IMG/VR virus record: IMGVR_UViG_3300036803_000040
Span: 1-64,000 of that record
Reading direction: 5' to 3' (one strand)
Source: a virus
Taxonomy: Duplodnaviria > Caudoviricetes
Length of the DNA stretch: 64,000 nucleotides
Every line of letters begins with the position of its first letter. The stretch's first letter is position 1. Under the pieces are notes generated by a model. The model saw nothing but the letters and a program-made list of their open reading frames with translations. It did not search any database and had not been told where the DNA came from. The translations under genes and the position numbers were made by a program. Positions 1 to 64,000 of the stretch are shown here, piece by piece.

Positions 1-1906
1 CGCGAGCTCCCGCCTCGAGCCACTCCGCCTCGAGCGCCCCGTCGCCGGCGCCGCCCGAGCCCTGCGAATTGGCGCCGTAAGGCTGCTGGCCCGAGTCCGG
101 CGAATCGTTCGCGCCGGCGCCCGCGCCCGAGCCCGTGGCCCCGTCAGGCGCGCCCTGGCCCGGCGTGCCGGCGAACGAGCCCGTCGCGTTGCCCGTCGTC
201 TGCTGCGGGCCGATGCCGCCCGGCATGCCCTTCTGCGGCAGGCACTCCTCGACGGCGCGGCTCACGTCGTCGATCCCGATCTGCTCAAACAGGAACCGCA
301 GCAGGATCCGGCGCAGCGGAATGTTCACGCCGTTGGGATCCTGCGTCTGCGAGACGGTCTGCACCACGCTCACGACGTCGGCGAGCATCCGCCGGCCAGG
401 GAACGGCATCGAGAACTCATAGCTCAGATCCTTGTCGGTGCGCTTCTCCATCGCCGCGCGATCCTCCGCCTCCTGCAGCCGCATCTCAGACAGCGGCTTG
501 TCCCCATCGAGCGACTGCCCCCCGCCGAGCTGGCCAGCCTTGACCGCCTCCTCGATCGCCCGGTCAGTGAACCACCGGTACAGCTGCTCGAAATACTCCT
601 GCCACGCGCCGACGCGCATCGTGGCCGGCAGCTCAAGCGTCGCCGCGGTGGCCAGGTTCGCATCCGACGAGTCGCCGAGATAATGCTGACCGAACCCCGA
701 GCTCGCCGCGATCGGCGCCCGGACGATCTGCGCGGTCTGCGCCATCTGCGCCGCGCCGCTGTTCAGGTTCAGCGACTCGAGCTTGGAGCTGTTCATCTGC
801 TCCGTCCACCACGAGCCCGGCGGATACGGGCCCGGCGTGCCCGGCGCCGCGAACGGCTCCGTCGTCGGCTCCGCGTTGCCGGCCACGCCCCAGCCGGCCG
901 CGGGCCGGAACGCTGCCGAGCCGAGCTCGCCGGCGGTTGTCAGCACCGACTGCGCCGCCTTCGTGATCTGCCGCGGCGAACCATTCACGGCCCGCCGGGC
1001 GATGAACGTCGACGCCGCCTGCGCCATCGTCACGTGCGCCTCAGTCAGCACGTTCATGGCGGTGAAGAATCGGAGCGACCGGGCCCACGGCGGATTGCCG
1101 CGCAGCTGCTCACCGGTCTGATTGATCGCCACGTGGTAGACGCGGCCCTTCGCGAGCTTGTCCGGCGGCGGCTCGACGAGCGGCTCTTCGTCATCCTCGA
1201 CGCCGAGCCGCTCCCGGTCGTTCTTCGCGTCGTCGACGTTGCGCCAGTGCGGCCAATACTTCACCTTCAGCCGGCCCTGATCGCCGTAGATCGTCGACAC
1301 CTCGGGCATGTCGGAGTCGAAATTCCACTTCTGCGGCGGGATGTCAGCCACCACGTAATACAGCGCCATGTTCGCGTCTTCGGGATCGGTGACGATCGTC
1401 TGCACCCGGTCGGCGTCGATCTTGCCGACGCGGATCTTCCCGCCGCCGGTGTAGTAGGTGATGAACAGCTCCGCCGACGTCAGCAGCTCATTGCTCATCC
1501 GGCGCTGCGCCTGATAGCCCGTGAGCTTCTGCTCATTCACCGGATCCGACCAGGCGGAGTCGATCACGTCCTGCACCGCCGGGTTGCGCGCCGTCGGCTT
1601 GCTGATGCCCTTGCCGAACCCAAAGTTGGCGAGCAGCTCCGCCTCAGCCCCCGCGAGCGGATCCTGCAGCAGCGCGATCCTCGAGCGCTGCGCCAGCCGC
1701 CGGCGCTGCTCCCGGCGCATCTCCTGCGGCCGACCCCCGAAATAGTCCAGCGAGTGAAGCGCGAGCTCCTCAGCGTCGCTCGCGAACTCTTGGAACTCCT
1801 GCTCCATCGTCTGCCAGCGCTGCACCTGGCGCGCCGGCAGCACGCTCACACCGAGCCGCTCCTCCGCCTCGACGAGTATCCGCTTGCCGATGTCAGCGAG
1901 CGCCAT
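1..1906 (-). CDS. Portal protein (3'-truncated by window edge; not in ORF track)
   Basis: Manual translation from ATG 1906: MALADIGKRILVEAEERLG...DPLAGAEAELLANFGFGKG...YHVAINQTGEQLRGNPPWARSLRF...; open to base 1; downstream of terL; portal-like length. Confidence 0.75.
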   Translation of the reverse strand, partial: MALADIGKRILVEAEERLGVSVLPARQVQRWQTMEQEFQEFASDAEELALHSLDYFGGRPQEMRREQRRRLAQRSRIALLQDPLAGAEAELLANFGFGKGISKPTARNPAVQDVIDSAWSDPVNEQKLTGYQAQRRMSNELLTSAELFITYYTGGGKIRVGKIDADRVQTIVTDPEDANMALYYVVADIPPQKWNFDSDMPEVSTIYGDQGRLKVKYWPHWRNVDDAKNDRERLGVEDDEEPLVEPPPDKLAKGRVYHVAINQTGEQLRGNPPWARSLRFFTAMNVLTEAHVTMAQAASTFIARRAVNGSPRQITKAAQSVLTTAGELGSAAFRPAAGWGVAGNAEPTTEPFAAPGTPGPYPPGSWWTEQMNSSKLESLNLNSGAAQMAQTAQIVRAPIAASSGFGQHYLGDSSDANLATAATLELPATMRVGAWQEYFEQLYRWFTDRAIEEAVKAGQLGGGQSLDGDKPLSEMRLQEAEDRAAMEKRTDKDLSYEFSMPFPGRRMLADVVSVVQTVSQTQDPNGVNIPLRRILLRFLFEQIGIDDVSRAVEECLPQKGMPGGIGPQQTTGNATGSFAGTPGQGAPDGATGSGAGAGANDSPDSGQQPYGANSQGSGGAGDGALEAEWLEAGAR

Positions 1907-2108
1907 TCAACCCTCGCTCGAAATCACGGAGCTGCACCATCGTCCCGCGCGCCTTGTCGAACAGGCGCCGGCGTGTCGCCTCTGACGCCCCGCCCCGGCA
2001 CGCCGCCCCATACGCCTCCCACGCCGCCCCGTCCGTCTCCCTCAGCCGCCGGTGCCGCGGCGTGAGCTCGGGCTCGGCCGACGCCGGCGCTGCCTTCTGG
2101 CCGATCAC
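1893..2108 (-). CDS. Hypothetical protein
   Basis: GTG 2108 overlaps the upstream stop; VIGQKAAPAS... Confidence 0.45.
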   Translation of the reverse strand: MIGQKAAPASAEPELTPRHRRLRETDGAAWEAYGAACRGGASEATRRRLFDKARGTMVQLRDFERGLNGAR

Positions 2109-2608
2109 CTGCCGGCCTCGGGCGCGAGCAGATCGAGATCCCGACGCGCCTGCCGCCACGGATCCGATGCCTCGTGAGACGCCCGGCCGAACTGCACCGG
2201 CACCTCCTCACCATCCGGAGCGACGCCCATCGCGACCGGCTCGGGCTCGACCGGATCCGTCAAGCCGTCCTTCCCGGCGAGATACCGCTTGCGGTGCGTC
2301 TGCCACGTCGGACAGTACGTGTAGCTCGCGCGGCCCTGACCATCCTCGTCAGTGACCACCGGCACGGCGTCACCGTGACACAACCCGCTGACCGTCGACG
2401 GGTCACTCTTCAGGTTCAGGAACACGCCGCCCTCAGTCTCGCGGAGCACCTCGAGCTGCCGCGGGTTCATGTCAAGGCCGGCGTCATCCTCCTGATCGGC
2501 CTCCATGATCCGGCAGACAACCCCCTGCTGGCCACGGGACGCGCCGGCGATCGGAAGAGCTGCCGGACACGCGGGTTCGTGACTGAGCACGGGGAGCTCT
2601 CGAGCCAT
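2105..2608 (-). CDS. Hypothetical protein (probable leaderless start at ATG 2608)
   Basis: MARELPVL...; TATGCT lies 7 nt upstream of the ATG. Confidence 0.55.
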   Translation of the reverse strand: MARELPVLSHEPACPAALPIAGASRGQQGVVCRIMEADQEDDAGLDMNPRQLEVLRETEGGVFLNLKSDPSTVSGLCHGDAVPVVTDEDGQGRASYTYCPTWQTHRKRYLAGKDGLTDPVEPEPVAMGVAPDGEEVPVQFGRASHEASDPWRQARRDLDLLAPEAGR

Positions 2609-2615
2609 GCCGGGC

Positions 2616-2644
2616 AGCATAGCCCCGAAACCGGCGTGATCACG
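2616..2644 (-). promoter_or_regulatory. Putative late-class leaderless promoter CGTGAT-N17-TATGCT
   Basis: Same geometry as the stronger copies at 12982, 35443 and 60578. Confidence 0.35.
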
Positions 2645-2651
2645 CAAGCGA

Positions 2652-2678
2652 GCCCGGTCACCGTTCAGATGACCGGGC
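2652..2678 (-). terminator. Hairpin after mIHF
   Basis: gcccggtca/tgaccgggc 9-bp stem, 9-nt loop. Confidence 0.45.
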
Positions 2679-2725
2679 CCGGCCCGCGTGCAGGATCCGA
2701 CCCTCAGCGCCCCGCGACTACAGCA

Positions 2726-3061
2726 CTACCGGCAGACAGAACCTCGCAGCACCGCCACGAGCTCGCCACGCTGCCGGTCAGACAAGCCGCCGATCGTCTT
2801 GCTCGGCGAGATCCGATGCCTGGCCAGGATCTTGTTCACCTTCACCCGCCCGAACTTCGGCGCGGCCAGCATCAGATCGAGCACCTTCATCGTCTCCACC
2901 ATCGCCGGCGGCTCGAGCAGCACCTCATCCACCCGCTTGCGGCCATGCTTCAAAGCCCGCTTGAGATCAGCACGGTAAGAGCGCACATCGTTCGCATGCT
3001 GCAGCGCCTCAAAGCGCTGTGTGATGGAACGTTCAGGGGCAGCCATCGTCGTCGCCTGCAA
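2726..3061 (-). CDS. mihF: Actinobacterial integration host factor (mIHF/sIHF, S13-like H2TH)
   Basis: RFEALQHANDVRSYRADLKRALK...KVLDLMLAAPKFGRVKVNKIL...ISPSKTIGGLSDRQRGEL; GAGGAGG RBS before TTG. Confidence 0.88.
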   Translation of the reverse strand: MQATTMAAPERSITQRFEALQHANDVRSYRADLKRALKHGRKRVDEVLLEPPAMVETMKVLDLMLAAPKFGRVKVNKILARHRISPSKTIGGLSDRQRGELVAVLRGSVCR

Positions 3062-3132
3062 GGTGGACCCTCCTCAGAGTCGCTAGTTATTTTGGCCTGC
3101 ACACACAACCCCCTGTGCGCGCTTCGGTCACC

Positions 3133-3492
3133 TTACCCCGATGTCACCTCCGATCCACCCGCGGCACCGATCCACGCCTCAAAGTGTTCAGGATCGAAGC
3201 CGCTAAACGCCGCCACCATCACCTCCTGCACGCCGGCCAACAGGTACAGCGCGACCTGATGCGCGCGATCGTCCGGCCAGTTGCGCTGCCGGCATATCAC
3301 CGCGGCCATCATCTCCGTCGCATACGCCACCGGCGCGTAGGCATAGACCGGCAGCGGCAGCTCGCCGCGTGGCGTGCCTGCGAGCGTCTCCCTGGCCACG
3401 TGGTAGACGCCATCGGCGATCACCGTCGCCTCATCGCGCCCAGCTCGAGCTGCCGCCTTACGCGTCGCTGCGCGCTGCCGGGTGCGAGCCAT
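3133..3492 (-). CDS. Hypothetical protein
   Basis: 119-aa ORF in operon context. Confidence 0.6.
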   Translation of the reverse strand: MARTRQRAATRKAAARAGRDEATVIADGVYHVARETLAGTPRGELPLPVYAYAPVAYATEMMAAVICRQRNWPDDRAHQVALYLLAGVQEVMVAAFSGFDPEHFEAWIGAAGGSEVTSG

Positions 3493-3645
3493 CTACGGCT
3501 TCTGCTCGGGCGCCGGCGGCTGCTGCTCGGGCTCGAGCGGCGGCTGCGGAGATCCGGCCGGCGGACCGGACAGGCTCGACAACGCGCCGCGGATCCCGCC
3601 GGCGATCCCCGCCACCACGTACTCGAACATCTTGGACAGCTTCAC
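3493..3645 (-). CDS. Small hypothetical protein (50 aa, not in track)
   Basis: Manual: MKLSKMFEYVVAGIAGGIRGALSSLSGPP...; fills the gap with a GTGA overlap. Confidence 0.5.
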   Translation of the reverse strand: MKLSKMFEYVVAGIAGGIRGALSSLSGPPAGSPQPPLEPEQQPPAPEQKP

Positions 3646-3944
3646 GATTCCCCCTCGGGTTGACTGAGCTCAGCCTCGCACTCCGGGCAGACGTGAAACC
3701 GCGGGCGATCGCGCGGCACGATCGCGCCGGCGTGAATCATCGCGTGCCGAAACAGCGGCGTCACCCGGTCGAACTCGACCTCGCCGCGGCGGAACGCCTC
3801 GACGGCCTCGTGATGCAGCCGGTGCGGCATCGCACCCCCCACCACCCGCATCGCGTCCGCGAGCTCGAGCACGCCGGCCGCGCCCTTCAGCCGCTCCTCT
3901 TTGACGACGGCCGTCAAGTCGGGCACCTGCCGCCGGAAGCCCAT
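3642..3944 (-). CDS. Hypothetical protein with CxxC
   Basis: FHVCPECEAEL. Confidence 0.6.
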   Translation of the reverse strand: MGFRRQVPDLTAVVKEERLKGAAGVLELADAMRVVGGAMPHRLHHEAVEAFRRGEVEFDRVTPLFRHAMIHAGAIVPRDRPRFHVCPECEAELSQPEGES

Positions 3945-4471
3945 CAGATCCCCGTCTCAGCCGCGGCGATCAGCTCATCGAGCACGTCCTCGCTGATCAG
4001 CCCGAGCCCGCCCGACTCGAGCTCCTCCTGATGGCGCATGATGACCGCGTGCACCGCGGCGCGCTTGCGCACGAGCGCGCTGATCGCCACCGGCGACGAC
4101 GGCACCACCACCTCCGCGGAGCGCACCCGCGCCGTCAGCAGCTCGAGCACCTCGGAGAGATCCTCCGCCGCCTCATCCGCCCCAGCCTCACGCGCCGTCA
4201 GCTGCGCGTTGACGATCTTCGCCCGGAGCACTGCGGCCCCGTCCACGATCGCCGTGCCGCGGACCACCGCGAGCGCCTGATCCAGCTGTACGCGAGCCGA
4301 CATCACCGCCGCCTCGACCTGCTCGCGCGGCGTGCGCGGCGACCGCGGCGCCGGCGTCATGTCCACCATGCGGTCACTCTCCTGCTCCCGCAGCATGCGC
4401 TCACTGCGCTCCTGCTCACTCCGCCGCGCCCGCTCGTCATATGCCGCCTCGCTCGGATCTATCCGTACCAC
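3944..4471 (-). CDS. Hypothetical helical protein
   Basis: GGAGG RBS, GTG start, TGATG coupling to next gene. Confidence 0.6.
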   Translation of the reverse strand: MVRIDPSEAAYDERARRSEQERSERMLREQESDRMVDMTPAPRSPRTPREQVEAAVMSARVQLDQALAVVRGTAIVDGAAVLRAKIVNAQLTAREAGADEAAEDLSEVLELLTARVRSAEVVVPSSPVAISALVRKRAAVHAVIMRHQEELESGGLGLISEDVLDELIAAAETGI

Positions 4472-4501
4472 CGTCGCCTCCGTTCGGTTGCCTCAGCACA
4501 G

Positions 4502-4516
4502 GATAACGCATTTATC
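4502..4516. promoter_or_regulatory. 15-bp box variant GATAAC-GCAT-TTATC (fully palindromic arms)
   Basis: Upstream of 3944..4471; minus strand reads TATCCT. Confidence 0.6.
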
Positions 4517-4688
4517 ACGGGTACGAGCGGCCGATCAGCCGCGCGTGACGCCGCTCCGCTCGCGCCAGCCGACGATCCAGCCGGTCAGCCTGCGCCGGCG
4601 TCATCGTCAACTCCCTGCGACGCCGCTCGGCGCGCAGCTTCTCGACCTTGAGCGCAGCCCGACAGCTTCGCCACCACCTGATCGTCAC
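4515..4688 (-). CDS. Small basic hypothetical protein
   Basis: GTG 4688 overlaps the upstream stop. Confidence 0.45.
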   Translation of the reverse strand: MTIRWWRSCRAALKVEKLRAERRRRELTMTPAQADRLDRRLARAERRHARLIGRSYP

Positions 4689-4903
4689 GGTGTCACCTCG
4701 ATGCGCGTCGCTGTCACGTTCCCGACGCACGTGCGCTCGCTCGCCGCGGCGACCTCAAAGCGCATCGTGATCGTCAACGCCTCGCCCTCGACCGGTGGCC
4801 GGCCGAGCATCCTCTCGACGAACACCAGCGGCACCGCCTGCCGCTGGACGACGAGCGACGGGATCCCATCGGTGAGCGTAGGTGCCCCATCGAGCTCGCT
4901 CAC
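4685..4903 (-). CDS. Hypothetical protein
   Basis: 72-aa ORF with overlaps at both ends. Confidence 0.55.
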   Translation of the reverse strand: MSELDGAPTLTDGIPSLVVQRQAVPLVFVERMLGRPPVEGEALTITMRFEVAAASERTCVGNVTATRIEVTP

Positions 4904-5370
4904 GGCGTCACCTCGAGCACGAACACCTCGCCGTCCTCGACGCCCTCAATCGCGGCCTTGACCAGCTTGCCGATCGCCTCCGCGTCAAGCGCCTCAGCGA
5001 TCGCCATCGTCAACCGGACCGTCGGCTCGCTGCCGCCGGCGAACGCGGTGCCCCACTGCGGAGCTTCCCGCGGCGCGGCCTGCTCGTCCTCCTCGAGCTG
5101 ATCCGGCGGATCCGGTGTGCGCACCACCACCGGCCCCGGTCCCTGCTGCGCGCCGTCGAGCTCGTCCAGCGACGGGCCCTGCCACTCACCCGGCGCCACC
5201 TCGACCGCCTTGCCGTGCTCGCGCAGCGTGTTCAGCATGCCCATCGCATCGTTATGGCCCACCTCGAACTCCTCACGGACCTGAGCGACCGTCACACGAT
5301 CGTCCGTCTCCGCAGCGACCGTCAACAGCCGCTCGAGCTCGCGGAGATCCTCACTCGCCGGCGCGGCCAT
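4900..5370 (-). CDS. Putative winged-helix DNA-binding protein
   Basis: VTVAQVREEFEVGHNDAMGMLNTLREHGKAVEVAPGEW. Confidence 0.5.
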   Translation of the reverse strand: MAAPASEDLRELERLLTVAAETDDRVTVAQVREEFEVGHNDAMGMLNTLREHGKAVEVAPGEWQGPSLDELDGAQQGPGPVVVRTPDPPDQLEEDEQAAPREAPQWGTAFAGGSEPTVRLTMAIAEALDAEAIGKLVKAAIEGVEDGEVFVLEVTP

Positions 5371-5848
5371 TGAGCACCTCCCCCACAACCTCGAGCACCG
5401 TGTCGATCAGCTCTGCAGAGTGCTCGGGTTGCAGCGAGTGCCGATCCCACAGCAGCCGCTCGGCCTCCGTGCGGACCCGCGGCTTGAGCTCGGAGAACCG
5501 CTCGACGTTGCCCGTGGCCACATAGAGCGCCTGACCATCGTGCGTCTTGCGCCCACTATCCGCGTAGCCGAGCGGCGGCTCGGGATCCGGCTCGAGCGCC
5601 CGCCACGCCGCCACGGCCTCCGACGTCGGCAGCACGAGCTGCAGCGCCGTCGGCCGATCGACCGCGGCCCCGATCTGATCGCCCACGTACACCAGTCCGC
5701 ACGCGATCGCGTTCGCGAGCTCGGCCAGCACATTCGCCAACTCCTCGCTCGTGTTCATCGCAACGACCCCCGCGGCGCCGCCATGTCTCAGCGTCGCGGC
5801 CCGCGGATTGAACGGCTCATCCGCCGGCGGCATCCGGTGCACACTCAT
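5351..5848 (-). CDS. Hypothetical protein
   Basis: 165-aa ORF in operon. Confidence 0.55.
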   Translation of the reverse strand: MSVHRMPPADEPFNPRAATLRHGGAAGVVAMNTSEELANVLAELANAIACGLVYVGDQIGAAVDRPTALQLVLPTSEAVAAWRALEPDPEPPLGYADSGRKTHDGQALYVATGNVERFSELKPRVRTEAERLLWDRHSLQPEHSAELIDTVLEVVGEVLNGRAGE

Positions 5849-6282
5849 CGGGGCACCTCGCGGATTCCGCCGGCTCCGTCATGCTCGACAGGCCGGCCCA
5901 CGCTCCGAGCCCAGCTGGCGGCATCCTCAGCATGCTCGGCCGCGGCCGCGGCGCGCTGAGCCTCGATCGCCTCCTCACGCAGCCGCTCGAGCGCCGGCAC
6001 CGGCCGCGGCTCGGCCGACCGGAGACTGCGGTCCAGATGCAGCATCACCTGCGCCGTGCCCACCGTCTCACCGTCGCGCGTCACCGACAGATACCGCCAG
6101 TGATGCTCGCTCGTCGGGGCGAGCTGCGCCGCATCGAAGCCGAGCGCCGGCACGAGCTCGCGGAGCTCCTCCTCCGTGCTCGCCTCAAAGCGCAGCTCCA
6201 AGCCGCGCGGCGTCGGCGCGCCCGGCGGAAAGTCCATCTCGATCACGAACTCCTCCGTGATCTCCACTCCGTACTTCGCCAT
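5845..6282 (-). CDS. Hypothetical protein
   Basis: AGGAGG RBS; 15-bp box upstream. Confidence 0.65.
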   Translation of the reverse strand: MAKYGVEITEEFVIEMDFPPGAPTPRGLELRFEASTEEELRELVPALGFDAAQLAPTSEHHWRYLSVTRDGETVGTAQVMLHLDRSLRSAEPRPVPALERLREEAIEAQRAAAAAEHAEDAASWARSVGRPVEHDGAGGIREVPR

Positions 6283-6315
6283 CTCGTCGCCTCCTGCTCG
6301 GGGTACGCGACGGAA

Positions 6316-6330
6316 GATAACAGACTGATC
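6316..6330. promoter_or_regulatory. 15-bp box GATAAC-AGAC-TGATC overlapping -10 TATCTT
   Basis: Exact consensus, intergenic. Confidence 0.75.
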
Positions 6331-6336
6331 AGCCGT

Positions 6337-6837
6337 TCAGTGGATCGGACACTTGATCGTCGACGGGCCCCCACACGTGCAGCCATGCGCTCGCGCGGTC
6401 GGCCCGCCTGGCGTGCGCTGAACCTCACGGTGCGGCTCAGCCTCCGGAGCGGCCGCGGCGAGACGCGCGAGCTCCTCATTGCGCTTCACCACCGACACCG
6501 ACGGCGGCGCGTCCGGACCGTTCTCGTCCAGCCACGCGAACTCGATCATCTCCATGAACGTCGCGCCTGGCCGGCACGTCTCAGCGAAATCACAATCCTG
6601 GCGGTTGCACGCGCTCATCGTCATCACCGGCTGCGTATCGCGCGGATCCAGCGAGGTGAACTTCAGGCCCATCGTGATCCGCCGGCCGCAGCCGTTGCAG
6701 CGGGCGCCGAGCTTGTGCTCGAGCATCTCCTGCACACGCCGCGCCTCCTCGTCACTGATCGTCTTCACGGTCAGATCCACGGCACGCGCGCCGCCGGCGA
6801 TCCTGCGAGCTCCGTTGCTGCCCGGCTTAGCCATCAC
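6337..6837 (-). CDS. Cys-rich putative zinc-binding protein
   Basis: CNGC...CNRQDC; C-terminal GCTCGGPSTIKCPIH. Confidence 0.6.
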   Translation of the reverse strand: MMAKPGSNGARRIAGGARAVDLTVKTISDEEARRVQEMLEHKLGARCNGCGRRITMGLKFTSLDPRDTQPVMTMSACNRQDCDFAETCRPGATFMEMIEFAWLDENGPDAPPSVSVVKRNEELARLAAAAPEAEPHREVQRTPGGPTARAHGCTCGGPSTIKCPIH

Positions 6838-6843
6838 AACCTC

Positions 6844-7185
6844 CTATGCGCCGGCGCCGACGAGCTCGCGCTCCTCGACCGGTCCGCTCGTGTCAAGTCC
6901 GGCCAGCACGTAGGCCGCGCGGCCGCGGTCATCCTCACCTGGCGGCTGCTCAGAATCCTTCACGTAGCCGATCGTCTCCACCGGCGCCTTCTCGAGCTCG
7001 GGCACCCAATACGCCACGTGCGCCACCGCGACCTTCTCGCAGTTACGCATCCCGCAGCCACCGTTGCCAGGACAGCGGCCCACCTCGATCTCATTCGGCA
7101 GCGGGTTCTCGTCGCTCATCCCGAACACGAGCCCCTTCGCCCCGTCGAACGGACCGCCGAACAGCAGCATGTCGAAGTAGATCAC
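6844..7185 (-). CDS. Hypothetical protein (GGPxDG motif, Cys-rich)
   Basis: LFGGPFDG; CPGNGGCGMRNC. Confidence 0.55.
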   Translation of the reverse strand: MIYFDMLLFGGPFDGAKGLVFGMSDENPLPNEIEVGRCPGNGGCGMRNCEKVAVAHVAYWVPELEKAPVETIGYVKDSEQPPGEDDRGRAAYVLAGLDTSGPVEERELVGAGA

Positions 7186-7550
7186 GGCGCGGACTCTATC
7201 CGTGACCGGCGCTCCTCGAAATCCATCTGCACAACCCACGCGCCGCAGCTCGCCCCGAGCGACATCACGGCCTGCCGTAGCCCGCTGAGCGCCTCGCGCT
7301 CCTCCTCGACCGCCGGCGTGACCGGCAGCCCCATGTCCTGCGCCTGCTTCTGCCGGCCTCGAGCCTGCGCCACCTGCTTGCTCACCGCGCCGACATGCTG
7401 GATCGATCGCACCAGCTCCGTCTGCGAGCCGAGCTGCTCACGCTCGATGACGAGATCATGCAGCTGATCACCGACACGCTCCCGGAGCTCGCGGACCAGC
7501 GCCGACACCTCACCATAAGGATCGTCCGTCTTCTTACGCGTCGCGCTCAC
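7182..7550 (-). CDS. Coiled-coil hypothetical protein
   Basis: Helical heptad-rich 122 aa, coupled to the terL stop. Confidence 0.55.
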   Translation of the reverse strand: MSATRKKTDDPYGEVSALVRELRERVGDQLHDLVIEREQLGSQTELVRSIQHVGAVSKQVAQARGRQKQAQDMGLPVTPAVEEEREALSGLRQAVMSLGASCGAWVVQMDFEERRSRIESAP

Positions 7551-9406
7551 CGCAGCAAATCCCCTTCATCGAAGCCGGGCCGGTAGATAGCGGGATTATC
7601 ACTAACCAGCCGGACGCGCTGAAAGCCGAGCTGCTCATCAGTCTGGATCTGCGGCGCCGGGCCCATCAGCGCGTTCGCGCCGCCACGCATCCGCCACAGC
7701 TCGGTAGCGACCAGCGCGTACACGTCAGCGTGCGCATAGTCATCGCCCATCGTGCCCGTCGACACGTACACCCGCCGCGGGTTACCTCGAGTGTCGAGCT
7801 TGACCGTCCGCTTGGGAGCTCGCATCTGATCAAGCCACTTCGGCGGCGGCGTGCGCAGCGGCAGGTTGCGCAGCTGCCGGATCGAATCCATCATCGCGTC
7901 GATCGCCTCGGTCCGGTTCACCCGCACCTTGAGCGGCACCCCCTCGAGCGGCGTGCCGGCCTCACCCACCTCGGTGAGCTTGATTGCGTCTGACTCGTTC
8001 CTGGCGTCGTACTCCACCAGCACCACCCTGCCGGGCGCGTAGCGCTTCTGTAGCGCCCTGGCCATGCGCCGCTCCGGGTTGGCGTCGATCGCGACCTGCA
8101 TCGGGTGAAACCGGTCGATCAGCTTCATCAGCTCATCGAAGCTGCTGACCTCGCCGATCCACAATGCGCGCCGCGGGTTGGGGACCGACGGGTGCTCGGC
8201 CGGCAGCTGCTCATCGATCCGGACCGTGAGATCGCGCTCGCCGGCGACGTCGACGCCCATCGTCACCGGATGCGCGCCGCCGTAGAAGTCCTGGCGATCG
8301 CCGCCGAGCTCGCATGCCGCCAGCAGCGCCGCGACATCCAACGACGCCTCAGACGCGCTGTAGGGCCGGCCCAAGTCGTTGTTCTCGAACGCCTCGACGT
8401 CCTGCGGCAGCGTCCGCCTCGACGCCCGCACGATCTGCTTCAGATCCGTGTTCGGGACGATCAGCCGCGACGCGTGAAAGCCGATCACCTCACGGCCCGG
8501 CTGCGTCGCCACCCACCTACCGCCGGCGATGTCCGCCTCGATCGACTCGCCGCAGCGCGAGCACTCCCGCCACACCTCCGCGACCGCACGGGGATCCTCG
8601 AACTCGTCACGGCCGGCGCGGCACACCTTCCCGTCGACGGTCGTGCGCCACCGCACGCTCTCCTCCCACGTGACTTCCTGCTCGTGATCGCACTCGTGGC
8701 AGGTCACCATCCACACCCGCTTGTCGCTCTGCTCCCACGCCTCAGAGATCCCGTAGCCGTCGATCGTCGGCGTGCCCAGCCGCCGGATCCGCGGGTGCCG
8801 GCCGAGCTGCCGAGCTCCCGTGATGCGCCGCTCGATCTGCGGCAGGTTCGTCGCGTCGAGAAAGTCGTACTCGTCGAACACGAGATACTGCGCCGCGACC
8901 GACTGCGCGCCGGCCTTGGAATTGCTCCCCCGGAGATGCAGGAACCCGCGGCCGATCCGCTTCAGCCGCTTATGCCGCACGAACGACCGCGGGATCCGAG
9001 CTCGCAGATACGCCGACTCGTCGATCGCCGGCTCGATGCGTTCATCCCCGAACTCGGTGACGTGCGTGTCGGTCGGGAAGATGTAGACGCCCGTCTCGCC
9101 GAACTGATCAGTGCGGCGCACCGCCCACCGCCACGCGTAAGCCGACATGCCCACCTGCGTCGACTTGAGCCACACGACCTCCTCAGCGTCGGCCACCTCG
9201 TCGCTGTACCAGGCCCGCTGATACGGGAACAGCTCGAAGTTCAGCGGCCCGAACCCCGGCTCGGGGATCAGCGCCGCATACTCGAGCATCGGCCGCGCGA
9301 GCTCGGCCTGTTCCTGGCGCTGCTCCCGGCGCACGTCCGCCGTGCTGGCACGCCACTCGAATCGATCCTCGCGAACCCTGCGGCGCTGTACCGGGCGAGT
9401 GGCCAC
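7547..9406 (-). CDS. terL: Terminase large subunit, lambda GpA type
   Basis: Walker A variant KSTQVGMS, Walker B LVFDEYD, coupling motif GTPT, CxxC...CxxC finger, nuclease MGVDVAG and DDYAHA. Confidence 0.92.
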   Translation of the reverse strand: MATRPVQRRRVREDRFEWRASTADVRREQRQEQAELARPMLEYAALIPEPGFGPLNFELFPYQRAWYSDEVADAEEVVWLKSTQVGMSAYAWRWAVRRTDQFGETGVYIFPTDTHVTEFGDERIEPAIDESAYLRARIPRSFVRHKRLKRIGRGFLHLRGSNSKAGAQSVAAQYLVFDEYDFLDATNLPQIERRITGARQLGRHPRIRRLGTPTIDGYGISEAWEQSDKRVWMVTCHECDHEQEVTWEESVRWRTTVDGKVCRAGRDEFEDPRAVAEVWRECSRCGESIEADIAGGRWVATQPGREVIGFHASRLIVPNTDLKQIVRASRRTLPQDVEAFENNDLGRPYSASEASLDVAALLAACELGGDRQDFYGGAHPVTMGVDVAGERDLTVRIDEQLPAEHPSVPNPRRALWIGEVSSFDELMKLIDRFHPMQVAIDANPERRMARALQKRYAPGRVVLVEYDARNESDAIKLTEVGEAGTPLEGVPLKVRVNRTEAIDAMMDSIRQLRNLPLRTPPPKWLDQMRAPKRTVKLDTRGNPRRVYVSTGTMGDDYAHADVYALVATELWRMRGGANALMGPAPQIQTDEQLGFQRVRLVSDNPAIYRPGFDEGDLLR

Positions 9407-9414
9407 GGCACCGG

Positions 9415-9441
9415 AGTCTAGACCGCGATCAGTCAGCTATC
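9415..9441 (-). promoter_or_regulatory. Leaderless terL promoter (TAGACT, 8 nt before GTG) overlapped by a 15-bp box variant (9427-9441)
   Basis: Minus strand: cgcGATAGCtgacTGATCgcggtcTAGACTccggtgccGTG. Confidence 0.55.
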
Positions 9442-10024
9442 GCGCAGGAAGCGGCGCACGAGCCAACCGCGCGAACGTCTGACAGTTGATCGACCCGTCC
9501 GCCCGCACCAGCGAATGCCCCGGCGGCGGCTTCTTCCCATGCTGCTCGAGCTCGCGATCGATCCGGGTGGAGATCGCCTGCACGTACAGCTTGCCTGCCG
9601 CCTTCGCCTGCGCCTGACGTTGCGCCAGCGGCGGATAGCCAAGCCGCTCGAGCTGCCGCGTAAACGGCGTGTCACTCAAGCTCGTGCCGCTGATCGTCGC
9701 CCGGCCGGCATCCGCGAACGCTGAGATCACCGCGCACTGAATCGCCGTCGCCGTCGACCGGCCCTCCTGCACCTGCTGGATCGCCTGATTGGCGTGCTGC
9801 GCCGCCGTCTTGGCCTGATCCGACGTTCCCGACGAGCTGTGCAACGACAGCAGCACGATCCCCGACAGGATCAGCATCCAGAAATCCCGCCACATCCGCG
9901 GGCCCTTGTGATCCGCCCGCCGGCGCCCCACCGAGCCCGGAGCGCGCTTCTCAACGATCGTCGGCTGATCATCATCCCGGCGAGCGTGCTCGCCCGCCGG
10001 CACGTCCTGCGCTTCGTCAGCCAT
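9437..10024 (-). CDS. Single-pass membrane protein (lysis accessory-like)
   Basis: TM segment FWMLILSGIVLLSL, then a helical ectodomain with two Cys. Confidence 0.6.
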   Translation of the reverse strand: MADEAQDVPAGEHARRDDDQPTIVEKRAPGSVGRRRADHKGPRMWRDFWMLILSGIVLLSLHSSSGTSDQAKTAAQHANQAIQQVQEGRSTATAIQCAVISAFADAGRATISGTSLSDTPFTRQLERLGYPPLAQRQAQAKAAGKLYVQAISTRIDRELEQHGKKPPPGHSLVRADGSINCQTFARLARAPLPAR

Positions 10025-10202
10025 CCGGCCCGCGCCGGCCGTCACGGTTCAGCGTCACGATCTCCCGGATCGAGAGCGTCAAGCCGACCGCCGACGACAC
10101 CAGCCGCGCCACCACCACCGGCTGCGTGTTGCCCAGCACATCGACCAGCAGCGCCCACGCGATGACCACCAGCGGCGCCGCGTACAGACGCAGCGTGCTC
10201 AC
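10017..10202 (-). CDS. Small two-TM membrane protein
   Basis: LRLYAAPLVVIAWALLVDVLG...LVSSAVGLTLSI. Confidence 0.55.
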   Translation of the reverse strand: MSTLRLYAAPLVVIAWALLVDVLGNTQPVVVARLVSSAVGLTLSIREIVTLNRDGRRGPDG

Positions 10203-10477
10203 GGGCCCTCGTCGTTGCGCTTCTGCGGCGGCGTCGACGAACCATCCCGCTGTTCGGGAGATCCACCCACCGCCATCAGTTTCTCGAGGAGATTCAGGAT
10301 CAACCCTTCGGAGAACTGTGCCCCGGCCATCATAAACCCGGAGGTGATGAGAGCCACCGAGCTCGGATGATCCGCGTGCAGCAACAGCTGATCCGTCGCT
10401 GATACCGCGCCGGCGAGCTTGATTCCCCAAGTGATCAGCTGAGTGACCGCCTGGCCTATACGAGCGAGCCGCCACAC
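10199..10477 (-). CDS. Holin-like small membrane protein
   Basis: Two hydrophobic segments and a charged C-terminus. Confidence 0.5.
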   Translation of the reverse strand: MWRLARIGQAVTQLITWGIKLAGAVSATDQLLLHADHPSSVALITSGFMMAGAQFSEGLILNLLEKLMAVGGSPEQRDGSSTPPQKRNDEGP

Positions 10478-10567
10478 TCACTGTTGCACCGAAATAGTCG
10501 TCATGCCGGCAATCGTAAGGCCGAACCGACGCCGATGGCTCTTGCACAGCTTTCAGGCTAGAAGGTG

Positions 10568-10605
10568 CAGCGCCGGCGCGTGGGATATGAGACACGCCGG
10601 CGCTG
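10568..10605 (-). terminator. Hairpin after the zincin gene
   Basis: cagcgccggcg(c)gtg / cacgccggcgctg. Confidence 0.55.
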
Positions 10606-10640
10606 ACCTTGAGGGAGGAGAGGTACTGCGGCTCGAAAGC

Positions 10641-11447
10641 CTACGCCAGATCGTAGGTTGATCTCACCCAATTGCCGCGGCCGCGCATCCGCCGCTCGCG
10701 CCTCGAGCCGATCCGCGGGATGGCCGCGACGAGCTCCGCCGGCGAGACACCGTTCTCGATCTGCGCCTCCGCGGCCGTCTGCCCTGGCCGCGGTTGGAAC
10801 GTCCGCGCGGTCACCTGCTGCCATCCCTGGCCGCTCGCAGGGTCAAACACGCTGATGTAGCCGCCCGGCGCGAGCTCGAACTTCTGAGTCACCCGGCCTG
10901 TCGGGAAACACACGTCGCCGGGCCCGTGCCCGAACCACGCCGGCGTCACGAACGACGACACCTGCAGGCCGTTCTGCGACTGATAGCCCAGCCCGTCGGC
11001 CTCCACCGCGTCGCACACCTCCCAGCCGTAGAACTTCCCGTCATCCGACTGTGCGGCCAGGTCGATCCACGGATCCGCGAGCATCTCGAGCACCTCATGG
11101 CTCAGCGTCACGCAGACGTTCTGGCCGTACTGACGATCGGTGCCGGCGAACACCTTGCCCAACGGCAGCCCGTCCGGTGTCAGATCGTGGTAGCCCAGCG
11201 CGCCGGCCTGATCGCTCGAGTCAAGCAGCGCCACCGTCCACATCCCCGCCGGCGTCTTGTGGCCGTTCGGCACGAACGTGAAATGAGCGCCGGCGTTCCA
11301 CCGCGGCCCGAAATCCCAGAGCACCTGATGCTCAACCGCCTTCACGAGATCGAGCGCCAACGCATCCGGGATCCCCGAGCTCGGATCGTTCACGATCGCG
11401 ACATCCGGCCACGTGTGCGGCGGCAGCGCGACCGCTCCCACGCTCAT
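10641..11447 (-). CDS. Zincin-like metallopeptidase
   Basis: GALGYH, LSHEVLE (HExxE-type), downstream EVCDAVE. Confidence 0.65.
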   Translation of the reverse strand: MSVGAVALPPHTWPDVAIVNDPSSGIPDALALDLVKAVEHQVLWDFGPRWNAGAHFTFVPNGHKTPAGMWTVALLDSSDQAGALGYHDLTPDGLPLGKVFAGTDRQYGQNVCVTLSHEVLEMLADPWIDLAAQSDDGKFYGWEVCDAVEADGLGYQSQNGLQVSSFVTPAWFGHGPGDVCFPTGRVTQKFELAPGGYISVFDPASGQGWQQVTARTFQPRPGQTAAEAQIENGVSPAELVAAIPRIGSRRERRMRGRGNWVRSTYDLA

Positions 11448-11644
11448 AGCGTCACCTCGGAGATCCCGAGCACCTCGAGCGCCTCACGCGCCCGCTGCTC
11501 GTCCGCCGGCGTCGCGCCGACCTTCCCGGCCGTGTGCAGAATCTTGGTCCCGTTCGCCGGCGGACGTCCCGCCGTGATCGGCACCCCCCCCACGATCGAC
11601 ACGCGCAGGTTGCCGCCGAGCATCTTCACCTCACCTTGCAACAT
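11444..11644 (-). CDS. Hypothetical protein
   Basis: GAGGAGG RBS, 66 aa. Confidence 0.55.
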   Translation of the reverse strand: MLQGEVKMLGGNLRVSIVGGVPITAGRPPANGTKILHTAGKVGATPADEQRAREALEVLGISEVTL

Positions 11645-11680
11645 CTCGAGCCTCCTCGATCGAGCCCCGGAAAAGGTGAA

Positions 11681-11710
11681 GAGCTCCGCGCTATCCGTAG
11701 CGCGGAGCTC
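11681..11710 (-). terminator. Intrinsic terminator
   Basis: Perfect 13-bp stem gagctccgcgcta/tagcgcggagctc followed on the minus strand by ttcaccttttcc. Confidence 0.7.
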
Positions 11711-11767
11711 CTCGAGCCACCGTCGGCGGGGGCGCGCCGCAGCGGCCGTTTTCCGCGTTAGCGGAAA

Positions 11768-11902
11768 TCAGCGATCGTCGTCCTCCTCGGGCAAGCCGTC
11801 GCCCTCAGACACGCGATCGTCCAGCCGGTCGCCGGCCGTGACGTCCTCCTCACGGAGCTCGTCATCAGTCGGTTCGCGCTCCTGGCCGTCTGGAAACTCC
11901 AT
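11768..11902 (-). CDS. Highly acidic 44-aa peptide (not in track)
   Basis: MEFPDGQEREPTDDELREEDVTAGDRLDDRVSEGDGLPEEDDDR; TGATG coupling. Confidence 0.5.
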   Translation of the reverse strand: MEFPDGQEREPTDDELREEDVTAGDRLDDRVSEGDGLPEEDDDR

Positions 11903-12981
11903 CAGCCTTCGGGCGCCTCATCCGCGGACGGAGCCGCGGCCTCACCGACGCTCGCCGACGTGGCAGCGACGGTCGGCTGCGTCGACCCGGAGTAGACCTC
12001 CCAGCCGGCGACGCCTGCGCCGTTCTGCTCGCCCGGCTCGGAGTCACCCGCGAAGTAATACAGCTGCTTCGGGGGCGAGTCCTCCGTCTGGACGGGAGCG
12101 GCCGGCCACGTGGTCGGATCGATCGTTGCGGGATCGCCCGAGAACGTGTAGACCGCCCGCTCGTTCACCGAGACGCCCGTGGGCGCCGTCGCGGTCGGAT
12201 CGGTCACACCGCCGGCGGGAGCTGCGCCACCGGCGGGATCCGCCGGCGTCGAGGTGCCCGTCGGGTCAGTCGGCCCTGCACCCGGATCGGCAACCGGAGC
12301 CGCGGGATCCGCGACCGGAGCCGCGGGATCGGACACCGGAGCGCCCGTGCCGGGATCGACCACGCCGCCGGCGCTCGGATCGGTCGCCGTCGGATCGGTT
12401 GCGACACCGCCGGCGCTCGGGTCGGTGGCCACGGGAGCCGCGCCACCCGCGGACGGGTCAGTCGTGCCGCCGGCGCTCGGATCGGGAGCAGCGCCACCCG
12501 CCGGATCCACCGTGCCGGTCACACCGGCCGTCGGATCAGGCGCAGCATTGCCCTCGACCTGCGCGACCGCCGGATTGGACTTCGCGGCCGCGACCGCATC
12601 CTTGGCGCCCTGCGCCACAGCCGTGACCGATTCGGTCACCGCGGCAATGTCAGCCTCGCTGACGCCACCGCCCTGAGCGGCCTGAGTCTGCAGCTGAGTC
12701 AGCTGCCCCTCGACCGTCCCGAGATCGTTCGCCACCTGCGCGAGCTCGTCATGCTCGGCCTGCGCCGCCGTCTTCACGTCATCTACCGCTGAGCGGAGAT
12801 CGTCGATCGCCGTCATTTGCTCCTCCTGTCGAGTAATGAGCTCGATCAGCAGATCGCGCTTGCTCCAACGCCGCATCTCCTCGATCGTCGCCCGCTTTGG
12901 ATCTTGCACGTTGGACACGATACCTCCGTGATCAGACGCCGCCGCGTGAGCTCCGCCATGAAACCCCGCAGAGAGCGCCAT
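11902..12981 (-). CDS. Coiled-coil plus Asp-Pro repeat protein with small C-terminal domain
   Basis: Helical N-terminus, DPSAGG/DPAAPVA repeats, C-terminal YTFSGDP...LYYFAGD...WEVYSG. Confidence 0.7.
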   Translation of the reverse strand: MALSAGFHGGAHAAASDHGGIVSNVQDPKRATIEEMRRWSKRDLLIELITRQEEQMTAIDDLRSAVDDVKTAAQAEHDELAQVANDLGTVEGQLTQLQTQAAQGGGVSEADIAAVTESVTAVAQGAKDAVAAAKSNPAVAQVEGNAAPDPTAGVTGTVDPAGGAAPDPSAGGTTDPSAGGAAPVATDPSAGGVATDPTATDPSAGGVVDPGTGAPVSDPAAPVADPAAPVADPGAGPTDPTGTSTPADPAGGAAPAGGVTDPTATAPTGVSVNERAVYTFSGDPATIDPTTWPAAPVQTEDSPPKQLYYFAGDSEPGEQNGAGVAGWEVYSGSTQPTVAATSASVGEAAAPSADEAPEG

Positions 12982-13019
12982 CGCCAACCAGCCTAACGCC
13001 GGCGCACCGGCGATACCGC
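12982..13019 (-). promoter_or_regulatory. Late-class leaderless promoter CGGTAT-N17-TAGGCT-N8-ATG
   Basis: Matches the copies at 35443 and 60578. Confidence 0.65.
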
Positions 13020-13262
13020 GGACCGTCGACGCCGCGGCGCCATCACCCCGAGCTCGCCACGCTCCGCCAACGCCACCATCTCACGCGCCGCCTTCACGCG
13101 CTCCTCCCGATCCGTCTCAGCCCACGCCAGCAGCCACAGCGCCGACTTCGCCGCCGGCGGCAAGTCGCGCCGGCCATCGATGTACGCCTCGACGTTCTCG
13201 AAGCTGGCGCCCTGCTCGAGCATGCGCTCGACCTGCACCCTCGCCGTGTCTGCTCTGCCCAC
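12993..13262 (-). CDS. Hypothetical protein (host-like small helical family)
   Basis: MLEQGASFENVEAYIDGRRDLPPAAKSALWLLAWAE; AAAGGA RBS. Confidence 0.55.
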   Translation of the reverse strand: MGRADTARVQVERMLEQGASFENVEAYIDGRRDLPPAAKSALWLLAWAETDREERVKAAREMVALAERGELGVMAPRRRRSAVSPVRRR

Positions 13263-13369
13263 GGTCCCGTTCCTTTCATTCGCCTGCCCCTCTTCGCGGC
13301 AGACACTACGCCCCGCCGGCCAGCGCGTGCCGGTGCACCCCCAAACAGAACGTGCGAAATAGCGACCTT

Positions 13370-13690
13370 TTACTCGACGCGAGCTCGCGCCTTGCCCACG
13401 TACTCGCGCAGCAGCGGGCCCATCACCGGATGCTTCGCCGCGGCGATCGCATCCACGCCGCCCATCGCGAACGCCGCGCACTGCATCCCCATCAGGAACG
13501 CGCCCGGATCGATGTCGATACCCAACGCCTCCTGAAACGGCCCGATCTGCACGTGGAGATCCTTGATCGCCGCGTCGAGCGTCGCGCGCAGATACGCCTC
13601 TACCGGATCCTCACCATCCGCGACAGCCTTCCCAGCACGCGCCGCAGCCTGCCGGTGGATCCTGGCCTTCTCATCCTCGATCGCTCCCAC
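13370..13690 (-). CDS. Hypothetical protein
   Basis: 106-aa ORF. Confidence 0.55.
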   Translation of the reverse strand: MGAIEDEKARIHRQAAARAGKAVADGEDPVEAYLRATLDAAIKDLHVQIGPFQEALGIDIDPGAFLMGMQCAAFAMGGVDAIAAAKHPVMGPLLREYVGKARARVE

Positions 13691-14019
13691 TGCCCACCCC
13701 TTCCGTATCGCTGATCAAAGTCCGCCATCGACGTCACCCGGTCCGGGTAGCGCCGGCGCATGTATTCCAGCCCGGCGATCGCATTCGCGAGCGGATCGGT
13801 GCCGCCCAGCGGCGCCGGCGGCGGCGTGAACTGCCAGATCCCGGTCGGCACGTAACCCAGATCGCCCGGCTCCCGCGGGTACGGCAGCCGATCCGGACAC
13901 TCGCCCGTCTCACGATCGTGCTCAATCCCTGGCCGGCGACACACCCGGCACCACGACATGCTGATCGTCTGCTGCTCGATCGTCAGCGTGTACGGATCCT
14001 GCAGCGCGAACGAGCTCAC
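13600..14019 (-). CDS. Hypothetical protein with CxxC and a transglycosylase-like C-terminal fragment
   Basis: CRVCRRPGIEH; DPLANAIAGLEYMRRRY. Confidence 0.5.
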   Translation of the reverse strand: MSSFALQDPYTLTIEQQTISMSWCRVCRRPGIEHDRETGECPDRLPYPREPGDLGYVPTGIWQFTPPPAPLGGTDPLANAIAGLEYMRRRYPDRVTSMADFDQRYGRGGQWERSRMRRPGSTGRLRRVLGRLSRMVRIR

Positions 14020-14468
14020 GTCCACACCCCGCCGTCGGGATGCTCAGCGTGCAGCCGCTCGCCGCCGTCAAGCGCACACTCGAAGCAGAGCGTCCACTCT
14101 TCCCGGCCCGTCGGCTGCGTCACGCTGTAAGGCCCGCCGAGCCGCGGAACCCCGCACACGTCGCAGCGCCCGTACTTGCCGATCCCCGACGCCCTGAGCG
14201 CCTTGAGGATCGTCTCACGGCCCACGAAATAGCAGAGCGGCCGCTCGGCCAGCACCGCGTTCAGCCGCGCCTCGTCCATGTTGACCTTGCCCTCGCCATC
14301 CCAGCCCGGATCGATCAGCCGCTTCAGCTCATCGGCCTCGAGCGCCGCCTGAAACAGCGTCATCGACACCGTGGCGAAGCCGGCCGGCCACGCCGCGCGG
14401 AGATGCTCACCATGCGCCGGGCAGCAGACCGTCTGCGGCTTGATCAGGATCTCGGCTATGACAGCCAC
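14016..14468 (-). CDS. Zinc-finger-like hypothetical protein
   Basis: CCPAH, CDVC...CFEC. Confidence 0.6.
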   Translation of the reverse strand: MAVIAEILIKPQTVCCPAHGEHLRAAWPAGFATVSMTLFQAALEADELKRLIDPGWDGEGKVNMDEARLNAVLAERPLCYFVGRETILKALRASGIGKYGRCDVCGVPRLGGPYSVTQPTGREEWTLCFECALDGGERLHAEHPDGGVWT

Positions 14469-14803
14469 CGGACCGACACGGCCACGTTCGCCGGCGCCGA
14501 GCCAGCCACCGCGATCGTCGCCCGGACCACCGCCGACTTACGGCCCGTCGCGCCATGCCGCCACCGCCACCACCGAGACGCCCGCAGCGTGATCTCAACC
14601 CGCCGCTGAAACGGATCCTCACGCGCCGACACCGACACGCCCGGCTGCACCACCCGCCTCGCATCCGCCGCCAGCCGCGACGCCAACGGATCCACCTGAG
14701 CCTTGATCGTCACGGGTCGGCACGATAGCTCAGTGATCGGACGCACTAGATGCCAGCGCACCTGCTGCGCGAGCCCCTCGATGATCGGCCAGTTATCAGC
14801 CAT
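14456..14803 (-). CDS. Hypothetical protein
   Basis: ATG 14803 (MADNWPII) overlaps the upstream stop. Confidence 0.5.
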   Translation of the reverse strand: MADNWPIIEGLAQQVRWHLVRPITELSCRPVTIKAQVDPLASRLAADARRVVQPGVSVSAREDPFQRRVEITLRASRWWRWRHGATGRKSAVVRATIAVAGSAPANVAVSVRWLS

Positions 14804-15014
14804 AGTGCGGTCCAGCGTGTCCGGCCGGGAGAACGCAGACCGGACCAGGGATCGAGCCATCGCCCCCCATGACATCGCATCGCGGCATCGCCGCCGCCTC
14901 GCGGTAGCACGCCTCGAACGCGCCGCGCTCGCCGCCACAACCGCACCCAGCCACGCCCCGCAGCGGACACTCGGCCTCCTGCTGGCACCGTCTGAACGCC
15001 TGCTCGAGCGTCAT
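14796..15014 (-). CDS. Cys-rich hypothetical protein
   Basis: MTLEQAFRRC...CVLPAGHAGPH. Confidence 0.55.
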   Translation of the reverse strand: MTLEQAFRRCQQEAECPLRGVAGCGCGGERGAFEACYREAAAMPRCDVMGGDGSIPGPVCVLPAGHAGPHYG

Positions 15015-15301
15015 GCCTCCGACCGCCGGCGCACGAGCTCCGCCGCCTGCTCGAGCAGCCCGACCACCTCCGCCGTCGCCTCCCGCCCCCACGGCATCGC
15101 ATCGCCCAGCAACGCCACAGCCACCTCACCATCCGGGTGCGCGTCCTCCGGGACCAGCACCACCACCGCCCGCGAAATCGGCACGTGACGCCGGCGCGCC
15201 TGCGCCTCGAGCTCGTCCAACGTCCCCTCCGCGAGCGCCTGCAGCAACCCGGCCCGTGTCTGCCTGATCATCGCCTGATCACGCGGCGGGAGCTCGCTCA
15301 C
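15011..15301 (-). CDS. Hypothetical protein
   Basis: GTG 15301 coupled start. Confidence 0.5.
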   Translation of the reverse strand: MSELPPRDQAMIRQTRAGLLQALAEGTLDELEAQARRRHVPISRAVVVLVPEDAHPDGEVAVALLGDAMPWGREATAEVVGLLEQAAELVRRRSEA

Positions 15302-15384
15302 TGCCAGAACCGGTGTTGATAGTGGCCGGCCAGCATCCCGAGCACGAACGCCAGCACCACCGCGGCGATCCAGATCGCGGTCAC
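15298..15384 (-). CDS. 28-aa membrane peptide (not in track)
   Basis: MTAIWIAAVVLAFVLGMLAGHYQHRFWQ; GTGA overlaps at both ends. Confidence 0.5.
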   Translation of the reverse strand: MTAIWIAAVVLAFVLGMLAGHYQHRFWQ

Positions 15385-16007
15385 GCCGCCTCGCTTCCCT
15401 CGCCGAGCTCGCGCACCGAACCCGCCGGCGCCTCCCAATCAGCCCACAACGGCGTCTTGTACTCCACCAGCGCATCGAACAGCTCGAGCGCCTCGATCGC
15501 CGACATCTCCCCGTTCGCGACCTTCGCGAGCGCCTCCGCCATACGCCGGCCGGTCTGCAGCATCTCCGACTCAGCGCGGAACAGCTCGAGGTTGTCCGGC
15601 AGCTTGCCGACATCCGCCAGCAGCGCCGTGTACCGCTCAAGCGCGTCCGCCCCACCCTTCATCGCCGCGATCGCGACCGCCGGCGCGCGCTCCCTGCAAT
15701 CCAGCGCCATCGCCGCGAAGCTCTCCATCTGCTGCTCATAGGTGCGCAGCACCCGCTCGATGATCTCCATCGGCCGTCGCTCGAGCGCTGTCGGGCGCAG
15801 CTGAAACGACGCCTTGAGCCGCTCCACGCTGCGCGTCGTCAGCCCGTATTTCTTGGCGACGTCCTTCTGCTCGTCGCCGGCGTGCAATGCCGCGATGATC
15901 GCCGCGTTACGCAACGCGAGCTCGGCCGCGTTGAGCGGCTTGCGCCCACGCTTCGCCGGCGGTTTCTTCTCCCCAGCCTCGCCCGACGTTTCTTTGTCCT
16001 CAGCCAC
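15381..16007 (-). CDS. HTH protein; candidate terminase small subunit or Mor-like activator
   Basis: RNAAIIAALHAGDEQKDVAKKYGLTTRSVERL followed by a helical domain. Confidence 0.6.
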   Translation of the reverse strand: MAEDKETSGEAGEKKPPAKRGRKPLNAAELALRNAAIIAALHAGDEQKDVAKKYGLTTRSVERLKASFQLRPTALERRPMEIIERVLRTYEQQMESFAAMALDCRERAPAVAIAAMKGGADALERYTALLADVGKLPDNLELFRAESEMLQTGRRMAEALAKVANGEMSAIEALELFDALVEYKTPLWADWEAPAGSVRELGEGSEAA

Positions 16008-16245
16008 GCTCCACCGCCTCCGCTTCGCTCAGCAACACCTGGCCGTGCGCAATGTTCATCCGGCACTCGCTGATCGTCCGCTGCAGCTCGCGCAACGCCT
16101 TACGGGCGACCACGCGCTCGACGCTGATCGGCATGCCCATCACCGCCTCGATGAGCGACTCCTCGGCCGTCAACAGCCGCTCGAGCGCCGCCTCACGCCA
16201 CAGCACCGCCTGGCGGAGCTCGTCGGGACCGGCGTGCACGCTCAC
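16000..16245 (-). CDS. Hypothetical helical protein
   Basis: 81-aa coupled ORF. Confidence 0.55.
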   Translation of the reverse strand: MSVHAGPDELRQAVLWREAALERLLTAEESLIEAVMGMPISVERVVARKALRELQRTISECRMNIAHGQVLLSEAEAVERG

Positions 16246-16553
16246 TGCACCACCGCGCTCACCCGCACCGCTCGCCAGTCGAGCGCGTTGCGCTTGATCT
16301 GCTGCACGATCCTGATCAGCATCGAACGATCCGCCACGCCGTTACGGATCCCCGCCGCGGTGATCGTGTACCGAATCGGTGCGCTTGAGCCCGGCATCCG
16401 CACAAATAACGTCACCTCGACGCCAAACCGCTCGGGTTGGCCGACCACGATCTCCCACCGGATCCCCGGCGGATCGCCGAACGCGACCGACGCGATCTCA
16501 TACAGATCATCGATCGCCTTGCTCACCTCTGGCGCGAGCTTCATACCGCCCAT
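16242..16553 (-). CDS. Hypothetical protein
   Basis: 103-aa coupled ORF. Confidence 0.55.
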   Translation of the reverse strand: MGGMKLAPEVSKAIDDLYEIASVAFGDPPGIRWEIVVGQPERFGVEVTLFVRMPGSSAPIRYTITAAGIRNGVADRSMLIRIVQQIKRNALDWRAVRVSAVVQ

Positions 16554-16918
16554 CCCGTCTGGATCACCTCAAACTCGACGCGCCACACCTCAGCGAGCAC
16601 GTTCCAGCCGCCATTGATCTCAATCCACGCCTCTTTGAACGCGGAATAGCTGTCAAATCCCTCACGGCGCGCCTCCTCATCCGCGGCCGTCACGAACAGC
16701 CCACCGATGCCGAGCAGCGACTCACGACGCACGCTCACGACCCGGACGCGCCCGATCGCCGGCACGCCGCGCTTAGGCTGCACCGCATAGTCGCGGCCCA
16801 CCTGCAGCGCGCACACCTCACGCCACCACGGCGACCGCGGGTTGCTCGAGCACAGCCGGCGGGTCACCGTCTTCTCGCCGGCCATCACCTTCTCAGCGAG
16901 CTCGGCCCGGAAGATCAC
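16541..16918 (-). CDS. ASCH domain protein
   Basis: MIFRAELAEKVMAGEKTVTRR (GxKxxTxR)...EEARREGF. Confidence 0.8.
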   Translation of the reverse strand: MIFRAELAEKVMAGEKTVTRRLCSSNPRSPWWREVCALQVGRDYAVQPKRGVPAIGRVRVVSVRRESLLGIGGLFVTAADEEARREGFDSYSAFKEAWIEINGGWNVLAEVWRVEFEVIQTGWAV

Positions 16919-17115
16919 TGCACCACCGCCACGGCGCGGATCCAGCCGCCGAGCAGCGCACCGTTCGACAGCACCTCGAGCGACTGCGCGCCCTCAGCGC
17001 ACGCCGAGCACAGATCGAACTCGGCCCAGCTGCACGTGCTCACCGGATCCCCGTCACGGTCGACCATGATGCACGCGTTCGTCTCAGTGCAGCCACACTC
17101 CCGACAGGATCTCAC
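16915..17115 (-). CDS. Small zinc-finger protein
   Basis: CRECGCTETNAC...CSW...LCSAC. Confidence 0.7.
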   Translation of the reverse strand: MRSCRECGCTETNACIMVDRDGDPVSTCSWAEFDLCSACAEGAQSLEVLSNGALLGGWIRAVAVVQ

Positions 17116-17291
17116 GAGCTCGCCCCCTTGCTGAGCAGCCCCTCAGCCTCGAGCGCCTCCACGACGTCACGCGCGGCCTTCTCCGCCGTCGCCGGGTTGC
17201 TCGTCACCTCCCGGTACATCGGCAGCGTGTTCGACGGGCAACGCCACTCGCCGCGGAGCACCTGCCGGACGATCTCCTGCGCCGAGCTCAC
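17112..17291 (-). CDS. Hypothetical protein
   Basis: GTG 17291 coupled start. Confidence 0.5.
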   Translation of the reverse strand: MSSAQEIVRQVLRGEWRCPSNTLPMYREVTSNPATAEKAARDVVEALEAEGLLSKGASS

Positions 17292-17641
17292 GCCGGCGCT
17301 CCCGTGATCGTGTGCTCCGGATCCCGCCGGCCGTGCCGCGGACAATTCGCGTCGACCAGCGCGCCCCACCCGACCGGGCACGAGCACGCCGCCTCGCTCG
17401 CGAACGCGTGCTCGACAAGCCAATCGAACGCCAGCGCCATCGCCTCGCTGATGTCAAGGTCAGCCCTGGCCACGAACTGCACCGTGTAGCGAGTGCGCTC
17501 GAGCCCTACGCCCATCCGCCAACGGTGATAGGGAAGATCGATCCCCGCCGACGTCTGCACCGCGATCGGCCACGTCGCCGGCACCGGCTGCCCCGCGTAG
17601 GGCCCGTCCAGAATCACCGGGATCTTGCGCACCTTAGCCAT
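17288..17641 (-). CDS. Hypothetical protein (xGPxxG motif, Cys tail)
   Basis: ILDGPYAGQ; CSC...CPRH. Confidence 0.55.
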   Translation of the reverse strand: MAKVRKIPVILDGPYAGQPVPATWPIAVQTSAGIDLPYHRWRMGVGLERTRYTVQFVARADLDISEAMALAFDWLVEHAFASEAACSCPVGWGALVDANCPRHGRRDPEHTITGAPA

Positions 17642-17915
17642 GCTCAGCCGCTCGAGCTCGACGCACCGACTCCGCGAACGTCACGCCGGCGATAAACCCA
17701 CAGCCCGCGGCCGCGCGGCGCACACTGCCGGCCGCGGCGAGCATGTTGCTCGACTGCCGATCGGCCTCCACCAGCTGCCGGACGACGAGCTCCAACGTCG
17801 CCTCATCGTCCTGATCGAGCCCGAGCACCTGCGCGACCGTCTCGAGCACCGTCGCCTCGCTCGGGATCTCCTCGTTCAGCCGCATCTGCTCAAGCTCAAT
17901 CGGATGCAGCGGCAC
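17634..17915 (-). CDS. Hypothetical protein
   Basis: 93-aa ORF. Confidence 0.55.
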   Translation of the reverse strand: MPLHPIELEQMRLNEEIPSEATVLETVAQVLGLDQDDEATLELVVRQLVEADRQSSNMLAAAGSVRRAAAGCGFIAGVTFAESVRRARAAEHG

Positions 17916-18192
17916 CGCTGGCCTCCTGCTTCGCGTCGGTCTTCTCGCGCCACTCCTGCTTATCCGGGCACGTCGCCCAATGATTCAGCCGCAACGGCGC
18001 GCCCTGCGCCCGCGCGTGCTCAAGGGTCTTATCCGACAACGTGACAGCGAGCAACGCGCCACCCATCCGCGCCGGCTGCAGCAGCAGGATGTTGCCATTA
18101 CTGACCGGCTCACAGTCGATCGGCGCCTTTGACCCTTGCGGCGTCATCGCCCAATGCACCCCCGCCTTGCACGACCTGCACTGATCAGCCAC
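17896..18192 (-). CDS. Small Zn-binding phage protein
   Basis: CRSCKAGVHWAMTPQGSKAPID...NHWATCP. Confidence 0.65.
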   Translation of the reverse strand: MADQCRSCKAGVHWAMTPQGSKAPIDCEPVSNGNILLLQPARMGGALLAVTLSDKTLEHARAQGAPLRLNHWATCPDKQEWREKTDAKQEASGAAASD

Positions 18193-18508
18193 GAGCTCGC
18201 CTCTTCGCATCCAGCCACCGCTGAGCCCGACCACCGCTCCAATCCGGCGCGCCAGCGCCGGCGTGCGCATCATCCCACTCAGCCTGCGCCTCCTCCTGCG
18301 CTCGCGCCTGGCCGACCGTGCGCGTCTCAGTCCTGCGCACGTGGCGCAGCTGTACGCCCGTCAGCATCCCCACCGCGAGCAGCGCCAGCAGCACCGCGGC
18401 AAGCCACGAGCCCGTGCCGATCGCGCCGACGAGCAGGAAGCCCGTCAAGACGAACAGCCACGGATGCCAGCCACGCCGGCCACCGAACGAACGCCAGAAA
18501 AAGATCAT
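18185..18508 (-). CDS. Membrane protein (probable leaderless start)
   Basis: Two TM segments; TATCAT 7 nt before the ATG. Confidence 0.55.
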   Translation of the reverse strand: MIFFWRSFGGRRGWHPWLFVLTGFLLVGAIGTGSWLAAVLLALLAVGMLTGVQLRHVRRTETRTVGQARAQEEAQAEWDDAHAGAGAPDWSGGRAQRWLDAKRRARG

Positions 18509-19320
18509 GCGGCCGATGATAACGGAATGATCGGCCACTCTCGAGGGACGACGCGATCGGGTTGCGGCGGCACGTCCTTCCACGGCGCGCCGGCGTGAAA
18601 GAACTCCTCGAGCTCGATCGCCTGCACCCGCGCGGCCTTGCGCTGCCACTCATGCAGCGCGTCGAGATCCCCACGGACCCGCTCCCACTCCTGCGTCAGC
18701 TCGATGTACTCGCGGCGCTCATCCTCACCACGGCACCGGCGCACCACGCGGCCGCGCTTGCCCAGCACCCACGCCAGCCGCGCGGCGGCGAGCGCGTCGA
18801 ACGTCGCATCATGCGCCGTCGGCAGCTCCGCCCCGTAGTGCTCACACGTCGCGATCAGCTTCCGTGAGCCCTTGCGGTACTTCTGCAAGTCCCGGTCGAT
18901 CACCATCGGGTCGATCACCCGCAGCCTCGTCAGGATCTCAGCGATCGCCGGCGAGCCCAGCCGGCGCAGCTCGCGGTCAGCGACCGTCAAGTCATAGCGC
19001 GCGTTGAAGACCACCAGCGGCATGCCACGGTTCAGCATCCGCTCGAACGCCACGACCAGCTGCGCGATCGCCTCAGCGAGCTCGACGCCCTGCTGCCGGG
19101 CGCGCTCGTTCGTGATCCCGTGCACGTCGATCGCCTCCTGCGGGATCTCCACGTGCGGATTGACCAGCCACGCGTGCTCCTCAACAGTGCGCTTCTCGCC
19201 CTGCTCGAGCCGGCTCGGGCCGATCGCCACCAGCGCCGCGGACACGATCCGCGCCTCCTCCGGATCCGATGCCGTCGTCTCGAGATCGAACGCGGCCAGC
19301 GGGCCATCCCACCAGCTCAC
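18505..19320 (-). CDS. DEDDh 3'-5' exonuclease (DnaQ-like)
   Basis: FDLETT, HGIT, FNARYD, AHDATFDA. Confidence 0.9.
   Translation of the reverse strand: MSWWDGPLAAFDLETTASDPEEARIVSAALVAIGPSRLEQGEKRTVEEHAWLVNPHVEIPQEAIDVHGITNERARQQGVELAEAIAQLVVAFERMLNRGMPLVVFNARYDLTVADRELRRLGSPAIAEILTRLRVIDPMVIDRDLQKYRKGSRKLIATCEHYGAELPTAHDATFDALAAARLAWVLGKRGRVVRRCRGEDERREYIELTQEWERVRGDLDALHEWQRKAARVQAIELEEFFHAGAPWKDVPPQPDRVVPREWPIIPLSSAA
18518..18532. promoter_or_regulatory. 15-bp box GATAAC-GGAA-TGATC overlapping -10 TATCAT
   Basis: Exact consensus inside the exonuclease 3' end. Confidence 0.7.
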
Positions 19321-19619
19321 CGGTTCACCACCACCTCAGCCGGCACCCACTCCGCGCCCGGCGATCGCTCCGGGCGCCCCTGAGCCACCCAGAACTCATG
19401 GCGGATGATGTCGCGCAGCTGGCCAGCGAACTCGCGCCACGACCGGGCCCAGCGCAGCGCAGGATCGCGCACCACCCTGACTAGATCGCGCGGCAAGTCG
19501 GTGATGTTCGTGACCACCATCTGCGCCCGCGGATCCGTAGCCGCCATCCCGAGCGCGAACTCGTGCCGGATCTTCCACCGGATCTCGTCGCCGTCGAAGC
19601 TGTAGGGATCAAAGCTCAC
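19317..19619 (-). CDS. Hypothetical protein
   Basis: GTG 19619 coupled start. Confidence 0.5.
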   Translation of the reverse strand: MSFDPYSFDGDEIRWKIRHEFALGMAATDPRAQMVVTNITDLPRDLVRVVRDPALRWARSWREFAGQLRDIIRHEFWVAQGRPERSPGAEWVPAEVVVNR

Positions 19620-19750
19620 TCGCCGAACACCCGCCCTCCGATCAGCGACACACAAAGGGCCAGAAAGCCGAACGCGTCGTGATCATGGCGAGTGAGCCAG
19701 CACCCGACAGCAGCGCCCATCATCGCCAACGCCAGCAGATTTCGGATCAC
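19616..19750 (-). CDS. 44-aa membrane peptide (not in track)
   Basis: MIRNLLALAMMGAAVGCWLTRHDHDAFGFLALCVSLIGGRVFGE. Confidence 0.5.
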   Translation of the reverse strand: MIRNLLALAMMGAAVGCWLTRHDHDAFGFLALCVSLIGGRVFGE

Positions 19751-20353
19751 GCCGCCAGCTCTCGATCAGCGTCGCGTGCCGCGATCACGTCCCGGAAATC
19801 ATGCGGCTTCGCGTCCGGGTTGACGTCCGGATGCGACAGCGCCGCGGCCTTGCGCCAGTTACCGCCCTGCGCAGCGATCAGCTTCCGGCCTCGAGACGCG
19901 TCCCCGTCGCCGACGTCGCCGGCGGCGAGCTGCTTCCACCCCTGATACTGCTCACCGCGCTTCGTCACGCCGTAGCGGTCCACAGCCCGCAACGCCTGCA
20001 GTCCCAGCGCCACGGCGCGCACGTTGTCGCGCCAGTCAGAGAACTCGGTCACCTCATAGCGCAGCTGCGGCCGGCCAGGCACCGAGCCCGCAGCGAACGA
20101 CAAGACGATCCCCGGCGTGCGCGCGTTGCGGTCCGCCCGCGGCAGCCCGTCCTGGCGGATGTTCGCCGGCGCCATGTCGATCTCCATCGATCGCGTGCTC
20201 CGCGCCGTGCATCCGCAGCTCTTTCGCGAGCAGCTCCACCGTCGCCGACCACGACGCTTTGAACGGTGAGTAGCGCGTCCCGCCGGCATAGGCGAGCGGC
20301 CGCTCAAGCGGAGCGAACCGGACGAGATCCCGCAGATCGGTGTACTCGCTCAC
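19747..20353 (-). pseudogene. Phage protein with C-terminal J-domain-like HPD, split by a frameshift at about 20188
   Basis: Frame 1 (...FKASWSATVELLAKELRMHGAEHAI) joins frame 2 (MEIDMAPANIRQDGLPR...ALSHPDVNP) across one extra base. Confidence 0.6.
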
Positions 20354-20577
20354 TGCCCTTCTCCCGACAGGCGCCGCACGATCGTGAGACGCGACGGATC
20401 GATACGCCGGCCGTCGAGCATGAACCCCTGGCCATACAGCCACGAGTCCACTCGGGCCCGCTCCATCTCGGTGAGCTCGTGCCGGCCGGCCTCCGCGTTG
20501 TCGAGCGCGTCAGCCAACGACGGCTCCCCGCGGCGAATGAGATCCATCACCCGCGGCTTGATCGTGTCCTCATCCAT
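20350..20577 (-). CDS. Hypothetical protein
   Basis: AGGAGG RBS, MDEDTIKP... Confidence 0.55.
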   Translation of the reverse strand: MDEDTIKPRVMDLIRRGEPSLADALDNAEAGRHELTEMERARVDSWLYGQGFMLDGRRIDPSRLTIVRRLSGEGQ

Positions 20578-20983
20578 CCCGCGCCTCCTTTCGAGCTCGC
20601 ACACGCCGGCGCTCATCCCGCGCGACCGGCCCGTGCTTCTTACGGACACCCGGCTGCGCACGCCGGCGGGCGCGCTCCTGCCGGCCGCGGTTCATCTTCT
20701 CCCGGTTCTCCTCGCCCGGATGGCTGCGCGTGAGGCACGTCGCCAGCACGCCGCCGAGCACCGGGAACGCGATCGCGTCGCCGAGCACCACCCACTCCTC
20801 CGCGCGCTCCTCGCCCCAGATCCACGCCGGCGCCACCGGCATCAGCTCAGCGTGCAGCAGCACCCGCGAGAGATCCGCGAGCAGCGGGTCGCCGTCGAGC
20901 GTCGGCTTCACCCGCTCCTGATAGCGCTCAAGCGCGTGAGCGCCGACCTTCAGCCGGCGCGCACCGATCCGCACTGTGCTCAC
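20570..20983 (-). CDS. Hypothetical protein with HALERY motif (RelE/BrnT-like fold possible)
   Basis: LKVGAHALERYQERV. Confidence 0.5.
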   Translation of the reverse strand: MSTVRIGARRLKVGAHALERYQERVKPTLDGDPLLADLSRVLLHAELMPVAPAWIWGEERAEEWVVLGDAIAFPVLGGVLATCLTRSHPGEENREKMNRGRQERARRRAQPGVRKKHGPVARDERRRVRARKEARDG

Positions 20984-21375
20984 TCGATCACCCGCGATTC
21001 GACCAGCGGCAGCGGGGGCGCCGTGTTCTCCACGCCACCCTTCCAAGCCGTCGTCGACGGCGCGCGGAACACGCCGACCTTCGCGTCCGGCGTGCCGGCC
21101 TTGCCGGCGTACTCCTCGATCGCCGCACGCTTGCTCGAGCCGACCTTGCGCGACACCTCCACCCACGCCTCGCCGAGCACATCCTGCGGCTTCGCGGCGC
21201 GCCCGTTCGGGCCCTTGAGCTCGAGCAGCTTGATCACCTTCTCGAGCACCTCGCGGTCGACGCCGCCGCCCGGCAGCTTGATCACGAATGAGTGCTGCAG
21301 GATCACCCGCTCAGTCGGCCGGCGCTCCGCCGCCTCCTCCTCCGACACCTTCCCGTTGTTCGTCTCCGTTGCCAC
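20980..21375 (-). CDS. Hypothetical protein
   Basis: 131-aa ORF. Confidence 0.6.
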   Translation of the reverse strand: MATETNNGKVSEEEAAERRPTERVILQHSFVIKLPGGGVDREVLEKVIKLLELKGPNGRAAKPQDVLGEAWVEVSRKVGSSKRAAIEEYAGKAGTPDAKVGVFRAPSTTAWKGGVENTAPPLPLVESRVIE

Positions 21376-21640
21376 CTAGCCACCCTTCGATCGATATGCG
21401 CTCAGCGCCACAGAGATGACACCGAGCCGTCCGTTCCACCACCACGGCGCCGCAAGCCTCACAGCGCCAGCACTCCTCGCCTGCGTACTCCCACAGCCGG
21501 CCCGACCGGCGATACAACGCCCGGCCCGGCGCCGACGCCGCATAGCCCATCTCGCGCTCCGCGTCGATCCACCGATACGGGCCCGGCGCCAACGCCACCC
21601 GAGCTCCGTCCGCTGGACCGCCAAGACACGAGCCCCTCAC
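21311..21640 (-). CDS. GGPxDG plus Zn-ribbon hypothetical protein
   Basis: LGGPADG; CEAC...CHLC; 65-nt overlap with the next gene. Confidence 0.5.
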   Translation of the reverse strand: MRGSCLGGPADGARVALAPGPYRWIDAEREMGYAASAPGRALYRRSGRLWEYAGEECWRCEACGAVVVERTARCHLCGAERISIEGWLGGNGDEQREGVGGGGGGAPAD

Positions 21641-21837
21641 TCCTCGTCGAGATCAGAGCCGAGCACGTCCACCTGCGCCAGCCGCGTGCCATGCGTCAGC
21701 ACCACCAGCGCCGACGCGCCCAGAATCGCATCCGGGAGCGCCAACGGCAGCGCGTCCGGCGTCACCAGCAGATAGACGCCCAGCCCGATCGCCACGATCA
21801 ACGCCACCGCGGCGAGCACCTTCTCGAGCACGATCAC
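21637..21837 (-). CDS. Small two-TM membrane protein
   Basis: Hydrophobic 66 aa. Confidence 0.6.
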   Translation of the reverse strand: MIVLEKVLAAVALIVAIGLGVYLLVTPDALPLALPDAILGASALVVLTHGTRLAQVDVLGSDLDEE

Positions 21838-22856
21838 GACGACACCGCGGCGAGACTCGCCTCGAGGCTGGCCATCAGGCTCTCAGCCTCCGTGGCCGGC
21901 GCCGGCATGATGATCTGCGCCACCTCGCCGGCCTCCGCCTTCACGCGCAGCTCCTCGCGCAACGCGATCGCGTCATCGCGCAGGTCGTCGACCACCGACG
22001 GCGGCGCGCTCATCGCCTCGATCAGCTGAGAGAACATCGCCACCTCCTGCTCGGTGACCTGTTCCTTCTGGATCCGGGTCGCACGCGCCGGCGGCTCGCG
22101 GAAATCCTCGCTCCACACGAGCTCGAGCAGCACCAGCACCCCGCCGGCGTTACCGATCACACCGAGCGTCTGCCGCGACTTTTTCGTCAGCTTGACCACC
22201 GCCATCCGCCGCGTCGCCTTCAACGCCTCGAAGATGATCCGCAGCGCCCGCGGCGCCTTCTCATCCGCCGCGCCGACGTAGTAGGCGCCCTTCACACGGA
22301 CGCGCGGCACGTGCGTGCCATCGATGAAATACAGCACCTCCATGCGCTCGAGCTTCGTCGTGTCGTCGATCACCTCGAGCTGCGTCGTGCAGTCGATAAA
22401 CCGGCCGTCCTCGAGCCGGACGCCCTTGCGCACATTCTGCGGGAGCACCACCAGACCGGAGCCCTCCTCGACGAGCTCGCGGCCGTACTGACCGTCGACT
22501 TGCTGCAGCGGCGCGTGAGTCTTGTCGAACAGCGGGGAGCTCTCGGGATCCCGATCACCGAGCGCCGCGCGCACGCGCTCCTCGAACGTCTCCTCCGGGC
22601 CGGGATCCTCCGGGCCGGGATCGTCGGCAAGCGGGTCGCTGGCCACCGGCACGTCCGGGACATCCACGGCCGTCTCCTCGACCGGCACCGGCCGCGCGAT
22701 CGCCCGCGCCTTCAACACGCCGCCGTTCGGGCCGGCCGTGTCGAACTGCGCCAGCTTCGACGGTGACGCGACCGTCGAGAACAGACCGACGGGAACCTCA
22801 ACAGCGCCGATCTTCAGCGTCGTGAGGCTCGAAGCCTTCTTTGTTGCACTAGCCAT
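21834..22856 (-). CDS. ku: Ku DNA end-binding protein with acidic insertion
   Basis: LKIGAVEVPVGLFST, VRKGVRLEDGRFI, YYVGA, ALKATRRMAVVKL, LVLLELVWSEDFR, EQEVAMFSQLIEAM. Confidence 0.82.
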   Translation of the reverse strand: MASATKKASSLTTLKIGAVEVPVGLFSTVASPSKLAQFDTAGPNGGVLKARAIARPVPVEETAVDVPDVPVASDPLADDPGPEDPGPEETFEERVRAALGDRDPESSPLFDKTHAPLQQVDGQYGRELVEEGSGLVVLPQNVRKGVRLEDGRFIDCTTQLEVIDDTTKLERMEVLYFIDGTHVPRVRVKGAYYVGAADEKAPRALRIIFEALKATRRMAVVKLTKKSRQTLGVIGNAGGVLVLLELVWSEDFREPPARATRIQKEQVTEQEVAMFSQLIEAMSAPPSVVDDLRDDAIALREELRVKAEAGEVAQIIMPAPATEAESLMASLEASLAAVSS

Positions 22857-22897
22857 CTCGCCCTCCTCGTGAGCGTTCTCGGGGTAACGCGTACAAA

Positions 22898-22912
22898 GAT
22901 AACAGAGTGATC
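22898..22912. promoter_or_regulatory. 15-bp box GATAAC-AGAG-TGATC overlapping extended -10 TGtTATCTT of ku
   Basis: Exact consensus, intergenic. Confidence 0.75.
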
Positions 22913-22921
22913 AGACGGAAG

Positions 22922-22992
22922 TCGGGGCGCCCGGAATTGAACCGGGTCCACGTGCTCCCAAGGCACGCATGCGACCACTACACCACGCCCCG
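22922..22992 (-). tRNA. tRNA-Pro (anticodon TGG), 71 nt, CCA not encoded
   Basis: Acceptor CGGGGCG/CGCCCCG, D stem GTGT/GCAT, anticodon stem CGTGC-CTTGGGA-GCACG, T arm CCCGG-TTCAATT-CCGGG. Confidence 0.93.
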
Positions 22993-23002
22993 GCGGGGCG
23001 AG

Positions 23003-23278
23003 CTACGGTCGCAGCGCGGCGCGGACGATGCAGTCTTTGCTCTCGAGCAGCTTGCGCAGCCCAGCTGTGAGCTCGGGCCCGTCAAGCGACGATGCGGCCA
23101 GCGTGTGCGCGAGATCCCCGAACGGCTTGCTGATCGCAGCGAGCTCGGGTGGAAGATGCGCGTGATCGAAATACTGCAGCACGTGCGCCACCGACGGGTG
23201 CGCCGCCGCGCGGATCTCCTCATAGGTGAGCGTGCCCTGCTCAATCATGTGCGCCGGCAGCCCGGAGTCCTCAGCCAC
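23003..23278 (-). CDS. Conserved small phage helical-hairpin protein (possible Acb2/Tad1-like)
   Basis: YFDHAHLPPELAAISKPF...GPELTAGLRKLLESKDCIVRAAL. Confidence 0.7.
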   Translation of the reverse strand: MAEDSGLPAHMIEQGTLTYEEIRAAAHPSVAHVLQYFDHAHLPPELAAISKPFGDLAHTLAASSLDGPELTAGLRKLLESKDCIVRAALRP

Positions 23279-23660
23279 GCGCGCCGGCCTTCGGGATCGG
23301 CTTGACGTGCCCGCGCGACTGCTTGCTCGAACGGATGTTCGTCACGTCCGGGCCCGGCTGCCGGCGAGCTCTGGCCGCGGTTGGCCGCGGCGCCGGCGCC
23401 GGCGTCTCGTGCCCGTTGCGCGCCTCACGCGCCGCGTTGAGCTCGACCGCCAACGCCTCGACCTCGCTGCGGAAATACACGTCCGCTGAGCCGGCGACCG
23501 GGATGCGCGTCAGCCGCGGCACCGCGTCGCGCTTGAAATTCGGCGGCTTTATGTCCAGCAGCTTCGACGCTGCGGTGACGCCCACGAGCGTCTCGCGCTT
23601 CAGCTGCTCAGCCAGCTCGCTCGAGGAGAGGTTCGGGATCTTGGTCTTCCGTGCCGTCAT
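23271..23660 (-). CDS. HTH DNA-binding protein (excisionase/MerR-like)
   Basis: LVGVTAASKLLDIKPPNFKR...VYFRSEVEAL; leaderless geometry. Confidence 0.6.
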   Translation of the reverse strand: MTARKTKIPNLSSSELAEQLKRETLVGVTAASKLLDIKPPNFKRDAVPRLTRIPVAGSADVYFRSEVEALAVELNAAREARNGHETPAPAPRPTAARARRQPGPDVTNIRSSKQSRGHVKPIPKAGARG

Positions 23661-24267
23661 TTCCGGGGATGATAACAAGCTGATCGGGTGCTGTCACTGC
23701 GTCGAGCTCGCCGGGAACATCCGAGAACCGTGCCGGCAGGCCGTACACGTCGACGCGAGCGCCGGGCCCGCGCCCGAACTTGCGTGACCACCACAGCTCG
23801 CAGACGCGCCGGTCATCCACCCACAGCAGCCCGTTGAGCGCATCCTCGAGCGCCCTGGCCAGCTTCGTCCCGTCCGGCAGATCGGACTGATGCGGCAGCC
23901 GGTCAGCGTTCGGCTTCAGCGTGTCCGCGTTGCGGCCCGTCCCGTAGCGTTTCTTCGGGCTCTCGCCGTAGAAGATGACCCGCACCGCGATCGGCCCGTC
24001 GACGAGCTCGTGCGCGACGTCGAGCGCCTGCGCGCACGCCGAGCGGATCTCCTCCCGCCATGCGGTGCCGGCCTTGCCGCTGCTGTCCACCACGTTGACG
24101 ATCGGGATCCCGCTGTCTCTCGTGTACGGGATGAACCGCCGCTGGCCACCCTCAGCCGTCCACCGGCCCAGCGGGATCGCGTCCTTCGATCCGGCGCCCT
24201 TCGGGTCGCCGGCGACCTCGAAGCTGACGAGCGGCTGCGCGTGCTCCGGTGGCCACGTCTCGCTCAC
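23608..24267 (-). CDS. rusA: RusA-like Holliday junction resolvase
   Basis: GDPKGAGSK...PDGTKLARALEDALNGLLWVDDRRV. Confidence 0.85.
   Translation of the reverse strand: MSETWPPEHAQPLVSFEVAGDPKGAGSKDAIPLGRWTAEGGQRRFIPYTRDSGIPIVNVVDSSGKAGTAWREEIRSACAQALDVAHELVDGPIAVRVIFYGESPKKRYGTGRNADTLKPNADRLPHQSDLPDGTKLARALEDALNGLLWVDDRRVCELWWSRKFGRGPGARVDVYGLPARFSDVPGELDAVTAPDQLVIIPGNDGTEDQDPEPLLERAG
23671..23685. promoter_or_regulatory. 15-bp box GATAAC-AAGC-TGATC overlapping -10 TATCAT
   Basis: Exact consensus; ATG 23660 is 8 nt after the -10. Confidence 0.7.
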
Positions 24268-24770
24268 GCCGCCGCCTCGAGCTCGGCCAGTGCCTTGACG
24301 AGCTCGGGATCCGGCTGCGCGAACGGCATCGTCTCACGCCGGCGAGCCTCCGCGGCGATCGCCGCCTCGAGCTCGTCATCGAACAGGCCCACCCACTTCT
24401 CGGCCACGATCACCCGCCACCGGCCGCGGCTCTTCTGCCACGCCACACCCCGGAAGCGTGAGCGGGCGCCGCGATGCGAGCCGACGTTCTGCGCGTTGCC
24501 GTGCCGGTCGGTGATTCGGAGGTTCTCCCGGCGACAGTCCAGCTTGATCCGGTTCTCGTGATCGATCTCGCGGCGATCGCCGTACTCAAGCCCCATCACC
24601 GCCCGGTGCAGCAGCACGTTACGCCGCGGCAGGCCGGGCGCCTGACGGTACGCGTAGCCCTGCGAGTGAAGCGACCACCGCAGCGAGCCGAGCTCCTCGA
24701 ACACGTCATCGTCGACGAGCGCGTAGTCGCGGACGCTTCCGTCGCGAGCTCGCAGCGGGATCTGCTTCAC
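24264..24770 (-). CDS. HNH endonuclease with AP2 domain
   Basis: LLHRAVMG...IDHENRIKLDCRRENLR...N; SRFRGVAWQKSRGRW. Confidence 0.85.
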   Translation of the reverse strand: MKQIPLRARDGSVRDYALVDDDVFEELGSLRWSLHSQGYAYRQAPGLPRRNVLLHRAVMGLEYGDRREIDHENRIKLDCRRENLRITDRHGNAQNVGSHRGARSRFRGVAWQKSRGRWRVIVAEKWVGLFDDELEAAIAAEARRRETMPFAQPDPELVKALAELEAAA

Positions 24771-25738
24771 GACGCCGCCTCGAGCATCGCCCGCGCCGCC
24801 TCGTCCTGCGATTCGCTTCTCGCCGGCAGGGACGGCCGGCGCCACGGCGAAGACTGATCCGCCGGCCGCGGCGCATCTTGGGAGGATTCACCGCCGCGGC
24901 CGGCACGCAGAACCGTAACGTCCAGCCCGGCGATCGCGGGAAACTCCGCCGGCACCCGCGGCGTGAACATCTCCTCGCGCAAGTAGGCATTCCACGCCAC
25001 GATCGTCAGCACCGCCTTGACTCGCGCGTGCTGACTGTGACCCGCGGCGAGCTCGGAGCGCCACAGCGTCGCCAGCTGCGCCGGCGCGTCGACGCCCTCG
25101 CCTCTGGCCAGCTGGCGCATGAACGCGTCCGCCTCCGCGAGATCCACGACCGAGAACAGGTAGTGCAGGCCGGCCATCAGGCTCCGGGTGATCAGCACCG
25201 GCTGCGGCACCGACCCGACGCGCTTAGCGCTCAGCCTGGCCGCGAGCTTGCAGCTGTCTCGCAGGCCGGGATGGCGATCGAGCGTCCGGAGGATCTGTCC
25301 GATCGTCGGTGGCGCCAGGCCGGCCGTGAACGTCCGCTGATCGCGCTCATAGATGCAGACGATCCGCGCAGCCGCGGCGAGATTGTTCTGATCGGGCTCG
25401 CCGCGGAGCTTGAGCACATCCCCGATCGAGCGCGAGCGGCCCTGATCCATCGTCTCCTGCGACCGCGGATCCAAGCCGGTGATCAGCACCGTCCGCATTG
25501 GCGTGTCCGCCTCGATGATCGCCAGCAGCCGATGCTGCCCGTCAAGGATCTGACCGTTGAGATCGATCTTGATCGCCTCACCGTTGACCTGCCAGTCCCC
25601 ATTGAGGAGATCCACCGCGTACTGAGCGATCCTGCCTCGCACCCGCCCGCGGTTGTGTTTGTTGCGCTCGAGCAGCTTCACCGCCGCCGCCGGCGTGATC
25701 GTCGCGACCCTAGCCTGTAGCTGCGTGCCCGTCGGCAT
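24767..25738 (-). CDS. ParB/Srx-like DGQHR-motif protein
   Basis: ITPAAAVKLLERN.HNR...YAVDLLNGDW...LDGQHRLLAI. Confidence 0.65.
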   Translation of the reverse strand: MPTGTQLQARVATITPAAAVKLLERNKHNRGRVRGRIAQYAVDLLNGDWQVNGEAIKIDLNGQILDGQHRLLAIIEADTPMRTVLITGLDPRSQETMDQGRSRSIGDVLKLRGEPDQNNLAAAARIVCIYERDQRTFTAGLAPPTIGQILRTLDRHPGLRDSCKLAARLSAKRVGSVPQPVLITRSLMAGLHYLFSVVDLAEADAFMRQLARGEGVDAPAQLATLWRSELAAGHSQHARVKAVLTIVAWNAYLREEMFTPRVPAEFPAIAGLDVTVLRAGRGGESSQDAPRPADQSSPWRRPSLPARSESQDEAARAMLEAAS

Positions 25739-25901
25739 AGGGCGCCCCCCGACGGCCGCTCGAGAACGACCAGCTGTAGGTCCGGCAGTCACAGCCCGGA
25801 AACGTGCACTCACCGTATTTCTTGTGCCAGCCGCGAGCGTGGCCGCAGTGACACGGCTCCTGCGTCCGGGCCTGCTTGGCGAGCTTGTCGACAGCCGCCA
25901 T
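25710..25901 (-). CDS. Small Cys/His zinc-binding protein
   Basis: CHCGHARGWH...CTFPGCDC; TGATG coupling. Confidence 0.55.
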   Translation of the reverse strand: MAAVDKLAKQARTQEPCHCGHARGWHKKYGECTFPGCDCRTYSWSFSSGRRGAPYADGHAATG

Positions 25902-26788
25902 CAGAACGGGATCGTTGTCTGAGCTCGCCGGTCCGGGCCCTGCAGCAAGAACGGGACGACGAGCCCGCGCATCCGCGACGCGGCGCGATCGCCGAACACC
26001 TCCGCCCACACGTCCGGCGCGTGATTGGTCGCGATCAGCAGCGGCAGCCCCCGGTTCATCCGGTGATCGACCAGCGCGAACAGGCGATCGCGGCGCCAGT
26101 CCGTCATCCGGCCGGCGCCGAGATCATCCAGCGCGAGCACCGGCACCTCGAGCACCCGCTGCCACCGCACCTCATACGCGTCGGTGTCCATGCCGGCCTG
26201 CAGCTCATCGAACAGCTGCGAGCTCGAGCGATACAGCGCGTCGATCTTGTGGCGCTTGATCAGCACCTCGATCAGCATCGAGAGCAGATGCGTCTTGCCG
26301 CGGCCAGGCGGACCGTGCAGCGCCGGCGTCGGGATCGACGCGACGAGATCAGCCGCGTTGAAGTCGCGCAGCCATGCCCGGCACGGCTTCACGGCCTCCT
26401 GCTGCGACGTGTCCTGCGTGTCGAACCGCTCGCCGCGGAACTTGTCCGGGATCCCGCACCGCTGCAGCTGACGCTCGAGCGCCGCGGCCGGGTCGACGCG
26501 CTTGAGCGGAATCCCCGCCTCCCACCCGCACGAGTCGCAGCGAAGCAGCCACACCGGCCCGTCGCGATCGACGATGCACAGCTGGCCCTCGCAGTCGGTC
26601 GGACGCAGATACCGCGGCCGGCCGTCCGCGTCGCGCTCCCGGTCGAAATCGAAGTGCCGCATGTACGGCTCGGGCGCCGGCTCGGGCGCCGCGGGCTCGA
26701 ATCCGCGCTCCTGCAGACGAGCCTTCAGCCGGGCGAACGCGTCGCCCTGCTCGTGGCCAGACACGCCCGTTTCCGCGGTAGCGCTCAT
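25901..26788 (-). CDS. DnaC/IstB-like AAA+ helicase loader
   Basis: GPPGRGKTH, LALDDLG, LVDHRMNRGLPLLIATN; N-terminal Zn ribbon. Confidence 0.88.
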   Translation of the reverse strand: MSATAETGVSGHEQGDAFARLKARLQERGFEPAAPEPAPEPYMRHFDFDRERDADGRPRYLRPTDCEGQLCIVDRDGPVWLLRCDSCGWEAGIPLKRVDPAAALERQLQRCGIPDKFRGERFDTQDTSQQEAVKPCRAWLRDFNAADLVASIPTPALHGPPGRGKTHLLSMLIEVLIKRHKIDALYRSSSQLFDELQAGMDTDAYEVRWQRVLEVPVLALDDLGAGRMTDWRRDRLFALVDHRMNRGLPLLIATNHAPDVWAEVFGDRAASRMRGLVVPFLLQGPDRRAQTTIPF

Positions 26789-26798
26789 GCCGCCGGAA

Positions 26799-26813
26799 GA
26801 TAAGCGGGCTATC
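26799..26813. promoter_or_regulatory. 15-bp box variant GATAAG-CGGG-CTATC overlapping -10 TATCTT
   Basis: ATG 26788 is 8 nt after the -10. Confidence 0.6.
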
Positions 26814-26825
26814 GGACAGAACCAT

Positions 26826-27836
26826 CTAGAAGTTCTCCGCCGTCAACGCCTCGCCGCCGTTCCACGCCTCAGTCTGCGCCGGCGAGCTCGCCGCCTCACG
26901 GTCCTCCGGGAAGATCCCCATCGATGCGTTCTCTTTCGCGACCGCCTGCTCATTCGGCGTCAGCTCATCCCACGCCCGGCCACCACTGAACGTCGCGCTC
27001 TTCAGCCGGCCACCGTTCCCGTTCAGCGACGACAGATCCACCGGCCGGCCAGCGAGCTCGTCCGCCGCATCCTGCGCCACCTGCTCAAACACCCTCGCGT
27101 TGCCGTAGATCACCTGCGGCGTCGGCCGGCGAGCTCCCCCGTTGCGCTTCTCCCACCACCGGATCCGCCACGCCGAGCGCACCAGCCGCCGATGCTTCGC
27201 CGCATCCCACGACGGACGCTCCCGGATCCGGCCGACGATCCCCGTCAGGTTCGCGCCCAGCCCAAAGTCACTGCCAGCCTGCCGGTTGTACTCGCTCAAC
27301 GCCGCCGCCGCCACCCGCATCTCAGCCTCGGTCACCACCCTGCCGGCGACCTTCGTCTTGGCCTTCAGCAGCCCCTCGACGTCGCGCAGCATCTCAGCAT
27401 CGATGCCCTCCGCGTCTCCCTGATGATGATCCTTAGTCGTTGGACGGTTAAAGGACGGTTCGGGTGGCATAGCTGTGCCACCCCCCCCCGTGGCATTTGA
27501 GCCCCCCTCGGGTTGCAAAGTGCCACCCCCGCTCGGCTCGGGGGGTTGCAAATCGCCACCCCCGCTCTCAGCGACCGTGCGCCCGACCGGCAGCCGGTAT
27601 TTCGTCTGCCCTTTCGGGCCGAGCCCATCCTCGACCGCCCAGCCGTCAGCGACGAGCCGGCGCAGATTCCGGCGGACAGTCGACCGGTCACAACACGCAT
27701 AGACCGAGAGCGTCTCGAGGGTCGGATATGTCTCAGTGCCGTCCGGGTGAGCATGATTGGCCAGCCCCATCAGGATCACCTTCGGATTGCCGCCCAGCGG
27801 CGTCGTGAGAGCCCACGTCAGCGCTTCGATGCTCAT
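26826..27836 (-). CDS. Phage replication initiator (N-terminal HTH_36-like, lambda O-like layout)
   Basis: MSIEALTWAL...LMGLANHA...YPTLETLS...STVRRNLRRL; upstream of the loader. Confidence 0.8.
   Translation of the reverse strand: MSIEALTWALTTPLGGNPKVILMGLANHAHPDGTETYPTLETLSVYACCDRSTVRRNLRRLVADGWAVEDGLGPKGQTKYRLPVGRTVAESGGGDLQPPEPSGGGTLQPEGGSNATGGGGTAMPPEPSFNRPTTKDHHQGDAEGIDAEMLRDVEGLLKAKTKVAGRVVTEAEMRVAAAALSEYNRQAGSDFGLGANLTGIVGRIRERPSWDAAKHRRLVRSAWRIRWWEKRNGGARRPTPQVIYGNARVFEQVAQDAADELAGRPVDLSSLNGNGGRLKSATFSGGRAWDELTPNEQAVAKENASMGIFPEDREAASSPAQTEAWNGGEALTAENF
27462..27567. repeat. Iteron-like repeats and palindrome (putative origin)
   Basis: 25-bp direct repeat 27510-27534 / 27543-27567 (2 mismatches); palindrome gggtggca-tagctg-tgccaccc from 27462. 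Confidence 0.65.
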
Positions 27837-28117
27837 CGAACGAACCCCCAATTCCGGAGATCACAGAGCATCTCGGCGGCGCGCGCCGGCGTCACGCCCA
27901 CGAACTGCGCCGCGACCTCCTGCCCGACGTCGCCCGAGCCCGCAACCAGCAGCAGCATCAGCTTGTGCGCCGGCGACACACGCGCGCCCCACGCGAGCGA
28001 CATCCGATCCATCACGAGATTGTCGATACTGCCGCCAGCGTTCATCGAAAGCGGAAACGCCGGCTTCTGTCGGTCCACCTCTGTACTGTTTCCCACGTCA
28101 GTCCTCTCATTCGTCAT
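27833..28117 (-). CDS. Small HTH-like protein
   Basis: EVAAQFVGVTPARAAEMLCDLRNWGFV. Confidence 0.55.
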   Translation of the reverse strand: MTNERTDVGNSTEVDRQKPAFPLSMNAGGSIDNLVMDRMSLAWGARVSPAHKLMLLLVAGSGDVGQEVAAQFVGVTPARAAEMLCDLRNWGFVR

Positions 28118-28171
28118 CGGGGAATTGACCTACACGCCGCTCACACGGCGTCTCTCCTCCTCAGAGAGTCC

Positions 28172-28202
28172 AGCGGGCCCGGCTTTCCCAGCCGGGCCCG
28201 CT
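28172..28202 (-). terminator. GC-rich hairpin
   Basis: Perfect 13-bp stem agcgggcccggct/agccgggcccgct; no U-tract. Confidence 0.6.
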
Positions 28203-28213
28203 CACGTTACGCC

Positions 28214-28735
28214 CTAAGCAGCCTTGATCCCACGCTTATCGAACACGGCCGCGAGCATGTCCATCCCCTGCTCGCTGTCCGCCGGCGCGATGACCTTCGC
28301 CGCGATATGCGTCTCGACCACCACCTTCGTGACCTTCTCGTCGTCGTCGCGCGTCGGGACGATCGACGTCTTGCCGACCCGGCCGCGAGTGATGACCAGC
28401 ACGTCGTCATCGAACCCGACCAGCGCGCCGGCGCCCTTGAGCCGCTTGCCGCCGAACACGAACGCATGCTCGACCGGGATCCCGCGGGAGATCAGCGTGC
28501 CGAGCGTGACCTTGCGGCCCTGCTCCCACACGAACAGCTGCCCGTCGTCCTCCTCGCCCACCGGCTCCTGATCATCGATCGCCTGGCCACGCTTGCCGCC
28601 CATCGCGGCCGCGGCCTCCTCGTCGCTCTCCTGAGCTCGGCGAGCTCGAGCCATCGCCAGCTGATCAGCCTCGACCTGCGCAGCATCCGGCTCGCCGTCC
28701 TTCGCCTTCGGGGTAATGCCGTTCTCGTCTGCCAT
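28214..28735 (-). CDS. Hypothetical protein
   Basis: AGGAGG RBS, MADENG... Confidence 0.65.
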   Translation of the reverse strand: MADENGITPKAKDGEPDAAQVEADQLAMARARRAQESDEEAAAAMGGKRGQAIDDQEPVGEEDDGQLFVWEQGRKVTLGTLISRGIPVEHAFVFGGKRLKGAGALVGFDDDVLVITRGRVGKTSIVPTRDDDEKVTKVVVETHIAAKVIAPADSEQGMDMLAAVFDKRGIKAA

Positions 28736-28743
28736 CAGTCCTC

Positions 28744-29274
28744 CTACTGAGAGTGCCCGCGTTCCCCACGGACCGGGTGCTCCCTCAGCACGAAATCCGA
28801 CGCCCACCGCGTCCCCGCCAGCTCGTCGAGCTCCCGACAGAACTCCCAGACCGACGCCGGCAACGCCGTGTGCGGCACTCGCACCCGTCGCGCTCCGTGC
28901 TCATGTCGCTCGTGAACGTCTGTTCGTAGGAGAACGCCGTTGCGGGGATCCCAGACACGCCCATAAAGCCCCCGAGCGCGAAGCTCACGCTTCGGGAGAC
29001 AATGGTGGGCATGAAAGTCGGGATCGTCAGCATCACGTGCTCGGGAACCGGTGATGATGCACTCGCCGCCGGACGCCTCGAACACCTGTACCCGCCACTC
29101 CGCCGGCGACAGCGGGCCCTCCACCGGCCGCTGCTTGCGTTTCCGGGGCATCGGTGAGCGCTCGAGCTCGCGCCGGCCACGGTTCAGAAACTCCCGCACC
29201 TTCTCAGCGTCGGCCTTCAGCCCCGACTTGCGCTCGAGCCCCTTGCCGCGCTTCAGCGGCTTTCCCCGCTTCAT
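28744..29274 (-). CDS. HNH-like endonuclease
   Basis: HAHHCLPK...WDPRNGVLLRTDVHERHE; basic N-terminus. Confidence 0.65.
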   Translation of the reverse strand: MKRGKPLKRGKGLERKSGLKADAEKVREFLNRGRRELERSPMPRKRKQRPVEGPLSPAEWRVQVFEASGGECIITGSRARDADDPDFHAHHCLPKRELRARGLYGRVWDPRNGVLLRTDVHERHEHGARRVRVPHTALPASVWEFCRELDELAGTRWASDFVLREHPVRGERGHSQ

Positions 29275-29495
29275 CGCAGGTAGGTGCCGTCGGCGGTCAG
29301 CCGCCACCTATGCGACGTCTTGAGCTCACGAGCCCCGCGCTGGCCGGCGTCCAGCGGCCGGTAGCCCCGCGGCATCGAGCGGCACCGCTTGCCCTTCGGC
29401 GCCCCGCACTTAGGGCACGCCACCCGCTCGTGCACGGTCGCCACCCGCTCCTCGAGCTCGCGAGCGGCGCGGGCCATCTCCTCCTCGATACTCAC
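29271..29495 (-). CDS. Small zinc-finger protein
   Basis: VACPKCGAPKGKRCRS...H..R. Confidence 0.65.
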   Translation of the reverse strand: MSIEEEMARAARELEERVATVHERVACPKCGAPKGKRCRSMPRGYRPLDAGQRGARELKTSHRWRLTADGTYLR

Positions 29496-30766
29496 GCCGG
29501 CGCTCGAGCGTGCTTGCGCGGCTTGACGCCCCGCTCAGCCTTCGCCCTGGCCGTCGACTCGCGCATCGCCTCCATCAGCTGCGCGTCGAGATCAGCGTGG
29601 CCACCACGATCTGAGTCATCCGGCGTGAAGAAACCGAACCGCCGGCCCCCGCCCTTGATCGTGTACCAGCCGATCACCTGCCGGCCCTTCGCCCACCGCA
29701 CCGGCACCGGTGGAGCTCCCGCATCGATCAGCCCCTTCAGCCCCTCCCGCGCCATCTTCTCGATCCGCTTGGCGACCTGCATGCGAGCCGCCCACATCGG
29801 CGCCGTCTGCTCTGAGACAGCGCCCCCGTTGGCCACCCGCACCTCCTCCTCGATCGGGCAGGCCGTCGGCTTGTTACAGAACCCGCAGTGCTTGCCCGGC
29901 TGCGGCTTCCACCACTGCAGCGCGTCCATGTCGACGTAGCCGTCAGCGTCAGGCTTGAGGTTCGGCCGGCCCTGCGCGAGAGCTCGATCGAGCGCGTGCA
30001 CCACCGCGGCGATCTCCTGCTCGACGTCCTCCATCTGATGCCGATGGATCGTCGCCTTGCGGACCTTCGTCTTGCGCGGGTAGAACTCCCGGAGCGTCAC
30101 CCGGTTGATATTGCGGTAGTTGCGCATCACGAGATAGCCATACCAGCGCTGCTGGAAATAGCCGTGATAACTCAGCCCCTTGAGCTCCTCATCGTCATAG
30201 CCCTTCGGCTCGGTGTCCTTCGGCTCGGGTGGCAGCCCAAACGTGTCCTTCCAATCGATCACGACCGCCCCGTCCGGCGGATCGAACAGCAACGCGTCCA
30301 GCGTGCCGGTGATCGTCCGCCGGCGCACCTCCCCGTTGTCGTCCGCATAGGCGATCTCCGCCTCGAGCTTGCGTTCGATGTCGACGATCCGACCCGTCGA
30401 GAACGTGTTGTCCTTCGCGAACTTGTCCACCGACATCCGCAGCTCGGGCATCTGACGCATCGGCACCCGCACGATGTCCTCCGCCGGCACGTTGCGCTGA
30501 TGGCAGACCTCGAGCAGAATCGCGAGCGCTTCCTTGCGCGGGATCGTGGTCACCTCCTGCGCCTGCATCGTGCGCAGGATCTCCGCCGCGGTGCGGTGAA
30601 AGATTGTCCCGCGCGCCTGCGGCGTCGTTGACCACCCGTTCGCGTAGCGCATCGCGAACCATGCGCTCAGCGGACAGTCGTCATAGTTCGACGCGAGCGA
30701 CTGCCGGACCGTCGGCCACAGCTCGAGCACCTTCTCAAAGCTGACCGGCTGCTCGGGCGCCCTCAC
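29492..30766 (-). CDS. PD-(D/E)XK exonuclease, Cas4/AddB-like with 4-Cys staple
   Basis: YDDCP, RGTIFH, GTLD...IDWK, QxxxY, HCGFCNKPTACP. Confidence 0.85.
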   Translation of the reverse strand: MRAPEQPVSFEKVLELWPTVRQSLASNYDDCPLSAWFAMRYANGWSTTPQARGTIFHRTAAEILRTMQAQEVTTIPRKEALAILLEVCHQRNVPAEDIVRVPMRQMPELRMSVDKFAKDNTFSTGRIVDIERKLEAEIAYADDNGEVRRRTITGTLDALLFDPPDGAVVIDWKDTFGLPPEPKDTEPKGYDDEELKGLSYHGYFQQRWYGYLVMRNYRNINRVTLREFYPRKTKVRKATIHRHQMEDVEQEIAAVVHALDRALAQGRPNLKPDADGYVDMDALQWWKPQPGKHCGFCNKPTACPIEEEVRVANGGAVSEQTAPMWAARMQVAKRIEKMAREGLKGLIDAGAPPVPVRWAKGRQVIGWYTIKGGGRRFGFFTPDDSDRGGHADLDAQLMEAMRESTARAKAERGVKPRKHARAPA

Positions 30767-31896
30767 AGCAGCGAGCCCTGATCCGGGTTGCGGACCGCCT
30801 CGAGCTCAGACTCGACCTGCTCGAGCTCGGCGACGAGCTCGCTCGCCTCGCGCTCCTCGAGCACCGGTTCGTTCAGAGCGTCCTCGATCGTGGCCTTGCG
30901 CTTCTCGAGCCCGGCCACGCGGTCGGCGTCGACCACTACCGCGTCCTGCACGCTCTCCGCCTCGCTCGCGGCCGCTGGCGGGCTCTCCGGGCCCGGCGCA
31001 TGCTCACCGTCCACCACCTCCTCCGCCGGCTCAGACGCCCGCGCAGCGTCCACCTCCGCCTCGAGCCGGTCGGCGATCGCCTCGAGCTCCTCCGTGGAGC
31101 GGCCGGCCATCACCAGCTCGCACTTCGCCGGTGACCACTTCGCCGCGGCGCTGGCCAGCGCCAGCCGTTCCCGCAGCTTCGCGTCGGCGGCGAGCTCGGC
31201 GAAATCGAACGGCTGCGCGCCCTCGCCGGCGGACGGCAGCGACGCCGGCCCCATCTCCTGCATCTGCTGCACCCGCGGGATCTCCCCATCAGAGAGCACG
31301 TGGCCGAGATTCAGCCGCTTACGGCCCGCGCCGATCATCGCGCACTTCTCCATCATCGCCGACTCCTGATTGCCCCACGGCGACTTCTCGAACTTCCAAT
31401 CCTGATCGAACACGGGCGCGTACTCATCCCACCGGGCATAGAAGAATGCCGGCCGGCGCTTGGCGTCGACGTCGTGCAGGAACGCGTAGGCCCCGACGAT
31501 CTTGCCGCGGTCAGCCGACCCGTAGCTGTGCGTCACCTCGACGGTCCCGTCACGCCGGCGGTTCATCCGAAACTTGTCGTTCTCGCGGACCGTCTCGGCT
31601 TCGTAGTAGTAGCCGTGCTCGGTCGCCTTCGCGACCAGCCCGTTGCGCCCGATGTACGGCGTCCACGCCGGACCCCCGGCATCCTTGGACTTGCCCGGCA
31701 GGAAGTAAATCTCCTGAATCAGCGGGTTCAGCCCGATGCCATCGGCGACCGCCAGGCAGTAGTGAAGCTGCGGCAGCGTGATCTCTTTGCCGCGAAACAC
31801 GTTGCGCGCGACGAGCTCGACCATCTCCGCGTTCCACTGCTCGTCCGGCGCCCGCGTCAAGTCCAACGTGCGGCGCACAACAACATCAGTCGACAT
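30763..31896 (-). CDS. recT: RecT/Redbeta-like single-strand annealing protein
   Basis: GLNPLIQEIYFLP, YIGRNGL, GKIVGAYA, SPW...AMMEKCA; AGGAGG RBS. Confidence 0.85.
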   Translation of the reverse strand: MSTDVVVRRTLDLTRAPDEQWNAEMVELVARNVFRGKEITLPQLHYCLAVADGIGLNPLIQEIYFLPGKSKDAGGPAWTPYIGRNGLVAKATEHGYYYEAETVRENDKFRMNRRRDGTVEVTHSYGSADRGKIVGAYAFLHDVDAKRRPAFFYARWDEYAPVFDQDWKFEKSPWGNQESAMMEKCAMIGAGRKRLNLGHVLSDGEIPRVQQMQEMGPASLPSAGEGAQPFDFAELAADAKLRERLALASAAAKWSPAKCELVMAGRSTEELEAIADRLEAEVDAARASEPAEEVVDGEHAPGPESPPAAASEAESVQDAVVVDADRVAGLEKRKATIEDALNEPVLEEREASELVAELEQVESELEAVRNPDQGSLL

Positions 31897-31926
31897 CGAT
31901 CCTCCTAGCTCGGGGTATCCGGCGAT

Positions 31927-31941
31927 GATAACCGACTGATC
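31927..31941. promoter_or_regulatory. 15-bp box GATAAC-CGAC-TGATC overlapping -10 TATCAT
   Basis: Exact consensus at the head of the recombination/replication operon. Confidence 0.75.
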
Positions 31942-31950
31942 AGATACGAA

Positions 31951-31984
31951 AGCGGGCCCGGCCACCCTAGGAACCGGACCCGCT
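31951..31984 (-). terminator. Terminator ending the late/lysis operon
   Basis: agcggg.ccgg / ccgg.cccgct stem followed by tttcgtat on the minus strand. Confidence 0.6.
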
Positions 31985-32044
31985 CTCAAGCACCGCGCAC
32001 CCCGAGCACGCGAACGCCACTACAGAATACGGCCCAACCGGCAG

Positions 32045-32566
32045 CTAAGCCTGCGGCGCGTCCGGCCCCACCGGTGTGCCAGCCGCCGGCGGCGTGGCCG
32101 CGACCGGCGTCGGCTTCGCTGAGCTCGCCCGGACCACCTGCTGACGGTTCGTGCCGGCGCCCAGCGTGAGCGCGATACCCGACGGCTTCCACAGCAGATG
32201 ATGCGACGCCAGCGCAGCGATCACGCCAGTCATCACGAGCTGCAGGGTCGCATCGTTGAAGCCGATCACGTTCGTGGCCAGCGCCGTGTAGAGCGCCGTG
32301 GCGATCGCCGCGGCGAGCACCAGCACCGCCGCCTTGATCGGCTCAGACAGCCACGGGCCGACATGATTGAGCACGTAGGTGAACAGCGGGACGATCGCGC
32401 CGATGATCAGCGGCCATATCTGCTGCCACGGCAGCACCAGCGTCGGAGCGGACTTCGCGACCGACGCGCCGGCGGGAACGGGAGCAAAGAAGAGGCAGAA
32501 CAGGCCGAGCAGCGCGCCGGCCATGATGACCCGGAGCAGCCATCGAAGATCGAAGATCAGCGTCAC
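32045..32566 (-). CDS. Putative holin
   Basis: Several TM segments; follows the endolysin; AAAGGA RBS before GTG 32566. Confidence 0.7.
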   Translation of the reverse strand: MTLIFDLRWLLRVIMAGALLGLFCLFFAPVPAGASVAKSAPTLVLPWQQIWPLIIGAIVPLFTYVLNHVGPWLSEPIKAAVLVLAAAIATALYTALATNVIGFNDATLQLVMTGVIAALASHHLLWKPSGIALTLGAGTNRQQVVRASSAKPTPVAATPPAAGTPVGPDAPQA

Positions 32567-32580
32567 GAGGTTCCTTTCGG

Positions 32581-33525
32581 TCAGAGGTGAATCGAGGTGA
32601 GGTGATTGAGCGCCTGCCACCTAAAGCCGCGCCAGTCCGCGCCCCAGCTCGGCGGATGCTCGAAGTGTGAGACGGCCCAGACGCGCTTGCGCAGCAGCAC
32701 CAGCTGGCCCTGCAGCTGCTTGAGCTGATTCTCACTCTGCGCCCGGTGCGCCAGCAGCCGATAGAACTCGCTGACCGCCCCGCGCTCATTGATCCGGTGG
32801 CCGTTGATCACGAACACCTGATTGGGGAACCGCTCGAGGTGATGCGGATCCGCGACGGGTGGCATCGGCGTCAGGAAGCGGGAGCGCTCCGTGCGCCGGC
32901 GCGTGCGCAGCCCGGCGAGCACCGCCCCGCCGGCGACGTCGTACATCAGCATCGCGTCCGCGGCGCCGCGGTAGTTGCGGGCGCGTAGCAGCCGGCCGAT
33001 CGTCCACCCCGAGCTCATCGAGCCGGGCCCAAGGTTGTAGACGAACGAGCACAGCGCATCGAACTCGTGTTGATTGAGCGGGATCCGCAGCCCTCGGACC
33101 GCCGGCTCGCAGAACTTGGCGACGTACAGCCGCAGCCAGCCCTCAGCCTGCCCGCGGTTGCAGGTCCGCGGCAGCGGCCAGATCACCGAGCTCGTCGTGC
33201 CGTAGCCGATCGTCGGGACGCCCACCGCGTCGCGGTACTGAACCCCGGAGTAGCCCTCAAAGCCCTCGATCAGATGCAGCCCGTCAACCGAAATGTGCTG
33301 GACGGCCGCGGCCGCGGTCAGCTCGGCGAGCTCGGGCTCGATCCGCCACCGGTCAGCCTCGGTCAGCCCGTCCTCGAGATCAGGCCGGCGTGTGCTCTCG
33401 AGCGGCAGCTGCGCTGTCGCCTGCGTCTCGTCCGCCGGCGCGCCGTCCGGTGCGACGCTGCTCAGCTCCGCCTCATCGGTGGGGAGCTCGGCGGCTGTGA
33501 GCTCGGTCTGCTCGGTGACGCTCAT
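32581..33525 (-). CDS. GH24 lysozyme endolysin with acidic N-terminal extension
   Basis: LIEGFEG...YRDAVGVPTIGYG, NQHEFDALCSFVYNLG, GLRTRRRTE. Confidence 0.9.
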   Translation of the reverse strand: MSVTEQTELTAAELPTDEAELSSVAPDGAPADETQATAQLPLESTRRPDLEDGLTEADRWRIEPELAELTAAAAVQHISVDGLHLIEGFEGYSGVQYRDAVGVPTIGYGTTSSVIWPLPRTCNRGQAEGWLRLYVAKFCEPAVRGLRIPLNQHEFDALCSFVYNLGPGSMSSGWTIGRLLRARNYRGAADAMLMYDVAGGAVLAGLRTRRRTERSRFLTPMPPVADPHHLERFPNQVFVINGHRINERGAVSEFYRLLAHRAQSENQLKQLQGQLVLLRKRVWAVSHFEHPPSWGADWRGFRWQALNHLTSIHL

Positions 33526-33528
33526 CGT

Positions 33529-34209
33529 CTACACCTCCCGCTTATGGGTGCGCCGGCACACCTCGGCGGAGTGTGCGAGCACCACCTCGGTGCGACCGTC
33601 GCAGATCCCGTGAGTGACCGGCAGGTTGTGCTTGCGCTTGAAACGGACCAGCGCGCCGTGCACCTGCCGGTTGAAAGTCCAGTAGCGGCGCGGGAGATAG
33701 CCGCACGTGTGCAGCCGCGTGGTCATCATCAGCACCCGCGAGCCGCGGTCCCCGTAGACGAGCGCACTGTCGGCCGTCTCGATCACCAGCGGCGTCGAGA
33801 TCAGCCTGTCAAACCAGTGATGCGTCGCCTTCGGGCCCGGCAGCCCACCGAACGCCTCGCCGAGCTCCACCCAGCCGCCGACGGTGCCGGCCCAATTGTG
33901 GCCCTGATTGGCCAGCGACAGCGGATGCCCGAAACTGAAATGCTCGCCGGCGCTGACCAGCGCGGTTGTGTGCCCCAAGTAATACTCGTGGCCGGCCCAC
34001 GGGCCCGAGTCGATCCGGACGACGGGATAGTGCGGCCCGAACCCGTTGGGGAATGGCACGTCCTCGAGGATGCGCACCACCTCGCCGTTGCCGGGCGCCT
34101 GCACGATGCCGTCCCAATTGGTCGCGAAGTCGCGACCCTCATCGTCCCACTTCAGCTCGAAATGGTGAGCGGCGGGAAGCCAGCCGTGCGCGGGAAAGAC
34201 TGTTCTCAT
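33529..34209 (-). CDS. M23-like peptidase fold (atypical ligands) plus peptidoglycan-binding domain
   Basis: DEGRD, VQAPGNGEV, YYLGH, GWVELG; C-terminal LVYGDRGSRV...VRFKRKHNL...G. Confidence 0.65.
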   Translation of the reverse strand: MRTVFPAHGWLPAAHHFELKWDDEGRDFATNWDGIVQAPGNGEVVRILEDVPFPNGFGPHYPVVRIDSGPWAGHEYYLGHTTALVSAGEHFSFGHPLSLANQGHNWAGTVGGWVELGEAFGGLPGPKATHHWFDRLISTPLVIETADSALVYGDRGSRVLMMTTRLHTCGYLPRRYWTFNRQVHGALVRFKRKHNLPVTHGICDGRTEVVLAHSAEVCRRTHKREV

Positions 34210-34244
34210 GGCTCCGCAGTCTGGCGCACGCCCGAGACGGAAGC

Positions 34245-34259
34245 CATCACTCAGTTATC
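34245..34259. promoter_or_regulatory. 15-bp box variant (reverse) CATCA-CTCA-GTTATC
   Basis: One mismatch; at the start of the lysis cassette; overlaps stop codons so could be chance. Confidence 0.4.
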
Positions 34260-35442
34260 AGAGCTTCACAAACACGTTCGCGGCCGCGAACTGCTGCATG
34301 TTGTTGTGCGCCGTGCCCGAGCCCGCGTTCTGGACGGTGACGCCCGTCGCGGCACCGCGGATCGAGATCCCGGTGCCGGCGCCAAAGATGCCGATGCCCG
34401 TCCCGGATCCGGCTGTTCCGTACTCAGCGCCGCCCCCGTAGTTGTTGTTCGTGTTCGTCATCGCCTGGCCCGCACCGGACTGCGGCATGAACGGTGTCGC
34501 TGACCAGCCGGCGTTACCGGGATTCGTCGGCGGACCGTTCATCCCGTGCGAATGGCCGGGATCGCTGACGCCGTGGCCGTGGCCCGGATCGTTGATCCCA
34601 TGCGCGTGCGTGGGATCGGTGACGCCGTGGCCGTGGACCGGGAGCTCTGCGACGCTCAGCACGTGCGTGTTCTCACCGCCGCGGGTGCCGAGCGGCCGGG
34701 TGACGCTCGCGCCGATGATCGTCGTGTCGCGGTAGTCCGGCACGTTGAAGGTCGTTGAGCCGTCGCCGGCGCCGTGCCGGGTGCCGATCGCGGCGAACAG
34801 TGCCGCGTAGCGCGGGTCGGCCCGCAGATAGGCCGTGCCGTCAGCCAGGACACACCCGACGCGTGTCGGCGCGGCGCTGACGATCAGATCGCCCGGCTGC
34901 GCGCTCGTGGAGTCAGCGACGGGGATCGCCCCGATCATCGCCGGCGTCAGCGCGTCCGGGCCCCCGGCGGCATGCCGGCCAGCGTGCAGCGGCGTGACGG
35001 GCGCGAGCTGATCAAGGCGGGTGATCTTCGTGCCATCCCAGACCGCATTGCCGACCTGCCGGTAGACGTCGACCACGCCGGCGACGATCGTCGGCAGAGC
35101 GCCGGGCGCGAGGATCGACAGGCCGAACGTGTAATCGGTGTCGTCGCTGAACGGCGCCGGCGACGCCGTGATGTTGTTGTTTTTCGCCGTCGCGAAGATC
35201 GGATATGTGCCGGCGGCACCGCCGGGATGCGCGATCGTGATCGGCGCCTCGATCCAGCGCCACAGCCCCTTGATCGACAGGATCGCCGCGGAGTCGTTCG
35301 CGCCGGCCGCGACCTGCACGTGCGTCGCGTCGGTCTGCACCAGCTGAAACTGCGAGCTGAGCACCGAGAGCACCTTCGTGAGCGCATTCGCGAACCACGA
35401 CGGGAACACGTCGTCGCGGATAAACGTCTCCATCTGCAGCAT
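34258..35442 (-). CDS. Tail fibre with collar domain
   Basis: VLADGTAY...YAALFAAIGTRHGAGDGSTTFNVPDYR; LSVAELPVHGH; HNNMQ. Confidence 0.85.
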   Translation of the reverse strand: MLQMETFIRDDVFPSWFANALTKVLSVLSSQFQLVQTDATHVQVAAGANDSAAILSIKGLWRWIEAPITIAHPGGAAGTYPIFATAKNNNITASPAPFSDDTDYTFGLSILAPGALPTIVAGVVDVYRQVGNAVWDGTKITRLDQLAPVTPLHAGRHAAGGPDALTPAMIGAIPVADSTSAQPGDLIVSAAPTRVGCVLADGTAYLRADPRYAALFAAIGTRHGAGDGSTTFNVPDYRDTTIIGASVTRPLGTRGGENTHVLSVAELPVHGHGVTDPTHAHGINDPGHGHGVSDPGHSHGMNGPPTNPGNAGWSATPFMPQSGAGQAMTNTNNNYGGGAEYGTAGSGTGIGIFGAGTGISIRGAATGVTVQNAGSGTAHNNMQQFAAANVFVKL

Positions 35443-35478
35443 CGCCACAGCCTAAGCGCCGCTCGGCGCTGATACCCC
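35443..35478 (-). promoter_or_regulatory. Late-class leaderless promoter GGGGTAT-N16-TTAGGCTGTGGCG-ATG
   Basis: Identical 7-bp and 13-bp blocks to the copy at 60578. Confidence 0.72.
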
Positions 35479-35485
35479 GCGCGGC

Positions 35486-36043
35486 TTAGGCGCCGAACTC
35501 GTTTTCGTCGAGCTGTGAGACGTCGAGCTCGAACGTGGCCGTCGAGACGAACTCGATCTCGAGGTGCGCATCGGTGATGTCACGGATCTGCGTCTGCGCG
35601 TCAAGGAAGCTCGATGAGCCCGACGGGAACGGGACGGTGATCTGAATGATGCCGTCCGCCGGCGAGCTCGGGTCCGCCGGGTCATGCTCGAGGTATGACC
35701 AGCCCGGCCCGACGATCTCGGTGATCGTCTGCTCCCACTCAAAGCCCTCGCCGCCGCCGAGCGCCTTGCGCAGCCGCGCGAAGATCCGTTGCCGGCGCGT
35801 CGGAATGTCGGCGCCCGACCCTCCGACCGGCAGCCGGAGCTGAAACTCCCACGCGTCCAGCAGCACGTCCGCGGTGCCCGGATTGAACTGTGAGCGGACG
35901 ATCTCGACTGCCGCCTCGACGAGCGCGACCTCTTTGGAGACGGCGTTCGCGACCGCCATGTACTCATAGCTGCCCCGCAGCGGCGGCGGGAGCTGCGCGA
36001 GCATCGCCTGCCCGAGCTCGGTCAATACGGCCGGATCGGGCAT
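35486..36043 (-). CDS. Baseplate wedge protein (XkdU/DUF2313-like)
   Basis: LDAWEFQLRLP...RRQRIFARLR; follows baseplate J. Confidence 0.75.
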   Translation of the reverse strand: MPDPAVLTELGQAMLAQLPPPLRGSYEYMAVANAVSKEVALVEAAVEIVRSQFNPGTADVLLDAWEFQLRLPVGGSGADIPTRRQRIFARLRKALGGGEGFEWEQTITEIVGPGWSYLEHDPADPSSPADGIIQITVPFPSGSSSFLDAQTQIRDITDAHLEIEFVSTATFELDVSQLDENEFGA

Positions 36044-37248
36044 CAGAGCGCCAGTGACGCGAGATAGGGCGCCTGCGGCGGCGACAGCGACACAGCGACG
36101 TTCGCCGCGGCCCCGTTGAGCTGCACGCCGCCGGCGTCATGGATGCCCGGCCACGTGGCGATGATGCCGGCCACACGAGCGAGCACCGTCTCATCGCCGG
36201 GCAGCACCGTCAGCAGGTAGGCGGAGATCGCCGCGGCGATGTCAGGCTGCACCGCGACCGTGCCGCCCGTCCCGTCGGCGGAGTAGCCCGTCTCATAGAC
36301 GATCGAGGCGACGGTCACAGCGATCCCGAGCGGGACGCTCGTCTCGACGCTGGCCTGCGCGCCGACGGGCGCCAGCCCTGAGCCCTTGCCGGGAACCGGG
36401 TCGATCGCCTGCTGCAGCCCGGTGACCACCGGCGTCGGTAGCGGCTGCCCGTTCGGGTCGGTGATGAGCACCAGCACGCTATTCGGGCCGGTCGGTGTCG
36501 GCACCACCTTGACGTTGCCGACGCCCGGCCATGCGCTCGCCCACTTGATATAGGCGGCGACGTTCGCCCCGCCCTGGCCGACGATCGCCTGCAGCACCCG
36601 GATCCGCAGCGACTCGTCGCTCTCGGGATCGGTGCCGCCGCCGGTAGCGGCCGCGTTGGTCACCGTGACACCGACCGGCAGCGGCGTGCTCGGTGCAGTG
36701 ATCGCACCCGCGGCGACGTCGCCGGCGGCGCCGGGCTCGGTGGCCTGGATCGAAAGGTCAAGCGAGCCGGTGCCCGTGCCGGCGTCAGGGATGACACCGG
36801 CCTGCGTGACCTCATAGGTCGGTGTCACATCGTCAGGCCCGATCGGGACGGTGGCCACGGTCGTGCCGAGCGTGATCTCGGTGCCGGCGGGCCCGGCGAA
36901 CGTCTCGGTGCCCAGCGAGCGCGTCGCCTCGAGCCGGTCGATGTTGTAGGCCGCGGCGAGATCGTCGAGATAGGTGCCCCACGCCCAGAGAATGAACGCC
37001 GACATCGGCACCTCGGTGCCGGCCAGGTCATACAGCCGAGCGCACTCGCGGACGGCCGGCATCACCGCCATGTACCAGTGCCCGCCCTCCCGCGTGTCCA
37101 CCCACTGATCGGCGTCGGCGACGGGATCGAGGCCCTCGTTCGCCCAATCGATCCACCGGTTGAGGATCACGTCCTCGGTTTGATCCGCGAACAGGCCGAC
37201 GAAATCGATCGTCGGGTCTATCGCGGATGCGGGCGCGCTCGTGCTCAT
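36043..37248 (-). CDS. Baseplate J-like protein (XkdT-like)
   Basis: AWGTYLDDLA, GGTDPESDESLRIR, GGANVAAYIKWA. Confidence 0.9.
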   Translation of the reverse strand: MSTSAPASAIDPTIDFVGLFADQTEDVILNRWIDWANEGLDPVADADQWVDTREGGHWYMAVMPAVRECARLYDLAGTEVPMSAFILWAWGTYLDDLAAAYNIDRLEATRSLGTETFAGPAGTEITLGTTVATVPIGPDDVTPTYEVTQAGVIPDAGTGTGSLDLSIQATEPGAAGDVAAGAITAPSTPLPVGVTVTNAAATGGGTDPESDESLRIRVLQAIVGQGGANVAAYIKWASAWPGVGNVKVVPTPTGPNSVLVLITDPNGQPLPTPVVTGLQQAIDPVPGKGSGLAPVGAQASVETSVPLGIAVTVASIVYETGYSADGTGGTVAVQPDIAAAISAYLLTVLPGDETVLARVAGIIATWPGIHDAGGVQLNGAAANVAVSLSPPQAPYLASLAL

Positions 37249-37778
37249 GCTCCTCCTGCCTGAAGTGTGACGTTAGAGACGGTCACTGACTGATCCTCAT
37301 CGGTGATCACGTCCATGCTGAGCACGGTCAAGATGCCCGTCGTGGGATCCCAATCGAGGGAGATGTTCTCCACGCTCGTGATCCGATCGTGGACGAGCAG
37401 CGCCTCGACGATGCTGCGCTGCCAATCGGAGATCGCCTCGCCCTCGGCGAGCTCGCCGATGATCCCGTCGGGCTCCTCCATCCCGAACACGTCCGAGAAG
37501 ATCGGGTGTGCGTAGCGGGCGGAGTGCATCGCCGCCTGGCACCACTCCGCTACCGCGTCGAGATCAGTGACCGGCGTCGCGGACTGTCCGGTGCGCACGA
37601 ACTGCCCCGCCTGCCAATCAAACTGCCACGTCTGCCCGAGCGGCTGCGGCGGATCCGGTGTCGCCGGCGTCACCACGTCGGTGATCGCCAGCGCGCCGGC
37701 TGCGGCCGCGGCGAGATCCTCCGCCGGCGTGGACTGCGGATCGTCGGCCGGAACCAAAGTGAAATCGTTGAAGCTCAT
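37245..37778 (-). CDS. Baseplate gp25/XkdS-like (DUF2634) protein
   Basis: WQFDWQAGQF...EWC..A..SARY..PIFS..FG...EALLVHDRITSV. Confidence 0.8.
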   Translation of the reverse strand: MSFNDFTLVPADDPQSTPAEDLAAAAAGALAITDVVTPATPDPPQPLGQTWQFDWQAGQFVRTGQSATPVTDLDAVAEWCQAAMHSARYAHPIFSDVFGMEEPDGIIGELAEGEAISDWQRSIVEALLVHDRITSVENISLDWDPTTGILTVLSMDVITDEDQSVTVSNVTLQAGGA

Positions 37779-38080
37779 CGGCTCACCACGTCAAACGCAT
37801 GCCATTCCCCATCGTTACGGCCCACCCACACGAGATCGCCGACGGCCACCTGGCCGGCCGTCACCCGCGCCCGCAGAGTCTCCCCCAACGTGAAGTCAGG
37901 ATCTCCGTCCTCGAGCGTGAGCTCGCCCTGCACCTCGCCGATCACGAACGGAGAGATCGTCATCACCGTGAAGCGGTCGACGCCCGAGAGCTCGTTCGCG
38001 TGCACCTCACGGACCAGCGCGCGCAGCCGCATCGCGAGCTGATCGAACACCTGCCCGTTGCGAGGCTCGCGGGTTCTCAT
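37775..38080 (-). CDS. Baseplate spike-like (XkdR-like) protein
   Basis: Position, and C-terminal VGDLVWV OB-like motif. Confidence 0.6.
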   Translation of the reverse strand: MRTREPRNGQVFDQLAMRLRALVREVHANELSGVDRFTVMTISPFVIGEVQGELTLEDGDPDFTLGETLRARVTAGQVAVGDLVWVGRNDGEWHAFDVVSR

Positions 38081-38487
38081 CCGACCGGCGCCACATTCGC
38101 CTGCAGGGACACGATCGTCAGCCGGTTCAGCGCCAGGAACAGCCGGCGGGTGATCGACACCTGCGCCGGCACGTCGGCGGAGTCCAGCACGTAGGCGAAC
38201 ACCTCCCGCGTGTAGAACTGCACGCGGATGATCTCGCCGATCAGATCGTCAAGCCCGGCGCCCGTCTGCACCAGCGCGAAGCTGCCGGACTCCGGGTTCA
38301 CGCTCGAGTCATGCCAGCCGACAGCGAGCCGCTGCGGGTCGGCCAACGGCCCGCCGGCGAATAGCGCCTGCGCGGTGGAGAACACGCGCCGGCCGGCGAG
38401 GATCTCGAGCTCCTGCCCGCCCGCCGGCGTCGACGTCGGCGGTGTCGCCCCCGGAGTCGCGGGGATCAGATCAACGATTTCAGGGAT
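38077..38487 (-). CDS. Baseplate-region hypothetical protein (start uncertain: ATC 38487 or GTG 38385)
   Basis: Frame open to 38499; AAGGGG RBS 7 nt before ATC CCT GAA. Confidence 0.55.
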   Translation of the reverse strand: MPEIVDLIPATPGATPPTSTPAGGQELEILAGRRVFSTAQALFAGGPLADPQRLAVGWHDSSVNPESGSFALVQTGAGLDDLIGEIIRVQFYTREVFAYVLDSADVPAQVSITRRLFLALNRLTIVSLQANVAPVG

Positions 38488-39781
38488 GGCTGCGCCCCTT
38501 CAATTTCGGCCGGGGACGCGTGACCCGCTTGGCGCGGCGCTTCGCCGCGGCCTTCCGAGCTCGCGTCTTCGGGTTGCGTGACGACGAGAACGACTTGAGG
38601 CCCGCCCCGATGTACGGGTCGGTGGCCGTGAAATCCCACTGCGTCTGATAGACGCCCGCCTGGACGGTGTGCACCGCCCGCGTGCAGAACACGAACGAGT
38701 CAGAGCCCTTATAGCCCTCCGCCGGCAGCTCGAGCTCGATCCCGTCGCCGCGCAGGATGAACGGGATCCCCTGATGCGTGATCGAGATCGTGTCGTTGAG
38801 CCGCAGCCGCTTCGCGAGCTCGCGCTGCACCAGCCCCCGCAGCTCCGCGTGCGAGCTCACCCGGCCGAAATTGTGCGTGTCGTGCACGTAGCCGAGCAGC
38901 TTCACGACCGACCGGTCATAGTCGGTGTATGAGATCCCGCGGGTGCCGTGGCCGTGGCCGAGCCGCCCGTGGCCGGTGAGCACCGTCGTCGGCACCTTCT
39001 GGCCGGTCTTCTGCGCCAGCGCCGCCGTCTGGATCTGCGGGCCGATCAGGTAGATCATCGGGTTGCGCGCCAGCGGGACGATCTCGAGCTCGCCGTTGCG
39101 CATCCGGATGATGAACGCCCGGCCGCTCTTGGCCTTTTCCTTCTGATAGGCATGCTTGAGCACCGCCAGGCCGGTCACCCCCTTGAGCTTGAGCTCAAAC
39201 CGGGTCGTGCCCTTCGCGGCGAGCCGGATCTTGATCCCGAGCGTGCGCCCGACGATCGCCGCCACCTCATTGCACGTGTACCCATACGGCCGGTGCTTGG
39301 TCTTGCGAAACCACCAGTCGCGGCTGCCGCTGTCCAGCAGCGCCATGTCGTCCTGCAGCGTCAAGGTCACCTGGCCCGTCTCGAGCTCCACCTGCGGCGC
39401 GGTGCTGCGCATCGTCCACAGCTGATAGGTGCCCTCCTCCCACTTCACGCGGCAGCGGACGAGCTGGCCGCGGGAGATCGGCAGCGTCCGCGGATCCTGA
39501 CTCTCGGGCCGGTAGGCCGTCAGGCTGCCGACCATCGTCGACTGCTGATCGGTCCACGTCAGCGTGTCGACCATCCGATCGATCGGCAGCGGCGGCTGCT
39601 TAGGCCGCAGCACATCGAGCATGAACTGAAAGTCGCCCGGCGTGACGGATGGCTGCTTGTAGCGATAGAAGTGCGAAAGGTTCGGCGTGCGAGCTTTCGC
39701 GACCGGCGTTGAGCGCTGCTGCTCCCGGCCCGTCGTCTTGCGCTTTGGCGCGACCAGCGACGCGCCGCCCGAGCTCGACAT
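38480..39781 (-). CDS. Baseplate hub protein (XkdQ/gp27-like)
   Basis: Position after LysM protein; GIPFILRGDGIEL...VHTVQAGVYQTQWDF. Confidence 0.8.
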   Translation of the reverse strand: MSSSGGASLVAPKRKTTGREQQRSTPVAKARTPNLSHFYRYKQPSVTPGDFQFMLDVLRPKQPPLPIDRMVDTLTWTDQQSTMVGSLTAYRPESQDPRTLPISRGQLVRCRVKWEEGTYQLWTMRSTAPQVELETGQVTLTLQDDMALLDSGSRDWWFRKTKHRPYGYTCNEVAAIVGRTLGIKIRLAAKGTTRFELKLKGVTGLAVLKHAYQKEKAKSGRAFIIRMRNGELEIVPLARNPMIYLIGPQIQTAALAQKTGQKVPTTVLTGHGRLGHGHGTRGISYTDYDRSVVKLLGYVHDTHNFGRVSSHAELRGLVQRELAKRLRLNDTISITHQGIPFILRGDGIELELPAEGYKGSDSFVFCTRAVHTVQAGVYQTQWDFTATDPYIGAGLKSFSSSRNPKTRARKAAAKRRAKRVTRPRPKLKGRSHP

Positions 39782-40611
39782 CAGGCGCCCTGCCCGCCGT
39801 TGAGCCCGAGCAGCTGCGGCCGTGGCGCCAGCCCGACCTGCACGTTCGGGATCTTGATCTTGTAGCCCACCTTGAAACGCCCCGGCAGCTTGACCAGCGG
39901 CGTCTTCTGCCCGAACCGCTTGCTGATCCCGTTCGCATCCCGAATCTCGCGCCAGAACGCATAGCTGCCGTAATACTCAAAGCTCAGCGACGAGAGCGTG
40001 TCGGTCGCCTTCAGCGCGTGCGTTGTCGGCAGCGTGACCCCGTGCTTGCGTGACGTCGAGCTGCGCCGAGCCGTCCGCGGGTCGCGCCACTCACTGATCG
40101 AGATCGTCACGTACCGCGTCTCGAGCTCGCCGTTGCGCACGTCGGTGGAGACATCCCGAAACGTGCACTGCATGTCGAGCTCCGACGTCGCCTGATGGCG
40201 CGACGGGTTGAAGAACACCATCAGATGCACAGCCTTTTTGAAGCGCAGGATCTCCGAGATCCGCCGGCGAATCTCCTGCGGATCCTGGCCGGTGGCCACC
40301 AGCCACGGCGCATCGAAGTCGACGATGATCGCGCTCGGCGTCACCGTCCGCAGCTGCCGCGCGTTCTGATCGCCCATCGCCGGCTGTGAGAAGTGCCCGC
40401 CCGAGAGCGTGTCGTACTCGTTATGCAGCGCCGTCTCGTCGACGGTGAACGGGTCAAGCATCGCCGGCAGATAGATGTTGCGGTCAAGCGCACCCTTCGG
40501 TGTCACACCCTTGATCGGCGCGAACCTGGCGACGAGGCCCTCCCCCGTCATCCGGGCCCGGCTCGCCGGCTTGCTGGCCGGCACCAGCGACGCTCCGCCC
40601 GAGACGCTCAT
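39781..40611 (-). CDS. Tail tube initiator with LysM (XkdP-like)
   Basis: HALKATDTLSSLSFEYYGSYAFWREIRDANG. Confidence 0.8.
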   Translation of the reverse strand: MSVSGGASLVPASKPASRARMTGEGLVARFAPIKGVTPKGALDRNIYLPAMLDPFTVDETALHNEYDTLSGGHFSQPAMGDQNARQLRTVTPSAIIVDFDAPWLVATGQDPQEIRRRISEILRFKKAVHLMVFFNPSRHQATSELDMQCTFRDVSTDVRNGELETRYVTISISEWRDPRTARRSSTSRKHGVTLPTTHALKATDTLSSLSFEYYGSYAFWREIRDANGISKRFGQKTPLVKLPGRFKVGYKIKIPNVQVGLAPRPQLLGLNGGQGA

Positions 40612-43600
40612 CCCTCAGCCCCCGCCAGGCTCGCGTCAGTCGCGCCGGATGTCCGGTCGATCGCGTCGAGGATCTTGCCGGCGACGTCGTTCGCGACCGC
40701 CTCGAGCTGATTCTTGTCGCCGCCGTAGAACGTCACGCCGTTCATTGTGATCTGAATCGACCGGCCACCCGCGCCGCCGTGGCCGATCGTGACTGTCTCG
40801 CGGCCCTTCTCGCCGGCGCCGAACAGTGTCGGGCCCATCGTCGTGAACGTGCCGCCCTTGGCGTTCCACCCCGCCCAATTGACGCGCCCGCCGGTGCTGT
40901 ACCAGTTGTTTGCCCGCTCGTGCGCCTCAGCGGCCGCGGGTGAGCCGTAGCGGCCCCGGATGTAGTTCAGGCCCCACGCGATCTGCGCCGGCGCGTCGCC
41001 CATGTTGTACGGGTGGCCGTGACCGAGCGCCTGCGGGATCCCGTAGGCCCCCGAGCTCGAATTGAGCGCGTTGGCGTTCCAACCGGACTCCTGCGTCCAG
41101 AGCGCCTGCAGCGCCGGCCACTGATCCATCCCCCAGCCCGCGGAGAGCATCATCCGCCGGCCGAGCGTCTGATTGGCCTGATTGCTGCCGCCGCCGTGGA
41201 AGCCGGCGCTGCTGATCGCCGACGAGCCCGTCAGCGCGTTGAGCCTGGACGACATGCCCGCCGCGTACATCACGCCGGCCTGATGCGCCATCGCGCCGGG
41301 GACGCCGCCCATGCCCACGCCCGGAGCTCGCAGAGAGATCGACGACGGGACCACGCCGCCGGCGCCGCCGGGCCCGGCGCCGACCGCGCCCAGACTGTTG
41401 CCGGCGACCGCCATGTGAATGTGATTGAGATGCTGCGCCCACGTGGCCGCGCCCCAATAGCTCGACGGGACACCCTTGCCGAACTTGACCGACAGGTTCG
41501 GGTTGTGGATCCCCTCGGTCAGCGACCGGGCCAGCCCGCTCGAGCCGATCCACGACGCGGCGCGCAGCATCGTCGCCGAGTCGCCGGCGATGTCCGCCGC
41601 CTCGCCGAGATAGTGGTAGCTGCCGTCGGCGTGACCGCCGCGTGTCGTCGAGGTGATCGACAGCGGGAACCGGTTGAGCACCTGCTGCACCGCGGCGGCG
41701 ATCCCCGCGTGCAGCTCCGGGTGCGCCGCGGTGACGCTCGCCCCGCCGCCCGACATGGCGCCACCGAGCGAATAGCGCGGCGGCGCTGAGTGCGGCCGGC
41801 CCTCGTCGCGGATCATCTGCCACGCCGTCTTGCCGAACTTCGCCATCGTCGCCGACGTCAGATCGTTCATCGTGTGCCGGTTGGCGATGTACGCCTCACC
41901 GGGCGCCGCCATACCACCCGGCACCGGCACCGTATCCAGCAGGCCCGTCCCCGTGATCATGCCGCCGCGCTCATGCTTGGGCAGCCCCGCCGGCGCCTTC
42001 GTCGACAGCGGCGACACAGCCTTGCCGGTGGCCTGCAGGGTCATCACCGACGCGCCGGCGTTCGCCGCGGCCTGGCCACCCTGCGCCGTCTGCGTGACGA
42101 TCTGGCGCGCCTGCGACCGGGAGAAACCCATCTGAGTCAGCGCGTCGATCGCCTCGCGCTGAATCGTCCCCCAGATCCCCGACAGCTTCTCCTGCGCCAC
42201 CAGCGCCGGGTTCACCATCGAATCCTTGATCTTGCCCCACGTCGTCTGCGAGCCGGTGAGGATCTGACCGTTGAAGTAGAACACCCGGTCGGTGAGATCC
42301 TTGAAATTGCCCAGCACGTTGTCGTGCAGGTTGTTTATGTCCTTCGTGATCCCGGCCATCAGCCGCTCGAGCGGCCGGCGCATCTTGGGATCCTCCGCCG
42401 ACATCTGCCCCGCCCACGTCGCCATGTCGGAGGCGAAGCTCTTAGCGCCCGCCGGCCCGAGCTGCGTGATCTGCGAGCCCATCCCCTTGAGCATCGTGTT
42501 GACGGCCTTATTCGGCCCGACACCCCGGCTGATGCCGCGGGTAAACGCCGTCTCCCACGTGTTCGACGCGTAGCCGCCGGCGTTCGCGGCGCCGACCGAC
42601 AGTGCGTGCTGCATGAACGCGTTGACCTTCGCCTGATCGGCCGGTGACATCTCAAGGATCGAGCCGGGCACCTCGATGCGGCCCTGCAGCGCGTGCAGCT
42701 GCCCCGGCGTGCGCACGGCGCCGGCCTGCGCGGCGATCGCGCGCATCTGCGGGCTCGAGATATTCGCGCCGGCGTTATCGGTCCCGAACGCCGCGTGCAG
42801 GATCCCGCTGAACGTCTGCGGGGAGACAGCCCCGAGCGTCAGCGTGCTCGCCGCCGTCGACACGCCCGTGTTGATCGAGTGCGCCACCCCGCCGCCCGAC
42901 TGCACGCCGGCCAGGATCCCCTGAATCGCCGCGAGCGGCAGCAGGATCCGCGCCGCACCACCAGCCGCACCGCGAGCCGCACTGCCCGCCTGGCCCAGCC
43001 GCCCGACGATCCCGCCACGCTCAGCCATCGGCACCACGCCCGAGCTGACCGGCATCGCATACCGTGCGCCCTCGACCCCCCCGTAAGCCTGATTGAACGC
43101 CACCTCGCCGCGAGCAGCGCCGATCCCGAGCCGGTCCGCCGTGCTCGAGCGCAGCAGCATCCCACCACCGGCCGCGAGCATCAGCCCGTTCGCCCCCGCC
43201 GAGCTCGCCCCCGGCATCAGGTAAGAGCTGCCGCCGGCCAGCGCCCGCTGTTCAGCTGCGCTCGCGCCGACCACCATGCCACCGCCGGCGCGGGCCCCCC
43301 CACCGCGCAGGAACCCCGGCCCTCCCGTGATGAACGTGCCCGCCAGGCCGGCCGCGGACGGTCCACCCCCACCCAGCGCCCCCCGCGCACCCTCATAGCC
43401 GCCATACAGCAGCGCGGCGCCGCTCAGCAGGCTCCCTCCGCCCAACCCAGACGCGAACTGCATGAACTGCTCGGCGCGGCTGAGCAGCGGCGTGACCGAC
43501 TGCACGATCTGCCAGATGTCCTTGACGAGATTGCCGATGACCGTCGCGATCCGCGAGATCCCCTGCTCGCTGTCGCGGAAGAACTGACGCACCTTGTCGG

Positions 43601-44900
43601 GGTTATTCCGGATCCACTGATCCCACGTCTTGATCGACTCGTCCAGCTGCGTCACCAGCGAATTGCCCGGCGTGACCGCCGGCGCGAAGATGTCCTTCAG
43701 CAGCCCCGCGGTGTCGCCCGTCAACCGCGCCCAATCCTTCGCGGACGTCACCAGCCCGCCCATCGTGCTCTGCACCTTCGCCGTGTTGCCGGTGCTCACC
43801 GCCATCCCCGCGGTCCACTGCTGCACCCACACGTTCGCCTCATGGAAAAACGGCTGCGCGGCCACCGACAGGTTCAGGAAGATCCGGGTGATGTTCTGCA
43901 GCGACTTCTCGACCGTCGGGAGCTCGGCGCTGAACGATTGCGTCAACGTCCCGACCTGACTCAACGGCGACGGCATGCCCGGCGTGGCGTGATGCCCCGG
44001 ATCGGTCAGGAAACTTAGGTACTGATTCGCGGCGCCCATCGTCGCCGTGACCGCCGTGCGCGCCATCGGCGCTACCTGCGGGACCGCACGCGTCGCCGTG
44101 TAGGCCAGGTTCGACACGCCGCCATAGAACGCCGACTGCGCCGGCCTGATCGCGCCGGCATACGTGTTGACGAGCTGCTGCCCCTGCCGAGCGACCGGCG
44201 CCAGCAACGGCTGATTGGCGATCAGCGCGTTGATCTTCGCCTGCCCCGCCTGCGCCTGGCGCGACTGCGCCCCGTAGCGCAACACGACCTGCTGCTGCGC
44301 ATCCATCGCCGCCGTCATCTGCGTGATGTTCTGGATCGCCGGCTTGGCCACCAGGCCGGTCAGCGCACCGCCAGCGCCCAGAGCGCCCATCGCCCCGATG
44401 CCCACCGTGCCGGCACCCAGCACAGCCGAGCCCGCCGAGCCGACCAGCGCACCCGCACCACCGAGCAGCTGCGGGCCCAGCCCCACCGCCGGCGCCAGCC
44501 ACCACGGAACCGCCCCACCGATCCCGCCCGGTGTCGAGAACGTCCGGCCGACCGTCGGCGTGCTCCCACCCCCACCACCACCACCGGTCATGTCAGAGAA
44601 GATCCCGCCGGCCATCGCCCGGTCAGCCCCGCTCGAGCGGATGTTCACGCGTGCCGTGGAGCTCTTCGCTCCGATCCGGTCAAGCCGCGCCTCGATCTCG
44701 GTCAGCTGCGCGTTGACCCGATCAAAGCCCGTCAGCTCGATCCGTGGCGTGACGCGCTTCACCCCGAGCTCATCCATGCGCCGGCCGAGAGACGCCAGCG
44801 CAGCATCCGCCTCTCGGCCACGATCCCGAATGTCAGTCAGCGACCGGAGCGCCTGCTCCGAGCTCAGCTCAAATCCGCCGCGGACGGTCCCGTCAGCCAC
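40608..44900 (-). CDS. Tape measure protein with C-terminal M15-like peptidase and lytic transglycosylase
   Basis: 1430 aa; SYHYLGEAADI...HLNHIH; LWTQESGWN...SGAYGIPQA...WGLNYIRGRYG. Confidence 0.9.
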   Translation of the reverse strand: MADGTVRGGFELSSEQALRSLTDIRDRGREADAALASLGRRMDELGVKRVTPRIELTGFDRVNAQLTEIEARLDRIGAKSSTARVNIRSSGADRAMAGGIFSDMTGGGGGGGSTPTVGRTFSTPGGIGGAVPWWLAPAVGLGPQLLGGAGALVGSAGSAVLGAGTVGIGAMGALGAGGALTGLVAKPAIQNITQMTAAMDAQQQVVLRYGAQSRQAQAGQAKINALIANQPLLAPVARQGQQLVNTYAGAIRPAQSAFYGGVSNLAYTATRAVPQVAPMARTAVTATMGAANQYLSFLTDPGHHATPGMPSPLSQVGTLTQSFSAELPTVEKSLQNITRIFLNLSVAAQPFFHEANVWVQQWTAGMAVSTGNTAKVQSTMGGLVTSAKDWARLTGDTAGLLKDIFAPAVTPGNSLVTQLDESIKTWDQWIRNNPDKVRQFFRDSEQGISRIATVIGNLVKDIWQIVQSVTPLLSRAEQFMQFASGLGGGSLLSGAALLYGGYEGARGALGGGGPSAAGLAGTFITGGPGFLRGGGARAGGGMVVGASAAEQRALAGGSSYLMPGASSAGANGLMLAAGGGMLLRSSTADRLGIGAARGEVAFNQAYGGVEGARYAMPVSSGVVPMAERGGIVGRLGQAGSAARGAAGGAARILLPLAAIQGILAGVQSGGGVAHSINTGVSTAASTLTLGAVSPQTFSGILHAAFGTDNAGANISSPQMRAIAAQAGAVRTPGQLHALQGRIEVPGSILEMSPADQAKVNAFMQHALSVGAANAGGYASNTWETAFTRGISRGVGPNKAVNTMLKGMGSQITQLGPAGAKSFASDMATWAGQMSAEDPKMRRPLERLMAGITKDINNLHDNVLGNFKDLTDRVFYFNGQILTGSQTTWGKIKDSMVNPALVAQEKLSGIWGTIQREAIDALTQMGFSRSQARQIVTQTAQGGQAAANAGASVMTLQATGKAVSPLSTKAPAGLPKHERGGMITGTGLLDTVPVPGGMAAPGEAYIANRHTMNDLTSATMAKFGKTAWQMIRDEGRPHSAPPRYSLGGAMSGGGASVTAAHPELHAGIAAAVQQVLNRFPLSITSTTRGGHADGSYHYLGEAADIAGDSATMLRAASWIGSSGLARSLTEGIHNPNLSVKFGKGVPSSYWGAATWAQHLNHIHMAVAGNSLGAVGAGPGGAGGVVPSSISLRAPGVGMGGVPGAMAHQAGVMYAAGMSSRLNALTGSSAISSAGFHGGGSNQANQTLGRRMMLSAGWGMDQWPALQALWTQESGWNANALNSSSGAYGIPQALGHGHPYNMGDAPAQIAWGLNYIRGRYGSPAAAEAHERANNWYSTGGRVNWAGWNAKGGTFTTMGPTLFGAGEKGRETVTIGHGGAGGRSIQITMNGVTFYGGDKNQLEAVANDVAGKILDAIDRTSGATDASLAGAEG

Positions 44901-44903
44901 AGC

Positions 44904-45140
44904 TCACCCCGCCCTCTTGGCGGCGTCGGAAAGACCCTCGCTGAACCCCTCGACGATCGACATCAGATCGCGCTCGCGCTGGCCGGCGTGCATCGCGCAA
45001 GCAGTAAGGAACGCCTCCACCCTTGACGGCCACGGCTCGGGCGGAGGTGGCCCTCCGCCCCGCCGCCACACCGTCGCAGGATCGAGCCCTCGAAACCGCC
45101 ACTGCGAATAGAGAGCCCACGCGTGCCCACCGGCCTGTAT
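44904..45140 (-). CDS. Second tail assembly chaperone ORF (-1 frame, no canonical 5' start; not in track)
   Basis: Manual: IQAGGHAWALYSQWRFRGLDPATVW...SDAAKRAG; begins at ATA overlapping the TGA of 45140..45766. Confidence 0.55.
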   Translation of the reverse strand: MQAGGHAWALYSQWRFRGLDPATVWRRGGGPPPPEPWPSRVEAFLTACAMHAGQRERDLMSIVEGFSEGLSDAAKRAG

Positions 45141-45766
45141 CAGCCCAACGACGCCTCGACGAGCCGGCGCTGCGAAGTCCCGAGCCGCTGCGGGTCATAC
45201 CCGCCCAGCCTCCGGATCTCCGCCGACACCAGCGTGAGCAGACCCTCCTGCCCCACGAACCGCCGCTCGAGCGCCGTCGCCGGCGATGCCAGCTTGACCG
45301 GCTCGATCTGATCCGTGTCACGGTTACGCATCCGTACCGTGCAGAACTCGTCGCTGCTGATCTTCGTCCGCCGGCCCGACGCGTCGGTCAGCTCGTCGCA
45401 CGACTCAGCGATGATCTCCGCATCCGCGGTGATCCGATCGATCCGACCCGTCGACTGCTGCACGTTACGCAGCTCGATCTGATCGATCTTGCGCGGGTCG
45501 ATCCGCCGGGAGATGAACGTCAACTTGACCATCCCCTTCGGCGTCTCGAACTCCACCGGGATCGTGTGCACGATCGGCGCCGGCGTACCCAGCAGCCAAT
45601 CCAGCGCGGACTTCTCCTCCTCCGCGTTGAGCTCCGCACCCTGAGCAGCGTGCTCGAGCATCGTGCGGCCCTTCTCGCCCTGTCCGGCAGCCTCAGCCTT
45701 GCCGAACCGCGGATCGTCCTTCTCAGACGCTCCTGCGTCCGTTCCCTGCGGCGCTCCTACTCCCAT
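45140..45766 (-). CDS. Tail assembly chaperone
   Basis: Position between tube and tape measure. Confidence 0.65.
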   Translation of the reverse strand: MGVGAPQGTDAGASEKDDPRFGKAEAAGQGEKGRTMLEHAAQGAELNAEEEKSALDWLLGTPAPIVHTIPVEFETPKGMVKLTFISRRIDPRKIDQIELRNVQQSTGRIDRITADAEIIAESCDELTDASGRRTKISSDEFCTVRMRNRDTDQIEPVKLASPATALERRFVGQEGLLTLVSAEIRRLGGYDPQRLGTSQRRLVEASLG

Positions 45767-46043
45767 CGTGACCTCCCGGTCGATGATGTCCGGCGAGCTC
45801 GCGATCCGCCGGCGAACTCAGTCCGCCGTCGAAAGGGCCGAGCTCGGCCCGGTCTGTTTCCGCCGAGATCCGTTCGACCTCGACGCCGTACAACCTCAAG
45901 AGCCGGCTCAGCTCGCCGGCGGGCACCTGGCACTCCGCCGCGATCTCAGCCATCCGCTTCAGCAGCCCCTCACGCCCGTGCTGCGTCTTGCTGGCCGCGA
46001 ACTGCTGCAGTTTCAGCCACGCTTGCTCGTAGTCACAGACCAC
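45723..46043 (-). CDS. Hypothetical protein
   Basis: 106-aa ORF between tube and chaperone. Confidence 0.45.
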   Translation of the reverse strand: MVCDYEQAWLKLQQFAASKTQHGREGLLKRMAEIAAECQVPAGELSRLLRLYGVEVERISAETDRAELGPFDGGLSSPADRELAGHHRPGGHDGSRSAAGNGRRSV

Positions 46044-46047
46044 GAGC

Positions 46048-46557
46048 TCAGTCCTGCGTGACTGCGATCCCGCCGTCGACGTACTCGTAAGCGCTGAGCG
46101 GACGCTCCTGGCGGAAATTGAACGGGATCTGCCGAGTCAGCAGATCCACCGCCTGATCGTGCCCGCCGGCGTAGGTGAACAGCGTGCAGCCGTCGAGCTG
46201 CCACACCGTCGCCTGCGGCGCCCCGATGTCGTCGAGCTTGGTCTGAATCGAGAACTCCGGGAACGCGGCCGCGGCGCGATCGCCGTTGCGTCGAGCGACC
46301 ACAAAGTTGTAGACCTGCAGCGCCCAATGATCATCGATGTCCTGGATCATGAACGTGCCGACGCGCTCCTCGCCGCCGGGCTTCTGATCCGTCCGCCACG
46401 CGCCGGCGATGACCACCGGGATCTGCGTGATGTTCACGTTCCAGTCGACCTGCACAACCTCGCCGCGCATCCGGCCGTCGATCCAGACGGTGCCGGCCTT
46501 GCCCGAACGCCGTGCGTAGCCGGGAAGGTTGGCGGTCGGTCCGGGATAAGTCGGCAT
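46048..46557 (-). CDS. Tail tube protein (XkdM-like)
   Basis: GKAGTVWIDG...EERVGTF...FSIQTKLDD...TVWQLDGC...QIPFNF. Confidence 0.8.
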   Translation of the reverse strand: MPTYPGPTANLPGYARRSGKAGTVWIDGRMRGEVVQVDWNVNITQIPVVIAGAWRTDQKPGGEERVGTFMIQDIDDHWALQVYNFVVARRNGDRAAAAFPEFSIQTKLDDIGAPQATVWQLDGCTLFTYAGGHDQAVDLLTRQIPFNFRQERPLSAYEYVDGGIAVTQD

Positions 46558-48062
46558 CAGAGCACCGTTCCATTTCCGACGATGTAGTTGGCGGTCTTCG
46601 CGAACTGCCAGCCGAACGTGTACGGCACCGCATCCTCGAGGGTCGGGTCGCCCGGATCCTCACAGACAACCCACGGCTTCGGGATCGTGATGTCGTCACC
46701 CGGCAGGATCAGCCCGCGGGTGAGGAGATCGTCCTCGAGCGAGCGGGCCTTGCCGCGGACGAGGTTGCGCGTGTCGTCGTTGACGGGCAGATCCCCGATC
46801 ACGGTGTCGTCGCCCCACGTCTTCATCGCCCGGACGTAGTTGTCCATGATGCCGATCAGCCGCGGGTCGCCGTAGACGTCCTGCGGCTTGGATTCGGTGT
46901 CGCCGATGTAGGTCGTGACGCCCTTCTCGATCCGCAGATCCGCGTCGGGCGAGCTCGTCGGCGCGAGCACCGTCACGCCGCCGTTGACCGCCGCCTGGAT
47001 CTCATCGTCGGCGTTGCCGACAACGGCATGCAAGCCGCCGAGCTTCGCGAACGTGATCGCATGCTCCTCGCTCTTCGCGGCCAGGATCCCGGCCACACGC
47101 GGCGCGAGCTGCGACGTCGAGAGATCCTTGTCGAGCAGATCGTCGTGGAACGTGCCCCCGCCAACATTGACGACGTGCTCATCGTTGAGCGTGGCGCTGC
47201 GAGTGATCGCATCGGCGACAGCCTCGCCGGCGGCACCGCCGACCACCAGCCGGCACGGCCGACTCGCCTGCGCCTGCGACTGCACCCACGAGAGGTAGGA
47301 GGCGAGGATCGGCGCGCTCGTCAGGTCATACGGGGAGATGATCCCGAACTGCTTGTACTCGATGCCGGCCAGCGCGGCGAGATGATCGGAGGAGACGACG
47401 GTGGACCCGTCATCGCCGCCGGTCAGCGAAACCGGGTTCGTGCTCTGCGTCAGCCGCAGCGCCGGCGCCGAATCGGCGACGAGCGCGTTGGCGGTGACCA
47501 GCGCCGACCGGCTGTTGATCGTCGCGACCAGCGCGGCAAGGTTCGGCGCCGTGTAGATGTATGTCTCCTGCAGCACGTTGTCGAGGTACAGCCGCAGCCG
47601 GTCGTTCGCGGAATTGCTCGGATCGGCGTCCAGCGTGTAGGAGAACCGGTTGCCGCGCGAGCCGACGTACTTGCCGTCGAGCTCGAGCGTGGCCGCGCCG
47701 GCGCCCGTGGCGTGAATCTGGATCGTGGCCTTCGCGGCGCTCGCGCCGGCCATTCGGAAGGCAAGCACCGCGCCGGCGCCGGGGAATCCCGGAAGACCCT
47801 GGCCGGCGAACGCGCCGGCGACAGCTGTGCGCCCCGGCGTGTCGGAGTCGCCGTAGCGGCCGGTGAACTCCGAGAAACTCTGCACCAGCTGCGGACCGCC
47901 CTGCAGTCCGCCGGTGCCGCCGGGATCAGTGCCGACAGGGCCCCAATCGCTGACGAGCGGGATGGCCACCGTGTCAGCAGCAGCCGGAACGATCCGCGGC
48001 GCCCTGGCGCCGGTGAAGCGGATGACGGTGCCCGGCAGCGTCGGCTTGGAAATGGTGCTCAC
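46557..48062 (-). CDS. Tail sheath protein
   Basis: LPGTVIRF, KYVGSRGN, LTGGDDG, IEKGVTT, AVPYTFGWQ; 501 aa. Confidence 0.9.
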   Translation of the reverse strand: MSTISKPTLPGTVIRFTGARAPRIVPAAADTVAIPLVSDWGPVGTDPGGTGGLQGGPQLVQSFSEFTGRYGDSDTPGRTAVAGAFAGQGLPGFPGAGAVLAFRMAGASAAKATIQIHATGAGAATLELDGKYVGSRGNRFSYTLDADPSNSANDRLRLYLDNVLQETYIYTAPNLAALVATINSRSALVTANALVADSAPALRLTQSTNPVSLTGGDDGSTVVSSDHLAALAGIEYKQFGIISPYDLTSAPILASYLSWVQSQAQASRPCRLVVGGAAGEAVADAITRSATLNDEHVVNVGGGTFHDDLLDKDLSTSQLAPRVAGILAAKSEEHAITFAKLGGLHAVVGNADDEIQAAVNGGVTVLAPTSSPDADLRIEKGVTTYIGDTESKPQDVYGDPRLIGIMDNYVRAMKTWGDDTVIGDLPVNDDTRNLVRGKARSLEDDLLTRGLILPGDDITIPKPWVVCEDPGDPTLEDAVPYTFGWQFAKTANYIVGNGTVL

Positions 48063-48352
48063 GAGAGCCCCTCCCTCACGGAGAACTCGTCCAAGGCGCC
48101 CCGGACGTCATCCTCGGTGAGCGTCTCATCGTCGGCCTTGTCGTGCAGCGCGCCGGCGATCGCGTGCGGCGACACCCGGAAGATGCCCCGAGCTCGCTCA
48201 AGCCACTGGCCCTTTGTGAGCTGCGTCTCGTCGGCTGATGGCGCTGCCGGCGGCGGCGTCGTCTGCTGCGTGGTCGGCCGAGTCTCGGCGGACTTGGCGG
48301 TGTCGACCGACGCGGCCTTTCCGCCGGCCGGTTCTGAAGTCTCGTTTGCCAT
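48059..48352 (-). CDS. Small tail-module hypothetical protein
   Basis: MANETSEP...; precedes the sheath. Confidence 0.6.
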   Translation of the reverse strand: MANETSEPAGGKAASVDTAKSAETRPTTQQTTPPPAAPSADETQLTKGQWLERARGIFRVSPHAIAGALHDKADDETLTEDDVRGALDEFSVREGLS

Positions 48353-48390
48353 CAGTCGGGGATCGTAAATGCGATCCCGCGGCGATACCC

Positions 48391-49011
48391 CTAGCCGCTT
48401 CGCAGCGCCCCGGACCAGCGGCCAGGAACGAGCCCGCCGGTGGCCAGCGGCGCCGTCGGCGGGATCCGCCCACCCTGCCACCAGCTGACCCGGAGGTTCG
48501 CCACGACGGTGTACCGCAGCTCGTCCATCGCATCCTGAATCGGCCGGACGGTGAACGTCTGATCGACCGCGGCGTGCATGTACGGGTCAGCCGGCCCCTG
48601 CCGGCCAGCGCCCTCGAGCGGCACGCCGGCGTAAGCGTAGACCGGCAGCCGCCACGGAGCTCCGATCAGCACCGGCGGATCAGCGTCAGTGACCAGCCCC
48701 CGCGAGAAACCCGCGTCAAGCAGTCCCGCGGTGGCCCGCGCCGTCTCTGCCGCCTCGACCGCGGTCGCTCCGACCACCGGGTAGCAGACCACCGTGAACG
48801 GCTGCTGCTTCTGCACGTCGCCCTGATTGACCGCCCGCCGCGCGAACGGTGTCGCCAGCAGGCCCGGCTCGAGCACGGCGACCGGCCGCGCATCATCAGC
48901 CACCGCGGTCCGCTGCAGCCTCACCGTCCACGGCGGCGAGCCGAGCATCTGCGCCACATAGCGGCGCAGCGACCGGAACACGTCATCGGGATCTCCGTAG
49001 CCGCTAGGCAT
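48391..49011 (-). CDS. Putative tail terminator
   Basis: Synteny after the gp10-like gene. Confidence 0.55.
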   Translation of the reverse strand: MPSGYGDPDDVFRSLRRYVAQMLGSPPWTVRLQRTAVADDARPVAVLEPGLLATPFARRAVNQGDVQKQQPFTVVCYPVVGATAVEAAETARATAGLLDAGFSRGLVTDADPPVLIGAPWRLPVYAYAGVPLEGAGRQGPADPYMHAAVDQTFTVRPIQDAMDELRYTVVANLRVSWWQGGRIPPTAPLATGGLVPGRWSGALRSG

Positions 49012-49528
49012 GAACCTGAGCCTCCTGTCCGCGCGCCCACCGCTCGAGCTCCTCGGCGCCGATCTCCTGCCACAGCGCGGCGATCTCACCCAGCGCCGTC
49101 GTCAGCATGAAAGTGCCCTTTGTCCCGGTGTGATGCACGATCGTCGCGTAGACCGTGTGCCCGAACTGATCCCAGAATCGCAGCATCCCGCCGGCGCGCG
49201 GCATGATGATGTGCGGCATCGTCGGATACTCGACGTAAGGCGCGATCTCATCGTTCGTGTAGACGTCCATCCGCATCAGCGACCCGTTCTCGAGCACCTC
49301 GAGCTCGCCGACCTTCCACGACTCCTTTAGCGTGCCCGGCAGCCGGCCGTGGCGTGACTTCATCCACTCCTCGAGGTTGACGTTCGGCGGCGGCTTGGCG
49401 ATCGGCGTGTGCTCCCTCGTGCGCTCGTGCAGGATCTCCACGACCCGCTCGACCGTCCGGCGCTGCGCCTCGAGCAGCAGCTCGGGCCGACCGAAATTCT
49501 CGAGCTTGCCGTCCGCGTTGTAGCCCAT
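49004..49528 (-). CDS. HK97 gp10-like tail completion protein
   Basis: REHTPI...GTLKESW...NDEIAPYVEYPT...HTGTKG.FML. Confidence 0.75.
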   Translation of the reverse strand: MGYNADGKLENFGRPELLLEAQRRTVERVVEILHERTREHTPIAKPPPNVNLEEWMKSRHGRLPGTLKESWKVGELEVLENGSLMRMDVYTNDEIAPYVEYPTMPHIIMPRAGGMLRFWDQFGHTVYATIVHHTGTKGTFMLTTALGEIAALWQEIGAEELERWARGQEAQVHA

Positions 49529-49944
49529 CAGTCCTGCACCATCCGCAGCGTCGCCTGCACCCCGAACACCGTGCCGGGAGGCCCGAACGGCTGCGCATCC
49601 CCGACCAGCGACCACCTGGCCGTCTCAGAGCCCGTCCACGCCGCGAGCTCGGGCGCGGTGACCAGCAGATCCGATTCGCGGCGCAGCACCACCGTCGACC
49701 CGTCAGGCCGGATGATGTTGTAGAGCAGCGTCGGCTGCTCGATCACCCGCCGGCGGTACTGATTGGCCTGCTCGCCCCCGCCGCCGGGCAGGAACAGCAC
49801 GCACGGGAACGGGACGCCCTGCGTCGGCTCTCCGCCGCCCTCAGCGCCCGGCTCGCCCTCGATCCACTCCGCCGGGTCGGTCTGCGGCTCGTCGTACTCG
49901 AGCGGCGTGCCCGTGTGCACAAGGATGTAGCTCGGCAGCGCCAT
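49528..49944 (-). CDS. Putative head closure (stopper) protein
   Basis: Synteny and size. Confidence 0.55.
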   Translation of the reverse strand: MALPSYILVHTGTPLEYDEPQTDPAEWIEGEPGAEGGGEPTQGVPFPCVLFLPGGGGEQANQYRRRVIEQPTLLYNIIRPDGSTVVLRRESDLLVTAPELAAWTGSETARWSLVGDAQPFGPPGTVFGVQATLRMVQD

Positions 49945-50366
49945 CAGACGGCCCGGAGCCGCCGGACCTCGCCGCGCTCCTCCTCATGCGGGCAGACCCC
50001 GCCGTTGTAGGCCCGAGCGCAGTTGCAATTCCAGCACAACAGCTGAAACCCCTCCGGATACCCGTGGCGCGCGAGCCACTCGAGCACCAGCCCCGGCCCG
50101 CCGATCTGGCGCCGGTGCGCGTGGCCACCACCGTTCACATGATCGATCGTCAGGAACTTCGGGTTCGCCTCGCCACAGCACGCGCACTGATCGCCGTAGG
50201 CCGCGAACGCCGCGGCCTTGAGACGGCGCCGGCGTGCTGCGTTCTTCGCGGCCGATCGATCGAGGCACTCCTGACAGCGCCGGCGCCCCGGCTTGGGATC
50301 GCGGCCGCAGTCGGCGCAGCGACCCGCGGCGATCCGTCTGCTGCGAAGTCGCGCATCGCCTCCCAT
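49944..50366 (-). CDS. HNH endonuclease
   Basis: CADC...CQEC; CACCGE...LTIDHVNGGG...QLLCWNCN. Confidence 0.85.
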   Translation of the reverse strand: MGGDARLRSRRIAAGRCADCGRDPKPGRRRCQECLDRSAAKNAARRRRLKAAAFAAYGDQCACCGEANPKFLTIDHVNGGGHAHRRQIGGPGLVLEWLARHGYPEGFQLLCWNCNCARAYNGGVCPHEEERGEVRRLRAV

Positions 50367-50370
50367 CCGC

Positions 50371-51270
50371 TCAATATCCGTCGGGCCCACCGTGGCCAAA
50401 GCCGCCCGGCCAGCCGATCGTGCCGCTGCCGTAGCCGAGCGACTGCCGGCGGTAATCGAACGCCGTCGCGACACCGGTCGGCGGAGCGACACCCGTCGCG
50501 CGCCACACGAAGTAGTCGCGGGCATCCTCGGTGGCCAGCGCCCACAGCGCCGAGTCCAGCGCATCATCGGTGTCCATCGGCGGACGGCCCTGCGTGGCGC
50601 CGCGGCGCGCGAACTCGCCCGGCGCGAAATAGCTCTCCGAGTACGGGCCCGCATTGAAGCCCCGCAGCCGCCGGCCCGTCGCGATCTGCTCCGCGAACGC
50701 CGGATCCGTCGTCACCTTGATCCGCTCAGCCATCCGGGCGATCGCCTGCAACGCGACCGGCGCGAGCTCGTTCGGCACGAGCTCGCACTGCCCCTCATCC
50801 GGCGGCGCGGGACAGCCCAACGTCTGATCGATCAGACGCCACGTGACCGACTGCACCAGCGCGATCGCCTGATAAGTGATCCGGCGCAGATCCCCCGTCG
50901 CAGCCGGATCGACGGCCGGCCGCGGGAACTTCTCACGCAACAGCGGCGACGCATCCCACACGTCATCCGGCGACGGCGGCATGTCGGAGTCGATCGAGCT
51001 GCGCACCACGTCTGACGGCTCCGACGCGTTCCCGCCGGCGTCGAGAAACACGAGCCGATACCACCCCGTCGTCAGCTGCGCCTGCGCCGTTGTCACGCTC
51101 CGCGCCATCGGCGCGCTCGGGTCGGTGTCAAGCGTGACGAGCGCCAGCGTATCGACGGTCAGCCATGCCCCATCCGGAGCGGTCGCCTCCTGCACCTCGG
51201 CCTGCGTCCACGGCACCCCGTCATAGCGCGGGTCCGGCACAAGATCAGTCAGACTGACTACGCGGGGCAT
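50371..51270 (-). CDS. Putative head-tail adaptor with extra N-terminal beta domain
   Basis: Synteny; C-terminal RGFNAGPYSESY. Confidence 0.55.
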   Translation of the reverse strand: MPRVVSLTDLVPDPRYDGVPWTQAEVQEATAPDGAWLTVDTLALVTLDTDPSAPMARSVTTAQAQLTTGWYRLVFLDAGGNASEPSDVVRSSIDSDMPPSPDDVWDASPLLREKFPRPAVDPAATGDLRRITYQAIALVQSVTWRLIDQTLGCPAPPDEGQCELVPNELAPVALQAIARMAERIKVTTDPAFAEQIATGRRLRGFNAGPYSESYFAPGEFARRGATQGRPPMDTDDALDSALWALATEDARDYFVWRATGVAPPTGVATAFDYRRQSLGYGSGTIGWPGGFGHGGPDGY

Positions 51271-51276
51271 GTCGCA

Positions 51277-51305
51277 ACCATACTTCCGACCCTCACCCGA
51301 TCCCG
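51277..51305 (-). promoter_or_regulatory. Putative late-class leaderless promoter CGGGAT-N17-TATGGT-N6-ATG
   Basis: Same geometry as the strong copies. Confidence 0.45.
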
Positions 51306-51312
51306 CTGACGG

Positions 51313-53328
51313 TCAGAGGATGCCGACCCATGTCGCCGCCCCGGCGCCGCCAGCCACCGTGCATATGTACTCGCGCTGATTGGCGACCGTCGGCGTGTCG
51401 GTCCGGTGATACCGGGCGCCGAGCGTGCCCGGACAGACCGGGGCGCCGGTGCCGACCACCGGCTGCAGATCCCACGTGTTGCCCAGAACCGCCGTAGTCT
51501 GCATGTAGGTGAGCGGGCGCGTCACGTTGGCGCCGTTGCGGATCTGCGCGACGGTGATCGTCGAGCCCGGCGCATACTGGCCGGCCGGCGCCGTGAAGGT
51601 GCTCACGATCGATGCGCGGACGAACGGGCCCGGATTGCCATTCCAGCCCGTGACCGGCGTGATGATCGCCGTGTTCTGGCAGTAGTAGCTGTTATCGAGG
51701 ATCGTGTAGTTGCTCGCGTCCCCGCCGTTCGTGCTGACCAGCGCGCCCATCGTCGAGTTTGTGTACCCCCACGGACTGTTCGACGCGCCCTGATCGTCGA
51801 TCGCCGTGTTTCTTGAGACGGTGCTGTTGACCACCCGGTTCGTGCCGGCCACGCTCGCGCTCGTCGTCACCGAGATCACAGCCGCGCCGGCCGCGGGGAA
51901 CAGGCCCGAGTCGCGGATCGTGTTATCGGTGATCTTCAGCCCGTCGATCGAGTAGGCGATCACCGAGATCCCCGAGTAGAGCGCACCGGTGATGTTGTTG
52001 CGAGCGATCGTCCAGTCCTTCGCGAGCACGGTGCTCGTGCCGCCCATCTGCAGCGAGATATGGGCCGAGTAGCCGCCCGTCGCGCCCGACCACGCGAACG
52101 TGTTGAGCGCCGTGTTATTCGGCGTCGTGCCGATGTCATTGTCGGTGATCGACAGCCGGCTCATCGAACCCGTCTGGACGGACGGGCCGAACCAGATCCC
52201 GGCGATCACCAGCCCCGCGCCCGTGTTCACATTCCAGATCGACGGGTCGACGGTGATCACATTGTCGTGGATCTTCACGTCGTCGAGCCCGTAGTAGTTG
52301 CCGCCCGAGAGCGTGTACGGGCCGAGCTCGATCCCGACCGCGCAATGCTGGAAATCGTTGTCGTGCCAATGGACGCCGACCGAGTTATAAGACCCGGCCG
52401 AGTCACGGTCCTGCCAACTATTGCTCGAGGCACCCAGGAAGCCGCCGAACTGCAGACCGAACGCCCGATTGTCGTGCACGTGCGCCGCGGAGCCGTGCGT
52501 CTCGATCGCTGTCCGAGCTCCGTAGTTCGTCACATAGGCCGGCGTGACGCCGCCCAGCAGCGTCGGCTCCCCGCCCGGATTGCCCTGCCAGAACGTGTTG
52601 TGATGGATGCTCATCCCCACCGCGTCGAGGTAGATGCACGAGAAGTCGTGCTTCTGCGCGGCGATCGTGTTCCCGAGATTGTCGAACTGGCAGTAGCTCA
52701 CCTCGACGTCGGACGAGTTGCCCACATTGTCCGACGAGCCGCTGACCACCCAGACCGAATCGAAGTTCGTGAACCGCAGCCCCTTGACCTTCTGATGCGA
52801 ACCGATCCCCAGCCCGATCGCCTCGCACGCCGCCCCGCCGGCGGCAGGCACCACGCCCGCGGCGATCCGCGCCGCCGAGTTACCGTCGATCGTGCCGCCC
52901 CCGTGATAGAGCTCGCCGCTCATGTCGGTGTTCACGCCCACCGGCCCGAAAATCTGACTGAACGCCGTCGTCGACGTCTTCACGCGCAGCGTCGCGCCCT
53001 TCTGGATCTCGACCTCAATCCCGCCGTTGAGCGTGATCAGCGTCTTACTCGTCCCCGAGCTGTTGGTCACCGCCGGGTTGACGAGATAGATCGCCTTAGA
53101 GATCCCGATCCAGCCGGGGAAAAACAGCTTGCCGTTGACCGCCGTCGCAGCGTCCGCGGCTGCTTGGATCGCGGCCGTGTCATCCGTCACACCATCGCCG
53201 AGCGCCCCCGAGCTGCACACGTCGAACACGCGCGCCGTGGCCCGCTGCATCGCCGCGGGGAACTGCACGCCGGCGCCGGTGAGATCGATGCCGCCCTTCG
53301 GCCAAATCTTCTCGAGAAACGTCCTCAC
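51313..53328 (-). CDS. Beta-helix (pectate lyase 3-like) depolymerase/spike
   Basis: FDVCSSGALGDGVTDDTAAIQAA; Asn-ladder repeats. Confidence 0.8.
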   Translation of the reverse strand: MRTFLEKIWPKGGIDLTGAGVQFPAAMQRATARVFDVCSSGALGDGVTDDTAAIQAAADAATAVNGKLFFPGWIGISKAIYLVNPAVTNSSGTSKTLITLNGGIEVEIQKGATLRVKTSTTAFSQIFGPVGVNTDMSGELYHGGGTIDGNSAARIAAGVVPAAGGAACEAIGLGIGSHQKVKGLRFTNFDSVWVVSGSSDNVGNSSDVEVSYCQFDNLGNTIAAQKHDFSCIYLDAVGMSIHHNTFWQGNPGGEPTLLGGVTPAYVTNYGARTAIETHGSAAHVHDNRAFGLQFGGFLGASSNSWQDRDSAGSYNSVGVHWHDNDFQHCAVGIELGPYTLSGGNYYGLDDVKIHDNVITVDPSIWNVNTGAGLVIAGIWFGPSVQTGSMSRLSITDNDIGTTPNNTALNTFAWSGATGGYSAHISLQMGGTSTVLAKDWTIARNNITGALYSGISVIAYSIDGLKITDNTIRDSGLFPAAGAAVISVTTSASVAGTNRVVNSTVSRNTAIDDQGASNSPWGYTNSTMGALVSTNGGDASNYTILDNSYYCQNTAIITPVTGWNGNPGPFVRASIVSTFTAPAGQYAPGSTITVAQIRNGANVTRPLTYMQTTAVLGNTWDLQPVVGTGAPVCPGTLGARYHRTDTPTVANQREYICTVAGGAGAATWVGIL

Positions 53329-53341
53329 GCGACTCTCCTCA

Positions 53342-55804
53342 TCAGACCGCCGCCCCGGTGGCGTCTACCCAGCCGGTGTTCGCCGTGTTCACCCAGATCG
53401 GCTTGTTCAGGGTCGTGTCAAAGAAACTCAGCCCCGGCCCTGTGTTCGATCCCAAGGCGGGGCGAGCTCCCGTCGCGCCGGACCCGGTGCGCATGCTCCG
53501 GGTGCCGTTCATCACGAGATGCCCGGATGAATTGATCCGCATCAGCTCAGTCGACGCGGCCGGCGACCCGGAGAAAAAGATGTGCTGCGGGTTGACGGCC
53601 GCGTAGTAGTTCAGGACGTTCGCCGACACGAGGCTCGCGCTCGTGGTCCCGAACGTGATTCTGGGCCCGAACGTCGGGGAGTAATCGTCCGTCGAGTTAG
53701 CCCCGCCGCCGGTCTGCACGTAGTACGGGTTGGTCAGGTTCGTGGCCACGCCGCGCTTGACGTTGAAGTTAGAGGCCGAGTCCTCATAGACCGCGCCCTG
53801 ACAGGCGCCCGTCCCGTCAATGCAGACCGGGCCGCTGACCGAGCATCGGGTGCTGACGGTCAGGAAGATCGGCGCGGTCTGATCGTTGTGCTGGACAGCG
53901 GAGGCCGCGATCCCGTAGACGCCGCCAGACACGCTGACGCTCGTGCTGCCGGTGATCAGCAGCGCCCGCGTCGTCGCGAACGGCGCGATGTTGCCGTTGA
54001 GCGCCACGCCGGTGCCCTTGACGATGAACGGGCTCGGGCAGGCGTCGAGCGTGACGTTGCCGGCGATGATCCCGCCGGTGGCGTTGGCGCCCGTCGTCGG
54101 CGAGCAGTTGACCATGCCGGCACCCAGGCCCGACCCGACGTTGCCCTCGAGCACGAAATCGGTGAACGTGTCGCCGGCGCCGTTGGCTTCCAAGTCGATC
54201 GCGAACGAGCCGATCGTCTTGAATCGGCACATGGCGACCCGGAGGTTGCTGACCCTGATGATCGCGAGCCCCATGCGAGCGTTCGTGTCGGTGTCGCCGA
54301 CCACGGATGCGCCGCAGTCATCGAATACGCAATGCGTGAACTCGACATCATCGGGCGCGCCGTTCGTGGCGTTGAGGTAGGCCCCGTCGCCGCGGAAGTT
54401 GTAGAACCGGCACCGGTTGACCTTCAGCCGCGCGATCGCGTTCGCAGTCGACAGCCACAGCGCAGCGATGTCCTCCGACGCGCCGTGATTCCCGTTGCGC
54501 TTGTTGCCGTCGAACGTGATCCCCTCAAAGCTCAGATCGGTCGCGGCATCGGACGGGATGAACAGGTAATAGACGGCGTTGCCCGTCGCGGTGTTGGGCG
54601 CCATCGTGATCGTCGTGTTGCCCATCCCCTCGCCGGTGACTCGAGTGCCCGACGGCAGCGCCGGCAGCACGCTCGGAGTCACCACGAAGTTGCCGCGGCC
54701 AAAGTTGAGCGTGGCGCCGCCGGCGGGAAGCGCGTTGATCGCGGCCGTGATCGCCGTCGTGGCGTTACTGCCGTCGCCGGCAGCGCCCCACGCCTTGACG
54801 CTGACGCTCGGCGCGTCGGTGTACTTGAGCGTCCCGTCTGAGCGGACAACGACCTGCTGGCCGGCGCTGCCGACCGCGAGCCGCGCCCACGTGCCCCCAG
54901 AGCGCACGAGAATGTCCTGATCGGCCACGCCCCGCGCGTCGGTGACCACGCCGGCGTTGAGCTCGGCGAGCGGCTGATGCCCGGTCGCGTCCAGCGAGCC
55001 GACACCGTTCGCGGCTCCGCGCGACAGCGGCCCGATATACACCGACGGGTTGCCGGTGATGTTCACCGTGTAGGCGTTCAGCGCCGGCGGCGAGCTCACC
55101 CACGCTTCCGCCGAGAGCGTGATGTGATTCGCGTCGGTGTAGACGACATCACAGTCTTCCTGCGCCAGCGTCGTGTTGTTGATCAGCGTCGCCTTGACGT
55201 ACTGAACGCCGAGCCCGTGATTGACCACGAACGACGACGAGGCCCCGTCCCCGATCTGCGCCGTTGACACGCCGCCCGTCGAGCCGAGCGTCGGGATCTG
55301 CGCCGCCGGGATCTTCGACGTGCCATCCAGTGACGCGACGCCGTTCGCCGCAGCTCGAGCCGCGGCCAGCACCGCCGCCGCAGTCCCCGCCGGCTCACCC
55401 CCAAGATCCGCCGCGGCGACACCCGACGCGATTATCGCCGCCTTCGTCGGCGCTGACGTCGGATCGTTCGCCGACCCGGCCGCGATCGTCCGCGGCGTGA
55501 CCAGCCCCCCGCCGCTGACCACGATGTCGAGCTCCTGCGGCTGCCCGACAAACACCGGGTTCTGCGCCGTGTCGACCACCTGGCCATCAGCATTGGTCTG
55601 CAACGGCTGCGCCACCGGCGCGCCCGAGCCCGTCGAGTTTTCAAAGCAGTCCGCGTGCGTCGTCGTGCCACGCTCATACACGTGCACCGTCGCCCCGACC
55701 GCCGGCACCAGCACCCGCTGCGCCGCCGAATACCCCGGCAGGAACAGCGACGTCGAGCCGAGAACAGCTCCGCCGACGAGCTCGTCTACGGGGACGTAAT
55801 ACAT
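53342..55804 (-). CDS. Fibre/spike protein with beta-helix depolymerase domain
   Basis: ANGVASLD repeats; VKAWGAAGDG...TAITAAINAL; C-terminal FFDTTLNKPIW...WVDATG. Confidence 0.8.
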   Translation of the reverse strand: MYYVPVDELVGGAVLGSTSLFLPGYSAAQRVLVPAVGATVHVYERGTTTHADCFENSTGSGAPVAQPLQTNADGQVVDTAQNPVFVGQPQELDIVVSGGGLVTPRTIAAGSANDPTSAPTKAAIIASGVAAADLGGEPAGTAAAVLAAARAAANGVASLDGTSKIPAAQIPTLGSTGGVSTAQIGDGASSSFVVNHGLGVQYVKATLINNTTLAQEDCDVVYTDANHITLSAEAWVSSPPALNAYTVNITGNPSVYIGPLSRGAANGVGSLDATGHQPLAELNAGVVTDARGVADQDILVRSGGTWARLAVGSAGQQVVVRSDGTLKYTDAPSVSVKAWGAAGDGSNATTAITAAINALPAGGATLNFGRGNFVVTPSVLPALPSGTRVTGEGMGNTTITMAPNTATGNAVYYLFIPSDAATDLSFEGITFDGNKRNGNHGASEDIAALWLSTANAIARLKVNRCRFYNFRGDGAYLNATNGAPDDVEFTHCVFDDCGASVVGDTDTNARMGLAIIRVSNLRVAMCRFKTIGSFAIDLEANGAGDTFTDFVLEGNVGSGLGAGMVNCSPTTGANATGGIIAGNVTLDACPSPFIVKGTGVALNGNIAPFATTRALLITGSTSVSVSGGVYGIAASAVQHNDQTAPIFLTVSTRCSVSGPVCIDGTGACQGAVYEDSASNFNVKRGVATNLTNPYYVQTGGGANSTDDYSPTFGPRITFGTTSASLVSANVLNYYAAVNPQHIFFSGSPAASTELMRINSSGHLVMNGTRSMRTGSGATGARPALGSNTGPGLSFFDTTLNKPIWVNTANTGWVDATGAAV

Positions 55805-55811
55805 GGCGCGC

Positions 55812-56105
55812 TTACTCCGCGCGCTGCACGCTGTACTTCGGCGTCCCGGCTGAGATCAACGACACCTTGCGCTGCCCCACGGGAAAGCTCTGAGAGCCCG
55901 CAGCGCCCGCCTCGAGCTCATAGCAGTCGCCCCCGTTGACGGTCGCCTCGTTCCCATCCGTGCACACGAACACCGCCGCTGTCCCGTCCGTCCAGACGGT
56001 CACCCGCCCGACCTCATCCACGAACACGACGTCATCCGCCACGTTCGCGACCAACACCTTGTCGTGCGCTGCGAGCTGACCGCGCGGGACGTTGTAGACC
56101 GCCAT
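55812..56105 (-). CDS. Small putative virion protein
   Basis: Beta-rich 97 aa in head module. Confidence 0.55.
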   Translation of the reverse strand: MAVYNVPRGQLAAHDKVLVANVADDVVFVDEVGRVTVWTDGTAAVFVCTDGNEATVNGGDCYELEAGAAGSQSFPVGQRKVSLISAGTPKYSVQRAE

Positions 56106-56117
56106 GCCCCGCGGCGC

Positions 56118-57098
56118 TCAGCTGCCCGAGCCGAGCGACTCCTCGCCGGCGCCCACGACCGTCTTGCGGTTCGCGTGCGTGCGCTCGTAGTCAAGGATCG
56201 CCTGGCGCTCCTCGGCGGTGCGATCCTCATGCTTGAGGTGAGCCGCGACCTGATCGGCCTTCAGCTCGTCATAGCCCTCGAACGGAGGATCCTGCGACGC
56301 CACGTTGTCGCCGGGAGGATCAGCCTCGCCGCCCTCGCCGGCCTGGCCGGGTGACGTTGCGAGATCCGCCTCGAGGCCACCGGTCGGCACCTCGCCGGCG
56401 CCCAAGTTCTGCACCGCGCGCAGCTGGACGAGCTCGTCGCGCATCTCCTGATTGGCGCGGCGGAGCTGCTCGAGCTCGTCGTTGCGCTCCTCACCGGAGC
56501 GCGTGTCCGGCTCGCCCTCGCCGTCGCCGGCGCTGACAGCATCGTCGGCGCCTCCGCGGCCCTCAGCGGCCTTGCGCAGCGCAGCGATCTCTCGCCGCGC
56601 CTCGGTCAGCTGCCGGCGCTGAATCTCGGCCTGCGTGCCCTCGGTGTCGAACGCGACCACGCCGCGGTCCTTCATCGTCTTGATCTGCGACAGCCGCGAG
56701 CCGTTGTCGTAGCTGTCGGGCAGCACGTCCGCGTTGTACGGCGCGTGCCACTTCGCGACCCGGCCGGACGGCAGCCGGTAGCTGAACGTGAGGATCTGCT
56801 GACCGGCGAGATGATCGCCGCGCACCGCGGCCGACACGACCACCGCCCCCTCGGGGACGAGCGGGTCGCCGTTCTCGCGCTTCAGCCCGTCGAGGTACTC
56901 GCGCACCTCGTCGATGTCGATCCCGAGCGTGCGCTCGTCATCGCGCGGCCGTGACAGCGCCCGACGCAGCCCCGGAGGGTTCATCTGCGTGTGCAGCCGG
57001 ATCAGCTGCCGTGCGCTGTTGGACTGCGAGACAGTCCCGAACTGAGAAGTGGAGTCGGGATCCAGCGGGCCGACCTTGACACCCGGAAGCGCGCTCAT
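56118..57098 (-). CDS. Head-module protein with C-terminal small helical domain
   Basis: PPFEGYDELKADQV...ILDYERTHANRKTV. Confidence 0.6.
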   Translation of the reverse strand: MSALPGVKVGPLDPDSTSQFGTVSQSNSARQLIRLHTQMNPPGLRRALSRPRDDERTLGIDIDEVREYLDGLKRENGDPLVPEGAVVVSAAVRGDHLAGQQILTFSYRLPSGRVAKWHAPYNADVLPDSYDNGSRLSQIKTMKDRGVVAFDTEGTQAEIQRRQLTEARREIAALRKAAEGRGGADDAVSAGDGEGEPDTRSGEERNDELEQLRRANQEMRDELVQLRAVQNLGAGEVPTGGLEADLATSPGQAGEGGEADPPGDNVASQDPPFEGYDELKADQVAAHLKHEDRTAEERQAILDYERTHANRKTVVGAGEESLGSGS

Positions 57099-57101
57099 GG
57101 C

Positions 57102-58229
57102 TTACGCCCTCGAGGCCAGGAAGCAGGCCCGCGGATCGCCCTGCGCGCACCCGAACACGTGCCGGATCTTGTGCGGCAGCTCGTCGAAGTCGAGCGTGTA
57201 CGGATCATCCGCACCCCCGCCGACCGACTCGATCTGCGACCGCATCATGCCGATGAACGGCTCGCGCTGATCACGCAGGAACGCGATCACGAACGCGGGC
57301 CGGCTGACATCGGCGAACAGGCGCCAGTCGTTCGGATCCTGCAGGTAGGGCTCGACGATCACATCGCCGGGCAGCAGCTCGTCGCCGGCCAGAGCGTTGA
57401 GCGTGCCCTTCTCGAGCGTCGACCCGGCCGGGTTGGTCACCTGCACACCCGTCTCCTGAGAGCGCATGATCCGCTTGAAATTCAGGCGGACACGCTCGGA
57501 GCGGGTCAGGATGTTCGCCGGCGTGATGTCGATCGGGAAGCCCTCGGTGTCGGTCGTCGAGCGCATCTGCTCGATGATCGAAACGAGGTTGTCCTCGGTC
57601 GGCTCCGCGGCGGCACCGGTGAACAGGTTGCCGGAAGGCAGCCCCGTCCGCGGCGTGGCCGTGAAGAACGGCAGACCGTCGATCCAGTTGGCGTTCGTCT
57701 CGACGATCGCCGTGGCGACCTGCGACACGTAGGCGGCGCTCATCCGACCGAGCTCGGTCGGCGTGCGGTTCAGGATCAGGTTCACGTCATCGTTCACGAC
57801 CATCTCGAACGTGACCGAGTACACGCCGCCGTGCTTGCCGACGGAGAAAGGCGGGCCCATCTCCTCCGAGCTGCGGATCCGCGGGTACTCGTCGAACTCC
57901 TGCACCGGCCCCATCCCGGTCAGCCCGTTGAGCTGCGAGACGGTGTGCACACGGAAGTCCTCCGCGCGCTCGAGGCCGAGATACTGATCCCAGACCGCGG
58001 CGCGGCGCTGGAATGCCTGCCGCATCCGGTGACGGATGACGGTCAGCATGAAAATCGGGAAGTCGGCACGACCCTCGGGAGAGCCGGTGCCCTCCTCGAG
58101 CGCGTCCTCGAAGTCCTCGGACTCCGCCAGGGCGCGCTGAGCATCGTCGTCGTCGCGCCACGACTCGTACATCTCGAAGAGCTCGAGGTGCTTGCCCCAA
58201 ACTCCGTAGCGGCCTGAGCGACGACGCAT
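57102..58229 (-). CDS. Major capsid protein (HK97 fold, Mu gpT-like)
   Basis: PVQEFDEY...GKHGGVYSVTFEMVVNDD...LGRMSA...; IVEPYL...W.L.AD; IRHVFG. Confidence 0.88.
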   Translation of the reverse strand: MRRRSGRYGVWGKHLELFEMYESWRDDDDAQRALAESEDFEDALEEGTGSPEGRADFPIFMLTVIRHRMRQAFQRRAAVWDQYLGLERAEDFRVHTVSQLNGLTGMGPVQEFDEYPRIRSSEEMGPPFSVGKHGGVYSVTFEMVVNDDVNLILNRTPTELGRMSAAYVSQVATAIVETNANWIDGLPFFTATPRTGLPSGNLFTGAAAEPTEDNLVSIIEQMRSTTDTEGFPIDITPANILTRSERVRLNFKRIMRSQETGVQVTNPAGSTLEKGTLNALAGDELLPGDVIVEPYLQDPNDWRLFADVSRPAFVIAFLRDQREPFIGMMRSQIESVGGGADDPYTLDFDELPHKIRHVFGCAQGDPRACFLASRA

Positions 58230-58642
58230 TAGAACGAGCTCCTGAGATCGAGGTTGACCAGCGCTCGGCCGTGTGTCGTGTCGATCGAGTCGATGACACC
58301 GAACCGCTGGAATCCGGCGTTCAGCACGCCGCCCGTGAGCGCGGTCGCCGCGAGCACGAGCGCGTTGTCCGACGCGCGGATATAGAGCGGCGTGCCGGCC
58401 ACAGCGCCACCGGGAAGCAGCGACGTCGCGACCTCGTGCTTGCCGGCGAGCATGATGATGAACGGCTCGCTGATCGCGATCTGCTGCGCGATCGCGGCGT
58501 TCGCCACGGACGGGACCATCGGCGCGACCTGCTGCGACTTCGCGGCGATGCCCGGATGATTGAGCTCGACGGCGGGAGCGCCGTGAGTCGTCGCCTTCGT
58601 GGCTACTGCTTCGTAGCGCCGGCCGGGAGCCTCAAGCGGCAT
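58229..58642 (-). CDS. Capsid decoration/cement protein
   Basis: Between protease and MCP; DUF2190-like pattern. Confidence 0.65.
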   Translation of the reverse strand: MPLEAPGRRYEAVATKATTHGAPAVELNHPGIAAKSQQVAPMVPSVANAAIAQQIAISEPFIIMLAGKHEVATSLLPGGAVAGTPLYIRASDNALVLAATALTGGVLNAGFQRFGVIDSIDTTHGRALVNLDLRSSF

Positions 58643-58643
58643 G

Positions 58644-60155
58644 TCAGCCCTCCACCTTTCCGCCGAATGCTTCCACGGCCTTGTCCTCGGACTCGGCGAG
58701 CCCCATGTTCACGAACCGCTGACGCCAGTACGGCTGCGCCTTGCGGCGAGTGCTGGCGGTGCGGGTACGGTCCTCGCCGGCGTCGGAGCGCTTGGCGCCC
58801 TCGCCCTTGACCCGCGGCTTGCCGGTCGCCTCCGCGATCAGGTCACGGACGTGATCGAGATCAGCCTCGACGCGCGCCTCGAGCACCTGCTGAGCGGTGA
58901 GCTCCTTGCCGTCCGCGTCGCGCTGCTCGCTCTCGGCGATCTGCAGCGAAGCGGGAGGCCCTTCGGGAAGCATGGAGTAGCGCGCCTGCAGATCGACCTT
59001 CCACTTCGGCGGGATGCCGACGGCCGACTCGATCAGCCGGTGCGCGATGGTGCTGAGCTCGCGCTGCTCATCGCGCTCGGCGATGGTGCGCTCGGTCTGC
59101 TCGCGCAGCCGCTGCTCAAACTCTTCGACGGTCGGCATGTCGGAGCTGGACTCCTGCATGATCCGACGGACGTCAGCCTCAGTGAGCCCTTCCTTCATGT
59201 CGTCCGCATCTCCGTCGTCGTCGTTCTTCTTGGCGCCGCGCTTCCGCTTGACCTCTTCGCCGGCGCTGCCGGCGCCGCTGTCGCTCGACTCAGCAAGCGC
59301 GGGCAGCAGATGCGGAGCGTGCTCCTGCATCCACTCGCGGAGCTCGTCAGGCTTTGTGGGAAGCGCGATATCACTCATGTGCGGCGAAGCGTAAAGCGAC
59401 TCCGCGAGCGATACCACTAGCCGCACGTCGTCGCTGCTCCACTCGCCCACTTCGGGCCACGCGCCCTCTTCCTCGAGGCCCTCCGCGATCAGCAGTTTCC
59501 CGCCCGCGCCGCCACGCACCACGTAGTCGACCGAGCCCTGCGGCTGCCGGCGGATCCCCTCGATGATCATGCCCTTCTGGCCGGCGCGCCACGGCACCGG
59601 GCCCGGCTTGCCCGACGTCGGCCACGCGTTGATCGACGTGTGCAACAGGTTCGGGTTCTCGCCCACCGTCTTACGGACCAGCGGCGTCGCCCAAACCTCA
59701 GCGATCACGCCGCCCTTCTGATAGCCGTAGTTGGCGTCATCCTCCTGCACGAAATCGCGATCCCAGCCGCCCTTGAGCACTTGGCCACCGAGCTCGCGGA
59801 CGCTGCGGCCGTACTTCGCGAGCGTCTTGGCGAGCTCGGGCGGAGCGTGATCGAGAAACATCGGCCAGCCGTTGAAGACGCCGGCGTTGCTCTCGAGCAT
59901 CCGCGGCGTGTAGACCGGCGACAGACCACGCACCCGCCGGCCGCGGCTCATGCACGGCCGGATCGTGACCATCTTGCCGACGCCCTGATCGTCGAACACT
60001 TTGCCGAGCTTGGGCCGGCCTGCCGCCACGGCGATCGGAGCTCGGCGCTCCTGCACCCATGTCGGCGTCCAGACCTGCGCCTCGACGCACGGCCCGAACG
60101 TGAGGATCTCCTCGGCGCTCAGCGCCTCCTGCAGCTCGTCGTCCTCGTCGGCCAC
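58644..60155 (-). CDS. Prohead protease/scaffold fusion
   Basis: MFLDH...RSVRELGG...TSINA...SVDYVVRGGAGG; acidic helical C-terminal half. Confidence 0.8.
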   Translation of the reverse strand: MADEDDELQEALSAEEILTFGPCVEAQVWTPTWVQERRAPIAVAAGRPKLGKVFDDQGVGKMVTIRPCMSRGRRVRGLSPVYTPRMLESNAGVFNGWPMFLDHAPPELAKTLAKYGRSVRELGGQVLKGGWDRDFVQEDDANYGYQKGGVIAEVWATPLVRKTVGENPNLLHTSINAWPTSGKPGPVPWRAGQKGMIIEGIRRQPQGSVDYVVRGGAGGKLLIAEGLEEEGAWPEVGEWSSDDVRLVVSLAESLYASPHMSDIALPTKPDELREWMQEHAPHLLPALAESSDSGAGSAGEEVKRKRGAKKNDDDGDADDMKEGLTEADVRRIMQESSSDMPTVEEFEQRLREQTERTIAERDEQRELSTIAHRLIESAVGIPPKWKVDLQARYSMLPEGPPASLQIAESEQRDADGKELTAQQVLEARVEADLDHVRDLIAEATGKPRVKGEGAKRSDAGEDRTRTASTRRKAQPYWRQRFVNMGLAESEDKAVEAFGGKVEG

Positions 60156-60159
60156 GGGA

Positions 60160-60576
60160 TCAGTAGTAGGGGAGCTTGCGGTCGGTGCCGTTGATCCGCA
60201 CCGTCACGTAGCCCGCCGGCGTCGCCGGCAGAGCCGAGCCGCCACCCGCGGCCGGCGCCGCGGTCTGAGACGCGCCCGTGAGCGCCGTCTCCGCTTGGCT
60301 CGGCGTCTGATTGACGTCCTGCAGCAGCCCGCGGACGGTGTTCTCCGACACGCCGAGCAGGTTCGCCACCTCTGACACCGGATGCCCGGCATAGGCCAGG
60401 TCGACGGCCCGCTGATTGAGCGTGCCCGGCGCGGTCAACCCGGCCGCGACATTGGAGAGGTTCTGCAGCGCGCCCCGGATTGTGTTCTCGGACACGCCCA
60501 TCAGGTTTGCGATCTCGGAGATCCCGTGCCCGCCGTGCGCCAGATCCACGATCCGCTGAGTTTGTGTAGTCGCCAT
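60160..60576 (-). CDS. Tandem HTH protein with virion-like C-terminus
   Basis: ISEIANLMGVSENTIR / VSEVANLLGVSENTVR; PAGYVTVRINGTDRKLPYY. Confidence 0.7.
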   Translation of the reverse strand: MATTQTQRIVDLAHGGHGISEIANLMGVSENTIRGALQNLSNVAAGLTAPGTLNQRAVDLAYAGHPVSEVANLLGVSENTVRGLLQDVNQTPSQAETALTGASQTAAPAAGGGSALPATPAGYVTVRINGTDRKLPYY

Positions 60577-60577
60577 G

Positions 60578-60613
60578 CGCCACAGCCTAAGCCCGGTCGC
60601 CGGCGCATACCCC
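60578..60613 (-). promoter_or_regulatory. Late-class leaderless promoter GGGGTAT-N16-TTAGGCTGTGGCG-c-ATG
   Basis: Head of the capsid operon; identical blocks to 35443. Confidence 0.72.
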
Positions 60614-60620
60614 TAGAACG

Positions 60621-60685
60621 AACGACGGCGCCCCCGTGAGGGAGCGCCGCCGTTGGCTGAAACCCGGTAGGAAAGAAATCCTACC
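60621..60685 (-). terminator. Two hairpins after the Rpf-like gene
   Basis: aacgacggcgc/gcgccgccgtt (60621-60654) and ggtagga/tcctacc (60666-60685). Confidence 0.6.
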
Positions 60686-60688
60686 CCG

Positions 60689-61246
60689 TCAGCAGCCGTC
60701 GTATGGCGCCCACGGCTGAGCGCCGCGATCGGCGTACATCCGCGAGAACGCCTGCTTCTGCTCGGCCAGGCTGCCCTGACCGCCGGGCCCTTGGATCCCG
60801 TAGATGTTCGACGAGCCGGCACCGTTGGTCGACTCGCGCATGGCGACACACTGCGCGAACGAGCTCGGCACTCCCGGCACGCTGCCATAGCCGCCGGCGC
60901 TCGAGCTCGGCGTGTAACTCGCCGACGACGCGGCCGGCGCGGAATATGACGAGCTCGGCGTTGGCGTTGAGATCGCCGCCGGCGCTACTACGGGCGCCGG
61001 CGGTGGCGCGAGCATCCGCTCGAGCACATGCGTCGACGCGACCACCTGTGCATCCGTGGCCGGGCCCTTCGCGGTGCCATCCTTGACGATGTTGCGGCCC
61101 GGAGCCTGCGCCCCGAGCTTCGCTACCACGTGCCGGCGCACGTAGGAATACACGCCACGGTGGCGTGCTGTCGGCGCCTTAGCCTGCGCCGCTGCCGGAA
61201 ACACGACGGCCAGCAGAGCGGCCATCATCATCAGTCGTCGTTTCAT
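60689..61246 (-). CDS. Secreted resuscitation-promoting-factor-like transglycosylase
   Basis: Signal peptide MKRRLMMMAALLAVVFPAAAQA; Ser/Ala/Pro linker; CVAMREST...YGI...AEQKQAFSRMYADRGAQPW...C. Confidence 0.72.
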   Translation of the reverse strand: MKRRLMMMAALLAVVFPAAAQAKAPTARHRGVYSYVRRHVVAKLGAQAPGRNIVKDGTAKGPATDAQVVASTHVLERMLAPPPAPVVAPAAISTPTPSSSYSAPAASSASYTPSSSAGGYGSVPGVPSSFAQCVAMRESTNGAGSSNIYGIQGPGGQGSLAEQKQAFSRMYADRGAQPWAPYDGC

Positions 61247-61306
61247 CGGTAGACCTCCTGAAACGCGTAGAGCCGACGCTGCGATAACTCAGCGCCGGCA
61301 ATTTGC

Positions 61307-61321
61307 GATCAGGAAGTTATC
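61307..61321. promoter_or_regulatory. 15-bp box (reverse) GATCA-GGAA-GTTATC upstream of the Rpf-like gene
   Basis: Exact consensus; extra half site GATAAC at 61283. Confidence 0.65.
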
Positions 61322-61342
61322 AGGATCCCGGCGCGGATGACG

Positions 61343-62365
61343 CTAGACGACGGTGCCGCCGGCGAAGTTCGCCTTGTTCATCCTCAGCTGCGCGTTGCTC
61401 TTCGCCTGAGCTCGCAGCTTGACGCGCTGCTGCTTCGCCGCGGCCCTGCTCGCCGGCGTGCTCTTCGTCCGGCTCGCCTTGATCGTCGCCTGCTTGCTCG
61501 TGATCGGGCCCGGCGCGATCGCCCTGGCGTTCACGTTCCCGCGCAGCGCCGCGAGCGTCTGCCGGCCAATCACCCCGTCGACCTGCAGCCCGTGCTGCTT
61601 CTGATAGTTGGTCACCGCCGCCTGCGTCTGCGGCCCATACTTGCCGTCGGCGGGAATGTGCAGCTGGCGCTGCAGCGACTTCACCAGCGCCCCCTGCGAC
61701 CCCTGGCCCAGCACCCGCGGCGTCGACGTGCGCGAGCTCGAGCTCCGCGTGGAGTGCCGGCGCGACGTCGCCCGCGTGGCGCGCTTGCCGCCGGTCGTAT
61801 AGCCGAACTTGCCGCCCCCAGCTCGAGGATGCTTGCTCGGGTTCCACGTCTTGTAGCCGGCCGCGAGCTGCTTCTGCGCGGCCGCGGCCTGAGCTGCGCC
61901 GCGGACCTGCGACTGCTGCGGCGTCTCGAGCGGCGGATTGAACGCCTCGAGCATCATCCCGATCCCCTCACGGACCGGCGACGGCTTCGTCCCCGGATGC
62001 GGCGGCGGCTTGCCCAACGGCAGCGCGGCCGGCTGCCGAGCTCCCGGCACCGCGCCGGGCCCCGGCGCCTGCTGCGCCTGCTTCATCGCCGCGGCCGCTT
62101 CCCGCTTGCGCTCGAGCGCGTGCTGCGCCGGCGTGTCGAGCTTCACGTCCCCCACGGGCGCCTTGACGTGCGCGCCACCGCCCTCCGGGGCGATGATCGC
62201 ATGCGTCGGTGGCGTGCCGCCATGCGGGCGCACGACGCGCCCCACGACCGATTTCCCGCCCTTCACCGAGACGCGCACCCGATCGCTGCTCGTGAAATCC
62301 GAGTCCGGGAACTCCTGCGCCGGCGGCGGCGGAGCGAACCCCTCGAGCAGCATCGAGATGCCCAT
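61343..62365 (-). CDS. Putative head-associated protein with peptidoglycan-binding domain
   Basis: WNPSKHPRAGGGKF; LGQGSQGALVKSLQRQL...DGKYGPQT...YQKQHGLQVDGVIGRQTL. Confidence 0.75.
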   Translation of the reverse strand: MGISMLLEGFAPPPPAQEFPDSDFTSSDRVRVSVKGGKSVVGRVVRPHGGTPPTHAIIAPEGGGAHVKAPVGDVKLDTPAQHALERKREAAAAMKQAQQAPGPGAVPGARQPAALPLGKPPPHPGTKPSPVREGIGMMLEAFNPPLETPQQSQVRGAAQAAAAQKQLAAGYKTWNPSKHPRAGGGKFGYTTGGKRATRATSRRHSTRSSSSRTSTPRVLGQGSQGALVKSLQRQLHIPADGKYGPQTQAAVTNYQKQHGLQVDGVIGRQTLAALRGNVNARAIAPGPITSKQATIKASRTKSTPASRAAAKQQRVKLRAQAKSNAQLRMNKANFAGGTVV

Positions 62366-63180
62366 CAGCAGCCCTCGAGCAGCGCGCCGAGCGCCGACTC
62401 AGTGATCCGCCGAGCTCGAGCAGCCTTCTCGGCCGCGAGCTGCGCGTTCTGAAGCCTGTAGGCGTCCTGCACGACCTGACCGCGGTAGGCCGGATGCAAC
62501 GGGCCGATCTTCGTCGCGTTGCTGTGATGAACGTCCACCGTCGTGCCCGTCACCGGATCGCGCAGCCGCAGATACCCGTTGCGCTGCAGGCCCGACACGG
62601 CACGCAGCTGCGGCTTGCTGTAGCCCTCCACCTTGCCGTTGACGATGCTCGGCGTCCGATACTGCGCGACGTCGCCAACCTTGAAACCGCCGTGACGATC
62701 CTGCTGCGGCGCCGGCGTCGCCCCGAACTCAAGCCCGTCCTTCTGAGCTCGCCGGATCGCATCCTCGGTCGGCGGCTTGTACGGCTTCGCTGCCGGCGCG
62801 TTCGGATCCAGCTTGCGCCGGCGCGACGTCTCAAGGTCCGCCTGCGCGCGGCGCCGGTCAGTCATGCTCATCGGCGTTTCGCCTTGACTACGCCACGCGG
62901 GCGATCGCGGTTCCGGAGCCTTCCCCGTCGCCAGATCCACCACCCGCTGCGCCCCAGCCCGATCGATCGCCGGACGTCCCGGCCGAGCTCGCACCGCGCC
63001 CTGAACGGCCGACAGCAGCCGCTCCCGGTCGAACGACGTGCCGCCCTGCACCGTCGTGACCTGCGTCTTGCCGTGCATCACGTGCAGCTCGCCGGCCACC
63101 CACCGGCCATGCCAACCCCGCGGATGCTTCGCATCGCTGAACCCCTCGAGCAGCATCGTGATCGGCACGCCGGCCATCAT
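62365..63180 (-). CDS. Putative internal head protein
   Basis: MLLEGFSDAKHPRGWHGRW; SH3/KOW-like FKVGDVAQY. Confidence 0.6.
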   Translation of the reverse strand: MMAGVPITMLLEGFSDAKHPRGWHGRWVAGELHVMHGKTQVTTVQGGTSFDRERLLSAVQGAVRARPGRPAIDRAGAQRVVDLATGKAPEPRSPAWRSQGETPMSMTDRRRAQADLETSRRRKLDPNAPAAKPYKPPTEDAIRRAQKDGLEFGATPAPQQDRHGGFKVGDVAQYRTPSIVNGKVEGYSKPQLRAVSGLQRNGYLRLRDPVTGTTVDVHHSNATKIGPLHPAYRGQVVQDAYRLQNAQLAAEKAARARRITESALGALLEGC

Positions 63181-63280
63181 AAGCCGCGTCAGCTGCGAAA
63201 GCCGCGGGCCCAGACGCGGAGACGCCGCGCCCAAGAGCGCAGCATCTCCACCGCCATGTAGCTGATCGGGTCGACCCTCA

Positions 63281-63661
63281 TCAGTCGTAGCTCGCGTACT
63301 GAGCTGGCGTCTCGAACCGGTCGTGCAACGCAACCGCCCCGTAGAACCGAGAGCCGGTGATCTTCTCGACGGCCTGACCGAACCGGCTATCGCTCGTCGC
63401 GACATAAGCGCCGCCCATCATCGGGCCCACCCCGGCCGGCGGGCGCAGCGGCTTGTATTCGCCGTCGACTTCCACCGCCGGCACGACGCGCGCCACGCCG
63501 GGAACGTTGCCCTTGAGCAGCAACGCCGCGGGGCGCGTCTCGTCGGGCTCGAATGGCCCCTCGACGTTGACGAGCGTGAGCGAGTCCTTCTCGCTCGAGA
63601 CGCCACCGTTCGAGCAGTTGCCGATCCGCTTGTCCTCGAGTATCGACACGATCAGTCCCAT
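63281..63661 (-). CDS. Conserved phage hypothetical protein
   Basis: NCSNGGVSS...GPMMGGAYVATSDSRF...LHDRFE; GGAGG RBS. Confidence 0.7.
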   Translation of the reverse strand: MGLIVSILEDKRIGNCSNGGVSSEKDSLTLVNVEGPFEPDETRPAALLLKGNVPGVARVVPAVEVDGEYKPLRPPAGVGPMMGGAYVATSDSRFGQAVEKITGSRFYGAVALHDRFETPAQYASYD

Positions 63662-63663
63662 CT

Positions 63664-63951
63664 CTACACCTCCCAGCCGGCGAGTGCCGCCGCTTCGTCG
63701 TTGGTCAAGATCCGCACCGACTCGCGGCCGGTCAGGAACCCCGTCAGGTAGTCGCTCCCGATGCCGCACACCGGCTCGACCACGCCGGCGCTCCACCCCT
63801 CGATCGCGGCGCTCATCACGCTCCCGTCTCGCAGGTAGACCAGCAGCACGGGATCCTGCGGGTCCGTGCCGACGGTCACCTTGAGCCGTCTCCCGGCGTT
63901 CAGCGCGTCCCTCGCGCGCTGCACCGTCAGTCGATCGTTATCCGTACTCAC
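63664..63951 (-). CDS. Hypothetical protein
   Basis: GAGGAGG RBS, GTG start. Confidence 0.6.
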   Translation of the reverse strand: MSTDNDRLTVQRARDALNAGRRLKVTVGTDPQDPVLLVYLRDGSVMSAAIEGWSAGVVEPVCGIGSDYLTGFLTGRESVRILTNDEAAALAGWEV

Positions 63952-64000
63952 TGCTCAGCCCTCCTCTGTCGGGCAGCTCGCGCACCGTGCGCCCTGCTGC

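Follow-up and report, generated by a model that had tools for sequence, protein, structure and literature searches.

The 15-bp box that recurs at gene starts in this phage is, on balance, probably a set of sigma-A-type promoters of non-structural genes with an overlapping operator for a phage regulator, a BldC-like protein being the best candidate for its reader. The promoter reading follows from the extended -10 element of the box, from conserved leaderless geometry, from the layout ahead of recT, and from the position of 41 of 48 sites directly ahead of a gene start; judging by its symmetry, the box probably doubles as a docking site for the regulator. An initial annotation of this DNA had proposed either an operator network or a promoter class. 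The promoter part is now well supported, and the operator part is indicated indirectly, by the dyad and by symmetric changes in its arms.

In the window, that is, the whole analysed stretch of 64,000 nucleotides, GATAACNNNNTGATC was found exactly six times, at 6316, 18518, 22898, 23671 and 31927 on the plus strand and at 61307 on the minus strand, just as the initial annotation had listed; 100 dinucleotide-preserving shuffles gave an expectation of 0.00. With one mismatch allowed, there were 12 matches versus 0.38 expected. GC3 analysis places almost every gene on the minus strand; in gene sense, five of the exact copies thus have the sequence GATCA-N4-GTTATC(A/T)T, and 61307 is the sole reversed one. 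The 75.6-kb genome contains 15 sense-strand boxes altogether, five of which are identical 18-mers located just beyond the window (64870, 65411, 67715, 68650 and 70491). The phage comes from soil, and neither it nor its host has been cultivated. The sites in the window and the features associated with them are as follows:

31948..31987, minus strand: terminator-like hairpin whose end lies just ahead of the recT box (-35.4 kcal/mol, z = -2.6)
31924..31941, minus strand: recT box GATCAG-TCG-GTTATC-ATC, hexamer TATCAT, SD-led ATG 28 nt past the hexamer; the first promoter beyond the tail/lysis module
31909..31917, minus strand: leader element TACCCCGAG, between the recT box and the recT SD
26796..26813, minus strand: variant box GATAGC-CCG-CTTATC-TTC, ATG 8 nt past hexamer TATCTT; predicted leaderless promoter for the loader gene 25901-26788, which is IstB/DnaC-like
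23668..23685, minus strand: box with ATG 8 nt past TATCAT; predicted leaderless promoter of the BldC-like gene
23271..23660, minus strand: BldC/Xis/GlnR-like winged-helix gene, 129 aa, assigned by profile, AF2 model and Foldseek
22895..22912, minus strand: box ahead of ku (21834-22856); TACCCCGAG (22878-22886) and an SD come after it
18515..18532, minus strand: box with ATG 7 nt past TATCAT, overlapping the stop of an RNase_T-like exonuclease gene; predicted leaderless promoter for a putative membrane protein of 107 aa (18185-18508)
14721..14738, minus strand: variant box with right arm GCTATC, GTG 8 nt past the hexamer, PWM score 22.0; candidate leaderless promoter
12916..12933, minus strand: variant box with right arm GGTATC, GTG 7 nt past the hexamer, PWM score 18.7; candidate leaderless promoter of the 335-aa ORF 11902-12909
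6313..6330, minus strand: box upstream of the operon 5845-6282 / 5351-5848 / 4900-5370, followed by TACCCCGAG (6297-6305) and an SD
4499..4516, minus strand: box with 5-bp perfect arms, 28 nt ahead of the SD-led GTG of 3944-4471; its GATAA left arm matches the five copies outside the window
61307..61321, plus strand: exact copy in reversed orientation, lying between the capsid gene and a secreted moron, own-strand hexamer TATCAG; possible operator-only site
9427..9441, plus strand: reversed copy with one mismatch, a short way ahead of the terminase gene, its hexamer TATCGC being without the final T; a weak site that could be a chance match

The hexamer of the copy at 61307 also lacks the final T, and this copy is therefore not promoter-competent. 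The variants proposed earlier were of uneven quality: those at 4502 and 26799 are real and that at 9427 is weak, whilst the one at 34245, reversed and overlapping a stop/start junction, is probably due to chance, the one at 7586 (hexamer TATCTA, within the 3' end of the terminase gene) is doubtful, and the one at 14783, within a coding start, is weak. Two sense boxes absent from that list, 14724 and 12919, have a GTG 7-8 nt downstream. The three copies said to lie 7-8 nt ahead of an ATG do so (18518, 7 nt; 23671 and 26799, 8 nt), and Pfam and fold searches upheld the downstream genes as recT, DnaC-like, HTH and ku.

A PWM scan of 319 kb in 11 related sequences gave 48 sense and 6 antisense matches compared with 0.8 in shuffles, four of the six antisense matches being the opposite strand of perfect palindromes. 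The right half of the box is an extended -10 element, TGnTATCnT: across 43 sites, the hexamer TANNNT is represented by T-12 in 42, A-11 in all 43 and T-7 in 42, and positions -14 and -15 hold G in 40 and T in 25 of them, respectively. There is no conserved -35 element, the information content in the -35 zone of these sites being about zero. A generic sigma-70 scan of the 17-33 kb region returned only two matches, both of them boxes, one being 23668..23685. The gene starts that follow the 41 sites comprise 24 that are SD-led and 17 in leaderless geometry, in which an ATG or GTG opening a long high-GC3 ORF lies 6-10 nt past the hexamer; at about a third of the sites the distance to the start codon is 7-9 nt. 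This geometry is retained in the orthologues of two genes in 5-7 phages, and the leaderless layout ahead of the loader gene also occurs in L029, L032, L033 and L036. At recT, the order terminator, box, leader, SD and ATG is seen in several phages, with a hairpin directly ahead of the box in four, namely this one and L029, L031 and L036 (z of -3.5 to -4.6 in the latter three).

Most likely, then, the right half T-G-n-T-A-T-C-n-T would be read by host RNA polymerase with its primary sigma factor, requiring no -35 element. Transcription would start 6-8 nt past the hexamer and yield either leaderless mRNAs or short leaders beginning near ACCC(C)GAG by the ribosome-binding site. That leader element, in the form TACCCCGAG, has three sense copies and no antisense ones, each behind a box; ACCC(C)GA recurs behind boxes in G1, G2, G004, G005, L031, L035 and L048, and at many sites ACCC(C)GAG is located 1-9 nt upstream of the SD.

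The initial annotation had named positional conservation in relatives as one of the points that bear on its proposal, and boxes were indeed found at orthologous positions: in at least 10 related uncultivated phages the box occupies the same gene positions, at recT (L027, L029, L031, L033, L034, L035 and L036), ku (L027, L029, L031, L032, L033 and G2), the DnaC-like loader and the small DNA-binding gene. The complete relative G004 contains 12+2 box copies and no controls. In GenBank phages, the best terminase match has 25% identity. Thermoleophilia may be the hosts of the clade, although the link is weak; in a 4.5-Mb Solirubrobacterales MAG containing the only related genomic contig, an unpublished genome with a weak host link, the box had no matches.

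The left half of the box, G-A-T-A/C-A at about -23 to -19, mirrors the right half; the two make up an imperfect 6-3-6 dyad, GATAAC-N3-GTTATC. When 44 sense sites were selected by the right arm only (G.TATC.T), 34 had at least four of six matches to GATAAC exactly 3 nt upstream, and at the other spacings from 0 to 8 no such match was present. Perfect palindromes were found in G1, L031, L032, G2 and G004. Both arms have changed symmetrically to GATAGC/GCTATC in L032 and L035, GATAG/CTATC in G005, and GGTAAC/GTTACC in G2, with T-12, A-11 and T-7 retained throughout, including the G2 hexamers TACCAT and TACGAT. Counted by lineage rather than as many independent events, such changes have taken place in three lineages, which points to a dimeric binding protein. 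In the G000 lineage, T-10 and C-9 are invariant, though a TANNNT hexamer requires neither of them. Still, several lineages show no more than partial symmetry in the left arm, e.g. GATACG or GATCAG versus GTTATC, and candidate operator-only sites are rare, being 61307 and perhaps 9427. The dyad is centred at about -16 and overlaps the hexamer, in contrast to a MerR-type activator operator, where the dyad lies in a 19-20-bp spacer between -35 and -10; such an operator was rejected, as no -35 is conserved.

From this a hypothesis regarding regulation may be put forward: a phage-encoded dimeric protein would bind the GATAAC-N3-GTTATC dyad, and the bound dimer would cover the -10 element and, if the sign of regulation is as we suppose, turn down all box promoters together, either as feedback or as an early-to-late switch. 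Gene content suggests early or middle timing of these promoters. Five genes had been named as potential regulators. We rank 23271-23660 as the best candidate for the reader of the box because it is BldC/Xis-like, conserved and always located behind a box; it would thus itself be made from a box promoter. The gene at 15381 is conserved in some relatives, those at 4900 and 27833 found no support, and 60160 is missing from three box-carrying relatives.

In a profile comparison with the PDB, 23271-23660 matched BldC (6AMA) at a marginal E = 0.008, and its G2 orthologue gave a weak match as well (E = 0.005). The AF2 model, with a core pLDDT of 86-92, has BldC (6ama/6amk) as the top Foldseek match, with a target-normalised TM-score of 0.71-0.75, rmsd of about 2 Å and 27% identity in the aligned core, followed by GlnR, Pukovnik Xis and RacA. 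As expected of the BldC family, it is a small MerR-like winged helix with neither coiled-coil nor effector domains. The gene was located in G004, G005 and G002, and in 10 of 10 phages examined it is paired with its own box. BldC binds 9-bp direct repeats, AATTXXXX(C), head-to-tail, and not palindromes (PMC5859096). The box shares this period, as its two AT-rich tetrads lie 9 bp from each other within GC-rich DNA, but here the tetrads form an inverted repeat, which is closer to the palindromes of TnrA/GlnR, and the phage protein has one more helix at its C-terminus as well as a basic tail.

We also considered that the left arm may be a positive promoter-specificity element that stands in for the missing -35: a phage factor, whether activator, sigma-like protein or sigma appropriator, would read it and recruit or redirect RNA polymerase, so that the boxes would be a phage-specific promoter class that is not repressed. 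This is a credible possibility, although well short of an even chance. The absent -35 conservation, the fixed distance from the left arm to the -10 and the lineage-specific interior of the left arm and spacer agree with it, and a second, separate promoter class in the genome makes a multi-class programme plausible. In G2, left arm and spacer are better conserved than the hexamer: about ten sites share an invariant GGGTAAC-GCT-GT, against TAnnnT variation in the hexamer, a pattern that fits such an element and an operator equally well. ESM-Atlas neighbours of 15381-16007, a conserved HTH protein, bear the name 'putative ECF sigma factor', no more than a lead; the HTH of this protein is N-terminal, unlike that of ECF sigma factors, and no Pfam sigma factor was detected among the genes scanned. 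Moreover, -23 to -19 is too near the -10 for sigma region 4, the TG of the extended -10 already permits -35-independent initiation, and recognition by RNA polymerase explains neither the dyad symmetry nor the symmetric arm changes. Only in G2, with GGGTAAC...TTAC, does the arrangement resemble a sigma-54 -24/-12 layout. A sigma-54 promoter, with GG at -24 and GC at -12, was rejected for the box, as the G000 lineage has GA and TA at these positions.

Another reading, an unlikely one, takes the boxes as ordinary strong extended -10 promoters of host type that lack a regulator of their own; shared ancestry, duplication of promoters or a preference of RNA polymerase for certain DNA shapes would then account for the likeness of their left arms. 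Actinobacteria have many extended -10 promoters that lack a -35, the five copies beyond the window agree in every base, spacer included, a hint of duplication, and counts of 8-mers of the same composition vary so widely that the right arm alone is not exceptional. However, GAT is kept at a fixed spacing at orthologous promoters though RecT is only 45-55% identical, and the symmetry of the arm changes, the invariance of T-10 and C-9 and the reversed copy without a competent -10 all speak against this reading. Finally, a host transcription factor site (a hijacked regulon) or a non-transcriptional role, such as a stoperator-like roadblock or a replication, packaging or recombination site, seems very improbable: the dyad is compatible with many host regulators and the reversed intergenic copies at 61307 and 9427 are not promoter-like, but the box is absent from the MAG mentioned above, presumably matches neither the actinobacterial LexA box nor a sigma-54 -24/-12 site, varies by lineage as if with a co-evolving phage factor, and at 41 of 48 sites stands at a gene start in one orientation, unlike iterons or roadblocks.

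Returning to promoters with an overlapping operator, the box offers a promoter/operator grammar for a soil-phage clade without a cultured member, with which sequence alone suffices to annotate transcription units, leaderless genes and moron cassettes, and it singles out a small protein and a 15-bp site as a regulator-operator pair that can be put to the test. A bolder version, which we regard as rather doubtful, is that the BldC-like protein is a master regulator of the clade and that, together with the ACCC(C)GAG RNA signal, it constitutes a two-layer expression code undescribed for any phage. If so, the regulator would be expressed leaderless from its own box, the dyad would be fused to every non-structural extended -10, and ACCC(C)GAG at the 5' ends of leaders would act separately, as a new signal at the RNA level that serves translation or stability.

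Among known systems, the conserved inverted repeats of phiC31 and the C1 operators of P1 are dispersed repressor operators overlapping early promoters. As there, many copies of a short site with dyad character are spread genome-wide at the starts of non-structural operons, and one phage regulator probably acts on many promoters at once; the sequences are unrelated, however, the right arm of the dyad is here itself the extended -10, the operator is putative, and neither an integrase nor a classical repressor was found in this phage. In Thermus phage P23-45, middle and late promoters have an extended -10 and no -35, like the boxes, and are favoured once phage proteins modify the host polymerase, but that system has no dyad. 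The stoperators of cluster A mycobacteriophages, bound by L5 gp71, are asymmetric, monomer-bound, mostly off promoters and block elongation (PMC6550527, PMC9283540). Tens of 13-15-bp copies, a near-single orientation and a lineage-specific consensus are common to both, yet the comparison made in the initial annotation fails, as the boxes are dyads placed on promoters. In cluster K mycobacteriophages, the inverted repeats called ESAS measure 17 bp, have a spacer that varies from 4 to 13 bp and show no evident -10, and the 13-bp SAS contains the SD 3-7 bp from the start codon (PMC3203893). Both systems place an inverted repeat and then a short conserved element near the start or SD upstream of non-structural genes, in non-structural regions only, in one orientation and with a subcluster-specific repeat consensus; the box differs in its fixed 6-3-6 dyad with a -10, in ACCC(C)GAG being upstream of the SD, and in sequence. 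As dispersed operator or promoter motifs of phages are already well known, the advance is one of annotation and of a new example, not of principle: control networks of this type are familiar from phages, and the box adds one from an unstudied group.

Six exact matches to GATAACNNNNTGATC were counted, compared with 0.00 in 100 dinucleotide-preserving shuffles, and allowing one mismatch raised the count to 12 against 0.38 expected; all six exact copies claimed in the initial annotation are present where it had placed them. As judged by codon-position GC, the minus strand carries nearly all genes, so that five of the exact copies read GATCA-N4-GTTATC(A/T)T in gene sense. The sole reversed exact copy, at 61307, keeps both arms and lacks the final T of the -10 hexamer. 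This reversed box (61307-61321) and a second GTTATC (61283-61288) form GATAAC...GTTATC arms 27 nt apart, and the pair (61283-61321) lies immediately upstream of a secreted moron gene (60689-61246). In the record, 11 of the 13 sense-strand GTTATC hexamers have GAT(A/C)A four bases upstream. The tetramer GATC occurs 1003 times in the 75.6-kb record against about 216 estimated from base composition, an excess that may be codon-driven. The genes downstream of the boxes were assigned using Pfam and fold searches:

31927, box read on the minus strand: RecT, then a PD-(D/E)XK nuclease
26799, box: IstB/DnaC-like loader
23671, box read on the minus strand: small DNA-binding protein
22898, box read on the minus strand: Ku
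18518, box read on the minus strand: 107-aa predicted membrane protein
6316 (box read on the minus strand) and 4502: unannotated operons adjoining the terminase

A scan of the whole record (an IMG/VR virus of 75,614 bp and ~69% GC, of which the window is bases 1-64000) revealed five further identical 18-mers past the window end (coordinates for the 15-mers on the plus strand):

64870-64887, box outside the window
65411-65428, box outside the window
67715-67732, box outside the window
68650-68667, box outside the window
70491-70508, box outside the window

These five copies have the left arm GATAA and the same spacer, and their likeness even in the spacer suggests either recent duplication or a strict requirement. 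They lie 33-62 nt ahead of a gene start, with a recognisable SD at four of the five starts, and each stands at the front of a small cassette of genes within the head module. The start codon follows the TATCnT hexamer by 7-8 nt at 18518, 23671 and 26799, as does a GTG at 14724 and 12919; at the remaining sites the start is 28-62 nt away, with an SD ahead of it except at 65411.

Among cultured phages, no close relative was detected by megablast, terminase protein identity did not exceed 25%, and the only Ku match was weak. In IMG/VR, an exact scan with the 18-mer returned five single matches, which we judged consistent with chance, and Ku as a single-protein seed found no relatives. A terminase search yielded two IMG/VR relatives (G001 and G002), RecT homologues led to eight metagenomic loci (L027 and L029-L036), and a nuclease alignment added others, among them the complete genomes G004 and G005, both of which have terminal repeats. 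Gene order is kept across these loci: baseplate, lysis, recT, nuclease, HTH_36, loader, RusA, small gene, ku. Positional conservation in relatives, on which the initial annotation had made its proposal depend, was indeed observed, with the box at the orthologous position upstream of recT in seven, of ku in six, of the loader in four, and of the small gene in all. In G004, GAT-N6-GnTATCnT occurs in 12 forward and two reverse copies, against none for a reversed-pattern control. Between the phrog_5931 gene and RusA, the record also carries an HNH endonuclease with an AP2-like DNA-binding domain (24264-24845, minus strand), probably a homing-type insertion; HNH genes of the relatives occupy other places in the same module.

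A PWM scan over 319 kb gave 48 sense and six antisense matches, where shuffles gave 0.8; perfect palindromes read on their other strand account for four of the antisense ones. When 43 non-redundant sites were aligned on the box, the -35 zone held no information, G was present at -14 in 40 and T at -15 in 25, and T-12, A-11 and T-7 were invariant; from these features the box is, on sequence grounds, a predicted extended -10 promoter. Leaderless geometry was seen in 17 of the 48 PWM sites, an SD-led start within 15-75 nt in 24, and the leaderless layout is kept for orthologues of the small gene and the loader gene in five to seven phages. When 17-33 kb was scanned for generic sigma-70 promoters, just two matches were obtained, both at boxes and both taking TATCAT as their -10. 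Strong hairpins end just ahead of the recT box in the phage under study, L029, L031 and L036, which suggests that a separate transcription unit begins at the box, past the lysis module. The raw count of G.TATC.T was unexceptional against same-composition controls and was therefore not counted as evidence. Taken together, the boxes are very probably promoters.

A second promoter-like class, distinct from the box, precedes genes of the structural region and consists of GGTATC, 16-17 nt, TA(G/C)G(C/A)T, and an ATG 6-8 nt later (leaderless):

60611, 59415, 48389, 35476 and 13017, minus strand: second-class sites in the window
73387, minus strand: second-class site outside the window

Its presence would agree with a programme that leaves the non-structural genes to the box class. 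Behind three boxes of the phage (6316, 22898, 31927) comes TACCCCGAG, with an SD after it:

31909-31917, leader element
22878-22886, leader element
6297-6305, leader element

The element, ACCC(C)GA, is found behind boxes in G1, G2 (about 14 copies), G004, G005, L031, L035 and L048, and also behind non-box -10-like hexamers. It lies 6-16 nt past the hexamer, mostly 1-5 nt ahead of the SD, and would thus sit at or near the mRNA 5' end. ACCC(C)GAG/T is common to distant relatives and to more than one promoter class, with many sites in G2 (L023-L026), L038, L047 and L048.

Selection by the right arm only (G.TATC.T), chosen to avoid circularity, gave 44 sense sites and one antisense site. At least four of six matches to GATAAC were found exactly 3 nt upstream in 34 of the 44 sense sites; among the remaining spacings between 0 and 8, none gave a single left arm of this quality. 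In consensus the left arm reads G-A-T-(A/C)-A-n, mirroring the right one, and perfect 6-3-6 palindromes occur in G1, L031, L032, G2 and G004. Complementary changes affected both arms in three lineages, counted per lineage and not as independent events, with T-12, A-11 and T-7 retained:

L032 and L035: GATAGC/GCTATC
G005, all three sites: GATAG/CTATC
G2: GGTAAC/GTTACC, the hexamer becoming TACCAT

The inner left arm is not symmetric in several lineages. In the lineage of the phage under study, T-10 and C-9 are invariant, though not demanded by TANNNT. Such mirror symmetry fits a dimer and not recognition by RNA polymerase, pointing to a dimeric binding protein, and since a protein on a dyad whose centre is near -16 would cover the -10, repression is the likelier sign. 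We lean towards a promoter governed by a phage-encoded dimeric repressor, which would bind the dyad, mask the -10 and repress the box promoters.

Among the genes scanned (about 45 proteins, Pfam and PHROGs), most small genes were without a family, and none was recognised as a sigma factor, integrase or classical repressor. The small gene at 23271-23660 (minus strand) lies directly behind a box in 10 of 10 phages, as an autoregulated regulator would. Its orthologues in L027, L029, L031, L032, L033 and L036 (alignment A1) gave a profile that matches Streptomyces BldC (6AMA) over the full length with E = 0.008; further members occur in G004 (7e-20) and G005 (9e-7), and the G002 match is weak (0.005), at the syntenic position. 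In a fold search with its AF2 model (core pLDDT 86-92), BldC chains ranked first, with a target-normalised TM-score of 0.71-0.75 and an rmsd of about 2 Å; GlnR, mycobacteriophage Pukovnik Xis and RacA came next. A difficulty for a BldC-like reader is that the box is an inverted repeat, while BldC itself occupies direct repeats of 9 bp in head-to-tail fashion; the minimal BldC relatives TnrA and GlnR bind palindromes as dimers (PMC5859096). We regard this protein as a tentative and rather doubtful candidate for the reader. The 208-aa protein at 15381-16007 (minus strand) combines an HTH at the N terminus with a helical body and has a counterpart in G004, with a weaker match in G002. 'Putative ECF sigma factor' (0.93) and HTH/terminase-small-like are the labels of its ESM-Atlas neighbours; the ECF label is a lead only. 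A 138-aa protein with two near-identical tandem HTH repeats (60160-60576, minus strand) lies behind a second-class leaderless promoter; as a universal reader it was rejected, being missing from G002, G004 and G005.

When the PD-(D/E)XK nuclease of the clade was searched against 185,579 species genomes, the single match (45% identity, L037) was on contig JBOGYZ010000057.1 (4.9 kb), binned in a Solirubrobacterales MAG, and this one binned contig hints weakly at Thermoleophilia as the hosts. In that MAG, the one candidate host-lineage genome (4.5 Mb, flagged unpublished), the leader element shows only mild enrichment, with 9 occurrences against 2 of the control, and the box has 0 copies; on this absence from the one genome the idea of a host regulon was rejected.

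A keyword search of the literature returned no relevant description of a motif of this kind in actinophages, and a search by motif letters gave primer noise only. To our knowledge, the box resembles none of sigma-54 promoters, the LexA box, the Fur box and the DnaA box, by sequence or spacing; it lacks the defining features of sigma-54 promoters, and MerR-type activation and activator sites were ruled out on geometry. The stoperator comparison made in the initial annotation could not be upheld, as the box lacks the defining features of stoperators (PMC6550527). Its layout recalls the ESAS and SAS of Cluster K, whose defining features it likewise lacks (PMC3203893). By analogy, the box appears to work in the manner of temperate actinophage networks of dispersed operators and promoters, a kind already known, and we file it as a new example: a very probable extended -10 promoter, shared across the clade, into which a putative dyad operator is built.
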